From an uncultured Gemmatimonadales bacterium (GTDB lineage Bacteria; Gemmatimonadota; Gemmatimonadetes; Longimicrobiales; RSA9): a DNA stretch of 64,000 nucleotides. The position numbers and the translations under genes are program-made. Numbering within the stretch: position 1 is the first letter of the stretch; every line of letters starts with the position of its first letter. Location of the stretch: contig OY970192.1 of NCBI GenBank assembly GCA_963708135.1, positions 1,728,001-1,792,000 of the forward strand. Reading direction: 5' to 3'. The notes under the pieces are model-generated. The model was not told the origin of the DNA. It did not search any database and worked only from the letters and a program-made list of their open reading frames with translations. Below, piece by piece: positions 1-64,000 of this stretch.

Positions 1-295
1 GCAGCTCGTCGATGGCGGGGTATTCCGGCGCCCAGTGCGCCGGCGGGTCCAGCTGGTTGCCGAACTGGTCCGTCGCCAGATCGTAGTGGGTCGCCGCGAA
101 GCCGTCCTCCGCGTACGTGTACGCCCGCCCCGTCGCCGGATCGACCGTCGGGCTGAAGCGCGCCCGCTCCAGGGCGACGCCGCGCCGCGCGCCGTACCAC
201 GCGCCGGCCAGCGCCACGCCCGCCAACGCGAGGCCGTAAAGCGCCAGCCGGCCGAGGAGCGAGAGCTCGACTGCGCCGCGCCGACCGATCTTCAT
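1..295 (-). CDS. Hypothetical protein with N-terminal membrane anchor (runs off the window start)
   Basis: Manual translation [35 protein letters not shown]...; GAGAGG RBS upstream; no stop before position 1. Confidence 0.65.
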
Positions 296-450
296 CGCAC
301 CCTCTCGTCGCCGCGCCCACGCGCCGGCAACGCCGGCCCGTGAGGCCCGTGGTCGTGATTCCTGCTGGGGGGGTCGCCCGCAACATAGGATCCCGCGCGC
401 CGGCAAGGTAGGCTGCAGTGCCGCCTCGAGAGCGCGCCTCCGCTCTCCCC

Positions 451-506
451 TTGCGCTCCGACAGGAGCATCGCCTATCCTTCGTCCTGTCGCACCCCGAC
501 AGGAGC
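451..506 (+). promoter_or_regulatory. Putative promoter and PadR operator
   Basis: TTGCGC(451)-18nt-TATCCT(475); inverted repeat TCCTGTCG-N5-CGACAGGA at 484-504; extra half-site CCGACAGGAGC at 458-468. Confidence 0.55.
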
Positions 507-563
507 GCCCCTGCCCGCGCGCCGTCGGGCGACACGCCGACACCGACCTCACGGAGCGCCGCC

Positions 564-896
564 ATGGCAGTTGCCGAGTCCGACGTCCTCCAGGGCACGC
601 TGGACCTCCTGATCCTGCGCACGCTGTCGCTCCAGCCGATGCACGGGTGGGGGATCAGCCAGCGCATCCAGCAGCTCTCTCGGGAGGCGCTCCAGGTCGG
701 GCAGGGCTCGCTCTACCCTGCCCTGCACCGGCTGGAGCGGCGCGGCTGGATCGGGGCCGAGTGGTCCACCACGGAGAACAACCGGCGGGCGAAGTACTAC
801 GACCTGACGGCGCGCGGCCGGCGCGCGCTGGGCGAGGAGATCGCGAGCTGGCGTCGCTTCACGCAGGCCGTGGAGCTGGTGCTGACGGGCGCCTGA
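564..896 (+). CDS. PadR-family transcriptional regulator (acidobacterial short type)
   Basis: [10 protein letters not shown]...HGWGI...[11 protein letters not shown]...NNRRAKYY signature; directly upstream of an ABC permease. Confidence 0.95.
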
Positions 897-909
897 GGAG
901 GAAGGGACG

Positions 910-3537
910 ATGCCGCGAATGCCATGGCTGGCGGTCCGGCTCCGGGCGCTGTTCGCCCGCGACCGGCTGGAGGCGGAGCTGGACGACGAGCTGCGCTTCC
1001 ACGTCGAGATGGAGACGGCGAAGAACCTGGCAGAAGGGCTGTCGCCGCAGGAGGCGAAGCGCCGGGCGCTAGTGGCGTTCGGCGGCGTGGAGCGGTACCG
1101 GGAGGCGGCGAGGGACGCGCGAGGCATCCGGCCGCTGGAAGACGCGTGGCAGGACCTGCGCTACGGCATCCGGGTCCTGGCGCGCACGCCGGTGGCGTCG
1201 CTCCTGGTCGTCCTCACTCTGGCGCTCGCGATCGGGGCCGGCACGACCACCTACAGCCTGGTCTCGGGCGTGGTCCTCCGCTCGTTCCCATACCGCGACG
1301 CCGATCGGCTGGTGATGGTCTGGGCGGCGCCGCAGGAACGCCCGGAGGGGGCCGGCGGTGCCACCCTCTCGGACGGGGCCGCCCAAACGCTGCTTTCGCC
1401 CACCGGGGCCCTGGCATCGGCCGCGGCGGTCATCGGCGCGCAGCCGGTCCTCACGGGGCTGGGCGACCCGCGGCGAGTGTACGCGCTGCGGGTCGGGCCG
1501 CGTTTCTTCGAGGTGTTCGGCACCGGCCCCGCTCGCGGGCGGCTCATCACGGCGTCGGACATCCGGGAAGGCGCCCACGCGGTGGTGGTGAGCCACCGCT
1601 TCTGGCTGGATCGGCTGGGGGGCGCGCCGGATGCCGTCGGCCGCACGGTCCACCTGGACGGCGAACCGTACGAGGTCGTCGGGATCATGCCGCCGCGGTT
1701 CGAGCTGCCCGCGGATGTGGAGCTCTGGCTGCCCGCGGCGGCCGGGGCGCCGAGCATGGCGACCGCCCCGGTTCCGGAGCCGGGGGGGCAGGTGCAGGGA
1801 CGATACCTGCTCGTGGGTCGCCTCGCGCCCGGCCTGAGTCGGGAGCAGGCGACCGCGCGGCTCGCGATACCGTTCTCCGCCGCGTTCCCGCGCTGGAAGC
1901 CGTCGCTCCAGCCCGTGCGCGACCTGGTCGTAAGCGCCGTCCGGAAGCCGCTCCTGCTGCTCCTGATGGCGGTCGTGCTGCTGCTGGTCCTCGCCTGCGC
2001 CAACGTGGCCGCCGTGCTCCTGGCCCGCGGCGTCGCGCGCCGCCGTGAGATCGCGATCCGTCTCGCCGTGGGCGCCGGCCGCGGCCGCGTGCTCCGCCAG
2101 CTCCTGACGGAGTCGCTGGTGCTGGGGCTCGTGGCCGGCGCCGCCGGCGTCGGCCTCACCCTGTGGGCGCTGCCGGCCGCCATCTCGCTGGCGCGCGCGC
2201 AGCTCCCCGGCGTCGCCGGGATCGCGCTGGACTGGCGGGTCCTGGGAGCGGCCGTGGCCGCCAGCCTGGCGACGGGGCTGCTGGCCGGCATCCTGCCGGC
2301 GGTGGTGGCGGTACGGGAGGCGCCGTCGCGCGCGCTGAAGGACGGCGACGCGCGGGCCGGCGCGAGCCGGGGGCGCCTGCGGCTCGGTGAAGGGCTGGTG
2401 GTGCTCCAGGTGACGCTGAGCACGGTCCTCGTCACCGCCGGCACGCTCCTCGGCCTCAGCTTCCGCCAGCTCACGCACGTCAACCTCGGCTTCGACGCCG
2501 AGCAGGTCACGGTGGCCCAGCTCCGGCTGCCGTCGGAGCGTTACGCCAGCCAGGACACCCGCACCGCCTTCATGACCCGGGTCCTCGAGCGGGCGCGGGC
2601 CATCCCGGGCGCACGCGGCGCGACCGTCGCCTCCGGAATCCCGCTCCACGGCGCCGCCCTCGGCTCGGTCGAGATCGCCGGGCTCACGTTGCCCGCCAGC
2701 CCTCCGCTGACCTGGTTCACCGGGGTGACGCCGGACTACTTCGACGTCTTCGGACTGCGCCTGCTCCGCGGCCGCGCATTCCCCCGGACAGGGGCCGCGG
2801 AGCCGGACGGCATCCTGGTGAACGAGGCCTTCGTGCGCACGTTCTTCCCTGCCGGCAACCCGATCGGGCGGACCGTCCACTACTTCGGCGACGTCGCCGG
2901 GCGCATCACTGGCGTGGTGTCCGACGTCCGGCAGAGCTCGCTCGCCGACCCGCCCGATCCGCAGCTCTACTATCCGCTCCATCCCGGCGGAATTGGCACC
3001 TACCTGCACGTGGCCATCCGCACGGCCGGCGATCTGCGCGGCACCACCGCCGCCCTCGAGTCGGCGATCCGCGCGGTGGATCGCCTCATGCCGATCGACG
3101 AGATCGGCCCCATGCGCAACAGGGTGGCCGAGTCCGTCGCCCGCCAGCACCTCTACGCCGTCGTGTTCACCGCCTTCTCGCTGATCGCCCTCCTCATCGC
3201 CGCTCTCGGCATCTACGGCCTGACCGCCTACACCGTGCGCAGCCGGACCCGCGAGATCGGCATCCGCATGGCCCTCGGCGCCACCCCACGTCGTATCCAC
3301 GCCACCACCGTCGCCCACACCGCCATCCTCGCCGCAGCCGGCGTCGCCTTCGGCCTCGCCGCCGCCGCCGCGGCCGGACGGCTGCTCGAGTCCATGCTCT
3401 TCGGCGTCACCGCGACCGATCCCGTGATCTTCACCGCCGCCGCGGCGCTGCTCGCCGCCGTGGCCATCGTGGCGGCGTCCGTTCCGGCCACGCGGGCGGC
3501 GCGCGTAGACCCCATGACCGTGCTGCGCGCCGATTAG
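910..3537 (+). CDS. ADOP-type duplicated ABC permease (MacB_PCD/FtsX x2)
   Basis: ELDDELRFHVEM N-terminus, LACANVA, RRREIAIRLAVGAGR, RTREIGIRMALGA, ARVDPMTVLRAD C-terminus; GAGGAG RBS. Confidence 0.93.
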   Translation: MPRMPWLAVRLRALFARDRLEAELDDELRFHVEMETAKNLAEGLSPQEAKRRALVAFGGVERYREAARDARGIRPLEDAWQDLRYGIRVLARTPVASLLVVLTLALAIGAGTTTYSLVSGVVLRSFPYRDADRLVMVWAAPQERPEGAGGATLSDGAAQTLLSPTGALASAAAVIGAQPVLTGLGDPRRVYALRVGPRFFEVFGTGPARGRLITASDIREGAHAVVVSHRFWLDRLGGAPDAVGRTVHLDGEPYEVVGIMPPRFELPADVELWLPAAAGAPSMATAPVPEPGGQVQGRYLLVGRLAPGLSREQATARLAIPFSAAFPRWKPSLQPVRDLVVSAVRKPLLLLLMAVVLLLVLACANVAAVLLARGVARRREIAIRLAVGAGRGRVLRQLLTESLVLGLVAGAAGVGLTLWALPAAISLARAQLPGVAGIALDWRVLGAAVAASLATGLLAGILPAVVAVREAPSRALKDGDARAGASRGRLRLGEGLVVLQVTLSTVLVTAGTLLGLSFRQLTHVNLGFDAEQVTVAQLRLPSERYASQDTRTAFMTRVLERARAIPGARGATVASGIPLHGAALGSVEIAGLTLPASPPLTWFTGVTPDYFDVFGLRLLRGRAFPRTGAAEPDGILVNEAFVRTFFPAGNPIGRTVHYFGDVAGRITGVVSDVRQSSLADPPDPQLYYPLHPGGIGTYLHVAIRTAGDLRGTTAALESAIRAVDRLMPIDEIGPMRNRVAESVARQHLYAVVFTAFSLIALLIAALGIYGLTAYTVRSRTREIGIRMALGATPRRIHATTVAHTAILAAAGVAFGLAAAAAAGRLLESMLFGVTATDPVIFTAAAALLAAVAIVAASVPATRAARVDPMTVLRAD

Positions 3538-3667
3538 CGAGGCGACGCTGGGACCGCCGGCTCCGGGAGGTGGCGAGGAATCCGGGATCGGCGATGGAGT
3601 GAGGCCCGTGCGGGCCCCGCAGGCGGCCCCCTCGTTGCACCGCACGCAGAGCTCCGTCCCGCCGGGC

Positions 3668-3705
3668 TTGACAGTACGTCTACGACTAGTCATAATCTTA
3701 CTATA
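3668..3705 (+). promoter_or_regulatory. Sigma70-type promoter, probably giving leaderless mRNA, with overlapping palindrome
   Basis: TTGACA(3668)-17nt-CATAAT(3691); ATG 8 nt after the -10; TAGT-N9-ACTA at 3687-3703. Confidence 0.7.
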
Positions 3706-4328
3706 TGAGCCCACGCCGCGCCGGCCTCTCGCCCCTCGCCCTCGTCGTCCTCGCGCTCCTGGACGAGGGTCCCATGTATCCGTACCGGATGCAGCAGCTG
3801 ATCCGCGAGCGGGGGAAGGACGAGGTCGTCAACGTCCGGTACCGGGCCAGCCTCTACCAGACTATCGCCCGCCTGGAGCGCGATGGCCTGGTCGAGATCC
3901 AGGGCACTGCCCGGACGGAGAACCGGCCCGAGCGGACCGTCTATCAACTCACCGACGCGGGCCGTGAGGCCGTCCACGCCTGGCTGCGGGAGATGCTCGC
4001 CAGGCCGGCCTCCGAGTTCCCCGAGTTCCCGGCCGCCCTCTCCTTCATCTACCTGCTGGAGCCGGAGGCCGCGCGGGAGGAGCTGGCCCGGAGGGCCGAC
4101 GCCCTGGATGCCGAGCGGCGACGCCTGTCCGGGGTGCTGGATGAGCACGCCGACTCGGTGCCGCGCCTCTTCCTGCTGGAGCTGGAGTACCTGAAGACGG
4201 CGGCCGAGGCGGAGCTGGCCTGGGTGCGCCGCGTCGTGGACGACCTGGGCGCCGGCCGTCTCGGCTGGAGCCCGGCCTGGATCCGGCGCACCGTCCACCC
4301 CTCTGAAGAAGACGAGAGCGATACATGA
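3705..4328 (+). CDS. PadR-family regulator (long type with C-terminal helical domain)
   Basis: VLALLDEGPMYPY...SLYQTIARLE...RPERTVYQLTDAGR. Confidence 0.9.
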   Translation: MSPRRAGLSPLALVVLALLDEGPMYPYRMQQLIRERGKDEVVNVRYRASLYQTIARLERDGLVEIQGTARTENRPERTVYQLTDAGREAVHAWLREMLARPASEFPEFPAALSFIYLLEPEAAREELARRADALDAERRRLSGVLDEHADSVPRLFLLELEYLKTAAEAELAWVRRVVDDLGAGRLGWSPAWIRRTVHPSEEDESDT

Positions 4329-5389
4329 CGAACTCGAGACTCACGCCGGCGGCACGAACACTCCGCAGAATCGCGCCCGCGCTGGCGCTGCTGGTCATTG
4401 CGCCGCTGATCGCGGAGTTCCTGCTGGGCGACTTCAACATCCGGCAGATCGGCTATCTTGCCGTGTTCGTTCCGGTGTACGGCGCCGGGGCGCTGCTGGT
4501 GCGCGAGATCGCGCGCCGTGCGCGGCGCGGCTGGCCGACCATGCTGCTGCTCGCGCTGGCCTGTGCGCTGATCCTGGAAGGATTCGCCAACCAGACGCTG
4601 TTCAATCCGAGCTACGCGGGTCAGCGCCTGCTGGACTACGGCTTCGTTCCCGCGCTGGGGACGTCGTTCAACTTCACGGTCTACGTGCTGACGCTGCACG
4701 TCGTGTGGAGCCTGGGCAGCTCGGTGGCGCTGGCCGAAGGCCTGGCCGGCGCGCGCTGGCGCGAACCCTGGCTGCGGCTGCCCGGCCTGGTCGTGACGGC
4801 GGCGTTGTTCCTGCTCGGCTGCGCCGCCACCACGAGCTTCACGCTGCGCACGTTTCACTTCGTCGCCTCCGTGGGCCAGTTCGCGGCCGTCGCCATCATC
4901 CTGTTGGCCGTCGTCGTGGCGGCGTTCGCGCTCTTCCGCGCCGCCCGCAACGGCGCGCTCGAGCCCGGCGGCGGCGCCTCGGGCGACGAAGCCAGCCGCG
5001 CCCCCTCCTTCTGGCTGGTCCTGGCCGTGGCGCTCGTGCTGTCCAGCGCGTTCCAGCGCTGGTTCGCCTACGCGCCGCGCCACGGGCTGAATGCCGGGCT
5101 CGGTCTGGCCGGATTGCTGGCGCTCGAGGTTGCGGCCGTCGTTCTGTTCGCCGTGTGGTCGCGCCGTCCCGGCTGGGGACCGGCGCATGTGCTGGCGGCA
5201 GCGACCGGCGCGATCCTGACCTACGGCTGGATCAGCCTGCGCCGCCTGGTGGTGGCCGGCGGCACCTCCCTGGGCGTGCCCACGACCCCGATCGACGTGG
5301 TGGGCCAGGCGGTTCTGCTGCTCGTGATGCTCGGGGCGAGCTACCTCGCGTGGCGGCGGCTTCGGCGCCGACCCCGCCGGACCGCCTGA
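4325..5389 (+). CDS. Multi-pass membrane protein of unknown function
   Basis: About 10 hydrophobic segments; APLIAEFLLG motif; ATGA overlap with padR. Confidence 0.8.
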   Translation: MTNSRLTPAARTLRRIAPALALLVIAPLIAEFLLGDFNIRQIGYLAVFVPVYGAGALLVREIARRARRGWPTMLLLALACALILEGFANQTLFNPSYAGQRLLDYGFVPALGTSFNFTVYVLTLHVVWSLGSSVALAEGLAGARWREPWLRLPGLVVTAALFLLGCAATTSFTLRTFHFVASVGQFAAVAIILLAVVVAAFALFRAARNGALEPGGGASGDEASRAPSFWLVLAVALVLSSAFQRWFAYAPRHGLNAGLGLAGLLALEVAAVVLFAVWSRRPGWGPAHVLAAATGAILTYGWISLRRLVVAGGTSLGVPTTPIDVVGQAVLLLVMLGASYLAWRRLRRRPRRTA

Positions 5390-5518
5390 CGCCACCCAGA
5401 CGACATCGGGCGCGCCGGCCCGCCGCGCGCGCTCGACCGCCGCGGCGAACGTCCGCGGCCGGACACAACTCACACATCGCCGCGGTCCCCGGGACGCGGG
5501 CGCAGAAAGCGCCCCTAT

Positions 5519-5636
5519 GCGGACCAAACCCCGCCGCGTCCGAGAACGCCGGAAACGGAGCCGCACTTTGGTCCGCCGGGCGGACCGAAGTGCGACCGCG
5601 TCTTTGCGCCGGCGAGGGACACGCAGTTTGGTCCGC
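5519..5636. repeat. REP/BIME-like cluster of four alternating GCGGACCRAA units
   Basis: GCGGACCAAAC 5519-5529 pairs perfectly with GTTTGGTCCGC 5626-5636; inner 15-bp stem 5562-5576/5580-5594; lies between convergent genes. Confidence 0.65.
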
Positions 5637-5750
5637 TCGGGCGTGGCGACGCGCCGGGCCCTGGCATTACGTCTTCGCGCCACCCGCGGCCGCCCACCTC
5701 GCGCGTGCCATTCCAGCCGGCTTCAGCCGCGCGACGACGCCGCGCCGTCG

Positions 5751-6638
5751 CTACGTGATGGACGCCCGGTAGATGCTCTCGATGGCGGCGTCGAGGGTGG
5801 CGTTGAACTCGTCGTCGCTCTGCTGGGCCGTGAGGCCCTCGCTGAGGGCCCGGGAGAAGCTCGCGATGACGCCGTGGTTGCGCGCGAGCTTTTCATTGGC
5901 CTCATCCCGGCTGTAGCCCCCCGAGAGTGCCACGACCTTGAGGACGCGCGGGTGCTCGACGAGCTCGCGGTAGAAGTCGTCCTCTTCGGGGAGGGTCAGC
6001 TTGAACATGACGGGCGCGTCGCCCGGAATGGCCTCCAGGCCTTCGACCAGGCGGCGACGGAGCAGCGCCTCGGCCTCCGCCTTGTCGGGGCTGTGGATAT
6101 CCACCTCCGGCTCCAGGATCGGCACGAGGTCCGCGGCCTGGATCTCGAGCGCCACGTCGAACTGCTGGTCGGCGATGTCGGCCACGCCGGCGGGGTCCGC
6201 CCGCTTGATCACCGAGCGCATCTTGGTGCCGAAGACGCCGTGCTCTCTCGCCCGAGCCAGGAGCTCCGCGAGGCCCGGGATCGGCTTCATGCGCTGCACG
6301 CCGTCCGCCTCTTTCTCGAGCCCCTTGTCCACCTTGAGGAACGGCACGACGTGCTTCACCGTCCAGAGGTACTCCGCCGAGCCACGCCCGTCGATCTGCC
6401 GGTCCATCGTGTTCTCGAAGAGGATGGCGCCGACCACCCGGTCGCCGTTGAAGGCGGGGCTGGTGATCATGCGCGTGCGCATCTCGTGGATGCGGTCGAA
6501 CATCTCCGTCTCGTTCCGGTAGGCGTCCGGCCCGACGCCGTACGCCTCGAGCGCCTTGGGCGTGCTGCCGCCGCTCTGGTCGAGCGCAGCGATGAAGCCG
6601 TTGCCCTCGTGGATCCTGTTCCGCTGCTCCGCGTTCAT
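5751..6638 (-). CDS. fda: Fructose-bisphosphate aldolase class I
   Basis: [48 protein letters not shown]. Confidence 0.95.
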
Positions 6639-6807
6639 GCTCCCCCTCCCGTGGTGGCGTTTCGGATCGCGGGCTCGCGGGTGCGCACGCGCGCCGCGCC
6701 GGAATCGTCGTTCGTCGCCTCAGTCAGGATCGGTGCCAGCCCCGAGCGACGCAAGCGGGGGCGGTCGATCCGCCGCACACCCCCGAGGCGCCGCGTGGCG
6801 GTCCAGG

Positions 6808-7599
6808 TCAGCGCCCGCGCAGCGCCTCCTCGATCGCCCGCTCCGTGAGCGGCGCCATTACCCGATAGCCGGCCTCGTTCGGGTGCACGCCGTCGGTCGT
6901 GAGCTCGCTGCGCAGCCCCTGCCGCTCGTCGGCCATGGCCGAGTGGTAGTCCAGGTAGACCACCGCGTGCGCCGCCGCGTAGTCCTTCATCCATGCGTTC
7001 AGCTCCAGGATCTTCGGCGCCGGCTCGAGCCCCCGCCGCCAGGGGTAGTCGAGGGTGGGCAGCACCGAGGCCAGCACCACCCGGATCCCGTTCGCCCGCG
7101 CCAGCTCGGCCATCGAGGCGAGGTTGTCCTCGATCATCTGCAGCGTGGAGGGCCCGGTGTTGCCGGCGATGTCGTTGGTCCCGGCCAGGATCACCACCAC
7201 CTTCGGCCGGAGCGAGATCACGTCCTGGCGGAAGCGCACCAGCATCTGCGGCGTGGTCTGGCCGCTGATGCCGCGGTCGATGTACGGCCTGCCCGGGAAC
7301 TCGGCGGGGAGGTAGCGCGCCCAGGAGTCGAAGATCGAGTTGCCCAGGAAGACGACGCGGTCCTCACCCGGCGCGGGCGGCCCGAGCCGCGCATTCGCCT
7401 CCCGGTAGCGGCCCAGGGACGCCCAGTCGTTCAGCAGCTCCGCCTGCTGCGCCAGCCGCCGCGCGGCGTCCCGGCAGGCGGCGCTCGTCGTGGTGTCCTG
7501 CGCGCGCAGGGCGACGGGAGCGTGGAGCAGCAGACCGCCGGCCACGACGCAGGAGGCGAGCCCTCGCCCGAGGGCTCGGGCGGTGAGCACGAAGGTCAT
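6808..7599 (-). CDS. Secreted SGNH/GDSL esterase
   Basis: FLGNSI, GISGQTTPQM, LAGTNDIAGN, DGVHPN; signal peptide; AAAGGA RBS before ATG 7599. Confidence 0.92.
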   Translation of the reverse strand: MTFVLTARALGRGLASCVVAGGLLLHAPVALRAQDTTTSAACRDAARRLAQQAELLNDWASLGRYREANARLGPPAPGEDRVVFLGNSIFDSWARYLPAEFPGRPYIDRGISGQTTPQMLVRFRQDVISLRPKVVVILAGTNDIAGNTGPSTLQMIEDNLASMAELARANGIRVVLASVLPTLDYPWRRGLEPAPKILELNAWMKDYAAAHAVVYLDYHSAMADERQGLRSELTTDGVHPNEAGYRVMAPLTERAIEEALRGR

Positions 7600-8168
7600 C
7601 GCGGATCCTTTCCCGGTCGGTGAGTGGGTGCATGCATCGGTGGACAGGGCGGCCGAGTACTGGGACCCGGGCCCCTCCGGGATCCTGGCGGGGCCCCGCT
7701 CACGTGTGCCCCTCTCGTTCTCGCGCACGCTGATGGCGGGGACCAGGTCCTCGAACGGCGCGGAATCGGTGTTCTGCTTCGCGGTCGACTGGAACCATGG
7801 GGCGTTTGGGGGCAAGGTACGGGTTGGGGGACCTGATCGGAAATGGGGCGCGCCGCCGGCCTGCAGCGGACGGAACCTGGATGCTCCCTTCGCCTACCTG
7901 CCCGAGATCCGGCGCGACAGCCGAGCCCGCCGCCGAGGGTGCCCAGGACGGCGGTCCCGGCGCTCGGCCGGTTTTTTCGACCCGAGGACGGCGACGCGGA
8001 GCCGAAGAGCCCCGCCCGCGCCGCGGAGACGCGCGGCGATGCCATCGCGGTCGCGCAACGGCTGGTGGACAGGTACCGCTCGTCCCTGCCATGACCGGAG
8101 CGCCGCGTTGGCGAGTGCGCGAGAGGACGACGCCGCCTTCCGGCCCGAGCCATGCAGCCCCACCCCGC

Positions 8169-9425
8169 GTGAAACCGCTTCTGCACTGGCTCCAGAGCTG
8201 GGGCTACGTCGGGTTGGCGCTCGGGGTACTGCTCGAGAGCATGGGCCTGCCGGTCCCGGGCGAGACCGCACTGCTCGTGGCCGCCTTCGCCGCCGCGAAC
8301 GGCTCCCTCGAGCTGCCGATCGTGATCGCCGTGGCGGCCGGCGCCGGCATCGTCGGGGACAACCTCGGCTACCTGCTCGGCCGCCGGCTCGGGCGCGAGT
8401 GGATCCAGCGCCACGGGCACCGCGTCTTCCTGCCGCCGGAGCGCCTCGCGCAGGTGGAGCGCTTCTTCGACCGCTTTGGCGCCGCGGCCGTGGCGCTCGC
8501 GCGCTTCGTGACCGGCGTGCGCGTCGTCGCCGCGTTCAGCGCCGGTGTCAGCAAGCTGCCGTGGCGGACGTTCCTCCCGTTCAATGTCCTCGGCGCGGCC
8601 GCCTGGGCCACGGCCATCGGCCTGCTCGGCTACGCGGCGGGCCGCGGCTCCGCCGCGTTCGGGCTGAAGCCGTGGATGTTCGGCGCGCTGGTCGCCGGCG
8701 CAGTCGCGCTGGTGGTGGTTATCGCCTTCCTCCGCCGCCGGTTCCAGGGACCCCTGGAGGAATGGCTGGAGCAGAGCGGGCTGGGCCGGCTGGTGTGGTG
8801 GGAGCTGTGGATCCTCGGCCTCAGCGTGGCCGGGCTCGTGCTCTTCGCCAAGATCGCGGAAGACGTGACGCAGTCGGAGTCCCGCGCGTTCGACGACGGA
8901 GTCCGCCACTGGCTCCTCGCCCACCACTCCGCTCCGCTCGCGCACCTGGCAACCGCCGTGAGCTGGCTCGGCTCCACGCTCGTGGTGGTGCCCCTCACCG
9001 TGGTGGTCGCGCTCCTCTTCTGGCTCCGCTATCGCCGCACCGCACCCGCCGCCGTGCTCCTCGCCGCCCTGCTCGGCTCGGCGCTGTTCCTCGGCCTCAA
9101 GGTGGCCTTTCAGCGCGGCTATCCAGGGGCACCGCCGATCGGCCCGGCCCCCCACTACAGCTTTCCCAGCGGCCATGCGACGACCATCACGGCAGCCGCC
9201 GTGACCACCGCCTACATCCTCGTCCGGCAGCGCCTCGTGCGCTGGGTCCCCGCTGCCCTCGCGGCGCTGCTTCTGGCCCTCGTCGTCGGCCTGGCGCGCG
9301 TCTACCTCGACCACTCCCGCGCCTCCGACGTGATCGGCGGATGGGCCGTCGGCCTGTTCGTCTCCGCCGTGGCCGGGACCGTGTACGAGAAGCTGCGGCG
9401 CCGCTCCCTGCACCGTGACCCTTGA
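8169..9425 (+). CDS. DedA (VTT) - PAP2 phosphatase-like fusion membrane protein
   Basis: LESMGLPVPGE, GDNLGY and LARF (DedA); SFPSGH (PAP2). Start uncertain (GTG 8169 or ATG 8091). Confidence 0.88.
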   Translation: MKPLLHWLQSWGYVGLALGVLLESMGLPVPGETALLVAAFAAANGSLELPIVIAVAAGAGIVGDNLGYLLGRRLGREWIQRHGHRVFLPPERLAQVERFFDRFGAAAVALARFVTGVRVVAAFSAGVSKLPWRTFLPFNVLGAAAWATAIGLLGYAAGRGSAAFGLKPWMFGALVAGAVALVVVIAFLRRRFQGPLEEWLEQSGLGRLVWWELWILGLSVAGLVLFAKIAEDVTQSESRAFDDGVRHWLLAHHSAPLAHLATAVSWLGSTLVVVPLTVVVALLFWLRYRRTAPAAVLLAALLGSALFLGLKVAFQRGYPGAPPIGPAPHYSFPSGHATTITAAAVTTAYILVRQRLVRWVPAALAALLLALVVGLARVYLDHSRASDVIGGWAVGLFVSAVAGTVYEKLRRRSLHRDP

Positions 9426-9604
9426 CCCGCCGATGCCGCTCCATCCATCCTACCGATCGTACCCGAAAGGTCATTTGATTCCCCATCCCTCCCCCCGGCC
9501 CGCTCGTTTCGGTGGCGCGGTAGCGCTCGCCCCGCACCGGCGGATGCGACGCGGCGCGTGACACCCACGTGCCTGCGGGTCGCCATTCACGACGGAGCAT
9601 GTTC

Positions 9605-10141
9605 ATGAGCGGTCACGGATGGCAATGGGCGCTGTGGCTCGGAACCCTGGCGGCGGCGATCGTCGCCGGCGGGTGCGCGCCGCAGCGCGCCTCGGCCGGG
9701 CTCGACGGATCCCCCGACACCGCCGCGGTTGCGGCGGTTCTCGATTCACTGCATCACGACGCGTCGGTGGCCGACGAGGCCGCCTACTTCGGCCTGTTCG
9801 CCCCCGACGGCGTCTTTCTCGGCACCGACGCCACGGAGCGCTGGACCGTGCCCGCGTTCCGGGCCTATGCCCACCCGATCTTCCAGCAGGGGCGGGGGTG
9901 GACGTACGTGGTCAGGCCGGGCACGCGCCACATCGCCTTCGATCCCGGCGGCACCGTGGCCTGGTTCGACGAGCTCCTCGACAACGCGAGCTACGGCGAG
10001 ACGCGCGGAACCGGTGTGCTCCGGCGGGTGGACGGAGCCTGGAAGATCGCCCAGTACCATCTGACGATCCCGGTGCCGAACGCGCTCGCGGACACCGTGG
10101 TGCGGCTGATCCGGTCGCAGCCGCAGCATGGGCGGCGATGA
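9605..10141 (+). CDS. SnoaL/NTF2-like lipoprotein
   Basis: Lipobox-like VAGGC; FLGTDATERW, AWFDELL, RGTGVL, WKIAQYHL. Confidence 0.85.
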   Translation: MSGHGWQWALWLGTLAAAIVAGGCAPQRASAGLDGSPDTAAVAAVLDSLHHDASVADEAAYFGLFAPDGVFLGTDATERWTVPAFRAYAHPIFQQGRGWTYVVRPGTRHIAFDPGGTVAWFDELLDNASYGETRGTGVLRRVDGAWKIAQYHLTIPVPNALADTVVRLIRSQPQHGRR

Positions 10142-12789
10142 TTGACGCGTCCGCTCGGCTCGCCGAGGCGCTGGCCGGTGCCTACCGGATCGAGCGCGAG
10201 CTCGGCGCGGGCGGGATGGCCACGGTGTATCTGGCCTACGACCTTCGCCATGACCGGAACGTGGCGATCAAGGTGCTGCGGCCAGAGCTCGCCGCGGTGC
10301 TCGGCGCCGAGCGTTTCCTGGCCGAGATCAGGACCACCGCCAACCTGCAGCATCCGCACATCCTGCCGCTCTTCGATTCGGGCGCCATCGGAGAGTCGGG
10401 CGTCTTCTACGTCATGCCGTACGTCGAGGGCGAGTCGCTCCGCGACCGCCTCGACCGCGAGCGGCAGCTGCCGGTAGAGGACGCCGTCCGCATCGCCGGC
10501 GAGGTCGCCGGCGCGCTCGACTACGCGCACCGGCACGGCGTCGTGCATCGCGACATCAAGCCCGAGAACATCCTCCTGCACGACGGGAGCGCCCTGGTTG
10601 CCGACTTCGGGATTGCGCTCGCCATGAGCCGCTCCGACGGCGCCGCCCGGATGACCGAGACGGGATTGAGTCTCGGCACGCCGTTCTACATGAGCCCGGA
10701 GCAGGCAATGGGTGAGCGCGAGATCGGGCCGCGCTCGGATGTGTACGCGCTCGGTGCGGTCACCTACGAGATGCTCTCGGGGGAGCCGCCGTTCACCGGA
10801 CCGACCGCGCAGGCCATCGTGGCGCGAGTCATGACCGAGGAGCCGCGCTCGCTAACACTGCAGCGCAAGTCGGTGCCGCCGCACCTGGAAGCGGCGGTGA
10901 TGAAGGCGCTGGAGAAGCTCCCCGCCGACCGCTTCGCCAGTGCGTCGCAGCTCGCGGAGTCGCTCAGCCATGCGACGTCGGCATGGGCTGCCCCGCATCG
11001 GCCGGGCAGCCGGCGCTGGCTCGCCGCCGCGCCGTGGGGGGTTGCGGTCGCTGCGACGGCGCTCGCCGCTGCGGCATGGCTCCACCGGCCTCGGCCGCGC
11101 GGCACCTCGTGGGCGTACGCGCAGCTCACCGACAGCATTCCCATCACCACCGACATTCCGTCGCTCGCGCTCTCTCCGGATGGACAGGAGCTCGCCGTCA
11201 AGGACAACCGCCAGGACGGGCTGATCTGGATCAAGCGCCGCGACCAGCTCGAGCCGACGCCGATTCCGGGCACCGAACGGGGTTCGGGCATGGCCTTCTC
11301 CCCTGATGGCGACTGGATCGCCTTCATCGCCGACAGCCATGTCCGGAAGATTCGCGTCAGCGGCGGCCCGGCAGTCACTCTCGCAGACTCGGCGGCGTCC
11401 GCGGACCTCCACAATGTGGCGTGGCTCGGCGACAGCGCGCTTGTGTACGCCAGCGGCCTGCCCGAGCGGCTGATGCGGATCGGTGCCGACGGCGGAGCGC
11501 CCTCTGTGGTCATGGCCGACTCATCGCTCCACGGTTTCGGACTCGTTAACCTCGAGCCGCTGCCCGACGCCCGTGGCGTGCTGTTCGCGGCTCCGGCACC
11601 GGGGGGATTGGTCGGCGTGCACGTGCTCGACCTCGGGACCCGCCGCCAGAAGCTGCTGGTCGCGGATGCAGTGGCGGCGTGGTATCTGCCCACCGGGGAC
11701 CTGCTCTACCTCCGAGCCGACGGAACCGGCTTGGCCGTGCCCTTCGACCTGCGCAAGCTGGCGATCACCGGTCCGGCCGTGCCCGTGCTGCAGAATATCT
11801 TCTACCGCGGCGCCGGCAGCGCACTGCTGGCGGTATCGCCGTCGGGAACGCTCGCGTATCTGCGCGCCACGGGCGCTCCGAACAATGACCGGGTCGTTCG
11901 GGTCAGGCGCGACGGAACTGCCGCACCGGTGGACCCGGCGTGGTTCGGGGCCTTCGACGCCTCGGCGCTCTCGCCCGACGGCCGACAACTGGCAATCGGC
12001 GCCATCAGCGGCGTGGATACCCGCAGCATCTGGATCAAGCAGCTCGACCACGGAACCTTCAGCCGCCTCACCTTCAGCGGACGCGACCGGCGCCCCGCGT
12101 GGTCACCCGACGGGAAGCTCGTCAGCTTCGTACGGGACGCCTACAACGGCGGCGACGTCTACGCCCGTGCCGCCGACGGCAGCGGCACCGATCGCAGACT
12201 GGGTCACATCGACCGCGCCATTCAGGAGCTAGCCTGGTCTCCCGATGGCCGCTGGCTGGTCGTTCGTACCGATAACGGTGAAGCCGGCGTGGGAGACCTG
12301 GTCGCCGTTCCCGTCGGCGGCAACGGCGAGCCCGTGCCGCTGGTGGCGACCGGCTTCTCCGAGCTCGAGCCCGCGGTGTCACCCGACTCGAGGTGGATCG
12401 CCTACGTCTCCAACGAGTCGGGCTCGAACGAGGTCTACGTCCGCGGGTTTCCGGATGTGTCCGGCGGGCGCTGGCAGGTCTCCAACGGCGGTGGGATCGG
12501 GCCGCGCTGGTCCCCGGACGGAAGAGAGCTCTTCTATCTCGATCCCGCCAACAGGCGACTCGTTGCGGCGGAGGTCCGGACCGCACCTGCCTTTGCGGTG
12601 GTCGGTCTTCACCCGCTGTTCGACATCTCGGGCTTCATCATCGATCCGTTTCACCCGTCCTACGACGTCGAACCGGGCGCTCGCTCCTTCCTCTTCATTC
12701 GCCAGCGTGGTGCCAGCGGCTCCACGACGCCCCGGCTGGTCATGGCCGAAAACTGGTTCGCGGACGTGCGGGCACGAATGAGGCGCTGA
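10138..12789 (+). CDS. Ser/Thr protein kinase with hydrophobic linker and PD40/TolB-like beta-propeller
   Basis: LGAGGMATVY, VAIK, HRDIKPEN, DFG, YMSPEQ; repeated WSPDG/FSPDG; ATGA overlap with upstream gene. Confidence 0.93.
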   Translation: MIDASARLAEALAGAYRIERELGAGGMATVYLAYDLRHDRNVAIKVLRPELAAVLGAERFLAEIRTTANLQHPHILPLFDSGAIGESGVFYVMPYVEGESLRDRLDRERQLPVEDAVRIAGEVAGALDYAHRHGVVHRDIKPENILLHDGSALVADFGIALAMSRSDGAARMTETGLSLGTPFYMSPEQAMGEREIGPRSDVYALGAVTYEMLSGEPPFTGPTAQAIVARVMTEEPRSLTLQRKSVPPHLEAAVMKALEKLPADRFASASQLAESLSHATSAWAAPHRPGSRRWLAAAPWGVAVAATALAAAAWLHRPRPRGTSWAYAQLTDSIPITTDIPSLALSPDGQELAVKDNRQDGLIWIKRRDQLEPTPIPGTERGSGMAFSPDGDWIAFIADSHVRKIRVSGGPAVTLADSAASADLHNVAWLGDSALVYASGLPERLMRIGADGGAPSVVMADSSLHGFGLVNLEPLPDARGVLFAAPAPGGLVGVHVLDLGTRRQKLLVADAVAAWYLPTGDLLYLRADGTGLAVPFDLRKLAITGPAVPVLQNIFYRGAGSALLAVSPSGTLAYLRATGAPNNDRVVRVRRDGTAAPVDPAWFGAFDASALSPDGRQLAIGAISGVDTRSIWIKQLDHGTFSRLTFSGRDRRPAWSPDGKLVSFVRDAYNGGDVYARAADGSGTDRRLGHIDRAIQELAWSPDGRWLVVRTDNGEAGVGDLVAVPVGGNGEPVPLVATGFSELEPAVSPDSRWIAYVSNESGSNEVYVRGFPDVSGGRWQVSNGGGIGPRWSPDGRELFYLDPANRRLVAAEVRTAPAFAVVGLHPLFDISGFIIDPFHPSYDVEPGARSFLFIRQRGASGSTTPRLVMAENWFADVRARMRR

Positions 12790-12928
12790 GCGGGGTTTCT
12801 CCGCCGGGCTGCGAAGTTGACCTGCCGGATGCGGGGGTCTACTCTGGGACGGGACCTCGTATCCGGCCCGGGAGGTGGTGCGCCGCCGTGGCGAGGTCTG
12901 GAGGCACTGACGTACGGACCGGTGAGTC

Positions 12929-14305
12929 ATGGTCACGAATCCCCCCATCCACCCCCGCTCTCCAGGACGGCTCCGACGCGCTTCGCGAGGGCGAGTGGGA
13001 CCGGGCCCGCTCCGCCTTTCGTGTCGAGATCGCGGATTCGCCCGGGCGCGCGGAAGCGTGGGAGGGTCTGGGCACCGCCTGCTACTGGCTCCAGCGCTCC
13101 GACGAGCTCCTCGGGGCGCGACGCGAGGCGTATCGCCTCTACTGCGCTCGCCGCGATTACCGTTCGGCCGCCCGGTTGGCGGCCCTGCTCGCCGGGGCGT
13201 TGCTGGAGTTCCGCGCGGAGTCGGCCGTTGCGGGCGCCTGGATCGAGCGTGCCCTCCAGCTCGTGGAGGGACTCGAGCCCTCGGTCCAGCGCACGTTCGT
13301 CAAGGCGATGCAGACGCACTTCGCGCTGATGGTATGGAACGACCCGGCCGCGGCGCTCTCGGCGGCAGGTGAGGCGCGCGAGATCGCCCACGGCGTCGGC
13401 GCTACCGACACCGAGATCCTGGCCCGCGCCAGCGAGGCGCTCGCGCTCGTCGCCACCGGCGGGATCGCCGACGGGCTGCACCGCCTCGATGCGGCCGCCG
13501 TCGCCGCGCTCGGCGGCGAGATGGCGGATCCGCACGCGATGAGCATCACCTGCTGCTACCTCATCGAGGGGTGCGACCGCGTGCGCGACCTGCCCCGCGC
13601 CGACGAGTGGTGCCGGCGCTTCCGCGAGCTCTGCGCCCGCAGGGGGCTCGGGAAGTTCCTCTCCTTCTGCCGCGTCCAGTACGCCACCCTCCTGATCTGG
13701 CAGGGCCGGTGGGCCGAGGCGGAGGCCGAGCTCGAGGCGCCCGTGCGGATGTCGAGCGTGCACGGCCCACGGCCCGCGCCGGTGTGTTGGTACGGCTGGG
13801 AGAGCTGCGGCGGCGCCAGGGTCGCCGGGAGGAGGCCGACGCGTTCTTCCGGGAGGCGGGCAGCCACTCGCGCGCCGCGCTCTACCGCGCGCACCTCGCG
13901 CTCGAGCGCGGCGACGCCGCGACCGCCGAGGACCTCGCCGCGCAGGCGCTCCGCCGGGCCGGCGACGTGAACGCCGCGGTGCGCGCGGACGCGCTCGTGC
14001 TGCTCGTCCTCTCGCGCGCCGTGCGCGGCGACGCGGAAGCCGCCGGGGAGGCGCAGCGGGAGCTCGATCGGCTCGCCGTCGGGGTGGACACCCAGCCCGT
14101 CCGCGCCGGTGCGCTCCTGGCCGGCGGGGTGCTCGCGCGGGAGTGCGGTGCCAGCGCCGAAGCTCGGCGGATGCTACAGGACGCGGCCGATCTCTACGAG
14201 CAGGCGGCGCTACCGTTCGAGGCCGCGAGCGCTCGACTCGAGCTCGCGCGCGCACTCGACCGGCGGGGGGCGGCCGCGGCGCAGGCGCAGGCGGCGCTCG
14301 CACCG
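12929..14305 (+). pseudogene. Frameshifted, C-terminally truncated TPR-type (LuxR/MalT-like) activator
   Basis: EAWEGLG...REAY...CCYLI..CDRVRD..RA.EWC...GRWAEAEAEL continues after a -1 shift near 13740 as LGELRRRQGR...PFEAASARLELA; no HTH; possible second indel in the C6 run near 12945. Confidence 0.7.
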
Positions 14306-14467
14306 TGCGAGCGACGGCATGTTCGCGATCGAGAAGCCGTACGTGACCTGCCCGGCCGGCTAACGGATCCGGACGGCCGCGTTCACCATTCGAGACCAGC
14401 ACGACCTCGAGAGCCCGCGCTCCGACTGAGCGGTGGCCCGGTGGGAACAGACGGCAAGGAGGGAGCG

Positions 14468-15304
14468 ATGCAGGAGCTGGACGGACGCGCACAGTGGGAG
14501 AGTGCCGCCCCGGGCTGGGCGCGCTGGGAGGAGACCATCGCGGCCTGGATGGGACCGGCTACGGAGGCCATGCTCGCGATGGCCGGGGTCACGGCGGAGG
14601 TCCGGGTGCTGGACCTCGCCTGCGGCGCCGGAAGCCAGACTCTGGAGGCCGCCCGCCGCGCGGGCCCGCACGGACACGTGGTCGCGAGCGACCTCGCCAG
14701 GACCATGCTGCACCACGTCCGGGAGAGCGCCCGCGCGGCCGGTCTGGACAACGTCAGCACCGTGGCCGGCGCCGCCGAGGAGCTGGAGCTGCCGGGCGGG
14801 AGCTTCGATGCCGTGATCTGTCGGCTCGGCCTCATGCTCTTCGCCGACCCTGCCGCGGCGCTGCGCGCCGCGCGCCTCGCGCTGCGGCCCGGCGGGCGGC
14901 TCGCGGTGGTCGTCTTCACCACTCCCTCCGCGAACCCGTTCATGGCCAGGTCCATGGAGGTGCTGCTGCGCCACGCCGGCAAAACGCCACCGGCACCGGG
15001 ACAGCCCGGGATCCTCGCCCTCGGCGGGCCCGGCGCGATCGAGAGCCTGCTCGGCGGCAGCGGCTTCGTGGACGTCGAGCGGCGAGCCCTGGCGGTGCCG
15101 TTGAGGATGCCCTCGGCCGCGCGGGCGCTGGCGATGATGCAGGACGCCTTCGGGGCCTATCGAGCCGTGCTCGCCGATTGCGACGAGGCGGTGCGGACGG
15201 CCGCCTGGGCCGAAGTGGAGGAGCTGCTCCGGAGCTTCGAGACGCCGGCGGGCTTCTCGGCGCCCGCCGAGGTTGTGGTGGCTGCGGGTGTCCGACCCGC
15301 GTGA
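14468..15304 (+). CDS. Class I SAM-dependent methyltransferase (UbiE-like)
   Basis: VLDLACGAG, FDAVICRLGLMLF, LRPGGR; AAGGAGGG RBS before ATG 14468. Confidence 0.9.
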   Translation: MQELDGRAQWESAAPGWARWEETIAAWMGPATEAMLAMAGVTAEVRVLDLACGAGSQTLEAARRAGPHGHVVASDLARTMLHHVRESARAAGLDNVSTVAGAAEELELPGGSFDAVICRLGLMLFADPAAALRAARLALRPGGRLAVVVFTTPSANPFMARSMEVLLRHAGKTPPAPGQPGILALGGPGAIESLLGGSGFVDVERRALAVPLRMPSAARALAMMQDAFGAYRAVLADCDEAVRTAAWAEVEELLRSFETPAGFSAPAEVVVAAGVRPA

Positions 15305-15467
15305 CAGGGGGGCCTGCGGCGAATGCCGAGTCCACACACCCGAAGATCCACTCGCACGAGACCGCGCGAGGCCTGGCGCCCCGGCCCCGAGTGAATCCGT
15401 CGCGCGCTCTCCGCGCTGAATCGGCCGCGCGCCGTCCGCGCCGGCACTGCGGGCCAGCGGGAGCAGG

Positions 15468-15639
15468 AAAGTCCCCACGCCCGGCCATGGAATGGACGCC
15501 TGGGGACTTGACTGCGAATAGCGCGGCAAAGTCCCCAATCGTTCCCCTGGATCTGCGGCCCGTGGGGAGTTGACGACGAATAGCGCGGTGAACTCCCCAA
15601 CCGCCTCCGCGCCCGGCTGCGGCTGGGGAGTTCACCGCG
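15468..15639. repeat. Array of 37-bp palindromic repeats with 23-25 bp unique spacers (REPIN-like)
   Basis: Full units at 15501-15537 and 15563-15599, half units at 15468-15477 and 15624-15639. Confidence 0.75.
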
Positions 15640-15699
15640 GCCAACGCACGCAGCTGCCGGCGCCCGCGACCGGGGGCACCGGGCAGGGCGGCGGCGCAG

Positions 15700-15975
15700 C
15701 AGGCGCTCCCGGTACACCCCGAGTGTTCCCGATTCGGAGGCGACGTACAGCCGCGCGAGCCCCGCATCCCACGCCAGCACGTCCGGGCCCTTGCCGACCC
15801 CGTGGCTCTGCAGCACGCGCACGGTCCGCAGATCGACCACGAGGAGCGTCGCGCTGGCTTCGTTCGCCACGAGCAGCAGGCGCTGCGCCGGATCGAGCGC
15901 GAGCCCGTGCGGGTGGTCCGCGCCCGGGAGGCGGTCGCGGCGGACGACGCGGTCGGTGGCGGGATCGATCGCCAC
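15700..15975 (-). pseudogene. Internal fragment of a YVTN/YncE beta-propeller protein
   Basis: VAIDPATDRVV...HPHGLALDP...VGKGPDVLAWD...LYVASESG; no N-terminus. Confidence 0.65.
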
Positions 15976-15977
15976 GA

Positions 15978-16112
15978 GGCGTGGCGCCGGAGGATCCGCT
16001 CACCCTCGGCGGCGCGGCGCTGGTGCTGGCCGGCGTCGCGCTGCTCGCCTCCTGGCTGCCAGCGTACCGCGCGGCGCGGGTGGATCCGCTGACGGCGCTG
16101 CGGATGGAGTAG
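15978..16112 (+). pseudogene. 3' remnant of an ADOP ABC permease
   Basis: GVAPEDPLTL...LLASWLPAYRAARVDPLTALRME*, the same C-terminal signature as 910-3537. Confidence 0.8.
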
Positions 16113-16409
16113 TGCGGCTTCCCGTCGAAGGGCGTTCAGCCCTCGGACCCCCATTGGCGGGAGGCCGACCAGGCCCGGCATCGGAGCACCTCCTCGCGCT
16201 CCGCGAAGAGATCCGCGTCGATCGTGGCCGATCGCCACCCGTCTCAATCCGCGCCCCGATCTGCTCGGGCCAGGCGACACGCATCGGCGAACGAGACCAG
16301 CAGGCGCGGTCCGCAGCAGGCCCACGCTACTCGCGGCGAGCGCCAGGCCCAGGGCTCCGCCGCCGCCCGTCAACAGCAGGACGTTCAGGCGTCTCGACGT
16401 GTGACGCGG

Positions 16410-16796
16410 CTACTGCATCGAGCAGCTGGACGCCATGGCATTCCCCTCGAGATCGAGGCGCAGGGCGGATCCGGGCCGGATCTCGGGGCAGGACATGACG
16501 CGCTCGGGCCCGCCGCCGAGGGGATGGACGAGGAGCTGAACGCCCCATCGGCTGAGCACTCCGGGCGGAATGACGAAATCGCGGTTGCTGGCGCGCATGA
16601 TGGTGCCGAGGCGGGCGCGGGCGCCGACCGCGTTGACGGCGTAGACGGCCATGTCCTCGGGCGCGTCGTTGCGGACGGCGACCGTGGTGCGGGCGTGCTG
16701 CAGCGAGGGTGCGGTCCACGGGTCCCGGGAGGACGCGCAGGCGGCGCTCGCGACCGCGAGGAGGGAGACGACGCCCTGAATGATCCTGCGGCACAT
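16410..16796 (-). CDS. Small lipoprotein of unknown function
   Basis: Lipobox-like SAAC; GGAGG RBS; divergent from the BTAD regulator. Confidence 0.75.
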   Translation of the reverse strand: MCRRIIQGVVSLLAVASAACASSRDPWTAPSLQHARTTVAVRNDAPEDMAVYAVNAVGARARLGTIMRASNRDFVIPPGVLSRWGVQLLVHPLGGGPERVMSCPEIRPGSALRLDLEGNAMASSCSMQ

Positions 16797-16973
16797 GATC
16801 GAGCCTCCAGTCAGCCGGCCGAAAGGGGCCGCGGGGCGCCACCCGTTGTGGCCGCCATACTCCCGTGGCGTGAACGGTGGCATATTAGGGAGGCGCCGTA
16901 GACCCGCCGTTGCACCGGTCGTTACCTGGCCGTTCGGCGCGGTCGAGACGGCTTCTCCGAGGCGTTGCAAGCG

Positions 16974-19610
16974 ATGATCGAGCTCCGCACGCTGGGCCAG
17001 CTGACGCTGGAAGGGGACGATGCGGTCCCGGTCGCTTCGATTCTGACGCAGGCCAAGCGGCTGGCTCTGCTGGTCCACCTGTCCTGCGGCCGCCCGCTGG
17101 CGCCGCGCTCTCGCGACACGCTCCTCGCGCTGTTCTGGCCCGAGCTCGACGACGCGCACGCGCGCACGGCGTTGCGCCAGGCGTTGCACCTGCTGCGCCG
17201 TTCGCTGGGCGCGGAGGTGATCACGGGAGCGGGCGAGGGACGCGTGGGCGTGGAGCCCGCGCGGCTGTGGTGCGACGCGGCCGCATTCGGCGAGGCGCTC
17301 GAGCGCGGCGATGCCGCTGGGGCGCTGGCTCTCTACAGGGGCCCATTCCTGGAGGGCTTTCACGTGTCGGACGCCCCGGAGTTCGAGCGCTGGGTGGACC
17401 GCGAGCGCCGGCGGCTGGAGGTGGAGGCGGTCGGGGCCGCGTGGGGCCTGGCGGAGCGCGCGCGGGTGGAGTCCGAACCGGGGGCGGCCAGGAAATGGGC
17501 CGAGCGGGCAATGGACCTGTCCCCGTTCGACGAGGTCGGCTTCCGCCGCTACCTCGGCATCCTCGAGGCCCAGGCGGATGGAGCGGCGGCGGCGACGGCG
17601 TTCGCCGCATACGAGCGGCGGCTGGCGGAGGAGCTCGGACTGGCGCCGTCGGAGGAGACCCTCCGCATCATGGACCGCATCCGTGCCGCCTGCAGGCCGG
17701 GCGCCCGGCGAGCCGGCGGGCTCGAGAACGGTGAGGCGACGCCGTCGCCTGCGGCAGGAGCACCGGAGGAGCGGCGGTCGGGCCCGGCGCCGCTCTCCCG
17801 CAGGGAGGTCGGGGTGGAGCCCATGCCGGTCCGCGTCCGGCCAGTGCGCCGGCCCCGGAGGCTGCGCTGGACCGGCGCGATCGCCGCCATCGGGGGGGCG
17901 GGGGTGATCGCCGCTCTCGCGCTCGCCGTGACGCTGGCGCACTCCGCCGCTCGGGCGCGGCGGCCTCCGCCCATAGGCGTGGCGGTGCTGCCGTTCCGCA
18001 ATCTGAGCGCCGACCCGTCGCGGGCGTATTTCGCCGCGGCCCTGCACGACGAGCTGCTCGACCGGCTGGGCCGGGCGTCATCGCTCCGGGTGGTCGGACG
18101 GACATCCGTGGCCGACCTCGGGGAGACAGCCAGGCCGCTACGCCAGGTCGCCTCTGAGCTGGGGGTTACGCGCGTCGTCGAGGGGAGCGTGCAAGTCGTG
18201 GGCGATCGGCTTCGCGTCGTCGCCCAGCTCCTGGACCCCGCTACCGGGGCCGAGGTCTGGGTGGAGCACTACGACCGCAACCTGGATGACGCGTTCGCCG
18301 TGCAGAGCGAGATCGCGGAGCGTATCGTGGCGGCCGTGGGCGCAACGCTCACACGAGGTGAGGTCGGCGCCATGCGGGCGGCGCCAACGCAGGACGCCGC
18401 GGCGTATCAGCTCTACCTCCAGGGGCTCGAATACGCGCGGCGGCCGGCGCTCCGCAAGGAGGACGCCGAGGCGGCACTGCAGCTCTTCGAGCGGGCGCTC
18501 GCGCTGGACTCCAGCTTCGCGCCCGCGCACGCCCAGCTGTCCCTGATCGACTGGCGTATCTACGACCTCCATGACCCCGACCCGCGGCGACTCGCCCTGG
18601 CACGGCGGGAAGCCGCGACGGCGCTGAGCCTCGCGCCCGACCTGCCGGAAGGCCACCTCGCTGCCGGGCTCTCGCGTTACCTGCCCCGGGGGGATGCCCG
18701 CGGGGCCCTGGCCGAATTCGCCCAAGGGCTGCGCGGGGCGCCGAGCGACGCCGAGTTGTGGGCCTGGACCGGCAGGACCTATCGCCAGCTCGGGATCTGG
18801 GACAGCGCGTTCGCCGCCCTGGACCAGGCGCACGCCGTGGAGCCACGCGACGCAACGCTGTGGTTCAGCATCGCGGAGACGCGACACTACCTGCACCGCT
18901 ACCCGGAAGCGATCGACGCGTACCGGCAGGCCCTCGCGCTCGCGCCGGACATGCGGCAGGCGCACATCTCCCTGGCGTGGAGCTACTTCCTGTGGCAGGG
19001 GCAGCTCGACACGCTCCGATCCGTGCTGTGGGCGATCCCCGTGGCGACCGACCCCGGGGCCGGCGGGGGATCGATCCTCCAGCAGCGGATCCTTCTGCTC
19101 CTTGCGACTCGTCGGCCGGACTCGGTTCTGGCCATCCTGCGGGGGCCGGACGCACGCGAGCTCGGTACGCTCCGGCGGGCGCTCTACACCGGGGATGCGA
19201 ACAGCCTCCGCGGCGATCGCCTCGACGCGCGGCTGGCGCGCGAATCCGCGCTGGCTTTGCTCGATGCGGCGCTCCGCCGGTCACCGGCCGACTGGGGGCT
19301 GCACGCGACCCGCGGCATAGTCCTCGGCAAGCTCGGCCGCCACGCCGAGGCCCTGCGCGAGGCGCGCTGGCTGGAGGCGTCGAGCGAAGGTCGGAACGAT
19401 CACTATGCAGACCTTGGCGCGACCAGGGCGCTCGTGCTGGTGATGGGCGGCGCGACCGATGCCGCGCTGGACGAGCTCGACCGGGCCCTCGCCGGCCCCT
19501 CGCGCACCACGGTCCCGTTGCTCCGCGCCATGCCGGAGTGGGACCCCGTTCGGGGCGACCCGCGCTTCCAGGCGCTGATGCGGAAGTACGCCAACCCACC
19601 ACGGCAGTAG
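16974..19610 (+). CDS. SARP/BTAD regulator with TM segment, TolB-N-like domain and TPR repeats
   Basis: MIELRTLG, KRLALL, RDTLLALFWPE, LYRGPFLEGF, VAVLPFRNLS, WDPVRGDPRF. Confidence 0.9.
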   Translation: MIELRTLGQLTLEGDDAVPVASILTQAKRLALLVHLSCGRPLAPRSRDTLLALFWPELDDAHARTALRQALHLLRRSLGAEVITGAGEGRVGVEPARLWCDAAAFGEALERGDAAGALALYRGPFLEGFHVSDAPEFERWVDRERRRLEVEAVGAAWGLAERARVESEPGAARKWAERAMDLSPFDEVGFRRYLGILEAQADGAAAATAFAAYERRLAEELGLAPSEETLRIMDRIRAACRPGARRAGGLENGEATPSPAAGAPEERRSGPAPLSRREVGVEPMPVRVRPVRRPRRLRWTGAIAAIGGAGVIAALALAVTLAHSAARARRPPPIGVAVLPFRNLSADPSRAYFAAALHDELLDRLGRASSLRVVGRTSVADLGETARPLRQVASELGVTRVVEGSVQVVGDRLRVVAQLLDPATGAEVWVEHYDRNLDDAFAVQSEIAERIVAAVGATLTRGEVGAMRAAPTQDAAAYQLYLQGLEYARRPALRKEDAEAALQLFERALALDSSFAPAHAQLSLIDWRIYDLHDPDPRRLALARREAATALSLAPDLPEGHLAAGLSRYLPRGDARGALAEFAQGLRGAPSDAELWAWTGRTYRQLGIWDSAFAALDQAHAVEPRDATLWFSIAETRHYLHRYPEAIDAYRQALALAPDMRQAHISLAWSYFLWQGQLDTLRSVLWAIPVATDPGAGGGSILQQRILLLLATRRPDSVLAILRGPDARELGTLRRALYTGDANSLRGDRLDARLARESALALLDAALRRSPADWGLHATRGIVLGKLGRHAEALREARWLEASSEGRNDHYADLGATRALVLVMGGATDAALDELDRALAGPSRTTVPLLRAMPEWDPVRGDPRFQALMRKYANPPRQ

Positions 19611-19611
19611 C

Positions 19612-19758
19612 CGCGCGGCGCACGCGCTGTACACGCTCAACCATCTGGTGCACCACCGGGCGCAGCTGGGTGTCTGTCTGCGCGCGCTGGGGCTGCCGCA
19701 TCCGGCGGTCTACGGGCCGTCGGCGGATGAGAGCGAACAGGGCGCTCCCGAGTCCTGA
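19612..19758 (+). pseudogene. 3' remnant of a DinB-family gene
   Basis: LNHLVHHRAQLGVCLRALGLPHPAVYGPSADE...*; no start, begins right after the BTAD stop. Confidence 0.75.
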
Positions 19759-19845
19759 ATCCCGGCAGTTGCGGCGCGAGTCGGGCCGCCGGAGAATCAT
19801 GGGGCCGTCGTCGCATTCGTCGCACACTCCAGTCCGGGAGGCGGA

Positions 19846-20469
19846 ATGAAGGCATCGTGGAGGATCGCTCTTGCGGCGCTCGCCCTGTTGGCGGGCGGGG
19901 GCTCGGCGCTGGCGGGGCAGGGTGCCGGGCAGTCGGCCGGCTGCTGGCTGCGGGATGCGCACGAGGATCTGGCGAAGCGGGCGAGTCCGCTCGACTCGGC
20001 CTCGATCCGGCTTGCCGGCGGGGTGGTGAAGGTCTGCTACAGCAGTCCGCGCGTGCGGGGGCGCAAGATCATGGGCGGGCTGGTGCCGTTCGGGGAGCCG
20101 TGGCGTCTGGGGGCGAACGAGGCGACGGCGATCCACCTCACCTCGCCGGCGACGATCGCCGGGGTCGCGGTGTCGCCGGGGTGGTACTCGCTGTACGTGA
20201 CCCCGGGGGAGCGGGAGTGGCGGGTCGTGGTGAACCGGCAGGCACGCCGCTGGGGGATCCCGATCGACCAGGGCGTGCGCGCCGCCGACGTCGGCTCGGC
20301 AGCGGTTCCGGTGGGCAGGACCGCCGGCCCTGTCGAGGATCTTACTCTAGCGTTCCGGCCGACCGGCGCGGCCAGCGCGGACCTGGTGATCGAGTGGGAG
20401 CGGACATCGGTCCGCATCCCGGTTGTGCTGCGGCGGCGGGCGGGGACGGAGCGGCAGCCGGGTCGCTAG
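19846..20469 (+). CDS. DUF2911-family secreted protein
   Basis: RASP, YSSPRVRGR, LVPFGEPWRLGANEAT, GWYSLY, IEWERT. Confidence 0.88.
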   Translation: MKASWRIALAALALLAGGGSALAGQGAGQSAGCWLRDAHEDLAKRASPLDSASIRLAGGVVKVCYSSPRVRGRKIMGGLVPFGEPWRLGANEATAIHLTSPATIAGVAVSPGWYSLYVTPGEREWRVVVNRQARRWGIPIDQGVRAADVGSAAVPVGRTAGPVEDLTLAFRPTGAASADLVIEWERTSVRIPVVLRRRAGTERQPGR

Positions 20470-20644
20470 CGCTGCCGGCCGCGCGCGCGTCGAGGGTCCG
20501 GCGAATGGCGATCTCCGGGATGAGCTGGCTCACGCGGCTTCCGCGCGTGGCGGCCACCGGCGCGAGCCGCTAGGCGCGGCCGCCATCCCGCGGGGGACGG
20601 CGGCCTCGGGCTGAATCGTAGCGCGATGCGGCCCCCGCCGCGGC

Positions 20645-23600
20645 TCAGTCTCCCGCCACCGGTGCCGGATGGGCCGCGGCCGGCTCCGCTGCGGCCGAGG
20701 GGGCCTCCCGCCGCAGCACCGCCTCCTGCCACAGCGAGTAGACCGCGGGGATCACGAGCAGCGTGAGCACCGTGGCGGAGACCATCCCGCCCACCATGGG
20801 CGCGGCGATGCGCTTCATGACGCTCGCGCCGGTGCCGTTGCCCCACAGGATCGGCAGTAGGCCGGCGATGATGGCGGTGGCCGTCATGACGACCGGCCGC
20901 AGCCGCTGCCCGGCGCCCTCGCGCACCGCGTCGAGCACGTCGTCGCCGCCGCTGAGCTGCCCCGCCTCGGCCCGCCTGCGGTGCGCCTGCTTGAGGTAGA
21001 CGAGCATCACCACGCCGATCTCCGTGGCCACGCCGCCCAGGGCGATGAAGCCGATGCCCGTGGCCACCGACCAGTTGTAGCCCAGGAGCGCCATGAAGAC
21101 CACGCCGCCCACCAGGGAAAACGGCAGAGAGAGGAGCACGATGGCGGTCTCGCCCGCGCTGCGGAAGTTGAGGTAGAGCAGCAGCGCGATGATGAGCAGG
21201 ACGGCGGGCACCACGAGCATCATCTTCTGCCGCGCCCGCTGCATGTACTCGTACTGCCCCGACCACTGGAGCGAGTAGCCGGCCGGCAGCTTCACCATGC
21301 GCTCGACCATGCTCCGCGCCTCGGTCACGTAACTGCCGATGTCGCGCCCCGTCACGTCAACGTTCACCCACGCCGTGGGAAACCCGCCCTCGGTCTTGAT
21401 GGCCATGGGTCCCTTTACCATGCGGATGGTGGCCACCTCGCCGAGCGGGATCTGTGCGACGCCCGGTGCGGGCGGCGCGCCGGTGCCGCCGCCGGCCGTC
21501 GTCGCCCCCGAAGAAGTCCCCATGGACGCGCCGGCGGCGCCCGACCCCCCCATGCCGCCGCCCGCCGGATCCATGGAGGGCCGGCCGCGGGAGATCGGGA
21601 CGAGCACGTCCGCCAGCTTCTCCGGCTGGTCGCGCAGCTCCTGCGGATAGCGCAGGCGCACGCCGTAGCGCTCGCGCCCCTCGACCGTCTGCGTGATGGT
21701 CATGCCGCCTACGGCCGAGCTGATCACGTTCTGGATGTCCTGGATGTTGAGCCCGTAGCGGGCGGCGGCCGCGCGGTCGATGTCCACATCGAGGTAGTAG
21801 CCCGACACCGCGCGGTCCGCGAACACCGAGCGCGTCCCCGGCACCATGCGGATGGCGGTCTCGATGTCGCGGCCGATCCGCTCCAGCTCGCCCAGGTCGG
21901 GGCCGAAGATCTTGATGCCGACCGGCGTGCGGATGCCCGTGGCCAGCATGTCGATCCGCCCCTTGATGGGCATGGTCCACATGTTGGCGAACCCGGGGTA
22001 GGCGATGGCCGTGTCCATGGCCGCCACGAGCCGCTCCGTGGTCATGCCGTGGCGCCACTGCGCCTCCGGCTTCAGCACGATGGTCGACTCCACCATGTCC
22101 AGCCCCGCCGGGTCCGTGGCCGTCGTGGAGCGTCCCGCCTTGCCGAACACGCTCTGCACCTCGGGGAAGCTCTTCAGGATGCTGTCCTGGCGCTGGACGA
22201 CCGCGCGCACCTGGGCGACGCTGATGCCGGGCAGCGTGCTCGGCATGTACAGGATCGAGCCCTCGCCCAGCGGCGGCATGAACTCGCTGCCGATACGCGA
22301 GAACGGGATCAGGGTCAGGATCAGCACGGCCAGCGCGCCGCCGATCACCGGCCAGCGCCAGCGCAGCACGAAATCGAGCACGGGCCGGTAGAGGCGGGTC
22401 AGCACCCGCGAGATCGGGTTGGCGTCCTCCGGGTGGATCCTGCCCCGGATGAACAGCCCCATCGCCACCGGCACCAGCGTCACGGCGAGGATGGCGGCCG
22501 CGCCCATGGACAGCGTCTTCGTCCACGCCAGCGGCTTGAACAGCCGGCCCTCCTGCGACTCCAGGGTGAAGACGGGCAGGAACGATACGGTGATGATCAG
22601 CAGGCTGAAGAAGAGCGCCGGCCCCACCTCCTTCGAGGACTCCACCACCGCCTTCCAGCGCTGTGCGCTGGTCAGCGCCGGCGCGGACCCCTGCCCGCCG
22701 GATCCCGACTGCGCCTGCGCCCGCTCCAGGTGCTTGTGCATGTTCTCGATCATCACGATCGCGGCGTCGATCATGGCGCCGATGGCGATGGCGATCCCGC
22801 CCAGGCTCATGATGTCGGCGCCCACGCCCACGAGGCGCATGGCGATGAAGGCCATGAGGATCCCGATCGGGAGCGTGACGATCGCCACCAGCGCGCTCGG
22901 CGCGTGGAAGAGGAAGATCAGGCACACCAGCGCGACGACGATCGACTCCTCGATCAGCTTCTCCTTGAGCGTCGAGATGCTGCGCTTGATCAGGTCCGAG
23001 CGGTCGTAGACGGGGTGCACGACCACGCCGGCCGGGAGCCCCTTCTCGATCACGGCCAGCTTCTCCTTCACGCGCTCGATGGTGGCCAGCGCGTTCTCGC
23101 CGAAGCGCATGACGACGATCCCGGCCACGGCATCGCCGCGGCCGTTGTAGTCGGCCACACCGCGGCGCACCTCCGGCGCGAGCTGCACCGTGGCCACGTC
23201 CGCCACGCGGATCGGAGTGCCGCCGGCCGTGGAGCCGACGACGGTGTTCTCGATGTCGCGCGTGCCCTTCAGGTAGCCGAGCCCGCGCACCATGAACTCG
23301 CGCTCGGAGAGCTCGAGCGTCATGGCGCCCGCGTCCTGGTTGGAGCCGCGCAGCGCGGCCATGACCCGCGTCACCGGCACGCCGTAGCCGCGCAGCTTCT
23401 CCGGGTCCACGGTGACCTCGTAGCTCTTCTCGAAGCCGCCCACGGAAGCCACCTCGCTCACGCCCGGCACCGCCGTGAGCTGGTAGCGCAGGTACCAGTC
23501 CTGGAGCGAGCGCAGGTCGGCGAGCGAGCGGGTGCCCGTGGTGTCCTCGAGCACGTACTCGTAGACCCAGCCGAGCCCCGTGGCGTCCGGCCCCAGCGCC

Positions 23601-23980
23601 GCGTCCGCGCCGTTCGGCAGCTTGCCGCGGATCGCCGACAGGTACTCCAGCACCCGGCTGCGGGCCCAGTACAGGTCGGTGCCGTCCTTGAAGATGACGT
23701 AGACGAAGGAGACGCCGAAGAAGGAGTAGCCGCGCACCGTCTCGGCGCCGGGCACCTTCAGCATCTCCGTCGCCACCGGGTAGGTGACCTGGTCCTCCAC
23801 GATCTGCGGCGCCTGGCCGGCGTAGTCCGTCTTGACGATCACCTGCACGTCCGACAGGTCCGGCAGCGCGTCCAGCGGCGTGCTGCGCATGGCCAGGATC
23901 CCCGCCGCGGCGATCGCCAGTGCGCCGAGCAGGACGAGGAAGCGGTTCGCCACCGACCACTCGATGATGCGCTTCAGCAT
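20645..23980 (-). CDS. cusA: CusA/SilA heavy-metal RND efflux permease
   Basis: LDALPDLSDVQV, YWARSRVLEYL, GPDATGLGW; candidate Met triad YMPST, DMVES, WTMPI; RIAAPMVGG. Confidence 0.95.
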   Translation of the reverse strand: MLKRIIEWSVANRFLVLLGALAIAAAGILAMRSTPLDALPDLSDVQVIVKTDYAGQAPQIVEDQVTYPVATEMLKVPGAETVRGYSFFGVSFVYVIFKDGTDLYWARSRVLEYLSAIRGKLPNGADAALGPDATGLGWVYEYVLEDTTGTRSLADLRSLQDWYLRYQLTAVPGVSEVASVGGFEKSYEVTVDPEKLRGYGVPVTRVMAALRGSNQDAGAMTLELSEREFMVRGLGYLKGTRDIENTVVGSTAGGTPIRVADVATVQLAPEVRRGVADYNGRGDAVAGIVVMRFGENALATIERVKEKLAVIEKGLPAGVVVHPVYDRSDLIKRSISTLKEKLIEESIVVALVCLIFLFHAPSALVAIVTLPIGILMAFIAMRLVGVGADIMSLGGIAIAIGAMIDAAIVMIENMHKHLERAQAQSGSGGQGSAPALTSAQRWKAVVESSKEVGPALFFSLLIITVSFLPVFTLESQEGRLFKPLAWTKTLSMGAAAILAVTLVPVAMGLFIRGRIHPEDANPISRVLTRLYRPVLDFVLRWRWPVIGGALAVLILTLIPFSRIGSEFMPPLGEGSILYMPSTLPGISVAQVRAVVQRQDSILKSFPEVQSVFGKAGRSTTATDPAGLDMVESTIVLKPEAQWRHGMTTERLVAAMDTAIAYPGFANMWTMPIKGRIDMLATGIRTPVGIKIFGPDLGELERIGRDIETAIRMVPGTRSVFADRAVSGYYLDVDIDRAAAARYGLNIQDIQNVISSAVGGMTITQTVEGRERYGVRLRYPQELRDQPEKLADVLVPISRGRPSMDPAGGGMGGSGAAGASMGTSSGATTAGGGTGAPPAPGVAQIPLGEVATIRMVKGPMAIKTEGGFPTAWVNVDVTGRDIGSYVTEARSMVERMVKLPAGYSLQWSGQYEYMQRARQKMMLVVPAVLLIIALLLYLNFRSAGETAIVLLSLPFSLVGGVVFMALLGYNWSVATGIGFIALGGVATEIGVVMLVYLKQAHRRRAEAGQLSGGDDVLDAVREGAGQRLRPVVMTATAIIAGLLPILWGNGTGASVMKRIAAPMVGGMVSATVLTLLVIPAVYSLWQEAVLRREAPSAAAEPAAAHPAPVAGD

Positions 23981-23990
23981 GGCGCCCTCC

Positions 23991-25334
23991 TCAGTGGCCG
24001 GGGTGGGCGCTCGGAGCGGTCCCCGCTGCGGGGGCGGCCGGCATCTGCATGCCGGGCGTGTCCTGTGTGGGCCCGGCGTCGCCTGGCTGCGCGGGCGTGG
24101 CCGGCGTCTTCATTCCCGGCATCGCCTGCGCGCCGCTGTCGCCGCCGCCCGGCGCGCCCATGTCCATGCCGGGCATCGAGGCCATGGCGGAGCCGAGGTT
24201 CGATTCGGCGTCGATCAGGAACGTGGCGGAGGAGACCACCACGTCACCCGCGGCGAGGCCGTCCTGGATCTCGATCAGCGTGTCGTTCGCCAGTCCGACC
24301 CGCACGTCGCGGGGCTGGAGCATGCCCCGGGCATCGCGCACGAAGACGAGCGAGCGCTCGCCGGTCCGCAGCACCGCGGTGCGCGGCACGACCAGGCTAC
24401 TCGTTGCCGCGACGGCCAGCGAGATCTTCGCGTACATCCCCGGCTTCAGCGCGAGCCCGGGGTTCTTCAGCGCCACGCGCACCCGGCCCGTGCGGCTCTC
24501 CACGGATACGGTCGGATAGACGTAGGTGACCACCCCGTCCAATGCGCGACCCGGCTGGCTGTCCAGCGTGACGCGCGCGTGCTGCCCGACGGACACGAGC
24601 GAGAGGTCCTTCTCGTACACATCGCCTTCCACCCAGACCGTGGACAGGTCCGCGATGCGGTACAGCGTCATGCCGGGCATGATGCGCGCGCCCCGCACCA
24701 CGTTCTTCTCGACCACCACGCCGTCGGCGGGAGAGCGCAGCGTCAGCGTCTTGCTGGGCACGCCGCTCCGCTCGATGCGCGTGATCTCGTCCGCCGGGAT
24801 GTCCCAGTACGCCAGGCGACGCCGCGCGGACGCCAGCAGCTCGCGCGCGTTCGCCGCCGCCACGCCCGAGGGCGCATCCGCGGACTCATCCACCAGCCGC
24901 CGGGCCAGCAGCAGCTCCTCCTGCGCCGTGACCAGCATCGGGCTGTAGACGGTGAGCAGCGGCAGCCCCTTCTTCACGGCCGCGCCGGTGAAGTCCACGA
25001 ACAGCCTGTCCACCCAGCCCTCGACCTTCGGGTCCACCTCCGCCAGCCGCGTCTCGTCGTAGGTGACCGAGGCCACCGTGCGCAGGGTGCGGCGGAACGG
25101 ACGCACCTCCGCCGTGGCGTACGTCACCCCGATCCGGCGCGCGGCCTCCGGCGTGAGGTGAACGGGCTGCGCCGCCTTCGCCGCCGGCGCGCCGATGCTC
25201 ATTCCCGCCATGCCGCCGTCCGCCTCGGCGGCTGCGCCCGCGCCCAGCGCGGTGCTCCCCGTGTAGATCACCACGACCGCCAGCGCCAGCGCCACCAGGC
25301 CGCCGGCCACCCCCATCTGTTTGCGCGTGCTCAT
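23991..25334 (-). CDS. cusB: CusB-like periplasmic adaptor with Met-rich tails
   Basis: VEGWVDRL, YSPMLVTAQEE, IADLSTVWV, LKPGMY, FLIDAES; MPGM repeats at the C-terminus. Confidence 0.92.
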   Translation of the reverse strand: MSTRKQMGVAGGLVALALAVVVIYTGSTALGAGAAAEADGGMAGMSIGAPAAKAAQPVHLTPEAARRIGVTYATAEVRPFRRTLRTVASVTYDETRLAEVDPKVEGWVDRLFVDFTGAAVKKGLPLLTVYSPMLVTAQEELLLARRLVDESADAPSGVAAANARELLASARRRLAYWDIPADEITRIERSGVPSKTLTLRSPADGVVVEKNVVRGARIMPGMTLYRIADLSTVWVEGDVYEKDLSLVSVGQHARVTLDSQPGRALDGVVTYVYPTVSVESRTGRVRVALKNPGLALKPGMYAKISLAVAATSSLVVPRTAVLRTGERSLVFVRDARGMLQPRDVRVGLANDTLIEIQDGLAAGDVVVSSATFLIDAESNLGSAMASMPGMDMGAPGGGDSGAQAMPGMKTPATPAQPGDAGPTQDTPGMQMPAAPAAGTAPSAHPGH

Positions 25335-26728
25335 CGGACCTCCGCCACCAGGTTGCCGGCCGCCGGAAGCGCGCGGCCAAGGGTCGTCTCCAGCTCCGCG
25401 ACCGCCGTTCCGTAGTCGGCCAGCAGCCCGTAGTAGTCCTGCTCGTACCGGTTCTCCGTCATCTGCGCATCCACCAGCGTCATGAAATCCACGTGGCCCA
25501 CGCGGTAGGCCGAAAGCGAGGACTCCACCGTGGCGGAGGCCTGTGGCAGCACGTCCGTCCGGTACAGCCCGACCAGCGTGCGCGCGCGGTCGAGCTGCGC
25601 CAGCAGCGTCCCGATGCGGGCACGCACCTCCGCCCGCATCTCGGCGAGATCGGCCGTGGCTGCCTCGCGTTCCGCCGCCGCCTCGTCGCGCTCCTGCAGC
25701 TGCCGCTTGCCCGCGAAGACCGGCAGGCTGAAGCCGATCATCGCGCTGCCCATGCGCTGCGTCCCCATGTCCGAGGCGCGCTGGCCGTACTGGACGCCGA
25801 TGCTCAGGTCCGGCCAGATCTGCCTGCGGGCGAGCGCGAGCGCCGCATCGGCGCGCTGCACCCCGCCTCGCCCGGCCTCGAGCAGCGGCCGCGTCGCCTC
25901 CGCCCACGCCAGCAGCGTGTCGCCCGCCGGCACCATCTCCGGCAGCGGCTCGAGCACGGGGGTCGGGATCGGCGTCTCCGCCGGCCGGTCCAGCACCGCG
26001 TTCAGCTTGGCCGCCGAGACCCGGCCCATGGCCTCCATCTGCGCGATGTCCGCCTGCATCCGCGCCACCTCGACCCCCGCGCGCAGCACATCCGCCTGGT
26101 GCCCCTCGCCCGCGGCGTACATCGCCTGCGCCACCTTCTGGAAATCCTGGAGCAGGCGCAGCGTCCGGCGCATCACCTCCAGCTGCCGGTCCGCGCGATA
26201 GAGGTCGTAGAAGCCGGTCGCCGCCGTGGCGCGTACCTGCCACCACGTCTCCGACGCCTTCGCCTCCGCGATGCCCGTACTCGCCTCCGCGACCCGTCCG
26301 CGCAGCCCCAGCTTACCCGGGAACGGCAGCACCTCCATCGCCTGGACCGAGGGCGCCATGGACGTCGGCATGTTCGTGGAGAAGCCCGGCAGCGTGAAGT
26401 TCATGACGCCGAGCTGGAGCGTGGGGTCGGGCGGCAGCGAAGCGCTCGGCTCCCGCGCCGCCACGGCGCGCGCCAGCGCCTCGGCCGCGCCGATCCCCGG
26501 GTTGCGCTGCCGTGCCAGCGCGTAGATCTCGTCCAGCCGGATCCCGCCCCCAGGCGACGCGGCAGCCGCCGCCACCGCACGCGCGCCTTCCGCCGCCGCG
26601 GCCGCGGAACGCACCGGCGGCGGCGCCACGGGCGGCGTCGCCTGGCGCGGCGTCTGTGCGGCGGCGAAGCTCGCCGTCATCAGGGTGAGCAGGAGAGCCG
26701 GCACCCGCGCCCGGCGTATGTGGTGCAT
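25331..26728 (-). CDS. TolC-family outer membrane factor (CusC-like)
   Basis: LPPDPTL, PFPGKL, LPVFAG, AYRVGHVDFMTLVDAQ; first gene of the efflux operon; start could be 26761. Confidence 0.88.
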   Translation of the reverse strand: MHHIRRARVPALLLTLMTASFAAAQTPRQATPPVAPPPVRSAAAAAEGARAVAAAAASPGGGIRLDEIYALARQRNPGIGAAEALARAVAAREPSASLPPDPTLQLGVMNFTLPGFSTNMPTSMAPSVQAMEVLPFPGKLGLRGRVAEASTGIAEAKASETWWQVRATAATGFYDLYRADRQLEVMRRTLRLLQDFQKVAQAMYAAGEGHQADVLRAGVEVARMQADIAQMEAMGRVSAAKLNAVLDRPAETPIPTPVLEPLPEMVPAGDTLLAWAEATRPLLEAGRGGVQRADAALALARRQIWPDLSIGVQYGQRASDMGTQRMGSAMIGFSLPVFAGKRQLQERDEAAAEREAATADLAEMRAEVRARIGTLLAQLDRARTLVGLYRTDVLPQASATVESSLSAYRVGHVDFMTLVDAQMTENRYEQDYYGLLADYGTAVAELETTLGRALPAAGNLVAEVR

Positions 26729-26789
26729 CGAGGCATCCTCGTCGGTGGTGGACTTCAGCATCTCGACCGCAAGTCTAGCGGAGCGGTCG

Positions 26790-26825
26790 TGAACGCTTCG
26801 TGAAGTCCGAATGAAGAGAGCTTCA
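26790..26825 (-). promoter_or_regulatory. Island regulon box upstream of tolC-cusB-cusA
   Basis: On + strand: TGAA at 26790, 26801, 26812 then CTTCA at 26821; minus-strand TAGACT at 26777-26772. Confidence 0.8.
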
Positions 26826-26973
26826 TTGTGCGAGCGCCGCTTGCCGGGGCGCAGGGCAAGCACGCGGGCACCACGGATGGAGTGGAGGGGCCGGCGCGCG
26901 GTCGGGCGCCGGCCCCTCCGGGCGTATGCCGGCCGCCCCGCAACCGGCCCGCGGCCAGGCTGCGACGCCGCCC

Positions 26974-27486
26974 TCAGACGGTCGTGAACGTGAAGATCAT
27001 GCCGTAGCTGCCGTTGGCGTTCTGCCACCCCGGTCCCATCATCCCGCTCCCCATGCCGCCGCCCATCATCTGCTGCGTGGCCCACTGCCCGCCCATCCGG
27101 TCGACACACTCGTCGTAGCCGATCTCGTCGCCGTCGGCGTCGAGCATCCCGCCGCCCAGGTGCAGCGTGTAGGCCGTGCCCGGCTTCAGCACGGCAGCGG
27201 GGGTGAACGTCAGCGTCTTACCGTCCGCCGACCACGTGTCCGTGCCGGGCACGACGGGACCCCTCACGTCCCCCTCGTGAAGCGCGACGTACATCTCCAT
27301 TCCCATCTGCATCGGACCGCTGAAGCTCACCACGATCGGCTGCGTGGGATCCACTCCGGTCGCGCCACCCGTGGGAATCACGTCCAGCACCTCCGTCTTG
27401 ACTGCCGGAGCCGTGCCGTCCTTCGCGCAGCCCGCGCCAATCAGCAGCGCGGCGCCCAGCACCAGCCCCCCGAATCGCTTCCTCAT
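26974..27486 (-). CDS. Ig-like (Big_5-type) lipoprotein with Met-rich segments
   Basis: Lipobox GAGC; P..GATGVDP..PIVVSFSGPM, LTFTP..LKPGTAY; MMGGGMGSGMMG. Confidence 0.8.
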   Translation of the reverse strand: MRKRFGGLVLGAALLIGAGCAKDGTAPAVKTEVLDVIPTGGATGVDPTQPIVVSFSGPMQMGMEMYVALHEGDVRGPVVPGTDTWSADGKTLTFTPAAVLKPGTAYTLHLGGGMLDADGDEIGYDECVDRMGGQWATQQMMGGGMGSGMMGPGWQNANGSYGMIFTFTTV

Positions 27487-27595
27487 GCTTCCCTCCCCGC
27501 CTTTCGCGGCACTCTCGTGCGCCGTCAGCGCGTCCGTTCTCGACCGGGCAGCCGCCGCGGAATCGGGACGCGGCTCCAAGATGACGTGCCAGCGG

Positions 27596-27631
27596 TGAAG
27601 CCAAGGTGAAAACGGGGTGAAGGAACCTTCA
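27596..27631 (-). promoter_or_regulatory. Island regulon box
   Basis: TGAA at 27596, 27607, 27618; TGAAG-gaac-CTTCA. Confidence 0.8.
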
Positions 27632-27651
27632 CAAGCGGCGCTCCCGCCCGC

Positions 27652-28599
27652 TCAATTCTTCACGCGCGCCGGCCAGTCGAAGGCGCGAACGGACACGTCG
27701 GGCACATCGCGGATCTCGAGCCGGAATCCCTCCGGCGGCGCCGCGAGCGCGAAGGCGATGTCCGCGTGGGCGTGGTGACCGGCGAGCGCACCCGCGCGGA
27801 TCGGCGCGAGCGCGCGCCCGCCCACGTGCAGGCGGACCACCTGCGCGAGGTCGACTCCGCTCAGCTCGACGGAATGCGTGTTCGCGGACAGGGCGAAGAT
27901 GAGCTGGCCCCCCTCCCAACGCGGCTGCACCTGGAGGGACACCCTGCCGGGGCTGAGCTGCGGCGCGTAGGATGTCTCCTGTACGGAACCTCGCCCGGCT
28001 TCCCCCGGCTGCGCGGCCGCGGCCGTGACGGCCGTCGCCACGCCCAGGATGACCACGGCGCCCGCGAACACGTAGGGCCAGGCGCGGTCAGCCGGCCACC
28101 GGACCGCGGTGGACAGGAACGAGGGCTGGGCGGGGTAGAGGCCGTGGCGGCGAATCTCCCCCAGCAGGAAGACCAGCCCCACCGCGCTCGACAGCACGCC
28201 CAGCAGCAGGAAGAGCTGCTGGTGGGCCGCGAGGAAGAGCGCGGCGCCCGCCAGTCCGACGAGCGGGAGCACGTCGGCCAGGTGGTGGGCGCAACAGGCG
28301 ATCATCGAGACGGCGCTCGTGCCGCCGGAGGCCGCGATCGCTCCCGTCCCGGCCGTCCGCTCGGCCCTGGCGGCGGCACGCGCGTAGGCGAACAGCCCTA
28401 CCTGCGTGGCGAAGCCGAGCACCAGCGCGGTCATCCAGGGCCACAGCTTGGCGAACTCCTGGACCGCGTGCGGAAACGAGTTGACGAGGCCGACCACGAG
28501 CACGTACAGCGCCAGCAGTCCCGCGCCGGCCGCTACGGCCCAGCCCAGGGCGGTGCGCCGCAGGCTCAGGTGCGTCTCCCACGAGATCGTCGCGGACAT
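27652..28599 (-). CDS. Membrane protein with CCAHH motif and C-terminal His-containing soluble domain
   Basis: SMIACCAHHLADVLP within the TM region; NTHSVEL and GHH in the tail; AAAGGAGG RBS. Confidence 0.8.
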   Translation of the reverse strand: MSATISWETHLSLRRTALGWAVAAGAGLLALYVLVVGLVNSFPHAVQEFAKLWPWMTALVLGFATQVGLFAYARAAARAERTAGTGAIAASGGTSAVSMIACCAHHLADVLPLVGLAGAALFLAAHQQLFLLLGVLSSAVGLVFLLGEIRRHGLYPAQPSFLSTAVRWPADRAWPYVFAGAVVILGVATAVTAAAAQPGEAGRGSVQETSYAPQLSPGRVSLQVQPRWEGGQLIFALSANTHSVELSGVDLAQVVRLHVGGRALAPIRAGALAGHHAHADIAFALAAPPEGFRLEIRDVPDVSVRAFDWPARVKN

Positions 28600-28691
28600 G
28601 GCTCCTGCCTCCTTTTCGTGTGCCGCTGCTCTTCCGCCGCCCGTCAGCCCCCCGGCATCGAGGGTGCGCTGCGAGGATAGCGCGGCGCCCA

Positions 28692-28727
28692 TGAAGTGGC
28701 CGTGAAGTGTGCGTGAAGGCCTCCTCA
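28692..28727 (-). promoter_or_regulatory. Island regulon box
   Basis: TGAAG at 28692, 28703, 28714; minus-strand TATCCT at 28679-28674. Confidence 0.8.
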
Positions 28728-28749
28728 GCGCAGGCCGCTCCCGGGCCGA

Positions 28750-28958
28750 AGGGTGGCGCCCCCGAGATCGTCGCGGTCCTCTACCTCGAGCACGGGGGGC
28801 ACGGCGCCACGGCGTCGGGGTACGCTGCCAGGGCGATCCAGTTCTACCTCGACCGCGAGCATGGCCGGTCGTTCCGGCCCGTCCCCGTTCCACGGGACCG
28901 CATTGAACGCGGGCTGCCCGTGGACTGGAGTTGGCTTCGCTCCCCGGTCACGCCGTAG
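28750..28958 (+). pseudogene. Probable 3' remnant of a penicillin-binding protein 2 (MrdA-like) gene
   Basis: PEIVAVLYLEHGGHGATASG resembles the PBP2 C-terminal PEIA..V.VEHGGHG segment; no upstream domain. Confidence 0.55.
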
Positions 28959-29008
28959 CGCACGCGTCGCCGGGGGAGGGCGCCGCGCGCGGAGGGAAAG
29001 GAGACTCC

Positions 29009-29149
29009 ATGGGCGAAACGCGCCCCAAACGACTCGTCGGGCTGATGCAGATCCTTTGGTATCGCTTCACACACCTGTTCGGACTGGACAGCTGTCCGGT
29101 GGAGCCGCCCAGCCCGCCCGGGCCGCCGTCGAAACCGAAGCGGCCCTGA
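29009..29149 (+). CDS. 46-aa hypothetical protein
   Basis: Strong AAAGGAG RBS; MGETRPKRLVGLMQILWYRFTHLFGLDSCPVEPP... Confidence 0.5.
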   Translation: MGETRPKRLVGLMQILWYRFTHLFGLDSCPVEPPSPPGPPSKPKRP

Positions 29150-29236
29150 CCGCGCGTCGGCCGGTCGGTTCAACGCCAGCCTCCTTCACGGCCGCGGCGG
29201 TGTACGACCTCCCAGCATTCCCTGCCCGCCCGCGCC

Positions 29237-29301
29237 CGGGCCCATCATGCCACGTCCGTCCGTGTTCGGGCCCATCATGCGACGTCCGGCCGTATCCGGG
29301 C
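29237..29301. repeat. 30-bp tandem repeat encoding MMGP units on the minus strand
   Basis: CGGGCCCATCATGC.ACGTCCG.CCGT x2. Confidence 0.7.
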
Positions 29302-29332
29302 GCCCGTCTTCCGCCTCACCTCGCGGAAAAGC

Positions 29333-29572
29333 CTAGCAGCAGCCGCCTCTGCGCCGCGGCCCTCCGGAAGATGCCCCGGCGGCCGGCTCCTCCCGCTCCG
29401 CCTCCGAAGCGGCATCGCCCCCGCCCTGCCTGGCGTCGGCGGAATGCTCGACGTGCCCCCCGCTTCCGTGCATGCCCTCCGCCACGGCCGTCTCTTCGCC
29501 GCCGACGCGCCGCATCAGGAAATACAGCGCGACAACGACGCCGATCGCGATGATCCACCCTGTCGTGCCCAT
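29333..29572 (-). CDS. Small single-TM protein with His-rich linker and C-terminal GGCC
   Basis: MGTTGWIIAIGVVVALYFLM...MHGSGGHVEH...RRGGCC*; GAGGAGG RBS. Confidence 0.75.
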   Translation of the reverse strand: MGTTGWIIAIGVVVALYFLMRRVGGEETAVAEGMHGSGGHVEHSADARQGGGDAASEAEREEPAAGASSGGPRRRGGCC

Positions 29573-29628
29573 CGATCCTCCTCGGGTTCGGTCTCCTGCC
29601 TTCGCCGGGGACGATGGGCACCGGGCCG

Positions 29629-29717
29629 TGAATCCAGCGTGAGATCGACATGAGCCGTGCTTCACGCGGCGTGCGGTCGGCTGAAGATATCTTCATGCGC
29701 GCTTCACACGGATTTCA
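29629..29717. promoter_or_regulatory. Two back-to-back regulon boxes (divergent promoter)
   Basis: 29629-29664 faces minus; 29682-29717 TGAAG-atat-CTTCA-N6-CTTCA-N6-TTTCA faces plus, with TAGGTT at 29730. Confidence 0.8.
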
Positions 29718-29827
29718 GGTGTAGATGACTAGGTTCGCGTCATGAGCGCCCGGTCGGAGGCGTCCGGTGCGTATCTCCCCAGGCATTCCGGGGGCGCCTC
29801 GATTCCTCTCACGGAAGGAGCAGGGCC

Positions 29828-29980
29828 ATGGCGGAGAAGGCTAAGGATCCGGTCTGCGGGATGCAGGTGGATCCCGGGAAGGCGGCGGGGACGAGTGTCT
29901 ACCAGGGCCGCACCTATTACTTCTGCAGCGCCGGGTGCAAGAAGAAGTTCGATGAACACCCCGGGAAGTTCACCGAGTAG
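29828..29980 (+). CDS. YHS-domain protein (putative copper chaperone); not in the ORF track
   Basis: [59 protein letters not shown]. Confidence 0.92.
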
Positions 29981-30066
29981 ACGGAAGCGCCCGGGCGGCG
30001 GCCGCCGCGCCAGACGCTGGCGGCGCCGCTCGGGCCGGGCAGGCACACGAGTCGAGGAGAACCCAG

Positions 30067-32532
<2,466 letters not shown>

Positions 32533-32585
32533 GCGGGCGCGGCCGTCGCGCGCCGCCGCGCGCAGCCACTCGAAAGGAGAACACC

Positions 32586-33227
32586 ATGTCCAGCAGCTCC
32601 CCGGGACGCACGGCCGTGCTGGCCGCCCTTGCCCTCCTGCTCGCCGCCTGCGGCGGCAGGCCCCCTGCCCAGGATCGCGGGGGCACCGTGCCGGCCGGCT
32701 CCACCGGCGCCGGGCCCGGCGGCATGATGGGCCGGGGCGGGACGGTGGGACGCGCCGGCACGACGGGTGCGATGATGGGCGGGACGACGGGCGGGACGAT
32801 GGGACGCGCCGGCATGACGGGCGGGATGATGGGACGCGCCGGCATGACGGGCGGGATGATGGGCGCCCGCGCCGACACCGCCGCCGCACCGCGCGCCCAG
32901 GCCGCCGCAGCCACGGCCCCCGACTGTCCGCCGATCGCCCAGCCGCTCGTGGACCAGGGCCGCGCCATCTTCACCGGTGGCGGCAACTGCTTCGCCTGCC
33001 ACGGCAGCAACGCCAAGGGCACCGCCCTGGCCCCCGACCTCACCGACCAGACCTGGCTCAACATCGACGGCTCCTACGCCGCCATTGCCGACCTCGTCCG
33101 CACCGGCGTGGCCAAGCCGAAGCAGCACCCCGCGCCCATGCCGCCCCTGGGCGGTGCCCAGCTCGACCAGGCGCAGGTCTGCGCGGTGGCCGCCTACGTC
33201 TACTCGCTCGGGCACAAGGGCGGGTAG
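32586..33227 (+). CDS. Monoheme c-type cytochrome lipoprotein with Met/Gly repeat region
   Basis: Lipobox LAAC; CFACH; PMPP distal Met candidate; GGMMGRAGMT repeats. Confidence 0.88.
   Translation: MSSSSPGRTAVLAALALLLAACGGRPPAQDRGGTVPAGSTGAGPGGMMGRGGTVGRAGTTGAMMGGTTGGTMGRAGMTGGMMGRAGMTGGMMGARADTAAAPRAQAAAATAPDCPPIAQPLVDQGRAIFTGGGNCFACHGSNAKGTALAPDLTDQTWLNIDGSYAAIADLVRTGVAKPKQHPAPMPPLGGAQLDQAQVCAVAAYVYSLGHKGG
32786..32863. repeat. In-frame 30-bp tandem repeat
   Basis: GACGGGCGGGAYGATGGGACGCGCCGGCAT, about 2.6 copies. Confidence 0.85.
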
Positions 33228-33268
33228 CAGGTCCGGCCGCCGGCCGCGGCGGCGCCGCGACCCGTTTC

Positions 33269-33496
33269 GCCGAGGATCGGCGCCACACACGGTGTTCAGC
33301 CCGCGCCGAAGGCGACGCCGACGCCGACGCTCCCGGCATAGCCGGCCGGCTTGCGGGCGAGGTGCGCCCGCAGCTCACGCTCCAGACCCGGAATCCGGAG
33401 CCCGCCGAGCATCTGAGCGCCGAACAGGATGAGCACCGTGCCGCCGATCCGCTGCAGCCACACGCCTTGCGTGCGCAGCAGCGACCCCACCAGTCC
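33269..33496 (-). pseudogene. ccdA: Internal ccdA (DsbD TM-like) fragment with nonsense mutation
   Basis: RIGGTVLILFG...GVAFGAG*TPCVAPILG; TGA at 33298-33296 replaces the W of GWTPC. Confidence 0.8.
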
Positions 33497-33691
33497 GCGA
33501 GGCCTTCCTCGCGACGGTGCGGGGCGAGAGTGCCGGGCTGGAGAAGCCGGCATGCGTGCTGGACCTGCTCGAGCGCCTTCCGTAGGTGAAGAAGAGCGGC
33601 TGAACGCGGCGCCGCGGACACGAGAGAGGGCGCGCCGGCGGGCAGCGTGCCGCCGGCGCTCTCGTGCGGTATGCCGTCGCCGCGCGCTCGG

Positions 33692-34079
33692 TCAGGCGCT
33701 TCCCCCGGCCGGCGCTGCATCCGGCGGGGCCGTGGCCGCGCCTTCACCGTCGGGCCCGACCGGCCGGGTCCACCGGCGGAACGCCACCGAGAGGAGCCCC
33801 GCTCCGCCCAGCAGCAGCGCCAGCGGGCCGCCCCAGACCAGCAGGTTCACGCCCCGCTTCGGCGGGTCCAGCAGAATCCACTCGCCGTACTTTGCTCACG
33901 AAATAGGCGATCACCTGTTGGTCCGTTTCGCCCCGCGCGAGGCGCTCCCGCACCACCGCGCGCATGTCCTTGGCCAGGCCGGATGGGGACTCCAGGATCG
34001 AGAGCTGCCGGCAGATCGGGCAGCGCAGCCGGCTGGCCACGCGCTCGACGGCCGCGGCGAGCAGGATGGACAGGATCAT
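33692..34079 (-). pseudogene. ccmH: CcmH/CycL with a +1 frameshift
   Basis: LRCPIC...YFVSK, then after an extra A near 33892, YGEWILLDPP..G.NLLVW. Confidence 0.8.
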
Positions 34080-34633
34080 GATGCACCTCCCTTCGCGCCC
34101 CTTGCGGGCGCCGCCCGCTCGCGGAGCGCCTCGATCTCCGTGTCCAGCAGCGAGTCGCTCACGGGCCCGATGTGCTTGTGTCGGACGATGCCGTCGGCAT
34201 CGATGAAGAAGGTCTCGGGGACCCCGTAGACGCCGTAGTTGATCGCCATCCTGCTCTTCGGGTCCACGAGCTGGGTCCAGCCCCCGCCGTTCTCGGCCAG
34301 GTAGGCGCGCGCGTTGGCCTTCGAGTCCTGGAAGATCACCCCCACCATCACCACGCCCCGGTCGCGGTAGCGCCGCCATGCGCGCACCAGCGACGCGTGC
34401 TCCTGGCGGCAGGCCAGGCACCAGGAAGCCCAGAAGTTCACCACCACCGCCCGGCCACGCAGCTCCGACAGGGCCACCGAATCAAGCGCGTCGAGGCGCG
34501 CGAGCCGGAACTCGGGCGCGGGCGAACCCACGAGCGGACTCGGGATGAGCGAGGCATCCTTCGTCAGCCCGTAGCCGAACAGTCCGATCAAGGCGACGAC
34601 GATCGCCATGCCGAGAACCTTCCACCGGGTCAT
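34076..34633 (-). CDS. CcmG/TlpA-like thiol-disulfide oxidoreductase
   Basis: NFWASWCLAC, YGVYGVPETFFID; AAAGGAGG RBS. Confidence 0.9.
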   Translation of the reverse strand: MTRWKVLGMAIVVALIGLFGYGLTKDASLIPSPLVGSPAPEFRLARLDALDSVALSELRGRAVVVNFWASWCLACRQEHASLVRAWRRYRDRGVVMVGVIFQDSKANARAYLAENGGGWTQLVDPKSRMAINYGVYGVPETFFIDADGIVRHKHIGPVSDSLLDTEIEALRERAAPARGAKGGAS

Positions 34634-35090
34634 GCCGCCACCTCCTTTGTTGCGGCGAGCGCCGGGGCGATCGTGGCCGCGCCCGCACGGCGCCGCGGCC
34701 CGGGCCACATCGCGACGAGGGCACCGCCGGCCAGGACCAGCGTGCCGATCCATAGCCACACCATGAGCGGCCGCACGACGAGGTGCAGCGTGGCCGAGGA
34801 GCCATCACGGGAGAACGCCAGCAGGTTGACGAAGAGGTCGTTCGCGGCCGTGCTCAGCACGGCCGGCGTCGGAACCGCCTCGTCCCGGTTCGGATAGTAG
34901 TTCTGGCGCGGCTCGACCCGCCCGATGAGGTGCCCGCGGCGCCTCACCTCGAGCGTGGTGCCGACGCCGACGCGGAACGCCTCGTCGCGCGCCCACACCT
35001 CGTCCAGCCGCAGCGCGTACAGCCCGATGCGCACCGTCTGCCCCGGCGCCAAGCGTGACCTCCGTCTCCTGCTTCGAGTTCCACGAAGAA
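34630..35090 (-). pseudogene. ccmF: 3' remnant of ccmF (heme lyase)
   Basis: ETEVTL/APGQTV (frameshifted), P...YY, TPAV, DLFVNL, PLMVWLWIG; the 5' majority of the gene is absent. Confidence 0.75.
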
Positions 35091-35194
35091 GGCTCGTTAA
35101 GGCTGGTTCACGCCGACCGCGCGTGAAGCGCCCCTCGCGCTCGAGCTCATCCCTGTCGGCCGCGCCGCAGAACCGCCGCCCCGGCCGCGCCGGA

Positions 35195-35230
35195 TGAGCC
35201 GTTCTTCACCGCGGTTTCAGGCCCGCTTCA
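35195..35230 (+). promoter_or_regulatory. Island regulon box upstream of the Spy/CpxP-like gene
   Basis: TGAGC-cgtt-CTTCA-N6-TTTCA-N6-CTTCA; TATGCT at 35243. Confidence 0.8.
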
Positions 35231-35321
35231 TGGGTGGTCCGCTATGCTTCGGGCGAACGAGAAGTCCGGTGCGGCCCACCAAGGTGGCGGCGCCGCGAAC
35301 CTGTGAAATCGGGAGGCGAGA

Positions 35322-35984
35322 ATGAAGCGGATGATCGGAGGAACGGCGGTCGCCTTGTTGCTGGCGGCGCTGCCCGTGGCGGCACAGGCTCAGCACGCCC
35401 ACCGGGCGCACGGCATGCAACCGGGCGGCCCCGGCGGTCGCGCCATGATGCAGGCCGGCGGCGGCATGATGGGCGGCGGGATGATGGGCGGCGGGATGAT
35501 GAGCATGATGGGCCAGGGGATGGGTGCCGGGATGGGGATCGGCCACGGCGTCCCGGGACCCGCCGCGCTCCTCGAGATGCGCGATGCGCTCGAGCTCACG
35601 CCGGAGCAGGTGACCCGGCTGGAGGCAATCCGCAAGACGACGGACGGCGCCGTAAGGAAGATGCGGCAGCAGGCACAGGAAGCGGCGACGCGCGCGAGCA
35701 AGCTGCGCGCGGCAACGTCGCCTGACCCGGACGCGTACGCCGCCGCGATCCGCGAGGCGGGCGCACCGCTGGTCGAGGCGCACGCGCTCACGGCCCGCAC
35801 GGCGCTGCAGGCACGCCAGCTCCTCACGGCCGAGCAGCAGAAGACGCTTGCAGCCGGGACGCAGGCCGGCGTGGCGATGTGTCGCGCCATGATGGGTGGG
35901 ATGGGTGGCGGCATGACGGGTGGCGGCGCGGCCGCCATGCACCAGGCGACGCCGTCGGGCGCGGCCCGCTCGACGCTCGACTGA
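35322..35984 (+). CDS. Spy/CpxP-family periplasmic protein, Met-rich
   Basis: Signal peptide; LELTPEQ and LLTAEQ motifs; GGMM repeats. Confidence 0.85.
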   Translation: MKRMIGGTAVALLLAALPVAAQAQHAHRAHGMQPGGPGGRAMMQAGGGMMGGGMMGGGMMSMMGQGMGAGMGIGHGVPGPAALLEMRDALELTPEQVTRLEAIRKTTDGAVRKMRQQAQEAATRASKLRAATSPDPDAYAAAIREAGAPLVEAHALTARTALQARQLLTAEQQKTLAAGTQAGVAMCRAMMGGMGGGMTGGGAAAMHQATPSGAARSTLD

Positions 35985-36092
35985 CTCACCGGCGCGCAGA
36001 CCAGACGGCCGGCAGCTCCGCATGAGGGGGCTACCGGCCGTTCGTGCGGTTCCGGCCGGTCCGCGGGGCGCCCGCGCCGGCCCTGATACGGC

Positions 36093-36389
36093 TCAGACCG
36101 GGTTCATGCGCGAGTGCTGCAGCACCTGCATCTTCTGCACGAACTCCTGCTCGGTCAGCTCACCGTCGGCGAACCGTCCGCGCAGCCGTTCCTCCGCGTC
36201 CAGCCGCTCCTGCGCCCAGCGGTGCGTCTCGCGCGTGTCCTCGTGCATGCGCCAGAAGGCCCAGAGGAGCAGCGCGATACACACGATCCAGAACGTCCAC
36301 CACGCCCAGTGCATCCCCATGAAGAGTCCCTGCCGGTGCCACGGCATGTCGTCCATCATCGCCTGGCCGGCGCCGAGCAGCGTGTCCAT
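36093..36389 (-). CDS. SHOCT-domain membrane protein
   Basis: MGMHWAWW TM segment; LRGRFADGELTEQEF. Confidence 0.82.
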   Translation of the reverse strand: MDTLLGAGQAMMDDMPWHRQGLFMGMHWAWWTFWIVCIALLLWAFWRMHEDTRETHRWAQERLDAEERLRGRFADGELTEQEFVQKMQVLQHSRMNPV

Positions 36390-36400
36390 TGCCTTCCTCC

Positions 36401-36742
36401 TCAAACGAGGGCGGCGAGGTTCTCGTCGCCCGTGCGGATCTTGACCACCCGTTCCACCTCCGAGATGCAGATGATGCCGTCGCCCTGGTGCCCCGTGGTG
36501 GCGGTCCGCCGAACCACGTCGATCAGCTCGTCCACACGCTCGTCGGGGACGATCACCTCGATCTTCGTCTTCTCCGTGTACGCGCCGCCCTCCTCGAAGG
36601 AGAGGCGGTAGTGCTCGGGGTCGACGCCGCTGCCGAGCGCGTGCACGTGGCAGATGAAGAGGCGCGGCACACTGGCCACCCCGAGCGCCTCGACCAGCGC
36701 GTCCACGCGCTCCCTCCGCACGATCATCTTGAGCAGCTTCAT
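36401..36742 (-). CDS. Non-canonical P-II family protein
   Basis: MKLLKMIVR, KIEVIV, TGHQGDGII, VKIRTGD; overlaps the kinase stop codon. Confidence 0.88.
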   Translation of the reverse strand: MKLLKMIVRRERVDALVEALGVASVPRLFICHVHALGSGVDPEHYRLSFEEGGAYTEKTKIEVIVPDERVDELIDVVRRTATTGHQGDGIICISEVERVVKIRTGDENLAALV

Positions 36743-38298
36743 GAGTGGGTCTCCAGTCGGGTGAGCGCCGCGGCGGCCGCGAGGCGGATCTCGCCCGCTC
36801 CACCCCCGACGGCCGCCGGCGTGCCGTCCGCGATGGTGCGGTCCCGGGCGCCGTCGGCCGCGGCGGATTCGCCCTCCTCTGCCGCCTCTGCCGCGACCGG
36901 GAACGAGACCGTGAACACCGCCCCACCGGCGGCCCGGTTCGCGGCCGTGATCGACGCCTCGTGAGCCTGTGCGATCGCTTGCGCGATCGAGAGTCCCAGC
37001 CCCGTGCCACCGACCATCCCGGCCGGCGTGCGACTCTCGTCCGCACGGAAGAAGCGGTCGAAGAGCCGTCCAATCTGGGCGTCGGGCAGGCCCGGTCCCG
37101 TATCGGCGACGCGGAGCAGCGCGCCGCCGGCGCCCGCTTCGACCTCGACCACGACCTCCCCTCCCGCGGGCGTGTACTTGATCGCGTTCTCGATCAGGTT
37201 GTAGGCGAGCCGCTCGACCAGCTCCGGGTCCGTGCATACGAGCGCGCTGCCCCGGCTCCGGAAGGTGAGGCGCACCTCTTCGCCGTGCGCCCGCGCCTGC
37301 AGGCGCTTGCAGGTGTGCGCCACCGGCGTCGCCAGCTCTCCGTCGCGCATCCGGGGTCGCAACACGCCCGCGTCCGCCCGCGCCAACGTGAGCAGGTCCT
37401 CCGCCGTGCGCCCCAGTCGGTGCGCCTCCTCGAGCGCGCTCGCGATCACGCGGCGGTACTCCACCGGCGCACGCTCGCGGCGCAACGCGAGCTCCAGCTC
37501 GCCCTGCAGGGCGGTGAGCGGCGAGCGCAGCTCGTGGCTCGCATCCGCCGTGAAGCGGCGCTGCGCATCGAAGGCCCGGTCCAGCCGCTCGAGCATCGTG
37601 TTGAGCACCTGCACGAGCCGCTGGTACTCCTGCGTGCCCGCGTACGCCTGGATGCGCCGCCCCAGCGTGTGTGCGCCGATCGCCTCCGACTGGTCGATGA
37701 TCTCGTCCACCGGCCGGACCACCCGCGCCGCCAGCCACCAGCTGCCGGCGAAGCTGCCCGCGCCCGCCACCAGGATCAGCGAGATGAGCAGCAGCCGCAG
37801 CCGCTCCAGGGTGAGGTTGCGCGCCACCAGCGGCGCCGCCACCTCCAGCACGTGGTGCGCGTGCGCCGGGCCCAGCCGCACCAGCGGGTAATAGAGCGAC
37901 CGCACGGGGATGTCCCCGAGACGCTGCTCCGCCGAGACCAGTCGTCCCTCCATCGCCTCGCGCAGCGCCGCCCGGTCGAGCGGCAGGTCGCGCGTCAGAT
38001 AGCGGGTCCGCAGCATACTCCGGCCGCCCGCCGTCCACACCTGCGCGTAGCGGTTCAGGTCCAGCACGGACGCCGCCTCGGCGGGGGTGAGCGCCCACTC
38101 GTGGAACTCCATCTTCGCCGAGCCGGGTTGCGTCAGCGACGCCGCCTGGATCGAGGCCAGGTTGATCAGGCTGGCGTTGATCTGCCGGTCCAGCGAGGCG
38201 CGCATCGCCATGTACGTCACGCCGCCCATAGCGAAGAGCGCGACGCCTACGCCCGCGGTCACGCGCGCGGCGAGCTGGAACCGGAAGGAGCGGATCAC
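36739..38298 (-). CDS. Sensor histidine kinase (CusS/CzcS-like, HAMP-HisKA-HATPase)
   Basis: FTADASHELRSPL, NLIENAIKY, DTGPG, LFDRFFR, GTGLGL; GTG start overlapping the regulator stop. Confidence 0.93.
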   Translation of the reverse strand: MIRSFRFQLAARVTAGVGVALFAMGGVTYMAMRASLDRQINASLINLASIQAASLTQPGSAKMEFHEWALTPAEAASVLDLNRYAQVWTAGGRSMLRTRYLTRDLPLDRAALREAMEGRLVSAEQRLGDIPVRSLYYPLVRLGPAHAHHVLEVAAPLVARNLTLERLRLLLISLILVAGAGSFAGSWWLAARVVRPVDEIIDQSEAIGAHTLGRRIQAYAGTQEYQRLVQVLNTMLERLDRAFDAQRRFTADASHELRSPLTALQGELELALRRERAPVEYRRVIASALEEAHRLGRTAEDLLTLARADAGVLRPRMRDGELATPVAHTCKRLQARAHGEEVRLTFRSRGSALVCTDPELVERLAYNLIENAIKYTPAGGEVVVEVEAGAGGALLRVADTGPGLPDAQIGRLFDRFFRADESRTPAGMVGGTGLGLSIAQAIAQAHEASITAANRAAGGAVFTVSFPVAAEAAEEGESAAADGARDRTIADGTPAAVGGGAGEIRLAAAAALTRLETHS

Positions 38299-38975
38299 GC
38301 CTCCGGCTCCTGGCGCAGGATGTAGCCGACGCCCCGCAGCGTGTGCAGCAGGGGCGGCCGCCCGCCGTCCCGCAGCTTCCGCCGCAGGTTGGCCACATGC
38401 ACGTCCACCACGTTCGACATCGGGTCGAAGTGCAGGTCCCACACCTTCTCGAGTAGCTCCGTGCGCCGCACCACCTCCTCCGGGTGCAGCAGGAAGTACT
38501 CGAGTAGCTCGAACTCCTTGGCCGTCAGGTCGAGCAGCTCGCCGCCGCGCCGGACCACATGCTTCAGCCGGTCCATCTCGATGTCCGCGTACAGCAGCCG
38601 CGCGAGCCGGGCGGCCCCGCCGCGCCGGATCAGCGCGCGCATCCGCGCCAGCAGCTCGTCGAAGTTGAACGGCTTCGTGACGTAGTCGTCGGCTCCCGCG
38701 TTCAGCCCCTCGATAATGTCGTCGGTCGCATCCCGCGCCGTGAGCATCAGGATCGGAACCGTCCTGCCGCTCGTGCGCAGCTCGTGGACGATCTGGTAGC
38801 CGTTCTTGCCCGGCAGCATCACGTCCACGAGAAGGCTGTCGTAGTCGTAGACGTGCGCGTTCAGCGCGCCCTCCGTCCCGTCGTTCGACACGTCCACCTC
38901 GTAGCCCTCCTCGCGCAGCCCCCGGGCGAGAAAGCTAGCCACCTTCCGATCGTCTTCGATGACGAGGACCCGCAT
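38295..38975 (-). CDS. OmpR-family response regulator (CusR/CzcR-like)
   Basis: VIEDD, DVMLP, MLTA, GADDYVTKPF, SNVVDVHV, HTLRGVGY; AAGGAGGT RBS. Confidence 0.95.
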   Translation of the reverse strand: MRVLVIEDDRKVASFLARGLREEGYEVDVSNDGTEGALNAHVYDYDSLLVDVMLPGKNGYQIVHELRTSGRTVPILMLTARDATDDIIEGLNAGADDYVTKPFNFDELLARMRALIRRGGAARLARLLYADIEMDRLKHVVRRGGELLDLTAKEFELLEYFLLHPEEVVRRTELLEKVWDLHFDPMSNVVDVHVANLRRKLRDGGRPPLLHTLRGVGYILRQEPEA

Positions 38976-39023
38976 GCTCACCTCCTTGATCGTTGCCCCG
39001 CGTCGAATGTCGCGCGGGGCGCA

Positions 39024-39059
39024 TGAAGTCGAGGTGAATCCGGCGTGAAGAAGCGTTCA
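39024..39059 (-). promoter_or_regulatory. Regulon box upstream of the response regulator (possible autoregulation)
   Basis: TGAA at 39024, 39035, 39046; TGAAG-aagc-GTTCA. Confidence 0.8.
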
Positions 39060-39123
39060 TGGAAGCGCTCACCCGCGTCTCGCTCGCCCGCCTGCTGCGG
39101 GCCGAAGGCCGGCGGCGGCGGCG

Positions 39124-39588
39124 TTACGCCTGCTTGCTCACGACGATCTCGTTGCCCTGTACCTTGACTATATAGGGCGCGAGCGGCCGGGGCGGTGGTC
39201 CCGAGACGTTCTTGCCGTTCAGGTCGTAGTGACCGTTGTGGCAGGCGCACCAGATGTCGGAGTGCTCGCTGCCGTATTGCACGATGCAGCCGAGATGCGT
39301 GCAGATGGCGGTGAAGGCCCGCAGCTCGCCCTGCGGGGTCCGGATCAGGATCCCCGGCTTGTTGCCGAACCTGAAGATCTGCCCCGAGTTGAGTGGCACG
39401 TCCGAAGGCTTGACGCTGAGCACGACCGAGTTGACAGCCGACTCGCCCGACTCCGGCGGGTCCAGGTACTCCGCCACCGGGTATGAGATGGCGATGAACA
39501 TGCCCCCGAGGGTCGTACCCAGCAGCCAGTCCAGGAAGCGCTTTCGGTTCACTCCGCCGCTCCCGGGCTCGCCGGGCGGTGCCGTCAT
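39124..39588 (-). CDS. Rieske [2Fe-2S] protein (PetC/QcrA-like)
   Basis: NRKRFL Tat-like leader plus TM; CTHLGC and CACHNG; GPPPRPL. Confidence 0.92.
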   Translation of the reverse strand: MTAPPGEPGSGGVNRKRFLDWLLGTTLGGMFIAISYPVAEYLDPPESGESAVNSVVLSVKPSDVPLNSGQIFRFGNKPGILIRTPQGELRAFTAICTHLGCIVQYGSEHSDIWCACHNGHYDLNGKNVSGPPPRPLAPYIVKVQGNEIVVSKQA

Positions 39589-39663
39589 TGCTCCTCTCTC
39601 CTTTCCGCAGCCTGCGCCTGGCCGGGCACCGTGGTCGGGGCGGGGCGGCCAACCCCTCCCCTC

Positions 39664-40584
39664 TCAGGCCGAGCGCAGGGCGCGCGTGGGTGCGCCGCAC
39701 CTGGCGCAGTAGCGGTCGTCCGGCGAGAGCGACTCCCCGCATTGCGTACAGAAGCGTGCCGCGCCCGTTTCCGGCCGGCTCGCGCTTTCCCGTGCGCCCA
39801 CATCCGCCCTGCCGCGTACGATCCGCGGCCGGACGAGCGGCCAGAGCCCGAAGCCCGCGGACACCAGAGCCACGAGGGCCAGGATCGCGATCGCGGTCCT
39901 GTGGCCTCCGGGCGCGGCGGGTGGGGTGGCCGATGACGTGGCATCACCGGGGGATGCGATGGAGGGCTGGTCATCCGTCTTGCGGTAGGCCACGGTCACC
40001 GCCTTCCGCGCGCCCGCCTTCACGCCGTCGTATTGCAGGACGTAGTAGTTGAAGCCGTTCCGGTCCTGGCTCACCTGTTCCGTGAGCGGCGAGATCGTGA
40101 AGTCCTGCGCCCGCTGCGGCTCCTGCACCGCCACCACGAGCGTATCCATGACGAACGGCGAGAGGACGGTGTAGGTGAAGCGGCGCTGCGCCGCGCCCCC
40201 CAGCGGGTTGTAGTAGAACTCCATATAGAAGTCCGGCACCGTCAGGCGGTACGTGAGCTCGACCAGCCCGTCCGCGCGCTTGTGCGTCTGATACGTCGCG
40301 TGGATGTGCTGCCCGTTCGCGTCCACCCCTCCCACCATGTGCACGTGTGCGCCGTCCGGGATCACGAACGTGAAATCGGTCGGCGTCTTTCCCGGCGCCA
40401 CCAGGCTCCCCTTGTAGATCAGGAGCACCCGCGGCTCGTCGTACTCGGGCCAGATCTCCACGTCCATGTACGAGATCACCGGCGCCGGATCGGCCCGCGA
40501 TGGCCGGGGCGTCCCCGCGACGGCCGCGGTGCCGAGCGGCGGGAGCGTACCCGCCAGCAGAGCGGCAAGGATCGGTGTGAGCAT
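39664..40584 (-). CDS. Exported domain + TM + C-terminal zinc-ribbon protein
   Basis: IWPEYDEPRVL; FCTQCG...YCARCG. Confidence 0.8.
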   Translation of the reverse strand: MLTPILAALLAGTLPPLGTAAVAGTPRPSRADPAPVISYMDVEIWPEYDEPRVLLIYKGSLVAPGKTPTDFTFVIPDGAHVHMVGGVDANGQHIHATYQTHKRADGLVELTYRLTVPDFYMEFYYNPLGGAAQRRFTYTVLSPFVMDTLVVAVQEPQRAQDFTISPLTEQVSQDRNGFNYYVLQYDGVKAGARKAVTVAYRKTDDQPSIASPGDATSSATPPAAPGGHRTAIAILALVALVSAGFGLWPLVRPRIVRGRADVGARESASRPETGAARFCTQCGESLSPDDRYCARCGAPTRALRSA

Positions 40585-40645
40585 GCGGCTGTCCCTCGTC
40601 GGATGAGTCCCGCTCGTCCTCGAATCCAGGATGCGCAACGCGGCC

Positions 40646-40760
40646 TGAAGCGGGCATGAAATCCGGGTTAAGCCGCGTTCATGCGGCGATCCGCAAGCGC
40701 GAGCCGGCCGGACTCCTGCCATCGTGAAGTCGACTTCATGTCCACTTCACCATGGCTTCA
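40646..40760. promoter_or_regulatory. Two back-to-back regulon boxes (divergent promoter)
   Basis: 40646-40681 faces minus; 40725-40760 TGAAG-tcga-CTTCA-tgtcca-CTTCA-ccatgg-CTTCA faces plus, with TATCCT at 40773. Confidence 0.85.
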
Positions 40761-40821
40761 CCACGGCAGGAGTATCCTTGCGGGGTGTTCAGAGTGTCCC
40801 GCCAGAACAGGAGAGTGAACA

Positions 40822-41289
40822 GTGGGCAAGAACCGGAAACAGAGCGCCGGGCGTGGCGGCGGCAGGCGGCGGAAGTGGACGTCGCTCCTGCCCTGGGGCA
40901 TCACCGCGGCGGCGCTGCTCGCGATCCTCGTCCTCGCGGCGCAGGGACGTGGGCATGGCACAGCCAGCCACCATCCGACCCCGCGCAGCGATGCGGCGAC
41001 GACGCAGGCGCGCAAGATCGTGCCGGCCTCCGCCTACGCCGCGTATCCCCGCATCCAGGAGACCTACCGCGAGGCGGCGCTGGTGCCGCAGGTGCTGGAT
41101 GGCATCTACTGCTACTGCGAGTGCAAGGAGCACATGGGACACTACTCGCTGCTGGACTGCTACAAGAGCGACCACGCGGCGGGCTGCGACGTGTGTCTCT
41201 CCGAGGGTGAGCTGGCCTACAAGATGACGCAGCAGGGCAAGTCGCTCGACCAGATCAGGGCCGCCGTGGACCGCCTATACGGCGCATGA
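40822..41289 (+). CDS. PCYCGC-motif family protein
   Basis: YCYCEC...HYSLLDCY...HAAGCDVC after a TM anchor. Confidence 0.85.
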   Translation: MGKNRKQSAGRGGGRRRKWTSLLPWGITAAALLAILVLAAQGRGHGTASHHPTPRSDAATTQARKIVPASAYAAYPRIQETYREAALVPQVLDGIYCYCECKEHMGHYSLLDCYKSDHAAGCDVCLSEGELAYKMTQQGKSLDQIRAAVDRLYGA

Positions 41290-41741
41290 GAACGCGGGCC
41301 ATGCGGTCCTGCCCGCACCTGGCTGCCGGCGCGGCCGCCGTGCTCGCGCTGCTCCTGGCCGCCTGCAACTCCGGGCCACGGGAGCGAAGGAACGCGGTCG
41401 GCCGGCAGGTCGCGCTCGAGGAGCTCTCCCGCATGAATACCCGCATGGCCCCCGATGCCTCGCTGGCCGGCGTCAGCGCACAGGGCGTGAGCGGCATTGT
41501 GCCGCTCCGCCCCCGCCCGCTCCGGGACCAGGCCGATTCCAGCGACTTCCGTCACTTCGTGCACCGCTGCAACGCCTGCCACGCCGCGCCCGACCCCTCC
41601 ATGCACACTGCCGGCGAGTGGGCGGTCGTGATCAGCCGGATGAAGGACAACATGCGCCTCGCCGGCCTGCTCCCCCTCCGGCCACAACAGGAGCGGGCGA
41701 TCATGGAGTTCCTTACCCGGGGCGCCGGGCTTGCCCCCTGA
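41286..41741 (+). CDS. Monoheme c-type cytochrome lipoprotein
   Basis: LAAC lipobox; CNACH; W..V..RM..NM; ATGA overlap. Confidence 0.82.
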   Translation: MRTRAMRSCPHLAAGAAAVLALLLAACNSGPRERRNAVGRQVALEELSRMNTRMAPDASLAGVSAQGVSGIVPLRPRPLRDQADSSDFRHFVHRCNACHAAPDPSMHTAGEWAVVISRMKDNMRLAGLLPLRPQQERAIMEFLTRGAGLAP

Positions 41742-41810
41742 GCCGGGGCCCGGCGCCACTGTCTGGGGACGGGCCGGGAGTTGCTGCGCCGCGCGGGCTC
41801 GGAGTCCCGT

Positions 41811-43061
41811 TCAGGCGCTCGCGCACAGGCACGTGTGGCTCGAGCCGGCCAATGTGCAGGCCCCGGCGGCGCACTCGCACGCCAGGCGCAACACCGTCGG
41901 TACCGCGTTCGCCCGCGGCACCGACGAGTGGCCGGCCCCTCGAACCCGCTTCCATTCGGCGCGCCACCCGCGCAGGAGGGAAGCATCGTGCGCATTCCCT
42001 CCATTCACCACCGCAGCCAACAACGCGTACGCCCAGCGCCGGCGCCCTGCGAGCTCGATCAGGTCGGAGGCCAGGCTCCCGCCGTAGAGCACGCGGCGGA
42101 CACGTCGCGCGACCGCGAATTCCCGCTCCAGGTTGGACCTGGCGATGGCCGGATAGCGCGCGAAGGTGCCGTCGCGCTCGAACGCCTCCGCAAGGAAGTC
42201 CGCCGAGCGGATCGCGTTCTGGATGCCTTCGCCAGTGGCGGGATCGGCGAAGCCCGCAGCATCCCCCAGCAGGGCGTAGTCCCGCTGAGCCAGAAGCGCA
42301 TAGTACGGGAGCGGGATCGCGGCGGTGCCGATCACGGCACCGGCACGCGCGCCGGCCGTGCAGCCGCACCGCCCCAGTGCGTCCCAGTAGGCATCCACCT
42401 CCGCGTCCAACCGACGCCGGTTCCACGTGCGCGGCGCCACGCCCACCCCGATCGAACGGTGAGCCGGGCGGGGAAATTCCCAGGCGTAGCCGTGCATGCC
42501 CGGAAAGAAGCGGAGGCCGATGGCCTCCGGCGTGGTTCCGGCGCCCGGGGCGTACGCCACGCGCGCTGGCGCCAGCTCGATCCTCAGCTCCGGTGCGACG
42601 ACGGCCCGGACGCGGCTCGCGGCGCCGTCGGCGCCAACGAGCAGGCGAACGTGGGCAACCCCGCCATCGCTGGTCTCCAGACACCACCCGTCGGAATGCC
42701 GGAGGATCCGACGCACGCCCATGGGCTCGAAGCTGGCGCCGGCCCTCCGTGCACGGGCGAGCTGCCAGGCACCAAGCTCACGTCTGGAGAGGACGTACAG
42801 GGGTCGCTCGAGCGGCACCCGGACCTCCGTTGCCCGTGTCTCCAGGCGGACCGCTTCGATGCGCCGCGCCCGTGAACAGAGCTCGCCGAGATCCGGCACG
42901 TTCTCCAGCGCGGCCGCCGTCAGTCCACCTCCGCACGGCTTCTCCCAAGGCGCATGGGGATCGAACAGGACCACCTCCGCACCCGCCAGTGCGAGGCGCT
43001 CGGCCGCCCTGGCGCCCGCCGGACCGGCGCCCACGATCCCGATCTGCCCATTGATACGCAT
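41811..43061 (-). CDS. Geranylgeranyl reductase-family FAD oxidoreductase
   Basis: IVGAGPAG, EKPCGGG, VGADGA.S, GYAWEFP, GDAAGFADPATGEGI. Confidence 0.9.
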   Translation of the reverse strand: MRINGQIGIVGAGPAGARAAERLALAGAEVVLFDPHAPWEKPCGGGLTAAALENVPDLGELCSRARRIEAVRLETRATEVRVPLERPLYVLSRRELGAWQLARARRAGASFEPMGVRRILRHSDGWCLETSDGGVAHVRLLVGADGAASRVRAVVAPELRIELAPARVAYAPGAGTTPEAIGLRFFPGMHGYAWEFPRPAHRSIGVGVAPRTWNRRRLDAEVDAYWDALGRCGCTAGARAGAVIGTAAIPLPYYALLAQRDYALLGDAAGFADPATGEGIQNAIRSADFLAEAFERDGTFARYPAIARSNLEREFAVARRVRRVLYGGSLASDLIELAGRRRWAYALLAAVVNGGNAHDASLLRGWRAEWKRVRGAGHSSVPRANAVPTVLRLACECAAGACTLAGSSHTCLCASA

Positions 43062-43121
43062 GTCGGATGTCTCCGTTCTGGTCCGAGCTGGACTTCCTGC
43101 CGGAATCTGTTGCGGTTGCGG

Positions 43122-43157
43122 TGAATGGCGCGTGAGATCGACATGAAGAAGCGCCAA
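43122..43157 (-). promoter_or_regulatory. Partial regulon box
   Basis: TGAA 43122, TGAG 43133, TGAAG 43144; minus-strand CAGATT at 43109-43104; inverted half is poor. Confidence 0.6.
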
Positions 43158-43601
43158 TGCCTCCCGGGGCCCCGAGTCGCCCCTCCATGGAGGGCCTTTG
43201 CGGGGCACACAGCGGGGCAATGATGGGCCCGTATCGAAGGCTCCGCCTGAGTCCACTTGCCGTTACGGAAAGCCCGGTCCCCAGCGCGACCACCAGAGCA
43301 CCGGGAAGAGCACGAAGAACGTGACGAGCCGCTGCCGTGGAACAGCACCAGTCCCCCACTCGCGCGCGCGGCCGACGAGAACACGTCCGCGCCTCTCGAG
43401 GGGTGTGATGTTGATCTCCGGTCGCTTCATCGACATTCTTCTTTCGGAACTCCGCAATGCGGGGCCGGCGACGCGGATCTACGCTCGCGTTCAGCAGCCG
43501 CGCTACGCCGCCAAAGGATGGCGCGCCGCGCGTGAAACCCGCGTGGAATCGTGGTCAATGGCATTTCGTGGTGGCTGGCCACTCTCAACCTGGGTTTGTC
43601 C

Positions 43602-44417
43602 GTGAACACCCCCATCCAGGGCGCTACCGCCCTCTGGCTCGCGCTGGCGATCCCGTCCGCGGCGTTTGCCGCCTACGACCTGGCCCGCAACCAGCCGATC
43701 GCCACCGTCATGCGCTGGGGCTGGGTCCTCGTGATCCTCTATACCGGCCCCGTCGGACTCGTCATCTACCTGCTCGCCTGTCGTGAACCGCTGGCGGGCA
43801 CACACGAGGCCTACGTCGCCCCGCGCTGGAAGCAGGCCGTCGGCTCGACGATCCACTGCGTGGCCGGGGACGCCACCGGAGTCATCCTCGGCGCCGTGGT
43901 AGGCTTCTTCCTCCATCTGAGCCGGATCGGCGACGTCGCCTTCGAGTACGCCGCCGGGTTCGCCTTCGGGCTCCTCATCTTTCAGGCGCTGTTCAGTCGC
44001 ATCATGATGGGCGGCAGCTACTGGAGCGGAGTGCGCAGGACGATCCTCCCCGAATGGCTATCGATGAATGCCCTGATGGGGGGCATGATCCCGGTGATGG
44101 TCCTCCTCATGGACGACGGCTCGGGGCCGACAGGGCTCCGCTTCTGGGGCGTCATGTCGCTGGCCATCTTCGTCGGCGCCCTGGTGGCCTACCCGGTCAA
44201 CCTCTGGCTCGTGGCGCGCGGGCTGAAGCACGGCATGGGGACGGTGCGCGTGCTCGGGCAGGGAGGGCAGCCCCCGGCCGCCGCAGGCGTCGCCTCACAC
44301 GCGGGGCACGGCATGAGCACGCGGCCGCGACCAGGCCGGCGGGAAACCGCTCTCGTCCTGCTGGCCAGCCTCTCGGCGCTCGCGGTCGGGCTCGCCATCG
44401 CGTGGGGAATCGGCTGA
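43602..44417 (+). CDS. DUF4396-family membrane protein
   Basis: LYTGP.GL, WKQAVGSTIHCVAGDATG, AYPVNLWLV..GLKHGM; start uncertain (43551 or 43602). Confidence 0.85.
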   Translation: MNTPIQGATALWLALAIPSAAFAAYDLARNQPIATVMRWGWVLVILYTGPVGLVIYLLACREPLAGTHEAYVAPRWKQAVGSTIHCVAGDATGVILGAVVGFFLHLSRIGDVAFEYAAGFAFGLLIFQALFSRIMMGGSYWSGVRRTILPEWLSMNALMGGMIPVMVLLMDDGSGPTGLRFWGVMSLAIFVGALVAYPVNLWLVARGLKHGMGTVRVLGQGGQPPAAAGVASHAGHGMSTRPRPGRRETALVLLASLSALAVGLAIAWGIG

Positions 44418-44533
44418 TGCGCGCGCCCCGGCTGACCTGGCTGCGCTCGTGAGGGCGACGCAGCCCGGGGAGCCGAGTCTCAGCTCTCGTTGGTGAATCA
44501 GCGTTCATAAAGGAGCGCTTCGCGAGCTGGACA

Positions 44534-44569
44534 TGAAGGCAGACTCACGCCGGTTTCAGTCTCGCTTCA
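44534..44569 (+). promoter_or_regulatory. Regulon box upstream of the AhpD-like gene
   Basis: TGAAG-gcag-ACTCA-N6-TTTCA-N6-CTTCA. Confidence 0.7.
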
Positions 44570-44693
44570 CCCGCGACCGCCTGGTTTCCCCCCGGGGACG
44601 CAGGAGCGCGGCACGGCGCTCCGGTCGCCCCCCGCCGATCCGCGACCAATGGTCGGCACGCCGCCCTGTCGATCGATGGAACAGGAGCACGTC

Positions 44694-45158
44694 ATGGAGA
44701 GCAGGTTGGATTACCGGAACGCGGCGCCGGGCGCGCTGGAGGCCATGCTCGGCCTCGAGCGCTACACCCACGCGAGCGGCCTCGAGCCCTCGCTCCTCGA
44801 GCTCGTCAAGATGCGCGCCTCACAGCTCAACGGCTGCGCTTATTGTCTGGACATGCACAGCAAGGACGCGCGCGCAGCGGGTGAGGCCGAGCAGCGCCTC
44901 TACGTCCTCGCCGCCTGGCGCGAGGCGCCGTTCTACTCGGACCGCGAGCGCGCGGCGCTGGCCTGGACCGAGGCGGTCACGCTCATTTCGGCCAACGACA
45001 TGCCGGATGCCCTCTACGCGCAGGTGCGCGAGCATTTCTCCGAGAAGGAGCTGGTCGACCTCACCCTCGCGATCATCGCCATCAACGGATGGAATCGACT
45101 GGCGATCTCGTTCCGCGCCGAGGTCGGCAGCTATCAGCCCCGCCGCGCGGGAACGTAG
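44694..45158 (+). CDS. Carboxymuconolactone decarboxylase/AhpD-family protein
   Basis: ELVKMRASQLNGCAYCLDMH, INGWNR; AGGAG RBS. Confidence 0.93.
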   Translation: MESRLDYRNAAPGALEAMLGLERYTHASGLEPSLLELVKMRASQLNGCAYCLDMHSKDARAAGEAEQRLYVLAAWREAPFYSDRERAALAWTEAVTLISANDMPDALYAQVREHFSEKELVDLTLAIIAINGWNRLAISFRAEVGSYQPRRAGT

Positions 45159-45167
45159 AGGTGGCCG

Positions 45168-45455
45168 TCAGCCCCCGGAGGTTTCGCCCACGTTCACGCC
45201 TACGGCGAATGGTTCCGCCGTACGTCGCAGCACCCGGACGCGCCAGACCTCCGGTCCCCGCTCGAGGTACTCGAAGTCGAAAGCGTCGTCGCCGCGCGTC
45301 GCCTTGAGCGTGTAGTACATACAGGTGGGGTCGTGGTCGACGACCAGCTCCAGCACCTCGCCGACGGGGACGGCCGCATAGGCCGACATGATGGCGTCAT
45401 AGCGGTCCTTCGGCGGGACGGGGCGCACGTCGAGGAGATGCATTGCAGGGCTCAT
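45168..45455 (-). CDS. DUF2249-domain protein
   Basis: LDVRPVPP, LVVDHDP, FEYLERGPEVWRV. Confidence 0.85.
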   Translation of the reverse strand: MSPAMHLLDVRPVPPKDRYDAIMSAYAAVPVGEVLELVVDHDPTCMYYTLKATRGDDAFDFEYLERGPEVWRVRVLRRTAEPFAVGVNVGETSGG

Positions 45456-46213
45456 CGTGGCTCAACTCCTGAGAGATCGGGCGTCGGATCGAGGCGGAGC
45501 GGCAGCGGCTCCTCCTTGCTGCCGCACCCCCAGGCGCGCTGGCTCAGCCAGGCGTTCCATACGACGCGGAAGCGCGGCGAGCTGGGCGCGAGCGCGAGGG
45601 TGCCGCGGAAGCGGGCGAGCGTGAGGCGGGCCATGAGCGGCCCGATCCCCTGCCCTTCCCGGCCCGCCACCTCCGGCCCACCGCCGAGCAGGCGGATGTG
45701 CCGAAGCGCATCGCCGGCCGTCTGGAGCACGGCAGAATGGGCGTTGGCGAAACCGGGCACGCCAGGATCGGCGTCCCAGGCGAGCGCGAGCGCCTCGGGC
45801 GCATGGCCGGGGAGCGCGCTCCGGAGTCGGGCGGCCTCCTCGGGATCGCTGCCGTGAACGAGCAGCAGCAGCGCGCCCGCGGCCTGATAGGTGGCCATGA
45901 GCTGCGGGAGCCGCGCCGGCGCAATGCTGCCCGGAGGCGCCACGATGGGCGCGCGGAGCCGCTGGGCGAGGCGCGCCAGCGCGGGGTCGGCCGGATCGTC
46001 GCCGGGGCGGAGCCGATAGCCCGCCACGGCGATGCCGTGCCGGTTCAGCCCGTCCAGCCGGCGCTCGAGCAGCTCGGCCGGCAAGCCAGGCTCGATCCCG
46101 TGGCCGTCGCCGGCCACGAGCTCCACGGCGGCCAGCCCGCGGCGCACGCAGGCCGCGGCGAGCTCCTCGAGCGCCAGATCGGGCGCGGCCGAGCTGCTCA
46201 GCGAGAGACGCAC
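45452..46213 (-). CDS. Degenerate xylose-isomerase/AP-endonuclease-2-like TIM barrel protein
   Basis: RLSLSS.AAPD..LEEL...GL.AVEL; LAWD, HIRL, FRGTLAL; ends WGCGSK; GTG start. Confidence 0.65.
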   Translation of the reverse strand: MRLSLSSSAAPDLALEELAAACVRRGLAAVELVAGDGHGIEPGLPAELLERRLDGLNRHGIAVAGYRLRPGDDPADPALARLAQRLRAPIVAPPGSIAPARLPQLMATYQAAGALLLLVHGSDPEEAARLRSALPGHAPEALALAWDADPGVPGFANAHSAVLQTAGDALRHIRLLGGGPEVAGREGQGIGPLMARLTLARFRGTLALAPSSPRFRVVWNAWLSQRAWGCGSKEEPLPLRLDPTPDLSGVEPR

Positions 46214-46215
46214 CG

Positions 46216-46458
46216 TCAGCTCGTGCGCGAGATGCGGACGCGCCAGACGACGGGGCCCTGCTCGAGGTACTCCCAGCCGAAGCGGCCGGCGTGCTCGTAC
46301 TCGAACTGGTAGCGCAGCGGGCGCGGGTCGTGGTCGTTGACCAGAATGAACGCTTCCCCGGGGGCGAGCCCCTCGAAGGTCGCGAAGATGGTGGGGTGCT
46401 TCTCGCGCGGGGGGATGACCCGCACGTCGAGCTCGGCCGGGCCGGTGGTCTCGGGCAT
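46216..46458 (-). CDS. DUF2249-domain protein
   Basis: LDVRVIPPREKH, LVNDHDPRPL, WEYLEQGP.VWRV. Confidence 0.9.
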   Translation of the reverse strand: MPETTGPAELDVRVIPPREKHPTIFATFEGLAPGEAFILVNDHDPRPLRYQFEYEHAGRFGWEYLEQGPVVWRVRISRTS

Positions 46459-46500
46459 GATGCTCTCCGTTGAACGAAGTGATGCGCGGATACTCCGCGC

Positions 46501-47502
46501 TTACGAATCCGCCGCGCGGCGGATGAACACACGTACCAGCTCCCGCCCCTGCGGCCGGACCTCGTAGACGAAGCCGCGCTCGTCGAGGAGCGGCAGGAGA
46601 AATCGCGGCTCGCGCACGTTGATCTGCACGAGCGTCCGTCCCGGAGGCAGCTCCTCCAGCGCGGCGAGGGTGCGGACCATCGGCTCGGGCGGCTCGAGGC
46701 CGCGGACGTCCAGGACCACGACATCGTCGTCCCCCGGCGGCGTGCCATCTCTGGCGGCGGCGGGCGCGTCCTCGGAAGCGCCGGCGCGACCGGGCTCCTC
46801 CGCCGGCCGGGCGGCGCCCAGGTCGCCAGCCGGGGCTTCCGGCCGGTAGAACCAGACGCACCAGTCGTCGTCGGCCAGCCGCTGCGTCCAGTGGGCGAAA
46901 CCCTGTTTCGCGAGCACGGCGTAGAGCGGGACGGGCTCGAAGATGGCCCGCAGCCGCAGCGCGCCGTCGTCGGGGATCTCGCGCCGCGCCGCCATGATCC
47001 GGCTGAACGGCTCCTCGCCTCGACGCAGGTCGTCGCGCACGTCCAGCTCGACGATCCGCTCCGGTGGCAGTGCCGCGAGGGCAGCGGGGGGCGCATCATC
47101 GGCAGCCGGCGCGGCGGCATCACGCAGCGCACGGGCGGCGTCGGCCGACCCGGCGGGTGCGGCGCCGGACCGGTCCGAAATGGTCGCCGGCGCCGGGGCA
47201 TCGCCGCCGCGTGGTGCAGCGGAGGCGCCCGTGGCGGGCGTTCCGGCCGTGCGGCCCGCTGCCTCCGCAGGGCGCGCCCCGACGCCCGCCTCGAGGGCGC
47301 GGTTGAGCTCGCCAACGAGCGCGGCCGGGTCGAGCCCGGCCATGCGCGCGGCCTGCTCGACGGTCACGAGCCGGGCCATGGTCCTGCGCATGATCGGGTT
47401 GCGCAGGCGCTGGAAGGCGGGGGCGAGGCCGGCGAGCAGCTCGACGAAGCGCTCGTCGCGGGCGAGGACCGCGGAGACGCGGTCGGAGGCCCGGATCACC
47501 AT
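46501..47502 (-). CDS. DUF1858-like N-domain + two DUF2249 domains
   Basis: [56 protein letters not shown]. Confidence 0.85.
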
Positions 47503-47831
47503 GCGCCCTCCCGGATCATGCCGGGGTGCCACGCGGGCTCCCAGACGAGGTCGGGGATCACCTCGGCGACGCCCGGGACGCCGGAGACGGCACCGAGGAT
47601 GCCGCTGGTGATGTGCTGCTCCATGGGGCAGCCGCGGGTGGTGAGCGTGTAGGTCACGCGGACGTCGCCGCCATCGATGCCGACCTCGTAGACGAGGCCG
47701 AGCGTGACGATGTCGAGGCCGATCTCCGGGTCGATCACCGTGCGCAGCGCCTCGAGGAGGAGGTCGGGGTCGACGGCCGCGGGCGAACCGGTCGGGGCCG
47801 CGGGGGTGGTGGAGCGCATCTCGTCGTTCAT
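47496..47831 (-). CDS. DUF59 / SufT / PaaD-like Fe-S assembly protein
   Basis: [35 protein letters not shown]. Confidence 0.92.
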
Positions 47832-49093
47832 TCAGGCCTCCTGCGAGAAAGGGCCAGCATCTGGACGGCTTCCACGGTCGCGCCGGCCGCGAAGAGCGCT
47901 GAGCCGGCCTGCACGACGGGCGTGGTCCCGAGCGCCACGCCGGCTACGACGCCGCCGGCGCCGAGCGCCAGCAGCCAGACCACGGCGCGCGCCGGGCCGG
48001 GGCTGTAGAGCTGCGCGACCGTCGGCAGCGGCCGCTTCCCGGCGAGCGGGCCGAAGCGATGGTACCAGACCAGGAAGGGAACGATCTTGTAGTAGTGCCC
48101 GGCCACGAAGAGCGTGAAGCCGGCCAGGACCAGCGTGGCGACGTACGCCATGACGAGGCGCGGGGCGGCGGTGCCGTAGTAGAGCGCCGCCGGCGCCAGC
48201 ACGAGGCCGAGCGCCAGGTAGCCCAGCCCGACCGCCGCCAGCGTCATTCCGGCATCGAGCACGGGCTTGCGCCGCTGTCGGTAGAAGGCGCGGGCCTGCA
48301 GCAGGAAGGCGACGGCGCCGCCGCCGATGAGCACGGCCGCCGGCCAGACGCGCAGCGCGGGGCCCGCGTGGTGCAGGAGAACGAGGGTGGCCACGCCGGC
48401 CGTCAGGAGCGCGACCGCCGCGCGGGCGAGGCGCTCGCCCGCGCCGTGGCTGAGCAGGAACATCGGCAGCAGCCGGTTGGCGACGCCGACCACCACCAGC
48501 CCGACCCAGCCGAAGATCGCCACGTGCAGGTGCACGCCGAGGGCGAGGAAGCGGTTCGGTCCCAGGTATCCCCAGCGGAGATTGCCGGCCAGCGCGGAGC
48601 CGAGCAGCACCGTGACGAGCAGGAAGAGATCTGCCCCCGCGAGCGCCCACCAGGTGACGCCGCGCTCCGCGGCCCGCCGGAGCGTGGCCGCCAGGTTGCC
48701 CGCGAAAAGGAGCAGCGCGCTGGCGAAGGCGGCGGCACCCACCGCCACCACGGCGGTATGGCCCGTCAGCAGCCCCGCCACGAAGACGGCCACGCCTGGC
48801 GCGTACAGCCAGAAGGTGAGGCGCGCGATCCGCTCTGAGCGGATCGACTCGCCGAGCGCCACGGGGAGGAACTGGTAGAGCGCGCCCAGGATCGAGGTGG
48901 TGATCCACCCCAGCGTGAAGAGGTGCGTCACCGCCACGACCCGCGGAAGCGGAAAGAGACCCGCCGCCAGCTCGGGCGCCGCCCATAGCAGGCCGACGGA
49001 GCCGAGCAGCAGAAAACCCAGCGCGGCCGCGAAGTGCCGCGCCGGGAGCGAGAGCGGCGGCGCCTTGGCGGCGGCACCGGTCAGCCCCGGCAT
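47828..49093 (-). CDS. About 12-TM His-containing membrane protein (NnrS/heme-copper subunit I-like)
   Basis: [46 protein letters not shown]. Confidence 0.78.
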
Positions 49094-49176
49094 CGGCGGC
49101 AGTCGCGCGTCATCCCGGGGTAGGCAATCTGCGCCAGTGCGGAGCGCACCGAGTCTTCCGTGAGATTGCTCGTCAT
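49081..49176 (-). pseudogene. 5' remnant of an Mrp/ApbC-like (DUF59 N-terminus) gene
   Basis: GAGGAG RBS then MTSNLTEDSVRSALAQIAYPGMTRD, cut after about 25 codons. Confidence 0.6.
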
Positions 49177-49263
49177 TCGTGGTCTCCTCGTCCAGGATGA
49201 GGCCGCGCCGGCGCGGACGCTGTGACGCGCATCACGGGCGCCTCGCCCGTCCCTGGCCCGCAC

Positions 49264-50982
<1,719 letters not shown>

Positions 50983-51043
50983 GGCCCTCCCTCCGTTCCG
51001 GATCCCGCCTCGCCTGTCCACAACGTCGACGGCCCGCGGCCAT

Positions 51044-51067
51044 TTGTCAAGGCAATTGCCTTGACAA
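51044..51067. promoter_or_regulatory. Perfect 24-bp palindromic operator carrying TTGACA on both strands
   Basis: TTGTCAAGGCAATTGCCTTGACAA; -10-like CATGCT (51084) and GACGTT (51027-51022), each 17 nt away. Confidence 0.85.
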
Positions 51068-51169
51068 TCCCCCGCTCTTGTGGCATGCTGCGATGCGGGG
51101 CCGGACGACGGGCGCACCTGCGCGCTGCGCTGCCGCGGCCGCGGGAACACGAAACGACCGGAGGGCACG

Positions 51170-51937
51170 ATGGCGGAAGCCGGGCTACAGGACGTTGCGG
51201 GCCGAACGGTGGGTGAGCTGGTGACGGAGGACTATCGGCGCGCGGAGGTGTTCGCGCGCTTCGGCGTGGATTTCTGTTGCGGCGGCGAGCGCACGGTCGC
51301 GGCCGCCTGCGACGCGGCGGGCGCGGACGCGGGCGCGCTCGCATCGGCCCTGGGCGAGCTGGAGCGCGCGGGCGGCGAGGCCCGCGCGGACACGGGGCGC
51401 TGGGAGCTGGACGCGCTGGCGCGTCACATCGTGGACACGCACCACGCGTACGTGCGCGAGACCTCGCCGCTGCTGCTGCGGCTTTCGGCCACGGTGGCGG
51501 GCGTGCACGGCGCGTCGCATCCGGAGCTGGCGCAGATGCGGGTGCTGATCACGGACCTGACGGACGAGCTGGCGGCGCATATGGAGAAGGAGGAGCAGTT
51601 CCTCTTCCCGCGCGTCGAGGCGCTGGCGGAGGCGCGGCGCGCGCCGGAGTCGGCGCGTGCGGGCGGCGCGACCTCGCCGGTGGACGAGGACGCGATACGC
51701 GGCCCGCTCTCGGCGCTGGAGGACGACCACGCGCTCGCGGGCGAGCTCACGGCGCGGCTGCGCGAGCTGAGCGGCGGCTACGCGCCACCGGAGGACGCGT
51801 GCGGCAGCTACCGTCTGCTGTACGCGAAGCTGGAGGAGTTCGAGTCGGACCTGCACCGGCACGTGCACCTGGAGAACAACGTGCTGTTCCCGGGCGCCCT
51901 GTCCCTCGCGCGCACGCTGGCGGGCGCGGAGGCATAG
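51170..51937 (+). CDS. ric: RIC/YtfE/ScdA iron-centre repair di-iron protein
   Basis: DFCCGG, HHAYV, HMEKEE..LFP, EDDH, ACGSY, HVHLENNVLF. Confidence 0.95.
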   Translation: MAEAGLQDVAGRTVGELVTEDYRRAEVFARFGVDFCCGGERTVAAACDAAGADAGALASALGELERAGGEARADTGRWELDALARHIVDTHHAYVRETSPLLLRLSATVAGVHGASHPELAQMRVLITDLTDELAAHMEKEEQFLFPRVEALAEARRAPESARAGGATSPVDEDAIRGPLSALEDDHALAGELTARLRELSGGYAPPEDACGSYRLLYAKLEEFESDLHRHVHLENNVLFPGALSLARTLAGAEA

Positions 51938-52056
51938 TGGCGCTGGACGGGGCGGCCCAGGCTGGCGGCGTGGCCGCGGTGCGCGGCCGGGGAGCGGAAG
52001 GCGACCCGGCTGGAGCCGGCGTCGCCGGCGGCGCGCCGGGCCTGTGTGCGCCGGGC

Positions 52057-52671
52057 ATGAGTGAGAGCCGGCGCCGGGCCCTGCGCGAGCTGAAGCGGCT
52101 GGGCCGCGCGACGATCCCGGACCTCGCGACGCTGCTCGAGCTGAACGTCGAGACCGTGCGCGAGCACGTGAAGGTGCTGGCGTCGCAGGGCCTGGTGCGG
52201 CGCGACGGTACGCGCGGCGAGGGCCCGGGCCGGCCGGAGCTTCTGTATGCGCTGACGGCGGAGGCGGAGCCGCTCTTCCCGCGCCGCGAGGGCGAGCTGC
52301 TGCGAGAGCTGGCGGCCTACCTGCGCGAGACCGGCCGCGAGGACGTGCTGACGGATTTCTTCGATCGCTTCCTCGAGCGACGTCGCGGAGAAGCGCTCGC
52401 GCGCGTGTCGGGCCTCGAGGGCCGGGAGCGGCTCGAGGAGGCCGCGCGCATCCTGTCCGAGCAGGGCTTCATGGCCCTCGTCGAGGACGCCCCCGGCGGT
52501 GCGCGCCTGCGCCTGTGCCACTGCCCGTTCCGCGAGCTGATCCGCGAGACGCGCGCGCCGTGCCACGCCGAGGTCGGCTTCGTGCGCGAGCTGATGGGCG
52601 AGCGGCTCACGCGCGTGAGCTACATGCCGGCCGGCGACGCGGCCTGCTCGTACGCCGCGGGGAGAGCGTGA
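52057..52671 (+). CDS. SufR-like HTH regulator with C-terminal Cys cluster
   Basis: HTH, GPGRP..LYALT, FPRR, HCPF...CHAE...CSY; alternative coupled GTG start at 51937. Confidence 0.85.
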   Translation: MSESRRRALRELKRLGRATIPDLATLLELNVETVREHVKVLASQGLVRRDGTRGEGPGRPELLYALTAEAEPLFPRREGELLRELAAYLRETGREDVLTDFFDRFLERRRGEALARVSGLEGRERLEEAARILSEQGFMALVEDAPGGARLRLCHCPFRELIRETRAPCHAEVGFVRELMGERLTRVSYMPAGDAACSYAAGRA

Positions 52672-52754
52672 GGTGTGACGGCGTCGAGGCCGCACGGTTG
52701 TAACCACCACTCGGCCGCTGTTCGTCCGCACCCCCCTCCATACGATCGCAGCCG

Positions 52755-54389
52755 TCACATGCGGGGCACGGCAGGGACTCGACACGCGAAGCTCGCCGCG
52801 AGGTTGCTGTCCCCATTGCCATCATAGAGGGCCGCCTCCGGATACGGGCAGATCGGACGCTTCCTGTCCGGTGCGCCACCACGGCCGTGATACGTGGCAA
52901 TCACCGACTCTGGCGCCACGTCGTGCTCCACCCAGTCCGCCAGTGCACCTTCCATATCAAACGTGGTCGGCGCGTCACCGCCACCGCAGTGGCTCATGCC
53001 GGGCACCATGAAGAGGCGATAGAACTGCTGCACGTCGGCCAGTGCGCCGGCGCGCGTCTGTCCAGCGGTCGAGTCGCGCGATACGACGCTATCGTAGTAG
53101 GCGATGCTGAACTCCGGAGAAACCATCGGATCACTCCAGCCGTGGTACTCGAGCAGTTTCCCGCCTCGAGCGCGGAAGGCGTGCAGATCGGGATCGATCG
53201 CGCTCAGGATTGGCGTGAGCCTCCGGTCGGCCGCCGCCCACACTTCGTGATCGCGCGCGTTCGCGAGGTCGAACGACCGCCAATCCCAGGTCGAATCGGC
53301 GAAGACCAGCCACTGGAAATCGGTGATCGGGAGGGCCAGCGGGCGGCCGGGAGTTGCCCACGCGATCCACCCGCGCTCACTGCCGGGCTCGAGGCCCGGT
53401 GCGATCCGGCGTCCGCTCGTCGGATCAATGACTCCGCCGTAGACGCGTCTGGCGGCTTCGAGCTGGCCGGCCGTGAGACAACGATCCGCGCGCGGCGTGG
53501 AGGCCGATCCGCATTGCAGCACGGCGGGATCGAAGTGGCACCGGCGAGGGTCCTCGAGCAGACCGTCTTCCACGCCATCGAGCCGATCGCAGGCTTTCAT
53601 CACCGCGTCGTGAATCACCCCGAGTGCTGATGGGAGCAGGTAGCGCGAGCTGTCACCCAGCGCCGCGATCGTGAGGCCGAGGGTCGACGTCACCAGCGGC
53701 ATCCAGTTGCTCGTCGGGGCTCCGGCGACAATGCCGTCGTAATCGGCGGGGAACCGCTGCGCCTCCGTGAGACCCTGATTTCCGCCGGTCGAGCAGCCGA
53801 TCCAGTACGCATGCTCCGGGGGCCTGCCGTAAAAGGCCTGCGTCACCGCCTTCGCGGCGATGGTCATCTCATGAACGGCGCGCGATCCGAAATCGATGAG
53901 GCGCTCGGGGTGGCCGTAGGCAAATCGCGCGCTGAAGCCATTGCCCTGATGTCCAGTGTTCGTCGACGCGACCGCGTACCCACGCCGCGCCTGGTCGGCC
54001 AGCGTCGCCGGCTCAGCCGCCGGAAATGGCGGTGCCAGGTACATGATCTCGCCCCCCCAGGCGCCGTTGCCCACCGCGGCGAACTTCCCGTTCCAGTTCT
54101 CTAACGGGAGCCACACCTCGAACCCGATGTGCGAATCGGAATTCTGGCGAATCTCTCCGGCGACGCGGCAGAGGGCCGGCAGGTTGCGGATCGTATCGCG
54201 TGATCCGGGAACGGCGAAGCTCCCGTGCACCGGTTCCGCCACTGTGATCGTTGTGTGCGCCAGGCGCAGGTCGCGGAGTCGCCCGCAATCCTTCGCGGTG
54301 CGCGGCGCCGGATGAGCCGCCGCGCCGGATACCGCGGCTGTAAGGACGGTGAGGACGAAGGCTGAGGGGGCGGCGTATCTCGGTCTCAT
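52755..54389 (-). CDS. Tannase/feruloyl esterase family hydrolase
   Basis: WNGKF, GCSTGG, DYDGIVAGAP, YHGWSD, PGMSHCGGG, RPICPYP; signal peptide. Confidence 0.93.
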   Translation of the reverse strand: MRPRYAAPSAFVLTVLTAAVSGAAAHPAPRTAKDCGRLRDLRLAHTTITVAEPVHGSFAVPGSRDTIRNLPALCRVAGEIRQNSDSHIGFEVWLPLENWNGKFAAVGNGAWGGEIMYLAPPFPAAEPATLADQARRGYAVASTNTGHQGNGFSARFAYGHPERLIDFGSRAVHEMTIAAKAVTQAFYGRPPEHAYWIGCSTGGNQGLTEAQRFPADYDGIVAGAPTSNWMPLVTSTLGLTIAALGDSSRYLLPSALGVIHDAVMKACDRLDGVEDGLLEDPRRCHFDPAVLQCGSASTPRADRCLTAGQLEAARRVYGGVIDPTSGRRIAPGLEPGSERGWIAWATPGRPLALPITDFQWLVFADSTWDWRSFDLANARDHEVWAAADRRLTPILSAIDPDLHAFRARGGKLLEYHGWSDPMVSPEFSIAYYDSVVSRDSTAGQTRAGALADVQQFYRLFMVPGMSHCGGGDAPTTFDMEGALADWVEHDVAPESVIATYHGRGGAPDRKRPICPYPEAALYDGNGDSNLAASFACRVPAVPRM

Positions 54390-54440
54390 GGGAGCGTTCC
54401 CTCGGTGCAATGGCGACGGCAACGAGTCCAGGACGTACAC

Positions 54441-56690
54441 TCATCGTCCTGCCGCATCGACGCGGGAGTCCACATGCGCGCGTATAGTGCGATGAGCATT
54501 GCCACGGCACAAGAAACGGCGCACCAGGCGAAACGCGACGTCGTCATCGTGCACAAGACGCCCGGATGCAGACCGGCGCCCAGGCCGCGGCTGGAACAGG
54601 CGGACGGCGTTCGCGGCCTGGGCGGCGTCGAGCTTCCGCAGCGCGCCGACGTCGTCGAGGATGAAGTCGCCGCGGCCGTAGGTCGAGATGACCAGGTCGT
54701 CGAAGCGCTTCTGGATGGTGAGCCAGTAGACGGGCGCGGGCGGCAGGTCGGCGCGGATCGAGGTCCAGTGCGCGCCGTCGTCCCAGGAGACGTAGACGCC
54801 GTTGTCGGTGCCGAGGTAGAGCACGCCCTTGCGCACGGGATCCTCGATCACGCAGTGCGCGGAGCTGTTGAAACCGTGCGGGATCGCGGCGGAGATCGCG
54901 CGCCACGAGCGGCCGTAGTCGGAGGTCCCGTAGACGTGGGCGGCGTAGTCGCCCATCTGCTCGCGGTTCACGGTGATGTAGGCGCCGCCCGCGTCGAAGC
55001 GCGAGGGCTCGATGTTCCAGATCGTGCCCATCGGCGCCAGGCCGTGGATGTTCTTCGTGACGTTCGTCCAGTGCGCGCCGCCGTCCTCCGTCACGCTGAC
55101 CTGGCCGTCGTTGGTGCCCGCCCAGATCACCCCCTCCTTCACGGGCGACTCGGCGAGCGAGTAGAGCGTCGAGGCGTCGTAGGTGTAGAGGTTGTCGTAG
55201 GTGATGCCCCCAGTGTCGCCCTGGTCCTTCGGGTCGTTCAGCGTCAGGTCCGGGCTGATAGTCTTCCACGTCTGCCCGCCGTCCGTGGTCTCGTGCACGT
55301 ACTGGCTCCCGACGTAGACGCGCTGGGGGTCGAAAGGCGAGATCTCGAGCGGGATCGTCCAGTGCCAGCGGTACTTCACGTCCCTGGGCGCCCAGCCGTC
55401 GGCGACGTCGGGCCAGACGCTGACGTCCCGCGACTGCCCGTCGCGCAGGTCGATGCGGCTGATCACGCCCTCGTAGCAGCCGGACCAGACGACGTCGGGG
55501 TTCTTCGGCTCCGGCGTCGCGAAGCCGCTCTCGCAGCCGCCGACCGCCTGGAAGTCGGCGGCGAGCATGCCGCCGCCGTAGCCGCCCGACTCGAGGTTGT
55601 TGCTCGGGCCGCGAAACGAGCTCGCGTCCTGGATGTTGCCGTAGACGTCGTACGGGATGCGGTCGTCCGTGCTGACGTGGTAGACCTGCGCAATGGGCAG
55701 CCGGATGTGCTCGAAGCTCCTGCTGCCGTCGAGGCTGATCGAGACGCCCGCGTCGTTGGCGACCATGACGCGGGCGGGGTTCGTCGGATCGATCCAGATG
55801 TCGTGGTCGTCGCCGCCGGCGGACGCGTAGCCGTCGGCGCCGGGGCGGACGAAGCTCTCGCCCGCATCACGCGAGACGACGTAGTTCGGGCTCAGGAAGT
55901 AGAGCCGGTCCGGGTCGGCGGTCGAGACGCCGAAGCGGACGTAGTAGGCGTCGCGCTGCATCATCATGTGGTCGTGGCTGACCAGCCGCCACGTCCCGCC
56001 GCCGTCGTCCGAGCGGTAGAACGACGGCTGCGTGTCCTGCACCAGCGCGTACATGCGGCTCGGGTCGCTGTGCGCGATGGCGACCGCGACCTTGCCGACC
56101 GGATGGTCCGCCGCAGGCATGCCGTGCCCGGCGGCCTTGTGCCACGTCTCGCCGCCATCGTGCGTGATGTAGACGCCGCCGCGCGGGCCGCCGCTGTCCA
56201 GGTTCCACGGGTGGACCAGGACGGGCCACATGCCGGCGATCAGCGTGTTCGGGTCGGTCGGGCTCATGGCCAGATCGGAGCAGCCGGTGCTGTCCCCGAC
56301 GGCGAGCACGTGCGTCCAGCTCCTGCCGCCGTCGGTCGTGCGATAGATGCCGCGCTCGGGCTGCGGCTTGAAGAGCTGGCCGAGCGCGCACACGAACACG
56401 CGCCGCGCGTCGTGCGGGTCGATCACGATGCGGCCGACGTGCCCCGTCGCCTCGAGCCCCACGTGCTGCCAGTGGGCGCCGCCATCCGTCGACGCGTAGA
56501 CGCCGTCGCCCATCGCGTAGAACGGCCGGATCAGGAACGTCTCGCCCGTGCCCGCCCACACCGTGTGCGGCTCCGACTCCAAGACCGCGAGCGCGCCGAT
56601 CGCCGCCACATCCTCGTGATCGAACACCGGCTTCCAGTCCACGCCGCCGTTCCCGGTCTTCCAGATGCCGCCCGAGGCCGCGCCGGCGAG
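54441..56690 (-). pseudogene. VPS10/BNR-repeat glycosyl-hydrolase-like gene truncated at both ends
   Basis: Many S/TxDGGxxW Asp-boxes; begins at AASGGIWK with no signal peptide or in-frame start (ATG near 56727 is out of frame); family-like sequence ends at LFQPRP near 54585. Confidence 0.75.
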
Positions 56691-57013
56691 CCCCGCGGGT
56701 CCGAGTGGCGAGTCCTGCGTCGGTCATCGGCCGTGTCTTCCGCGTTGAGGTTGACGGCGGCGGTCCGGACGCCCTGGCCCGGGCGGACGGAGCTGGCGCT
56801 GGGCTGTCACGGGTTTCGACGCAGCTTACGGCCCGGCGGGGAGGCGGGGCAATATCTTCGCGCACGGATGGAAGCGGAAGGAACAGCGCGACCGGCCCGA
56901 GTGCAGCCTCCGCACGATGGAGACGCCCACGCCGTCTTCCGCACTCGAGGCCGCGCCCGTCCGGTGTCCAGGCAGTCCGCGGCCCGGTCCGGAGCGTGCA
57001 CACGGGTGCCCCC

Positions 57014-58255
57014 GTGAGCGAGTTCCTGAGGGGGTCCCCGTGCCTGTGTGTGTTGACCTGCTTGACGCTCGCGCTCGCCGCGTGCGATGGCCGCCACCGA
57101 GCGCACGCGGACGGCGGCAGGGCGGCGAATCGTGCAGGAGGAGCCAGCGGGGCGACGGTGCCGCACGCGGCGAGCGGGGCCGCCCGCACGGGCGGGCGGG
57201 ACACGCCCGAAGTCCGGGGCGGCTGCGCCGGCTCCGGGGCAGGAGCGGCCCCCGTGCGCTGGCTTGACGCGGCGCCGCCCGCGGACCGGCCGAAGCTGGC
57301 GGCCTGGTGCTCGACGGTGGGGACTCCGGTCGTCATGGCGCCCGCGCCGGCGGCGCCGCCGCAGGGCGCGGCAGGCGCGCCGGGCCCCGACCCCGCCCGC
57401 CTGGACTCGCTCGTGCTGGTGAGCTGGAACGTGCACGTCGGCGGCGGGAGCCTGGAGGCGCTGCTGGGGGACCTGCGCGCGGGCAGGCTGACGGGCGGCG
57501 CGCCCCCGCCGGCGTTCGTGGTGCTCCTCCAGGAGGTGTACCGCGCGGGCGGGGACATCCCGCCACTGGCTGCGCGCGCCGTCACCTCGGTCCCGCACCG
57601 GATCGCCCCGCCCCCTCCCGCCGGCTTGCGGGAGGACGTGGTCGCCGTCGCCCGGCGCAACCACTTGTGGCTGCTCTACGTCCCTTCCATGCGCAACGGG
57701 CCCGGCGTGGCGGCGCCGCGCGAGGACCGGGGCGCCGCCATCCTGTCCACGCTGCCCCTCGAGGATCCCGCGGCCATGGAGCTGCCGTTGGAGACGCAGC
57801 GGCGGGTGCCGGTGCTGGCCAGCGTGGCCGGGGTGACTACGGGCGGCGTCGCCTGGAAGCTCCGGGTGGTGGCCGCGCACCTGGACCACAGGGCGCCCTT
57901 CAGCCGCATCCTGGAGAGCTTCGGGGCGGCGCGGCTGCAGCAGGCCCGGGTGCTGGCGGACGCGCTGCCGGACGACGAGCCGATCGCGCTCGGCGCGGAC
58001 CTCAACAGCTGGGCACCGGCGAGCCTGGAACGGGCGGTGCCGTTCCTGCGCCACCGCTTCCCCTCGGGCGACCCGGAGCCCGCGGGTTCGACCTTCACTC
58101 TCGCCGGGATCGGGCGCCGCCTGGACCATTTCTTTTTCCGCCTGCCGGCGGGGTGGCGCGCGCACGAGCGCATCGTCCCCGACCGCTACGGCTCCGACCA
58201 CAACCCGCTGGTGGCTGTGGTGCGCTTCGGGCCGCGCCGGGGCGCGCCGAGATGA
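57014..58255 (+). CDS. Endonuclease/exonuclease/phosphatase (EEP) lipoprotein
   Basis: LAAC lipobox; SWNVH, LLQEV, AHLD, GADLN, RLDHFF, SDHNP. Confidence 0.88.
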   Translation: MSEFLRGSPCLCVLTCLTLALAACDGRHRAHADGGRAANRAGGASGATVPHAASGAARTGGRDTPEVRGGCAGSGAGAAPVRWLDAAPPADRPKLAAWCSTVGTPVVMAPAPAAPPQGAAGAPGPDPARLDSLVLVSWNVHVGGGSLEALLGDLRAGRLTGGAPPPAFVVLLQEVYRAGGDIPPLAARAVTSVPHRIAPPPPAGLREDVVAVARRNHLWLLYVPSMRNGPGVAAPREDRGAAILSTLPLEDPAAMELPLETQRRVPVLASVAGVTTGGVAWKLRVVAAHLDHRAPFSRILESFGAARLQQARVLADALPDDEPIALGADLNSWAPASLERAVPFLRHRFPSGDPEPAGSTFTLAGIGRRLDHFFFRLPAGWRAHERIVPDRYGSDHNPLVAVVRFGPRRGAPR

Positions 58256-58310
58256 CCCTGCCTGCGCCCCGCGCGGAGCGGCATCGTTCCACGCGGAGAC
58301 GCAGGGGAGC

Positions 58311-59690
58311 TCAGAGCAGCGGCGCCAGCAGCCGGGAGGCCCGCTCCCGCAGGCGCGTGAACCAGGAACGCCGCTGGAACTCGGCCAGCCGGACCTCGTG
58401 GGCGTGGGCCAGGTCGGCCAGGAAGATGGAGTCGAGGGCGGCGGCGGTGCCGGGATCCTGGACGAGGAGCGTCGCCTCCTCGTTCAGCTTGAGGGAGCGC
58501 TCGTCGAAGTTGAGGGTGCCGACGGTGCTCCAGACGTCGTCCACGACCAGCGTCTTGGCGTGCATCATGGCTGGCATGTACTCGTAGATGTGCACGCCGG
58601 CGCGCAGCAGCTCCCCGTAGTAGGAGCGGGCGGCGTCACGCAGGATGGGCACGTCCATCCTGTCCCCGGGGGTCAGCACGCGCACGTCCACGCCCCGGCG
58701 CGCGGCCTGGGCCAGGGCGTTGCGCAGGCCAGCGCTCGGCAGGAAGTAGGGGTTGCTGATCCAGAGGCGCTTGCGGGCACCGTCGGCGGTGAGGGCGAGG
58801 AACCGCTCGGCGCCGGTCAGACCGACGGCCGGGGCCGAGTAGAGCACGCCGGCGATGGCGGGGCCGCCCACCGCGGCCGGCCAGGGGAAGAAGGGCTCGC
58901 CCGCCAGCACGCGCCCCGTCGCCTCGGCCCAGCCCACCGCGAACGCCGCTTGCAGCGTGGCCACGGCGGGTCCGGTGAAGCGCACGTTCGTGTCGCGCCA
59001 GGGTGGATCCTTATGCGACCCGGTCAGCCACTTGTCGTCGAAGCCCGCGCCGCCCAGCCAGCCCACACGCCCATCCACCAGCACCGCCCGCAGGTGCGAG
59101 CGATGCTGCGATCGGTGCAGCGTGTACCAGTGCAGCGGCCGGAACGGCGCCACCTCCACACCCGCGGAGTGGAGCGCGCGGAAGTAGTCGCGCCCCAGGC
59201 TCTTGCACCCGAAGCCGTCCCAGAGGAAGAGCACGCGTACGCCGGCCCGTGCCCGCTCCGTCAGCACCGCCCGCACCGAATCCGCCACGCGGCCCGGGCC
59301 GCAGTAGTACTGCTGCACGACCAGCGTGCGCCGCGCCGCGCGCATGTCCGCCCACAGGCGCGGAAACGTCGCCGCGCCGCTGGTGAAGATCTGGATGCCG
59401 TTCCCGGCAGTCAGCGGCGTGAACGTGAGGAACGACTCCAGCGCCTGGAAGCGCGCATCGCCCGGGGAGGAGGGTGTCGCGCTGCCGGGAGTGCCGGAGC
59501 CGGATTCCACGCGCATCGGCCGCGCGCTCGCGAACACGTCCTCCAGGTCGTGCCAGACGATGAGGCCGAGGTCGAGCCCCACGGCGGCCGCGATCGTCAG
59601 GAGCACACCGAGCGCGAGGTGTTTCATGCGACCATGGCCGTTCCGGCTCCCCCCGGGAGCGTGCCCGTCGTCCCTGCTCCCTGCGGTCAT
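58311..59690 (-). CDS. cls: Cardiolipin synthase-like phospholipase D
   Basis: WRDTN, ISNPYFLP, HAKTLVVD, GTLNFDERS..LNEE; first motif reads HLRAVLVD. Confidence 0.88.
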   Translation of the reverse strand: MTAGSRDDGHAPGGSRNGHGRMKHLALGVLLTIAAAVGLDLGLIVWHDLEDVFASARPMRVESGSGTPGSATPSSPGDARFQALESFLTFTPLTAGNGIQIFTSGAATFPRLWADMRAARRTLVVQQYYCGPGRVADSVRAVLTERARAGVRVLFLWDGFGCKSLGRDYFRALHSAGVEVAPFRPLHWYTLHRSQHRSHLRAVLVDGRVGWLGGAGFDDKWLTGSHKDPPWRDTNVRFTGPAVATLQAAFAVGWAEATGRVLAGEPFFPWPAAVGGPAIAGVLYSAPAVGLTGAERFLALTADGARKRLWISNPYFLPSAGLRNALAQAARRGVDVRVLTPGDRMDVPILRDAARSYYGELLRAGVHIYEYMPAMMHAKTLVVDDVWSTVGTLNFDERSLKLNEEATLLVQDPGTAAALDSIFLADLAHAHEVRLAEFQRRSWFTRLRERASRLLAPLL

Positions 59691-59869
59691 CTGCGCCCGA
59701 CCCTCTCGCCAGCGGTCACTCGGTGGCCCGGCACGGCTCGGCCCGGCCGGACACCATCCGCGAGCCCCCGGGCACCTCCCGTGCCACGCCGCTCCCCCCG
59801 ACCGCGCAGCGGCCATGGGATCGCGGGACCGGCCATCGCGAGGGACGATGGATCGCCTGCGCGCGCAGC

Positions 59870-60041
59870 ACCGACGTCGCCCCCTCGATGCTGGCCGCGC
59901 GCTCGTGATTGGCGCGCCGACCGCCCCGGCACGCTGCGCGTCACCGCGAGCGCGGACGGGCTGCACCCGGCGGCGGTCACGATCCGCGTGGTGCCGGGGC
60001 ACCCCGTACCCGTGGTGCCGGCGGTCGGGCGCGAGCGATGA
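59870..60041 (+). pseudogene. Probable 3' remnant of a GH2 beta-galactosidase
   Basis: GRALVI / RADRPGTLRVTASADGLHPAAVTI across a frameshift. Confidence 0.55.
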
Positions 60042-60115
60042 AGCGGCGCGAGTTCGTGCGCGGCGTGGCGGCGGCGGGCACGCTCACCGCGCTGGGCGGC
60101 GCGGACTGGCCAGCC
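60038..60115 (+). pseudogene. Orphan Tat signal peptide remnant
   Basis: MKRREFVRGVAAAGTLTALGG with ATGA coupling to the preceding remnant; no recognisable mature domain follows. Confidence 0.55.
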
Positions 60116-60126
60116 GGCTGCGGGTC

Positions 60127-60230
60127 GTCGAGCTCGGCGTTCAGTACGTCCGCGCTTCCATCCCGCGTCAGGCGGCGCTCCACTCCCGTCTCGAGGTCCA
60201 CGACGACCAGGTCGCCCCCCCGTTGGTATA
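60127..60230 (-). pseudogene. Internal fragment resembling the DPP IV (S9B) N-terminal propeller
   Basis: YQRGGDLVVVDLETGVERRLTRDGSADVLNAELD. Confidence 0.55.
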
Positions 60231-60379
60231 AGCCGATCCTTCGGCTGGACGATGCCGGTATTCGCAACAGATTTCAGGGGGTAGCCTCGCGTCGTCGGTC
60301 CGGCCGGCGCTACCGGAGCAAGCTTCTGTGCTCCGGTAGCCGACCGCCGCGCGTCAGCTCCTGTGCCGCGGGTTGGCGT

Positions 60380-60907
60380 TCACCGTGGGAAACGGATGGA
60401 GCCCTCGAAGGAGCCCGAGGACGGGCGATCCGGTGCGAGTCCAGCCTGCCGCAGGACGAAGCTACCCGTTGCCCCGGTGAAGCGACCCGTACCGCCGGTG
60501 ATGGTGAGGGTCTCCACGGAGCTGATGCTCTGGCCGTCTTCGCTCGGGGTACCCTCTGCGGTCCCCGCGGCGAAGAGCATGTCGCCATTGGCTGCGGTGA
60601 GGGTCGTGGTCTCGCTTCCGGCGAGCGTCGGGAGATCCGCGAACACGATGTCACTCACCCACGTGTACCTGCCGAGGTGGGTCGCGGCGCCGTCTCCGAC
60701 CAGATGGACGATCTCGATGTTGGTTGCGGGATCGTAAACGGCGGTGTGCGTTGTCGATAGCGTGCCGCGGAACGGCAGCGGCATGTCGCTCGCAGCCGCG
60801 GCCACAGCGGCCGCGCGGACGGCGGTAGGTGGCGCGGTGGGCAGTCTGTCGGTGCAGCCGACAGCGGCGATCACCACAAAGGTGAGCGGGATTGCAGGAG
60901 CGCGCAT
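60380..60907 (-). CDS. Beta-rich lipoprotein of unknown function
   Basis: AVGC lipobox; ATHLGRY, ANGD, ITGGTGRFTGATGS. Confidence 0.8.
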   Translation of the reverse strand: MRAPAIPLTFVVIAAVGCTDRLPTAPPTAVRAAAVAAAASDMPLPFRGTLSTTHTAVYDPATNIEIVHLVGDGAATHLGRYTWVSDIVFADLPTLAGSETTTLTAANGDMLFAAGTAEGTPSEDGQSISSVETLTITGGTGRFTGATGSFVLRQAGLAPDRPSSGSFEGSIRFPR

Positions 60908-61104
60908 TCGGGCCTCCGGGATCGAGGGGGTCGGTCGTGGGGCCGGCGCTACTTCATTGCCGGCCGGGGCGTCCCGGGCGTACTGTTCACTCTCCGGCGA
61001 GCTCCGCCGGCCGGGCCGTATCAGCAAACGCGCGAAAACCGGTCGAAGCACGCAAGGCGTATCCCCGCGGCCCGGCGGGAGCGGTGCATTTCTCTAGGGG
61101 CGAA

Positions 61105-61724
61105 ATGGCCTACGAGCCACACGCGTCCGCGGCTGACGAGGTGGAGAAGGAGATCGCCGCGGCACTCGGCGTGCTCCGCCGCGGCGCGCCCGAGGGGATG
61201 GAGCGGCTCATCCCTCTCGTCTACGCCGAGTTGCGGCGCGTCGCCCATCGGCTGCTCGGCGCGGAGCCCGCGGGTCATACGCTCTCGACGACCGGGCTCG
61301 TCCACGAGGCATATCTGCGCCTCGCCGACCAGAACCGCGTGGAGTGGGCGAACCGGGCACAGTTCTTCGGCCTCGCCGCGCGCGCAATGCGCCGCGTGCT
61401 CGTCGATTACGCCCGCCGACACCGCGCCGCCCGTCGTGGAGGAGCCGGCGCGCGCCCGGTGTCACTCGAAGAGGCCGAGGCCGCGTGTGGCGGCGACGTG
61501 CTCTCCGTCGCCTCTCGCAGTGACGAGCTGCTCGCGCTCGACGAGGCACTCGAGCGACTGGCGGGCATCGACCCGCGGCTCGCGCGTGTCGTCGAATGCC
61601 GCTTCTTCGCCGGCCTCACCGAGGCCGAGACGGCGGAGACGCTCGGCGTCTCGATCCGCACCGTCTCCGCCGACTGGACGATGGCGCGGGGCTGGCTGTA
61701 CCGAGAGCTGAGCACCGGCGAGTC

Positions 61725-61728
<4 letters not shown>
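61105..61728 (+). CDS. ECF sigma factor, kinase-associated (EcfK/ECF43-like)
   Basis: PLVYAELRRVA, TLSTTGLVHEAYLRL, MRRVLVDYAR, VVECRFFAGL, ARGWL. Confidence 0.92.

Positions 61729-64000
<2,272 letters not shown>

Follow-up and report, generated by a model that had tools for sequence, protein, structure and literature searches.

The window, meaning the whole stretch of 64,000 nucleotides analysed here, contains a copper island in which a 36 bp element, called the box below, precedes nearly all of the gene groups. A cusCBA-type Cu(I)/Ag(I) efflux operon occupies the minus strand at 20645..26761 and was recognised with Pfam and NCBIfam as cusA (20645-23980), cusB (23991-25334) and cusC (25331-26761). 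Residues M579, M629 and M678 of CusA align with the methionine triad M573, M623 and M672 of SilA. Box 1 (26790..26825, minus strand; −10 hexamer TAGACT at 26772-26777) is aimed at cusC. The minus strand continues with a Met-rich putative lipoprotein carrying a Big_5 domain found by domain search (26974..27486), box 2 (27596..27631; CATCTT at 27578-27583), a 315-aa membrane protein with CCxHH and a His-rich tail in its translation (27652..28599), box 3 (28692..28727; TATCCT at 28674-28679), a 79-aa single-helix membrane protein, containing His and ending in GGCC, whose gene call was inferred (29333..29572), and box 4 (29629..29664; CATCGT at 29611-29616). The 315-aa protein fell into no Pfam or NCBIfam family and only into unnamed clusters in an Atlas search, and its relatives were the first gene behind a box three times; the 79-aa protein had no Pfam match.

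Box 4 is divergent from box 5 (29682..29717, plus strand; TAGGTT at 29730-29735), which is aimed at a plus-strand run (29828..33227) of a YHS-like small protein (29828-29980), CopA (30109-32532) and a cytochrome c (32616-33227). CopA is a Cu(I)-type P1B ATPase with CPC, YN and MxxSS motifs (TIGR01511, 607.7 bits against a cut-off of 397). The minus strand at 33296..35052 holds the remnant of a cytochrome-c maturation operon, composed of a ccmF C-terminal piece, an intact dsbE, a frameshifted ccmH and a ccdA piece; it has no box of its own, and intact ccm counterparts in locus L076 sit behind boxes. Box 6 (35195..35230, plus; TATGCT at 35243-35248) is followed by a Met-rich LTXXQ (Spy/CpxP-like) periplasmic protein (35322..35984, plus; 23 Met in 220 aa). 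One minus-strand gene run comprises a SHOCT membrane protein (36093-36389) and a P-II-like protein (36401-36742), together 36093..36742, a membrane histidine kinase whose periplasmic sensor is of PDC type (36739..38298) and a response regulator from the OmpR/PhoB family (38295..38975), and box 7 (39024..39059, minus; GACATT at 39006-39011) is the predicted promoter of the regulator itself.

Beyond the regulator, the minus strand (39124..40584) encodes a lone Rieske protein (39124-39552) and a zinc-ribbon membrane protein (39664-40584), for which the Atlas search gave unnamed clusters. Box 8 (40646..40681, minus; CATCCT at 40628-40633) is divergent from box 9 (40725..40760, plus; TATCCT at 40773-40778), and a PCYCGC protein (40822-41289) and a small CxxCH cytochrome (41286-41741) follow on the plus strand (40822..41741). 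Next are a geranylgeranyl-reductase-like FAD enzyme with profile matches below the cut-offs (41811..43061, minus) and box 10 (43122..43157, minus; CAGATT at 43104-43109; score 23.9), which retains three direct half-sites and lacks the inverted one. A twelfth, decayed box, absent from the initial annotation, lies at 43533..43568 on the minus strand (CATCCT at the correct distance, 43515-43520; score 20.6). Behind it, near 43343-43430, is a broken YgaP-like gene, which matches the first 26 aa of an intact gene in locus L019 at 72%, and that intact gene has a strong box. Finally, box 11 (44534..44569, plus), a strong box with TGGTTT in the −10 place, precedes an AhpD/CMD gene (44706-45158). Long overlapping open reading frames were ruled out as genes by hexamer scores.

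In gene-sense orientation the box reads TGAAG-N4-CTTCA-N6-YTTCA-N6-YTTCA, a pattern taken from the initial annotation, of which the consensus TGAAG-N4-CTTCA was recomputed. On re-check, all 11 coordinates and strands given there agreed with the sequence, as did all ten −10 hexamers placed 12 nt downstream. Each box has four half-sites, one inverted and three direct, and the first direct half-site is also the right arm of the palindrome. The pattern TGAR-N6-YTCA-N7-YTCA-N7-TTCA with at most one mismatch gave 10 matches in the window and 0 in 100 shuffles. A matrix trained on ten window sites found 11 sites scoring at least 25 in the 5.45 Mb genome, the high scores of those ten being such by construction. 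The best score beyond the window locus and the locus of a paralogous regulator was 17.5, and reversed-genome controls contained no site at 18 or above. Among box sites, only 1 of 180 lay inside a called gene. Of 152 sites from Gemmatimonadota loci, 140 had the hexamer nAnnnT at spacer 12, and each of the other spacers between 8 and 16 accounted for no more than six; the −10 positions had been left out of the scan matrix and so were not selected by it. The conserved −10 at 12 nt supports the boxes as putative promoter elements.

The regulator at 38295-38975 contains PF00072 and PF00486 above cut-off with the phospho-acceptor D51, and falls within the OmpR/PhoB family. Residue N196 of its recognition helix occupies the position of PhoB R201, which contacts guanine. 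In a midpoint-rooted tree of 48 rows, five of them proteobacterial, the CusR group (99/95) was separate from a 41-row Gemmatimonadota group (97/88) holding the regulator. The kinase sensor was modelled as a PDC-type fold (pLDDT 88), and M63, H146 and H149 were present in 100% and H66 in 90% of 62 sequences. The top fold match was WalK (Z 10.3); the match to CusS (Z 8.3, rmsd 3.0, 118 aligned) was tied with unrelated PDC sensors. Neither alignment of the sensor to PDB sequences nor a Foldseek search at E 0.001 returned a match.

Around relatives of the regulator, the box recurs in 70 of 80 Gemmatimonadota loci. The exact pattern, by which alone the regulator-negative genomes were compared, was found in 35 of the 124 genomes that carry the regulator and in 1 of the 176 that do not; the corresponding figures were 6 of 9 against 0 of 39 within family f2 and, for a set of 40 closer relatives, 8 of 13 against 0 of 27. 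These counts overstate independence because the genomes are related. An exact match in the regulator-negative genome G043 was taken as chance, the −10 being absent. In this genome the one strong copy beyond the window, G000:C1:1636194(+), adjoins the paralogous regulator at 1.5 kb and has a Usp gene behind it. Co-occurrence thus makes an OmpR/PhoB-family regulator of this clade the likely reader of the box. For the earlier proposal that the protein at 38295-38975 activates all boxes, this support extends to the clade: the paralogue is 73% identical with a near-identical recognition helix, and 38295-38975 therefore need not be the sole reader.

As first gene behind a box, cusC was counted 31 times, PCYCGC 12 times, P-type ATPase and the regulator 10 times each, multicopper oxidase 9 times, Big_5 8 times and DUF411 6 times, and in relatives CopC and HMA genes were also found behind boxes. 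Of the homologues examined, 29 of 34 for cusC, 12 of 13 for PCYCGC and 8 of 15 for the Big_5 lipoprotein immediately followed a box, and those of the small CxxCH cytochrome belonged to the run in 6 of 6. From these counts, cusC and PCYCGC appear to be conserved box targets. The window's class of 75 loci had an MHHH sensor in 63 and copper genes in 55, and profile searches placed Usp or CBS genes in 13. The outgroup regulators of loci L116 and L117 are accompanied by copper genes, boxes of the TTCA type and sensors rich in His. The second copA-csoR-PCYCGC locus of this genome was without a box. The core of the predicted target set consists of copper genes. The initial annotation had also enrolled the Rieske protein, the reductase and AhpD, whose membership did not hold up well: the AhpD site lacks a −10, the reductase site lacks the palindrome, and no box was found within 1.5 kb of Rieske relatives in 14 loci. 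These three can be regarded as weakly supported candidate targets. The Rieske gene is a lone duplicate whose product is 73% identical to a copy beside cytochrome b at G000:C1:1314314, and a search of 72 family genomes at E 1e-60 gave no match to the reductase-like enzyme.

Together, these observations suggest that the element is a conserved four-half-site promoter box and likely the site of the island's OmpR-family regulator. The periplasmic Met/His sensor kinase would sense Cu(I)/Ag(I) and phosphorylate the regulator, which would bind the box, with its −10 hexamer at 12 nt, and activate the genes for efflux along with those nearby. Copper or silver is the likely signal here, as judged from the CusA methionine triad, the Cu-type CopA and the Met/His sensor. 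Several observations count against this explanation. The best families of regulator and kinase were the heavy-metal families TIGR01387 and TIGR01386, yet neither cut-off was reached (231 bits against 279.2; 239.8 against 292.55). The sensor has no sequence match in the PDB and resembles CusS no more than it does unrelated sensors. In another class, of 71 loci, this box precedes genes unrelated to copper, and Usp or CBS genes are present even in the window's class, among them the Usp gene next to the paralogue. The second copA-csoR-PCYCGC locus also counts here. The kinase, acting through the same regulator and boxes, might sense another metal or the periplasmic redox or disulphide state: three of the four conserved ligands are His, the sensor is not a recognisable CusS/CopS relative, and the targets include the Spy-like protein, DsbE, cytochromes, Rieske and AhpD. 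This is unlikely in view of the invariant Met, the CusA triad, the Cu-type CopA motifs and, in relatives, the genes for multicopper oxidase, CopC, HMA and DUF411 that follow boxes.

In another Gemmatimonadota family, f4, the same regulator and box are combined with a DosT-like haem kinase and Usp, CBS and oxidase genes; the class wired in this way numbers 71 loci. Its haem GAF domain matched PDB 2vzw at E 1.7e-45, the ligand His was present in 73 of 73 GAF hits, and the partner regulator is 66% identical to that of the window. Genes for Hsp20, CBS, Usp and a CtpF-like ATPase were near or behind boxes. Related bacteria pair the motif and regulator with a kinase that is likely oxygen-sensing and with low-oxygen-type genes, and the switch has probably been rewired from copper to oxygen. 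Since the haem-kinase loci carry the same box, the motif alone does not mark a metal response, and the view that it places a gene in one found no support in that form: the box precedes Usp, CBS and Hsp20 genes there. It marks the regulator, the attached kinase sets the signal, and a Cu/Ag signal is not proven by it. The island might also or mainly answer low O2 or NO, through the paralogue or by cross-talk from a haem-GAF kinase, which would explain its Rieske, cytochrome and ccm members and would fit the f4 wiring, the GAF kinase of this genome and the Usp gene behind the paralogue's box. We consider this improbable, because that GAF kinase (G000:C1:1339812-1341404) has a sigma-54 activator as its neighbour and is 290 kb away from both regulators, neither regulator of this genome has a GAF kinase next to it, MHHH is retained in the two cognate kinases, and the cbb3 oxidase operon is without a box.

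Box letters change with the regulator's recognition helix. In a sister clade one recognition-helix residue is altered and a G-shifted box stands before pilin genes; this sister-type box was absent from this genome at one mismatch. A rule that a basic residue reads G failed, as 7 sites of Lys-type regulators have T. It is very unlikely that a different factor (CsoR, a MerR-type protein, an ECF sigma factor or a PhoP/CreB-like global regulator with TTCA repeats as its sites) reads the box. Such half-sites at 11 bp spacing are common, as in GTTCACC-N4-GTTCACC of Streptomyces coelicolor PhoP (in the excerpt of PMC4832192) and the TGAAGATTT repeats of Corynebacterium glutamicum CopR (in the excerpt of PMC3140484), and this genome has other OmpR regulators and a CsoR; but the box follows the regulator clade, its letters shift with the helix, the CsoR locus is boxless and the listed targets include no phosphate genes. 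Almost no weight can be given to the idea of a small RNA, a repeat of dispersed type or the end of a mobile element, despite the short, clustered palindrome, as spacer letters vary and only the phased half-sites and the −10 are conserved, the orientation follows the next gene, and Rfam had no match within 20000-50000.

On a joint reading, which we favour by a little, one operator geometry and one regulator family would serve throughout Gemmatimonadota as a plug-in module, which in its ancestral form would be a copper regulon with a His/Met sensor. In f4 the kinase would have lost its periplasmic sensor and a DosT-like haem kinase would have been added upstream, so that the unaltered box drives a DosR-like low-oxygen regulon. 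The sister clade would have a CHASE3 kinase, which together with an Asn-to-Arg helix change would have moved the box toward TGTCA and to Flp pilus genes. If true, the rewiring would be a natural input swap in which oxygen takes the place of copper while the operator and the DNA-binding helix stay as they were, and the sister clade would display a one-residue specificity switch. Genome scans gain from the box a highly specific regulon marker in a phylum whose regulation is scarcely described. It also ties unstudied proteins to copper: PCYCGC is behind a box in 12 of 13 loci, and a second copy in this genome precedes csoR-copA. A cop-box-like motif alone does not demonstrate copper control.

Among known systems, the DosS/DosT-DosR system of mycobacteria, in the excerpt of PMC4082495, resembles the haem-kinase class, not the window, in its haem GAF domain and in the associated Hsp20, CBS, Usp and CtpF-like ATPase genes. 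It differs in that the class has a HisKA core with an OmpR-family partner, which did not qualify as NarL-type, and a cop-box-type operator, whereas DosR is NarL-type. The tandem activators PhoB, PhoP, GlnR and PmrA have 11 bp tandem half-sites in place of the −35 and bind as two to six protomers (excerpts of PMC11825685, PMC10570014 and PMC4832192), but are tandem throughout, without an inverted first protomer, and in E. coli phoA the last TGTCA is separated from the −10 by 11 nt instead of 12. The PhoB-like reading of the initial annotation stands for the regulator family, but the layout also matches known CusR/CopR/AgrR promoters. CopRS of C. glutamicum, a copper two-component system, likewise reads TGAAG at an 11 bp period, but at one site of two direct repeats without a palindrome, TGAAGATTT-N2-TGAAGATTT (excerpt of PMC3140484). 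The AgrR box of Cupriavidus metallidurans has an inverted repeat and an in-phase direct repeat, both needed for activation, with a poor −35 and class II activation proposed (excerpt of PMC7380067), and Fig. 5 of that study may already display the 12-nt spacing. Its letters differ, and its direct repeats are imperfect, present at some operators and up- or downstream, whereas here two lie downstream in fixed number and phase.

The closest likeness is to the CusR/SilR/PcoR/CopR boxes of Proteobacteria, TGACA-N4-TGTCA, described in the excerpts of PMC12428095 and PMC11195947 as a palindrome or with extra half-sites without set spacing. They share the 5-4-5 palindrome, a third half-site 11 bp on, 12 nt from the fourth half-site position to the −10, control of cusCBA-type efflux and divergent promoters; the letters here are TGAAG/CTTCA and the regulator is outside the CusR clade. 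The same geometry was found in 7 of 14 strict palindromes, namely E. coli cusC, silC, silE and pcoE and three Acinetobacter promoters. An Alteromonas site lacked the −10 at 12 nt and appeared to have it at 11, the pMOL30 copA site was below threshold and was picked out by eye, and Caulobacter and Burkholderia loci had no strict or relaxed cop box. By its layout the element appears to be a CusR/CopR-type promoter box, and not only a PhoB-like tandem repeat. The fourth half-site is strong here and degenerate in the seven proteobacterial cases, and one island here has 12 sites. The strong boxes reveal a fixed promoter geometry, of which E. coli cusC, sil and pco show only faint traces. On the joint reading above, this four-site, 12-nt geometry would underlie those promoters as well, and CusR-type activators would therefore act as head-to-head-plus-tandem tetramers.

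The 36-bp box (TGAAG-N4-CTTCA-N6-YTTCA-N6-YTTCA) consists of four half-sites, one inverted and three direct at 11 bp, and re-reading of the window sequence confirmed the positions of the copies listed in the initial annotation. The relaxed pattern TGAR-N6-YTCA-N7-YTCA-N7-TTCA matched the window 10 times at no more than one mismatch and gave no match in 100 shuffles. A scoring matrix trained on ten window sites found 11 sites scoring at least 25 in the 5.45-Mb genome, and reversed-genome controls contained none at a score of 18 or more. These were the ten training sites and one at G000:C1:1636194 (the source genome's own contig coordinates), which adjoins, within 1.5 kb, a paralogue 73% identical to the OmpR/PhoB-family regulator of the island (38295-38975, minus strand). 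The initial annotation had noticed no copy outside 26772..44569; this site lies beyond that span. Two weaker window sites were scored, at 43122 (23.9) and, newly found, at 43533 (20.6); site 44534 lacks a -10. The box is a real and specific element.

The second regulator-kinase pair (G000:C1:1634055-1637824; L001:9056-12825) is 73% and 61% identical to that of the island and keeps the sensor residues MHHH. Its single box precedes a Usp gene and a Big_5 gene, and ArsR, thioredoxin and cupin genes lie upstream. Elsewhere, the region G000:C1:1305000-1341500 carries a large multihaem cytochrome, Rieske, cytochrome b and ccm genes, is interrupted by an IS21-like element and ends with a PAS-GAF kinase beside a sigma-54 activator.

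Around the 80 best of 519 confirmed regulator relatives, all but two with Gemmatimonadota in the record title, the matrix scan located 152 sites in 70 of the 80 loci; at a lower matrix threshold, the reversed controls gave 2 sites versus 166. The half-sites and two further columns were conserved across the 152 sites and the spacer letters were variable. An nAnnnT hexamer followed 12 nt downstream in 140 of the 152, against no more than 6 at each of the other spacers between 8 and 16; its columns lay outside the matrix. A single site out of 180 was intragenic (87 loci; genes called by a purpose-made hexamer scorer). Assuming 7 nt between the -10 and the start site, the centre of the palindrome would fall near -53.5, with half-sites three and four flanking the -35 position. 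The look upstream of orthologues suggested in the initial annotation yielded sites with a fixed -10 spacing, and by its sequence arrangement the box is a promoter element.

The exact pattern was present in 8 of 13 relatives with the regulator clade versus none of 27 without it, and the five remaining regulator-bearing genomes had matrix sites beside the regulator. Among 300 further-spread genomes the counts were 35 of 124 versus 1 of 176 (the reversed pattern matched in 2 of the 300). Related genomes are not independent, but within family f2 alone the counts were 6 of 9 versus 0 of 39. The second base of the right palindrome arm, left unconstrained by the site search, was G in 14/14 sites of regulators with Arg at the residue aligned to PhoB R201, one clade with near-duplicates included, and in 0/141 sites of those with Asn, His, Lys or Gln. 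CusR, SilR and PcoR likewise combine Arg in the helix with G in the box; in the Asn-type outgroups L116 and L117 the base is T. In PhoB, R201 contacts a guanine. Across the compared sites, the box letters follow the recognition helix, and the regulator presumably binds the box. The co-occurrence of box and clade makes a regulator of this clade the likely reader; the recognition helix of the paralogue is nearly the same, and the regulator at 38295-38975 need not be the sole reader. The Arg-type sister clade (L115, L118, L137, L151) has the G-shifted box before Flp pilin/tad clusters (Flp pilin, 4 boxes) and RCC1-repeat genes (2); the single case examined for its kinase has one of CHASE3 type.

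Several observations point to copper as the signal in the window. CusA has three Met aligned with SilA M573/M623/M672, and CopA has the motifs CPC, YN and MxxSS. In related loci the first genes behind boxes were cusC (31), PCYCGC (12), P-type ATPase (10), regulator (10), multicopper oxidase (9), Big_5 (8) and DUF411 (6), CopC, HMA and cupredoxin-type genes being rarer. The periplasmic domain of the kinase (36739..38298, minus strand) has a PDC sensor fold in a predicted model, with a non-specific fold match to CusS; all 62 kinase sequences compared keep M63, H146 and H149, and 90% keep H66, and the domain is a putative metal binder. Most likely the box serves as operator to a two-component regulon for copper/silver and represents a lineage-specific form of the CusR/CopR/AgrR type. 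The genes next after the kinase, at 36093-36742, are P-II-like and SHOCT genes; in several relatives these follow cusA or a box.

The initial annotation inferred one metal response for all members. With cusC (29 of 34 homologues directly behind a box), PCYCGC (12/13) and its cytochrome partner (in a box-led run in 6/6) are conserved members, and Big_5 (8/15) and copA (11/29) are frequent ones; Rieske, reductase and AhpD are weakly supported. A second PCYCGC gene (G000:C1:3939022-3942500; L234), lacking a box, is followed at once by a CsoR-family repressor gene and a second copA. This ties the PCYCGC family to copper by an independent route; the available text of PMC13068155 describes that family as unassigned. 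The Rieske gene duplicates, at 73% identity, a copy beside cytochrome b, and its relatives had no box within 1.5 kb in 14 family loci. For the reductase, 72 family genomes yielded no match, and its box is incomplete; the box of AhpD is strong but has no -10. What is left of the ccm genes at 33296-35052 is a disrupted remnant. The decayed site 43533 stands in front of a broken YgaP-like gene, and the intact relative of that gene carries a strong box. Gene content of the island is in turnover, and some members may be passengers. A DUF4396 membrane protein gene of uncertain start (43551-44417) overlaps site 43533, and no box points along its direction of transcription. A short ORF at about 29008-29150 (plus strand) has a strong ribosome-binding site, no box upstream and no relative among the compared loci. 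Just outside the box span, 45168-52671 encodes DUF2249 proteins, a COX1-like membrane protein, a SUF-associated protein, EfeU/Ftr1, YtfE/RIC and a SufR-like regulator, and looks like a NO/iron-sulphur stress unit under other control.

Sorting of 167 loci with a regulator at least 58% identical separated two main classes. The periplasmic-sensor class (75 loci) had MHHH in 63, copper genes in 55 and the box in 65, and the GAF class (71 loci), with a GAF kinase upstream, had copper genes in 1 and the box in 68; 2 loci had both sensor types with degenerate ligands and 19 were left unclassed. The GAF domain matches mycobacterial DosT/DosS, and the haem-ligand His (position from the available text of PMC4082495) was kept in 73/73 GAF hits. 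The downstream kinase lacked a periplasmic domain in the GAF-class loci inspected, and of the 27 family-f4 genomes that contain the exact pattern, 26 gave no Met/His sensor match at E 1e-15. Profiles whose seeds came largely from the GAF class detected Usp, CBS, Hsp20 or oxidase subunit I in 49/71 GAF-class versus 13/75 periplasmic-sensor loci, and oxidase subunit I alone in 18 versus 0. Of 77 GAF-class boxes, 47 precede the regulator; 23 other first genes were Usp (10), YgaP-like (3), Cu-oxidase domains (2), flavodoxin (1), kinase (1) and unnamed (6), and more boxes lie ahead of CBS, Hsp20, dodecin, hydrogenase and multihaem genes. The domain and gene content suggest that this class senses oxygen. 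As judged from these loci the box is not copper-specific, and it is new here that different sensors and regulons share a single type of box and regulator. In a quick tree with an unresolved base, the GAF class is a single branch (support 95); the outgroups combine His-rich sensors with copper genes, so copper was probably the ancestral function. In L091, L152, L240, L242, L244 and 66 further loci, a DosT-like haem GAF kinase, the regulator and a sensor-less kinase stand in a row with the same box, and genes for cbb3- and ba3-type oxidases, globin, Usp and CBS proteins lie around them.

The kind of element is already known, as the available text of PMC7380067 has AgrR binding an inverted repeat and direct repeats in phase with it, activation requiring both, and that of PMC12428095 has several TGACA-like half-sites protected by P. 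putida CopR. Literature searches, with most subscription journals outside their coverage, found no comparable Gemmatimonadota regulon among the matches listed, as judged by title. The Caulobacter and Burkholderia loci inspected contained no such box, and Ralstonia copA and pMOL30 copA match the geometry with looser letters. The E. coli K-12 cusC promoter reads TGACA-N4-TGTCA-N6-TGTCA-N6-AATCA-N12-TAAAGT. Among 14 strict TGACA-type palindromes from nine proteobacterial loci, 8 had a third half-site at +11 and 7 of the 14 also nAnnnT at 12 nt (at most 1 at other spacers). The seven non-independent full-geometry cases are cusC, silC, silE, pcoE and three Acinetobacter promoters (enterobacterial/Acinetobacter cop boxes at L018:3014-3067, L119:14894 and 17165, L120:12101, and L121). 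Regulator and kinase score best against the heavy-metal families but below the family cut-offs. The regulator would work like CusR, and a 48-row tree places it apart from the CusR group. The fixed geometry common to the box and the enterobacterial promoters is new here, as is the covariation of recognition helix and box letters.
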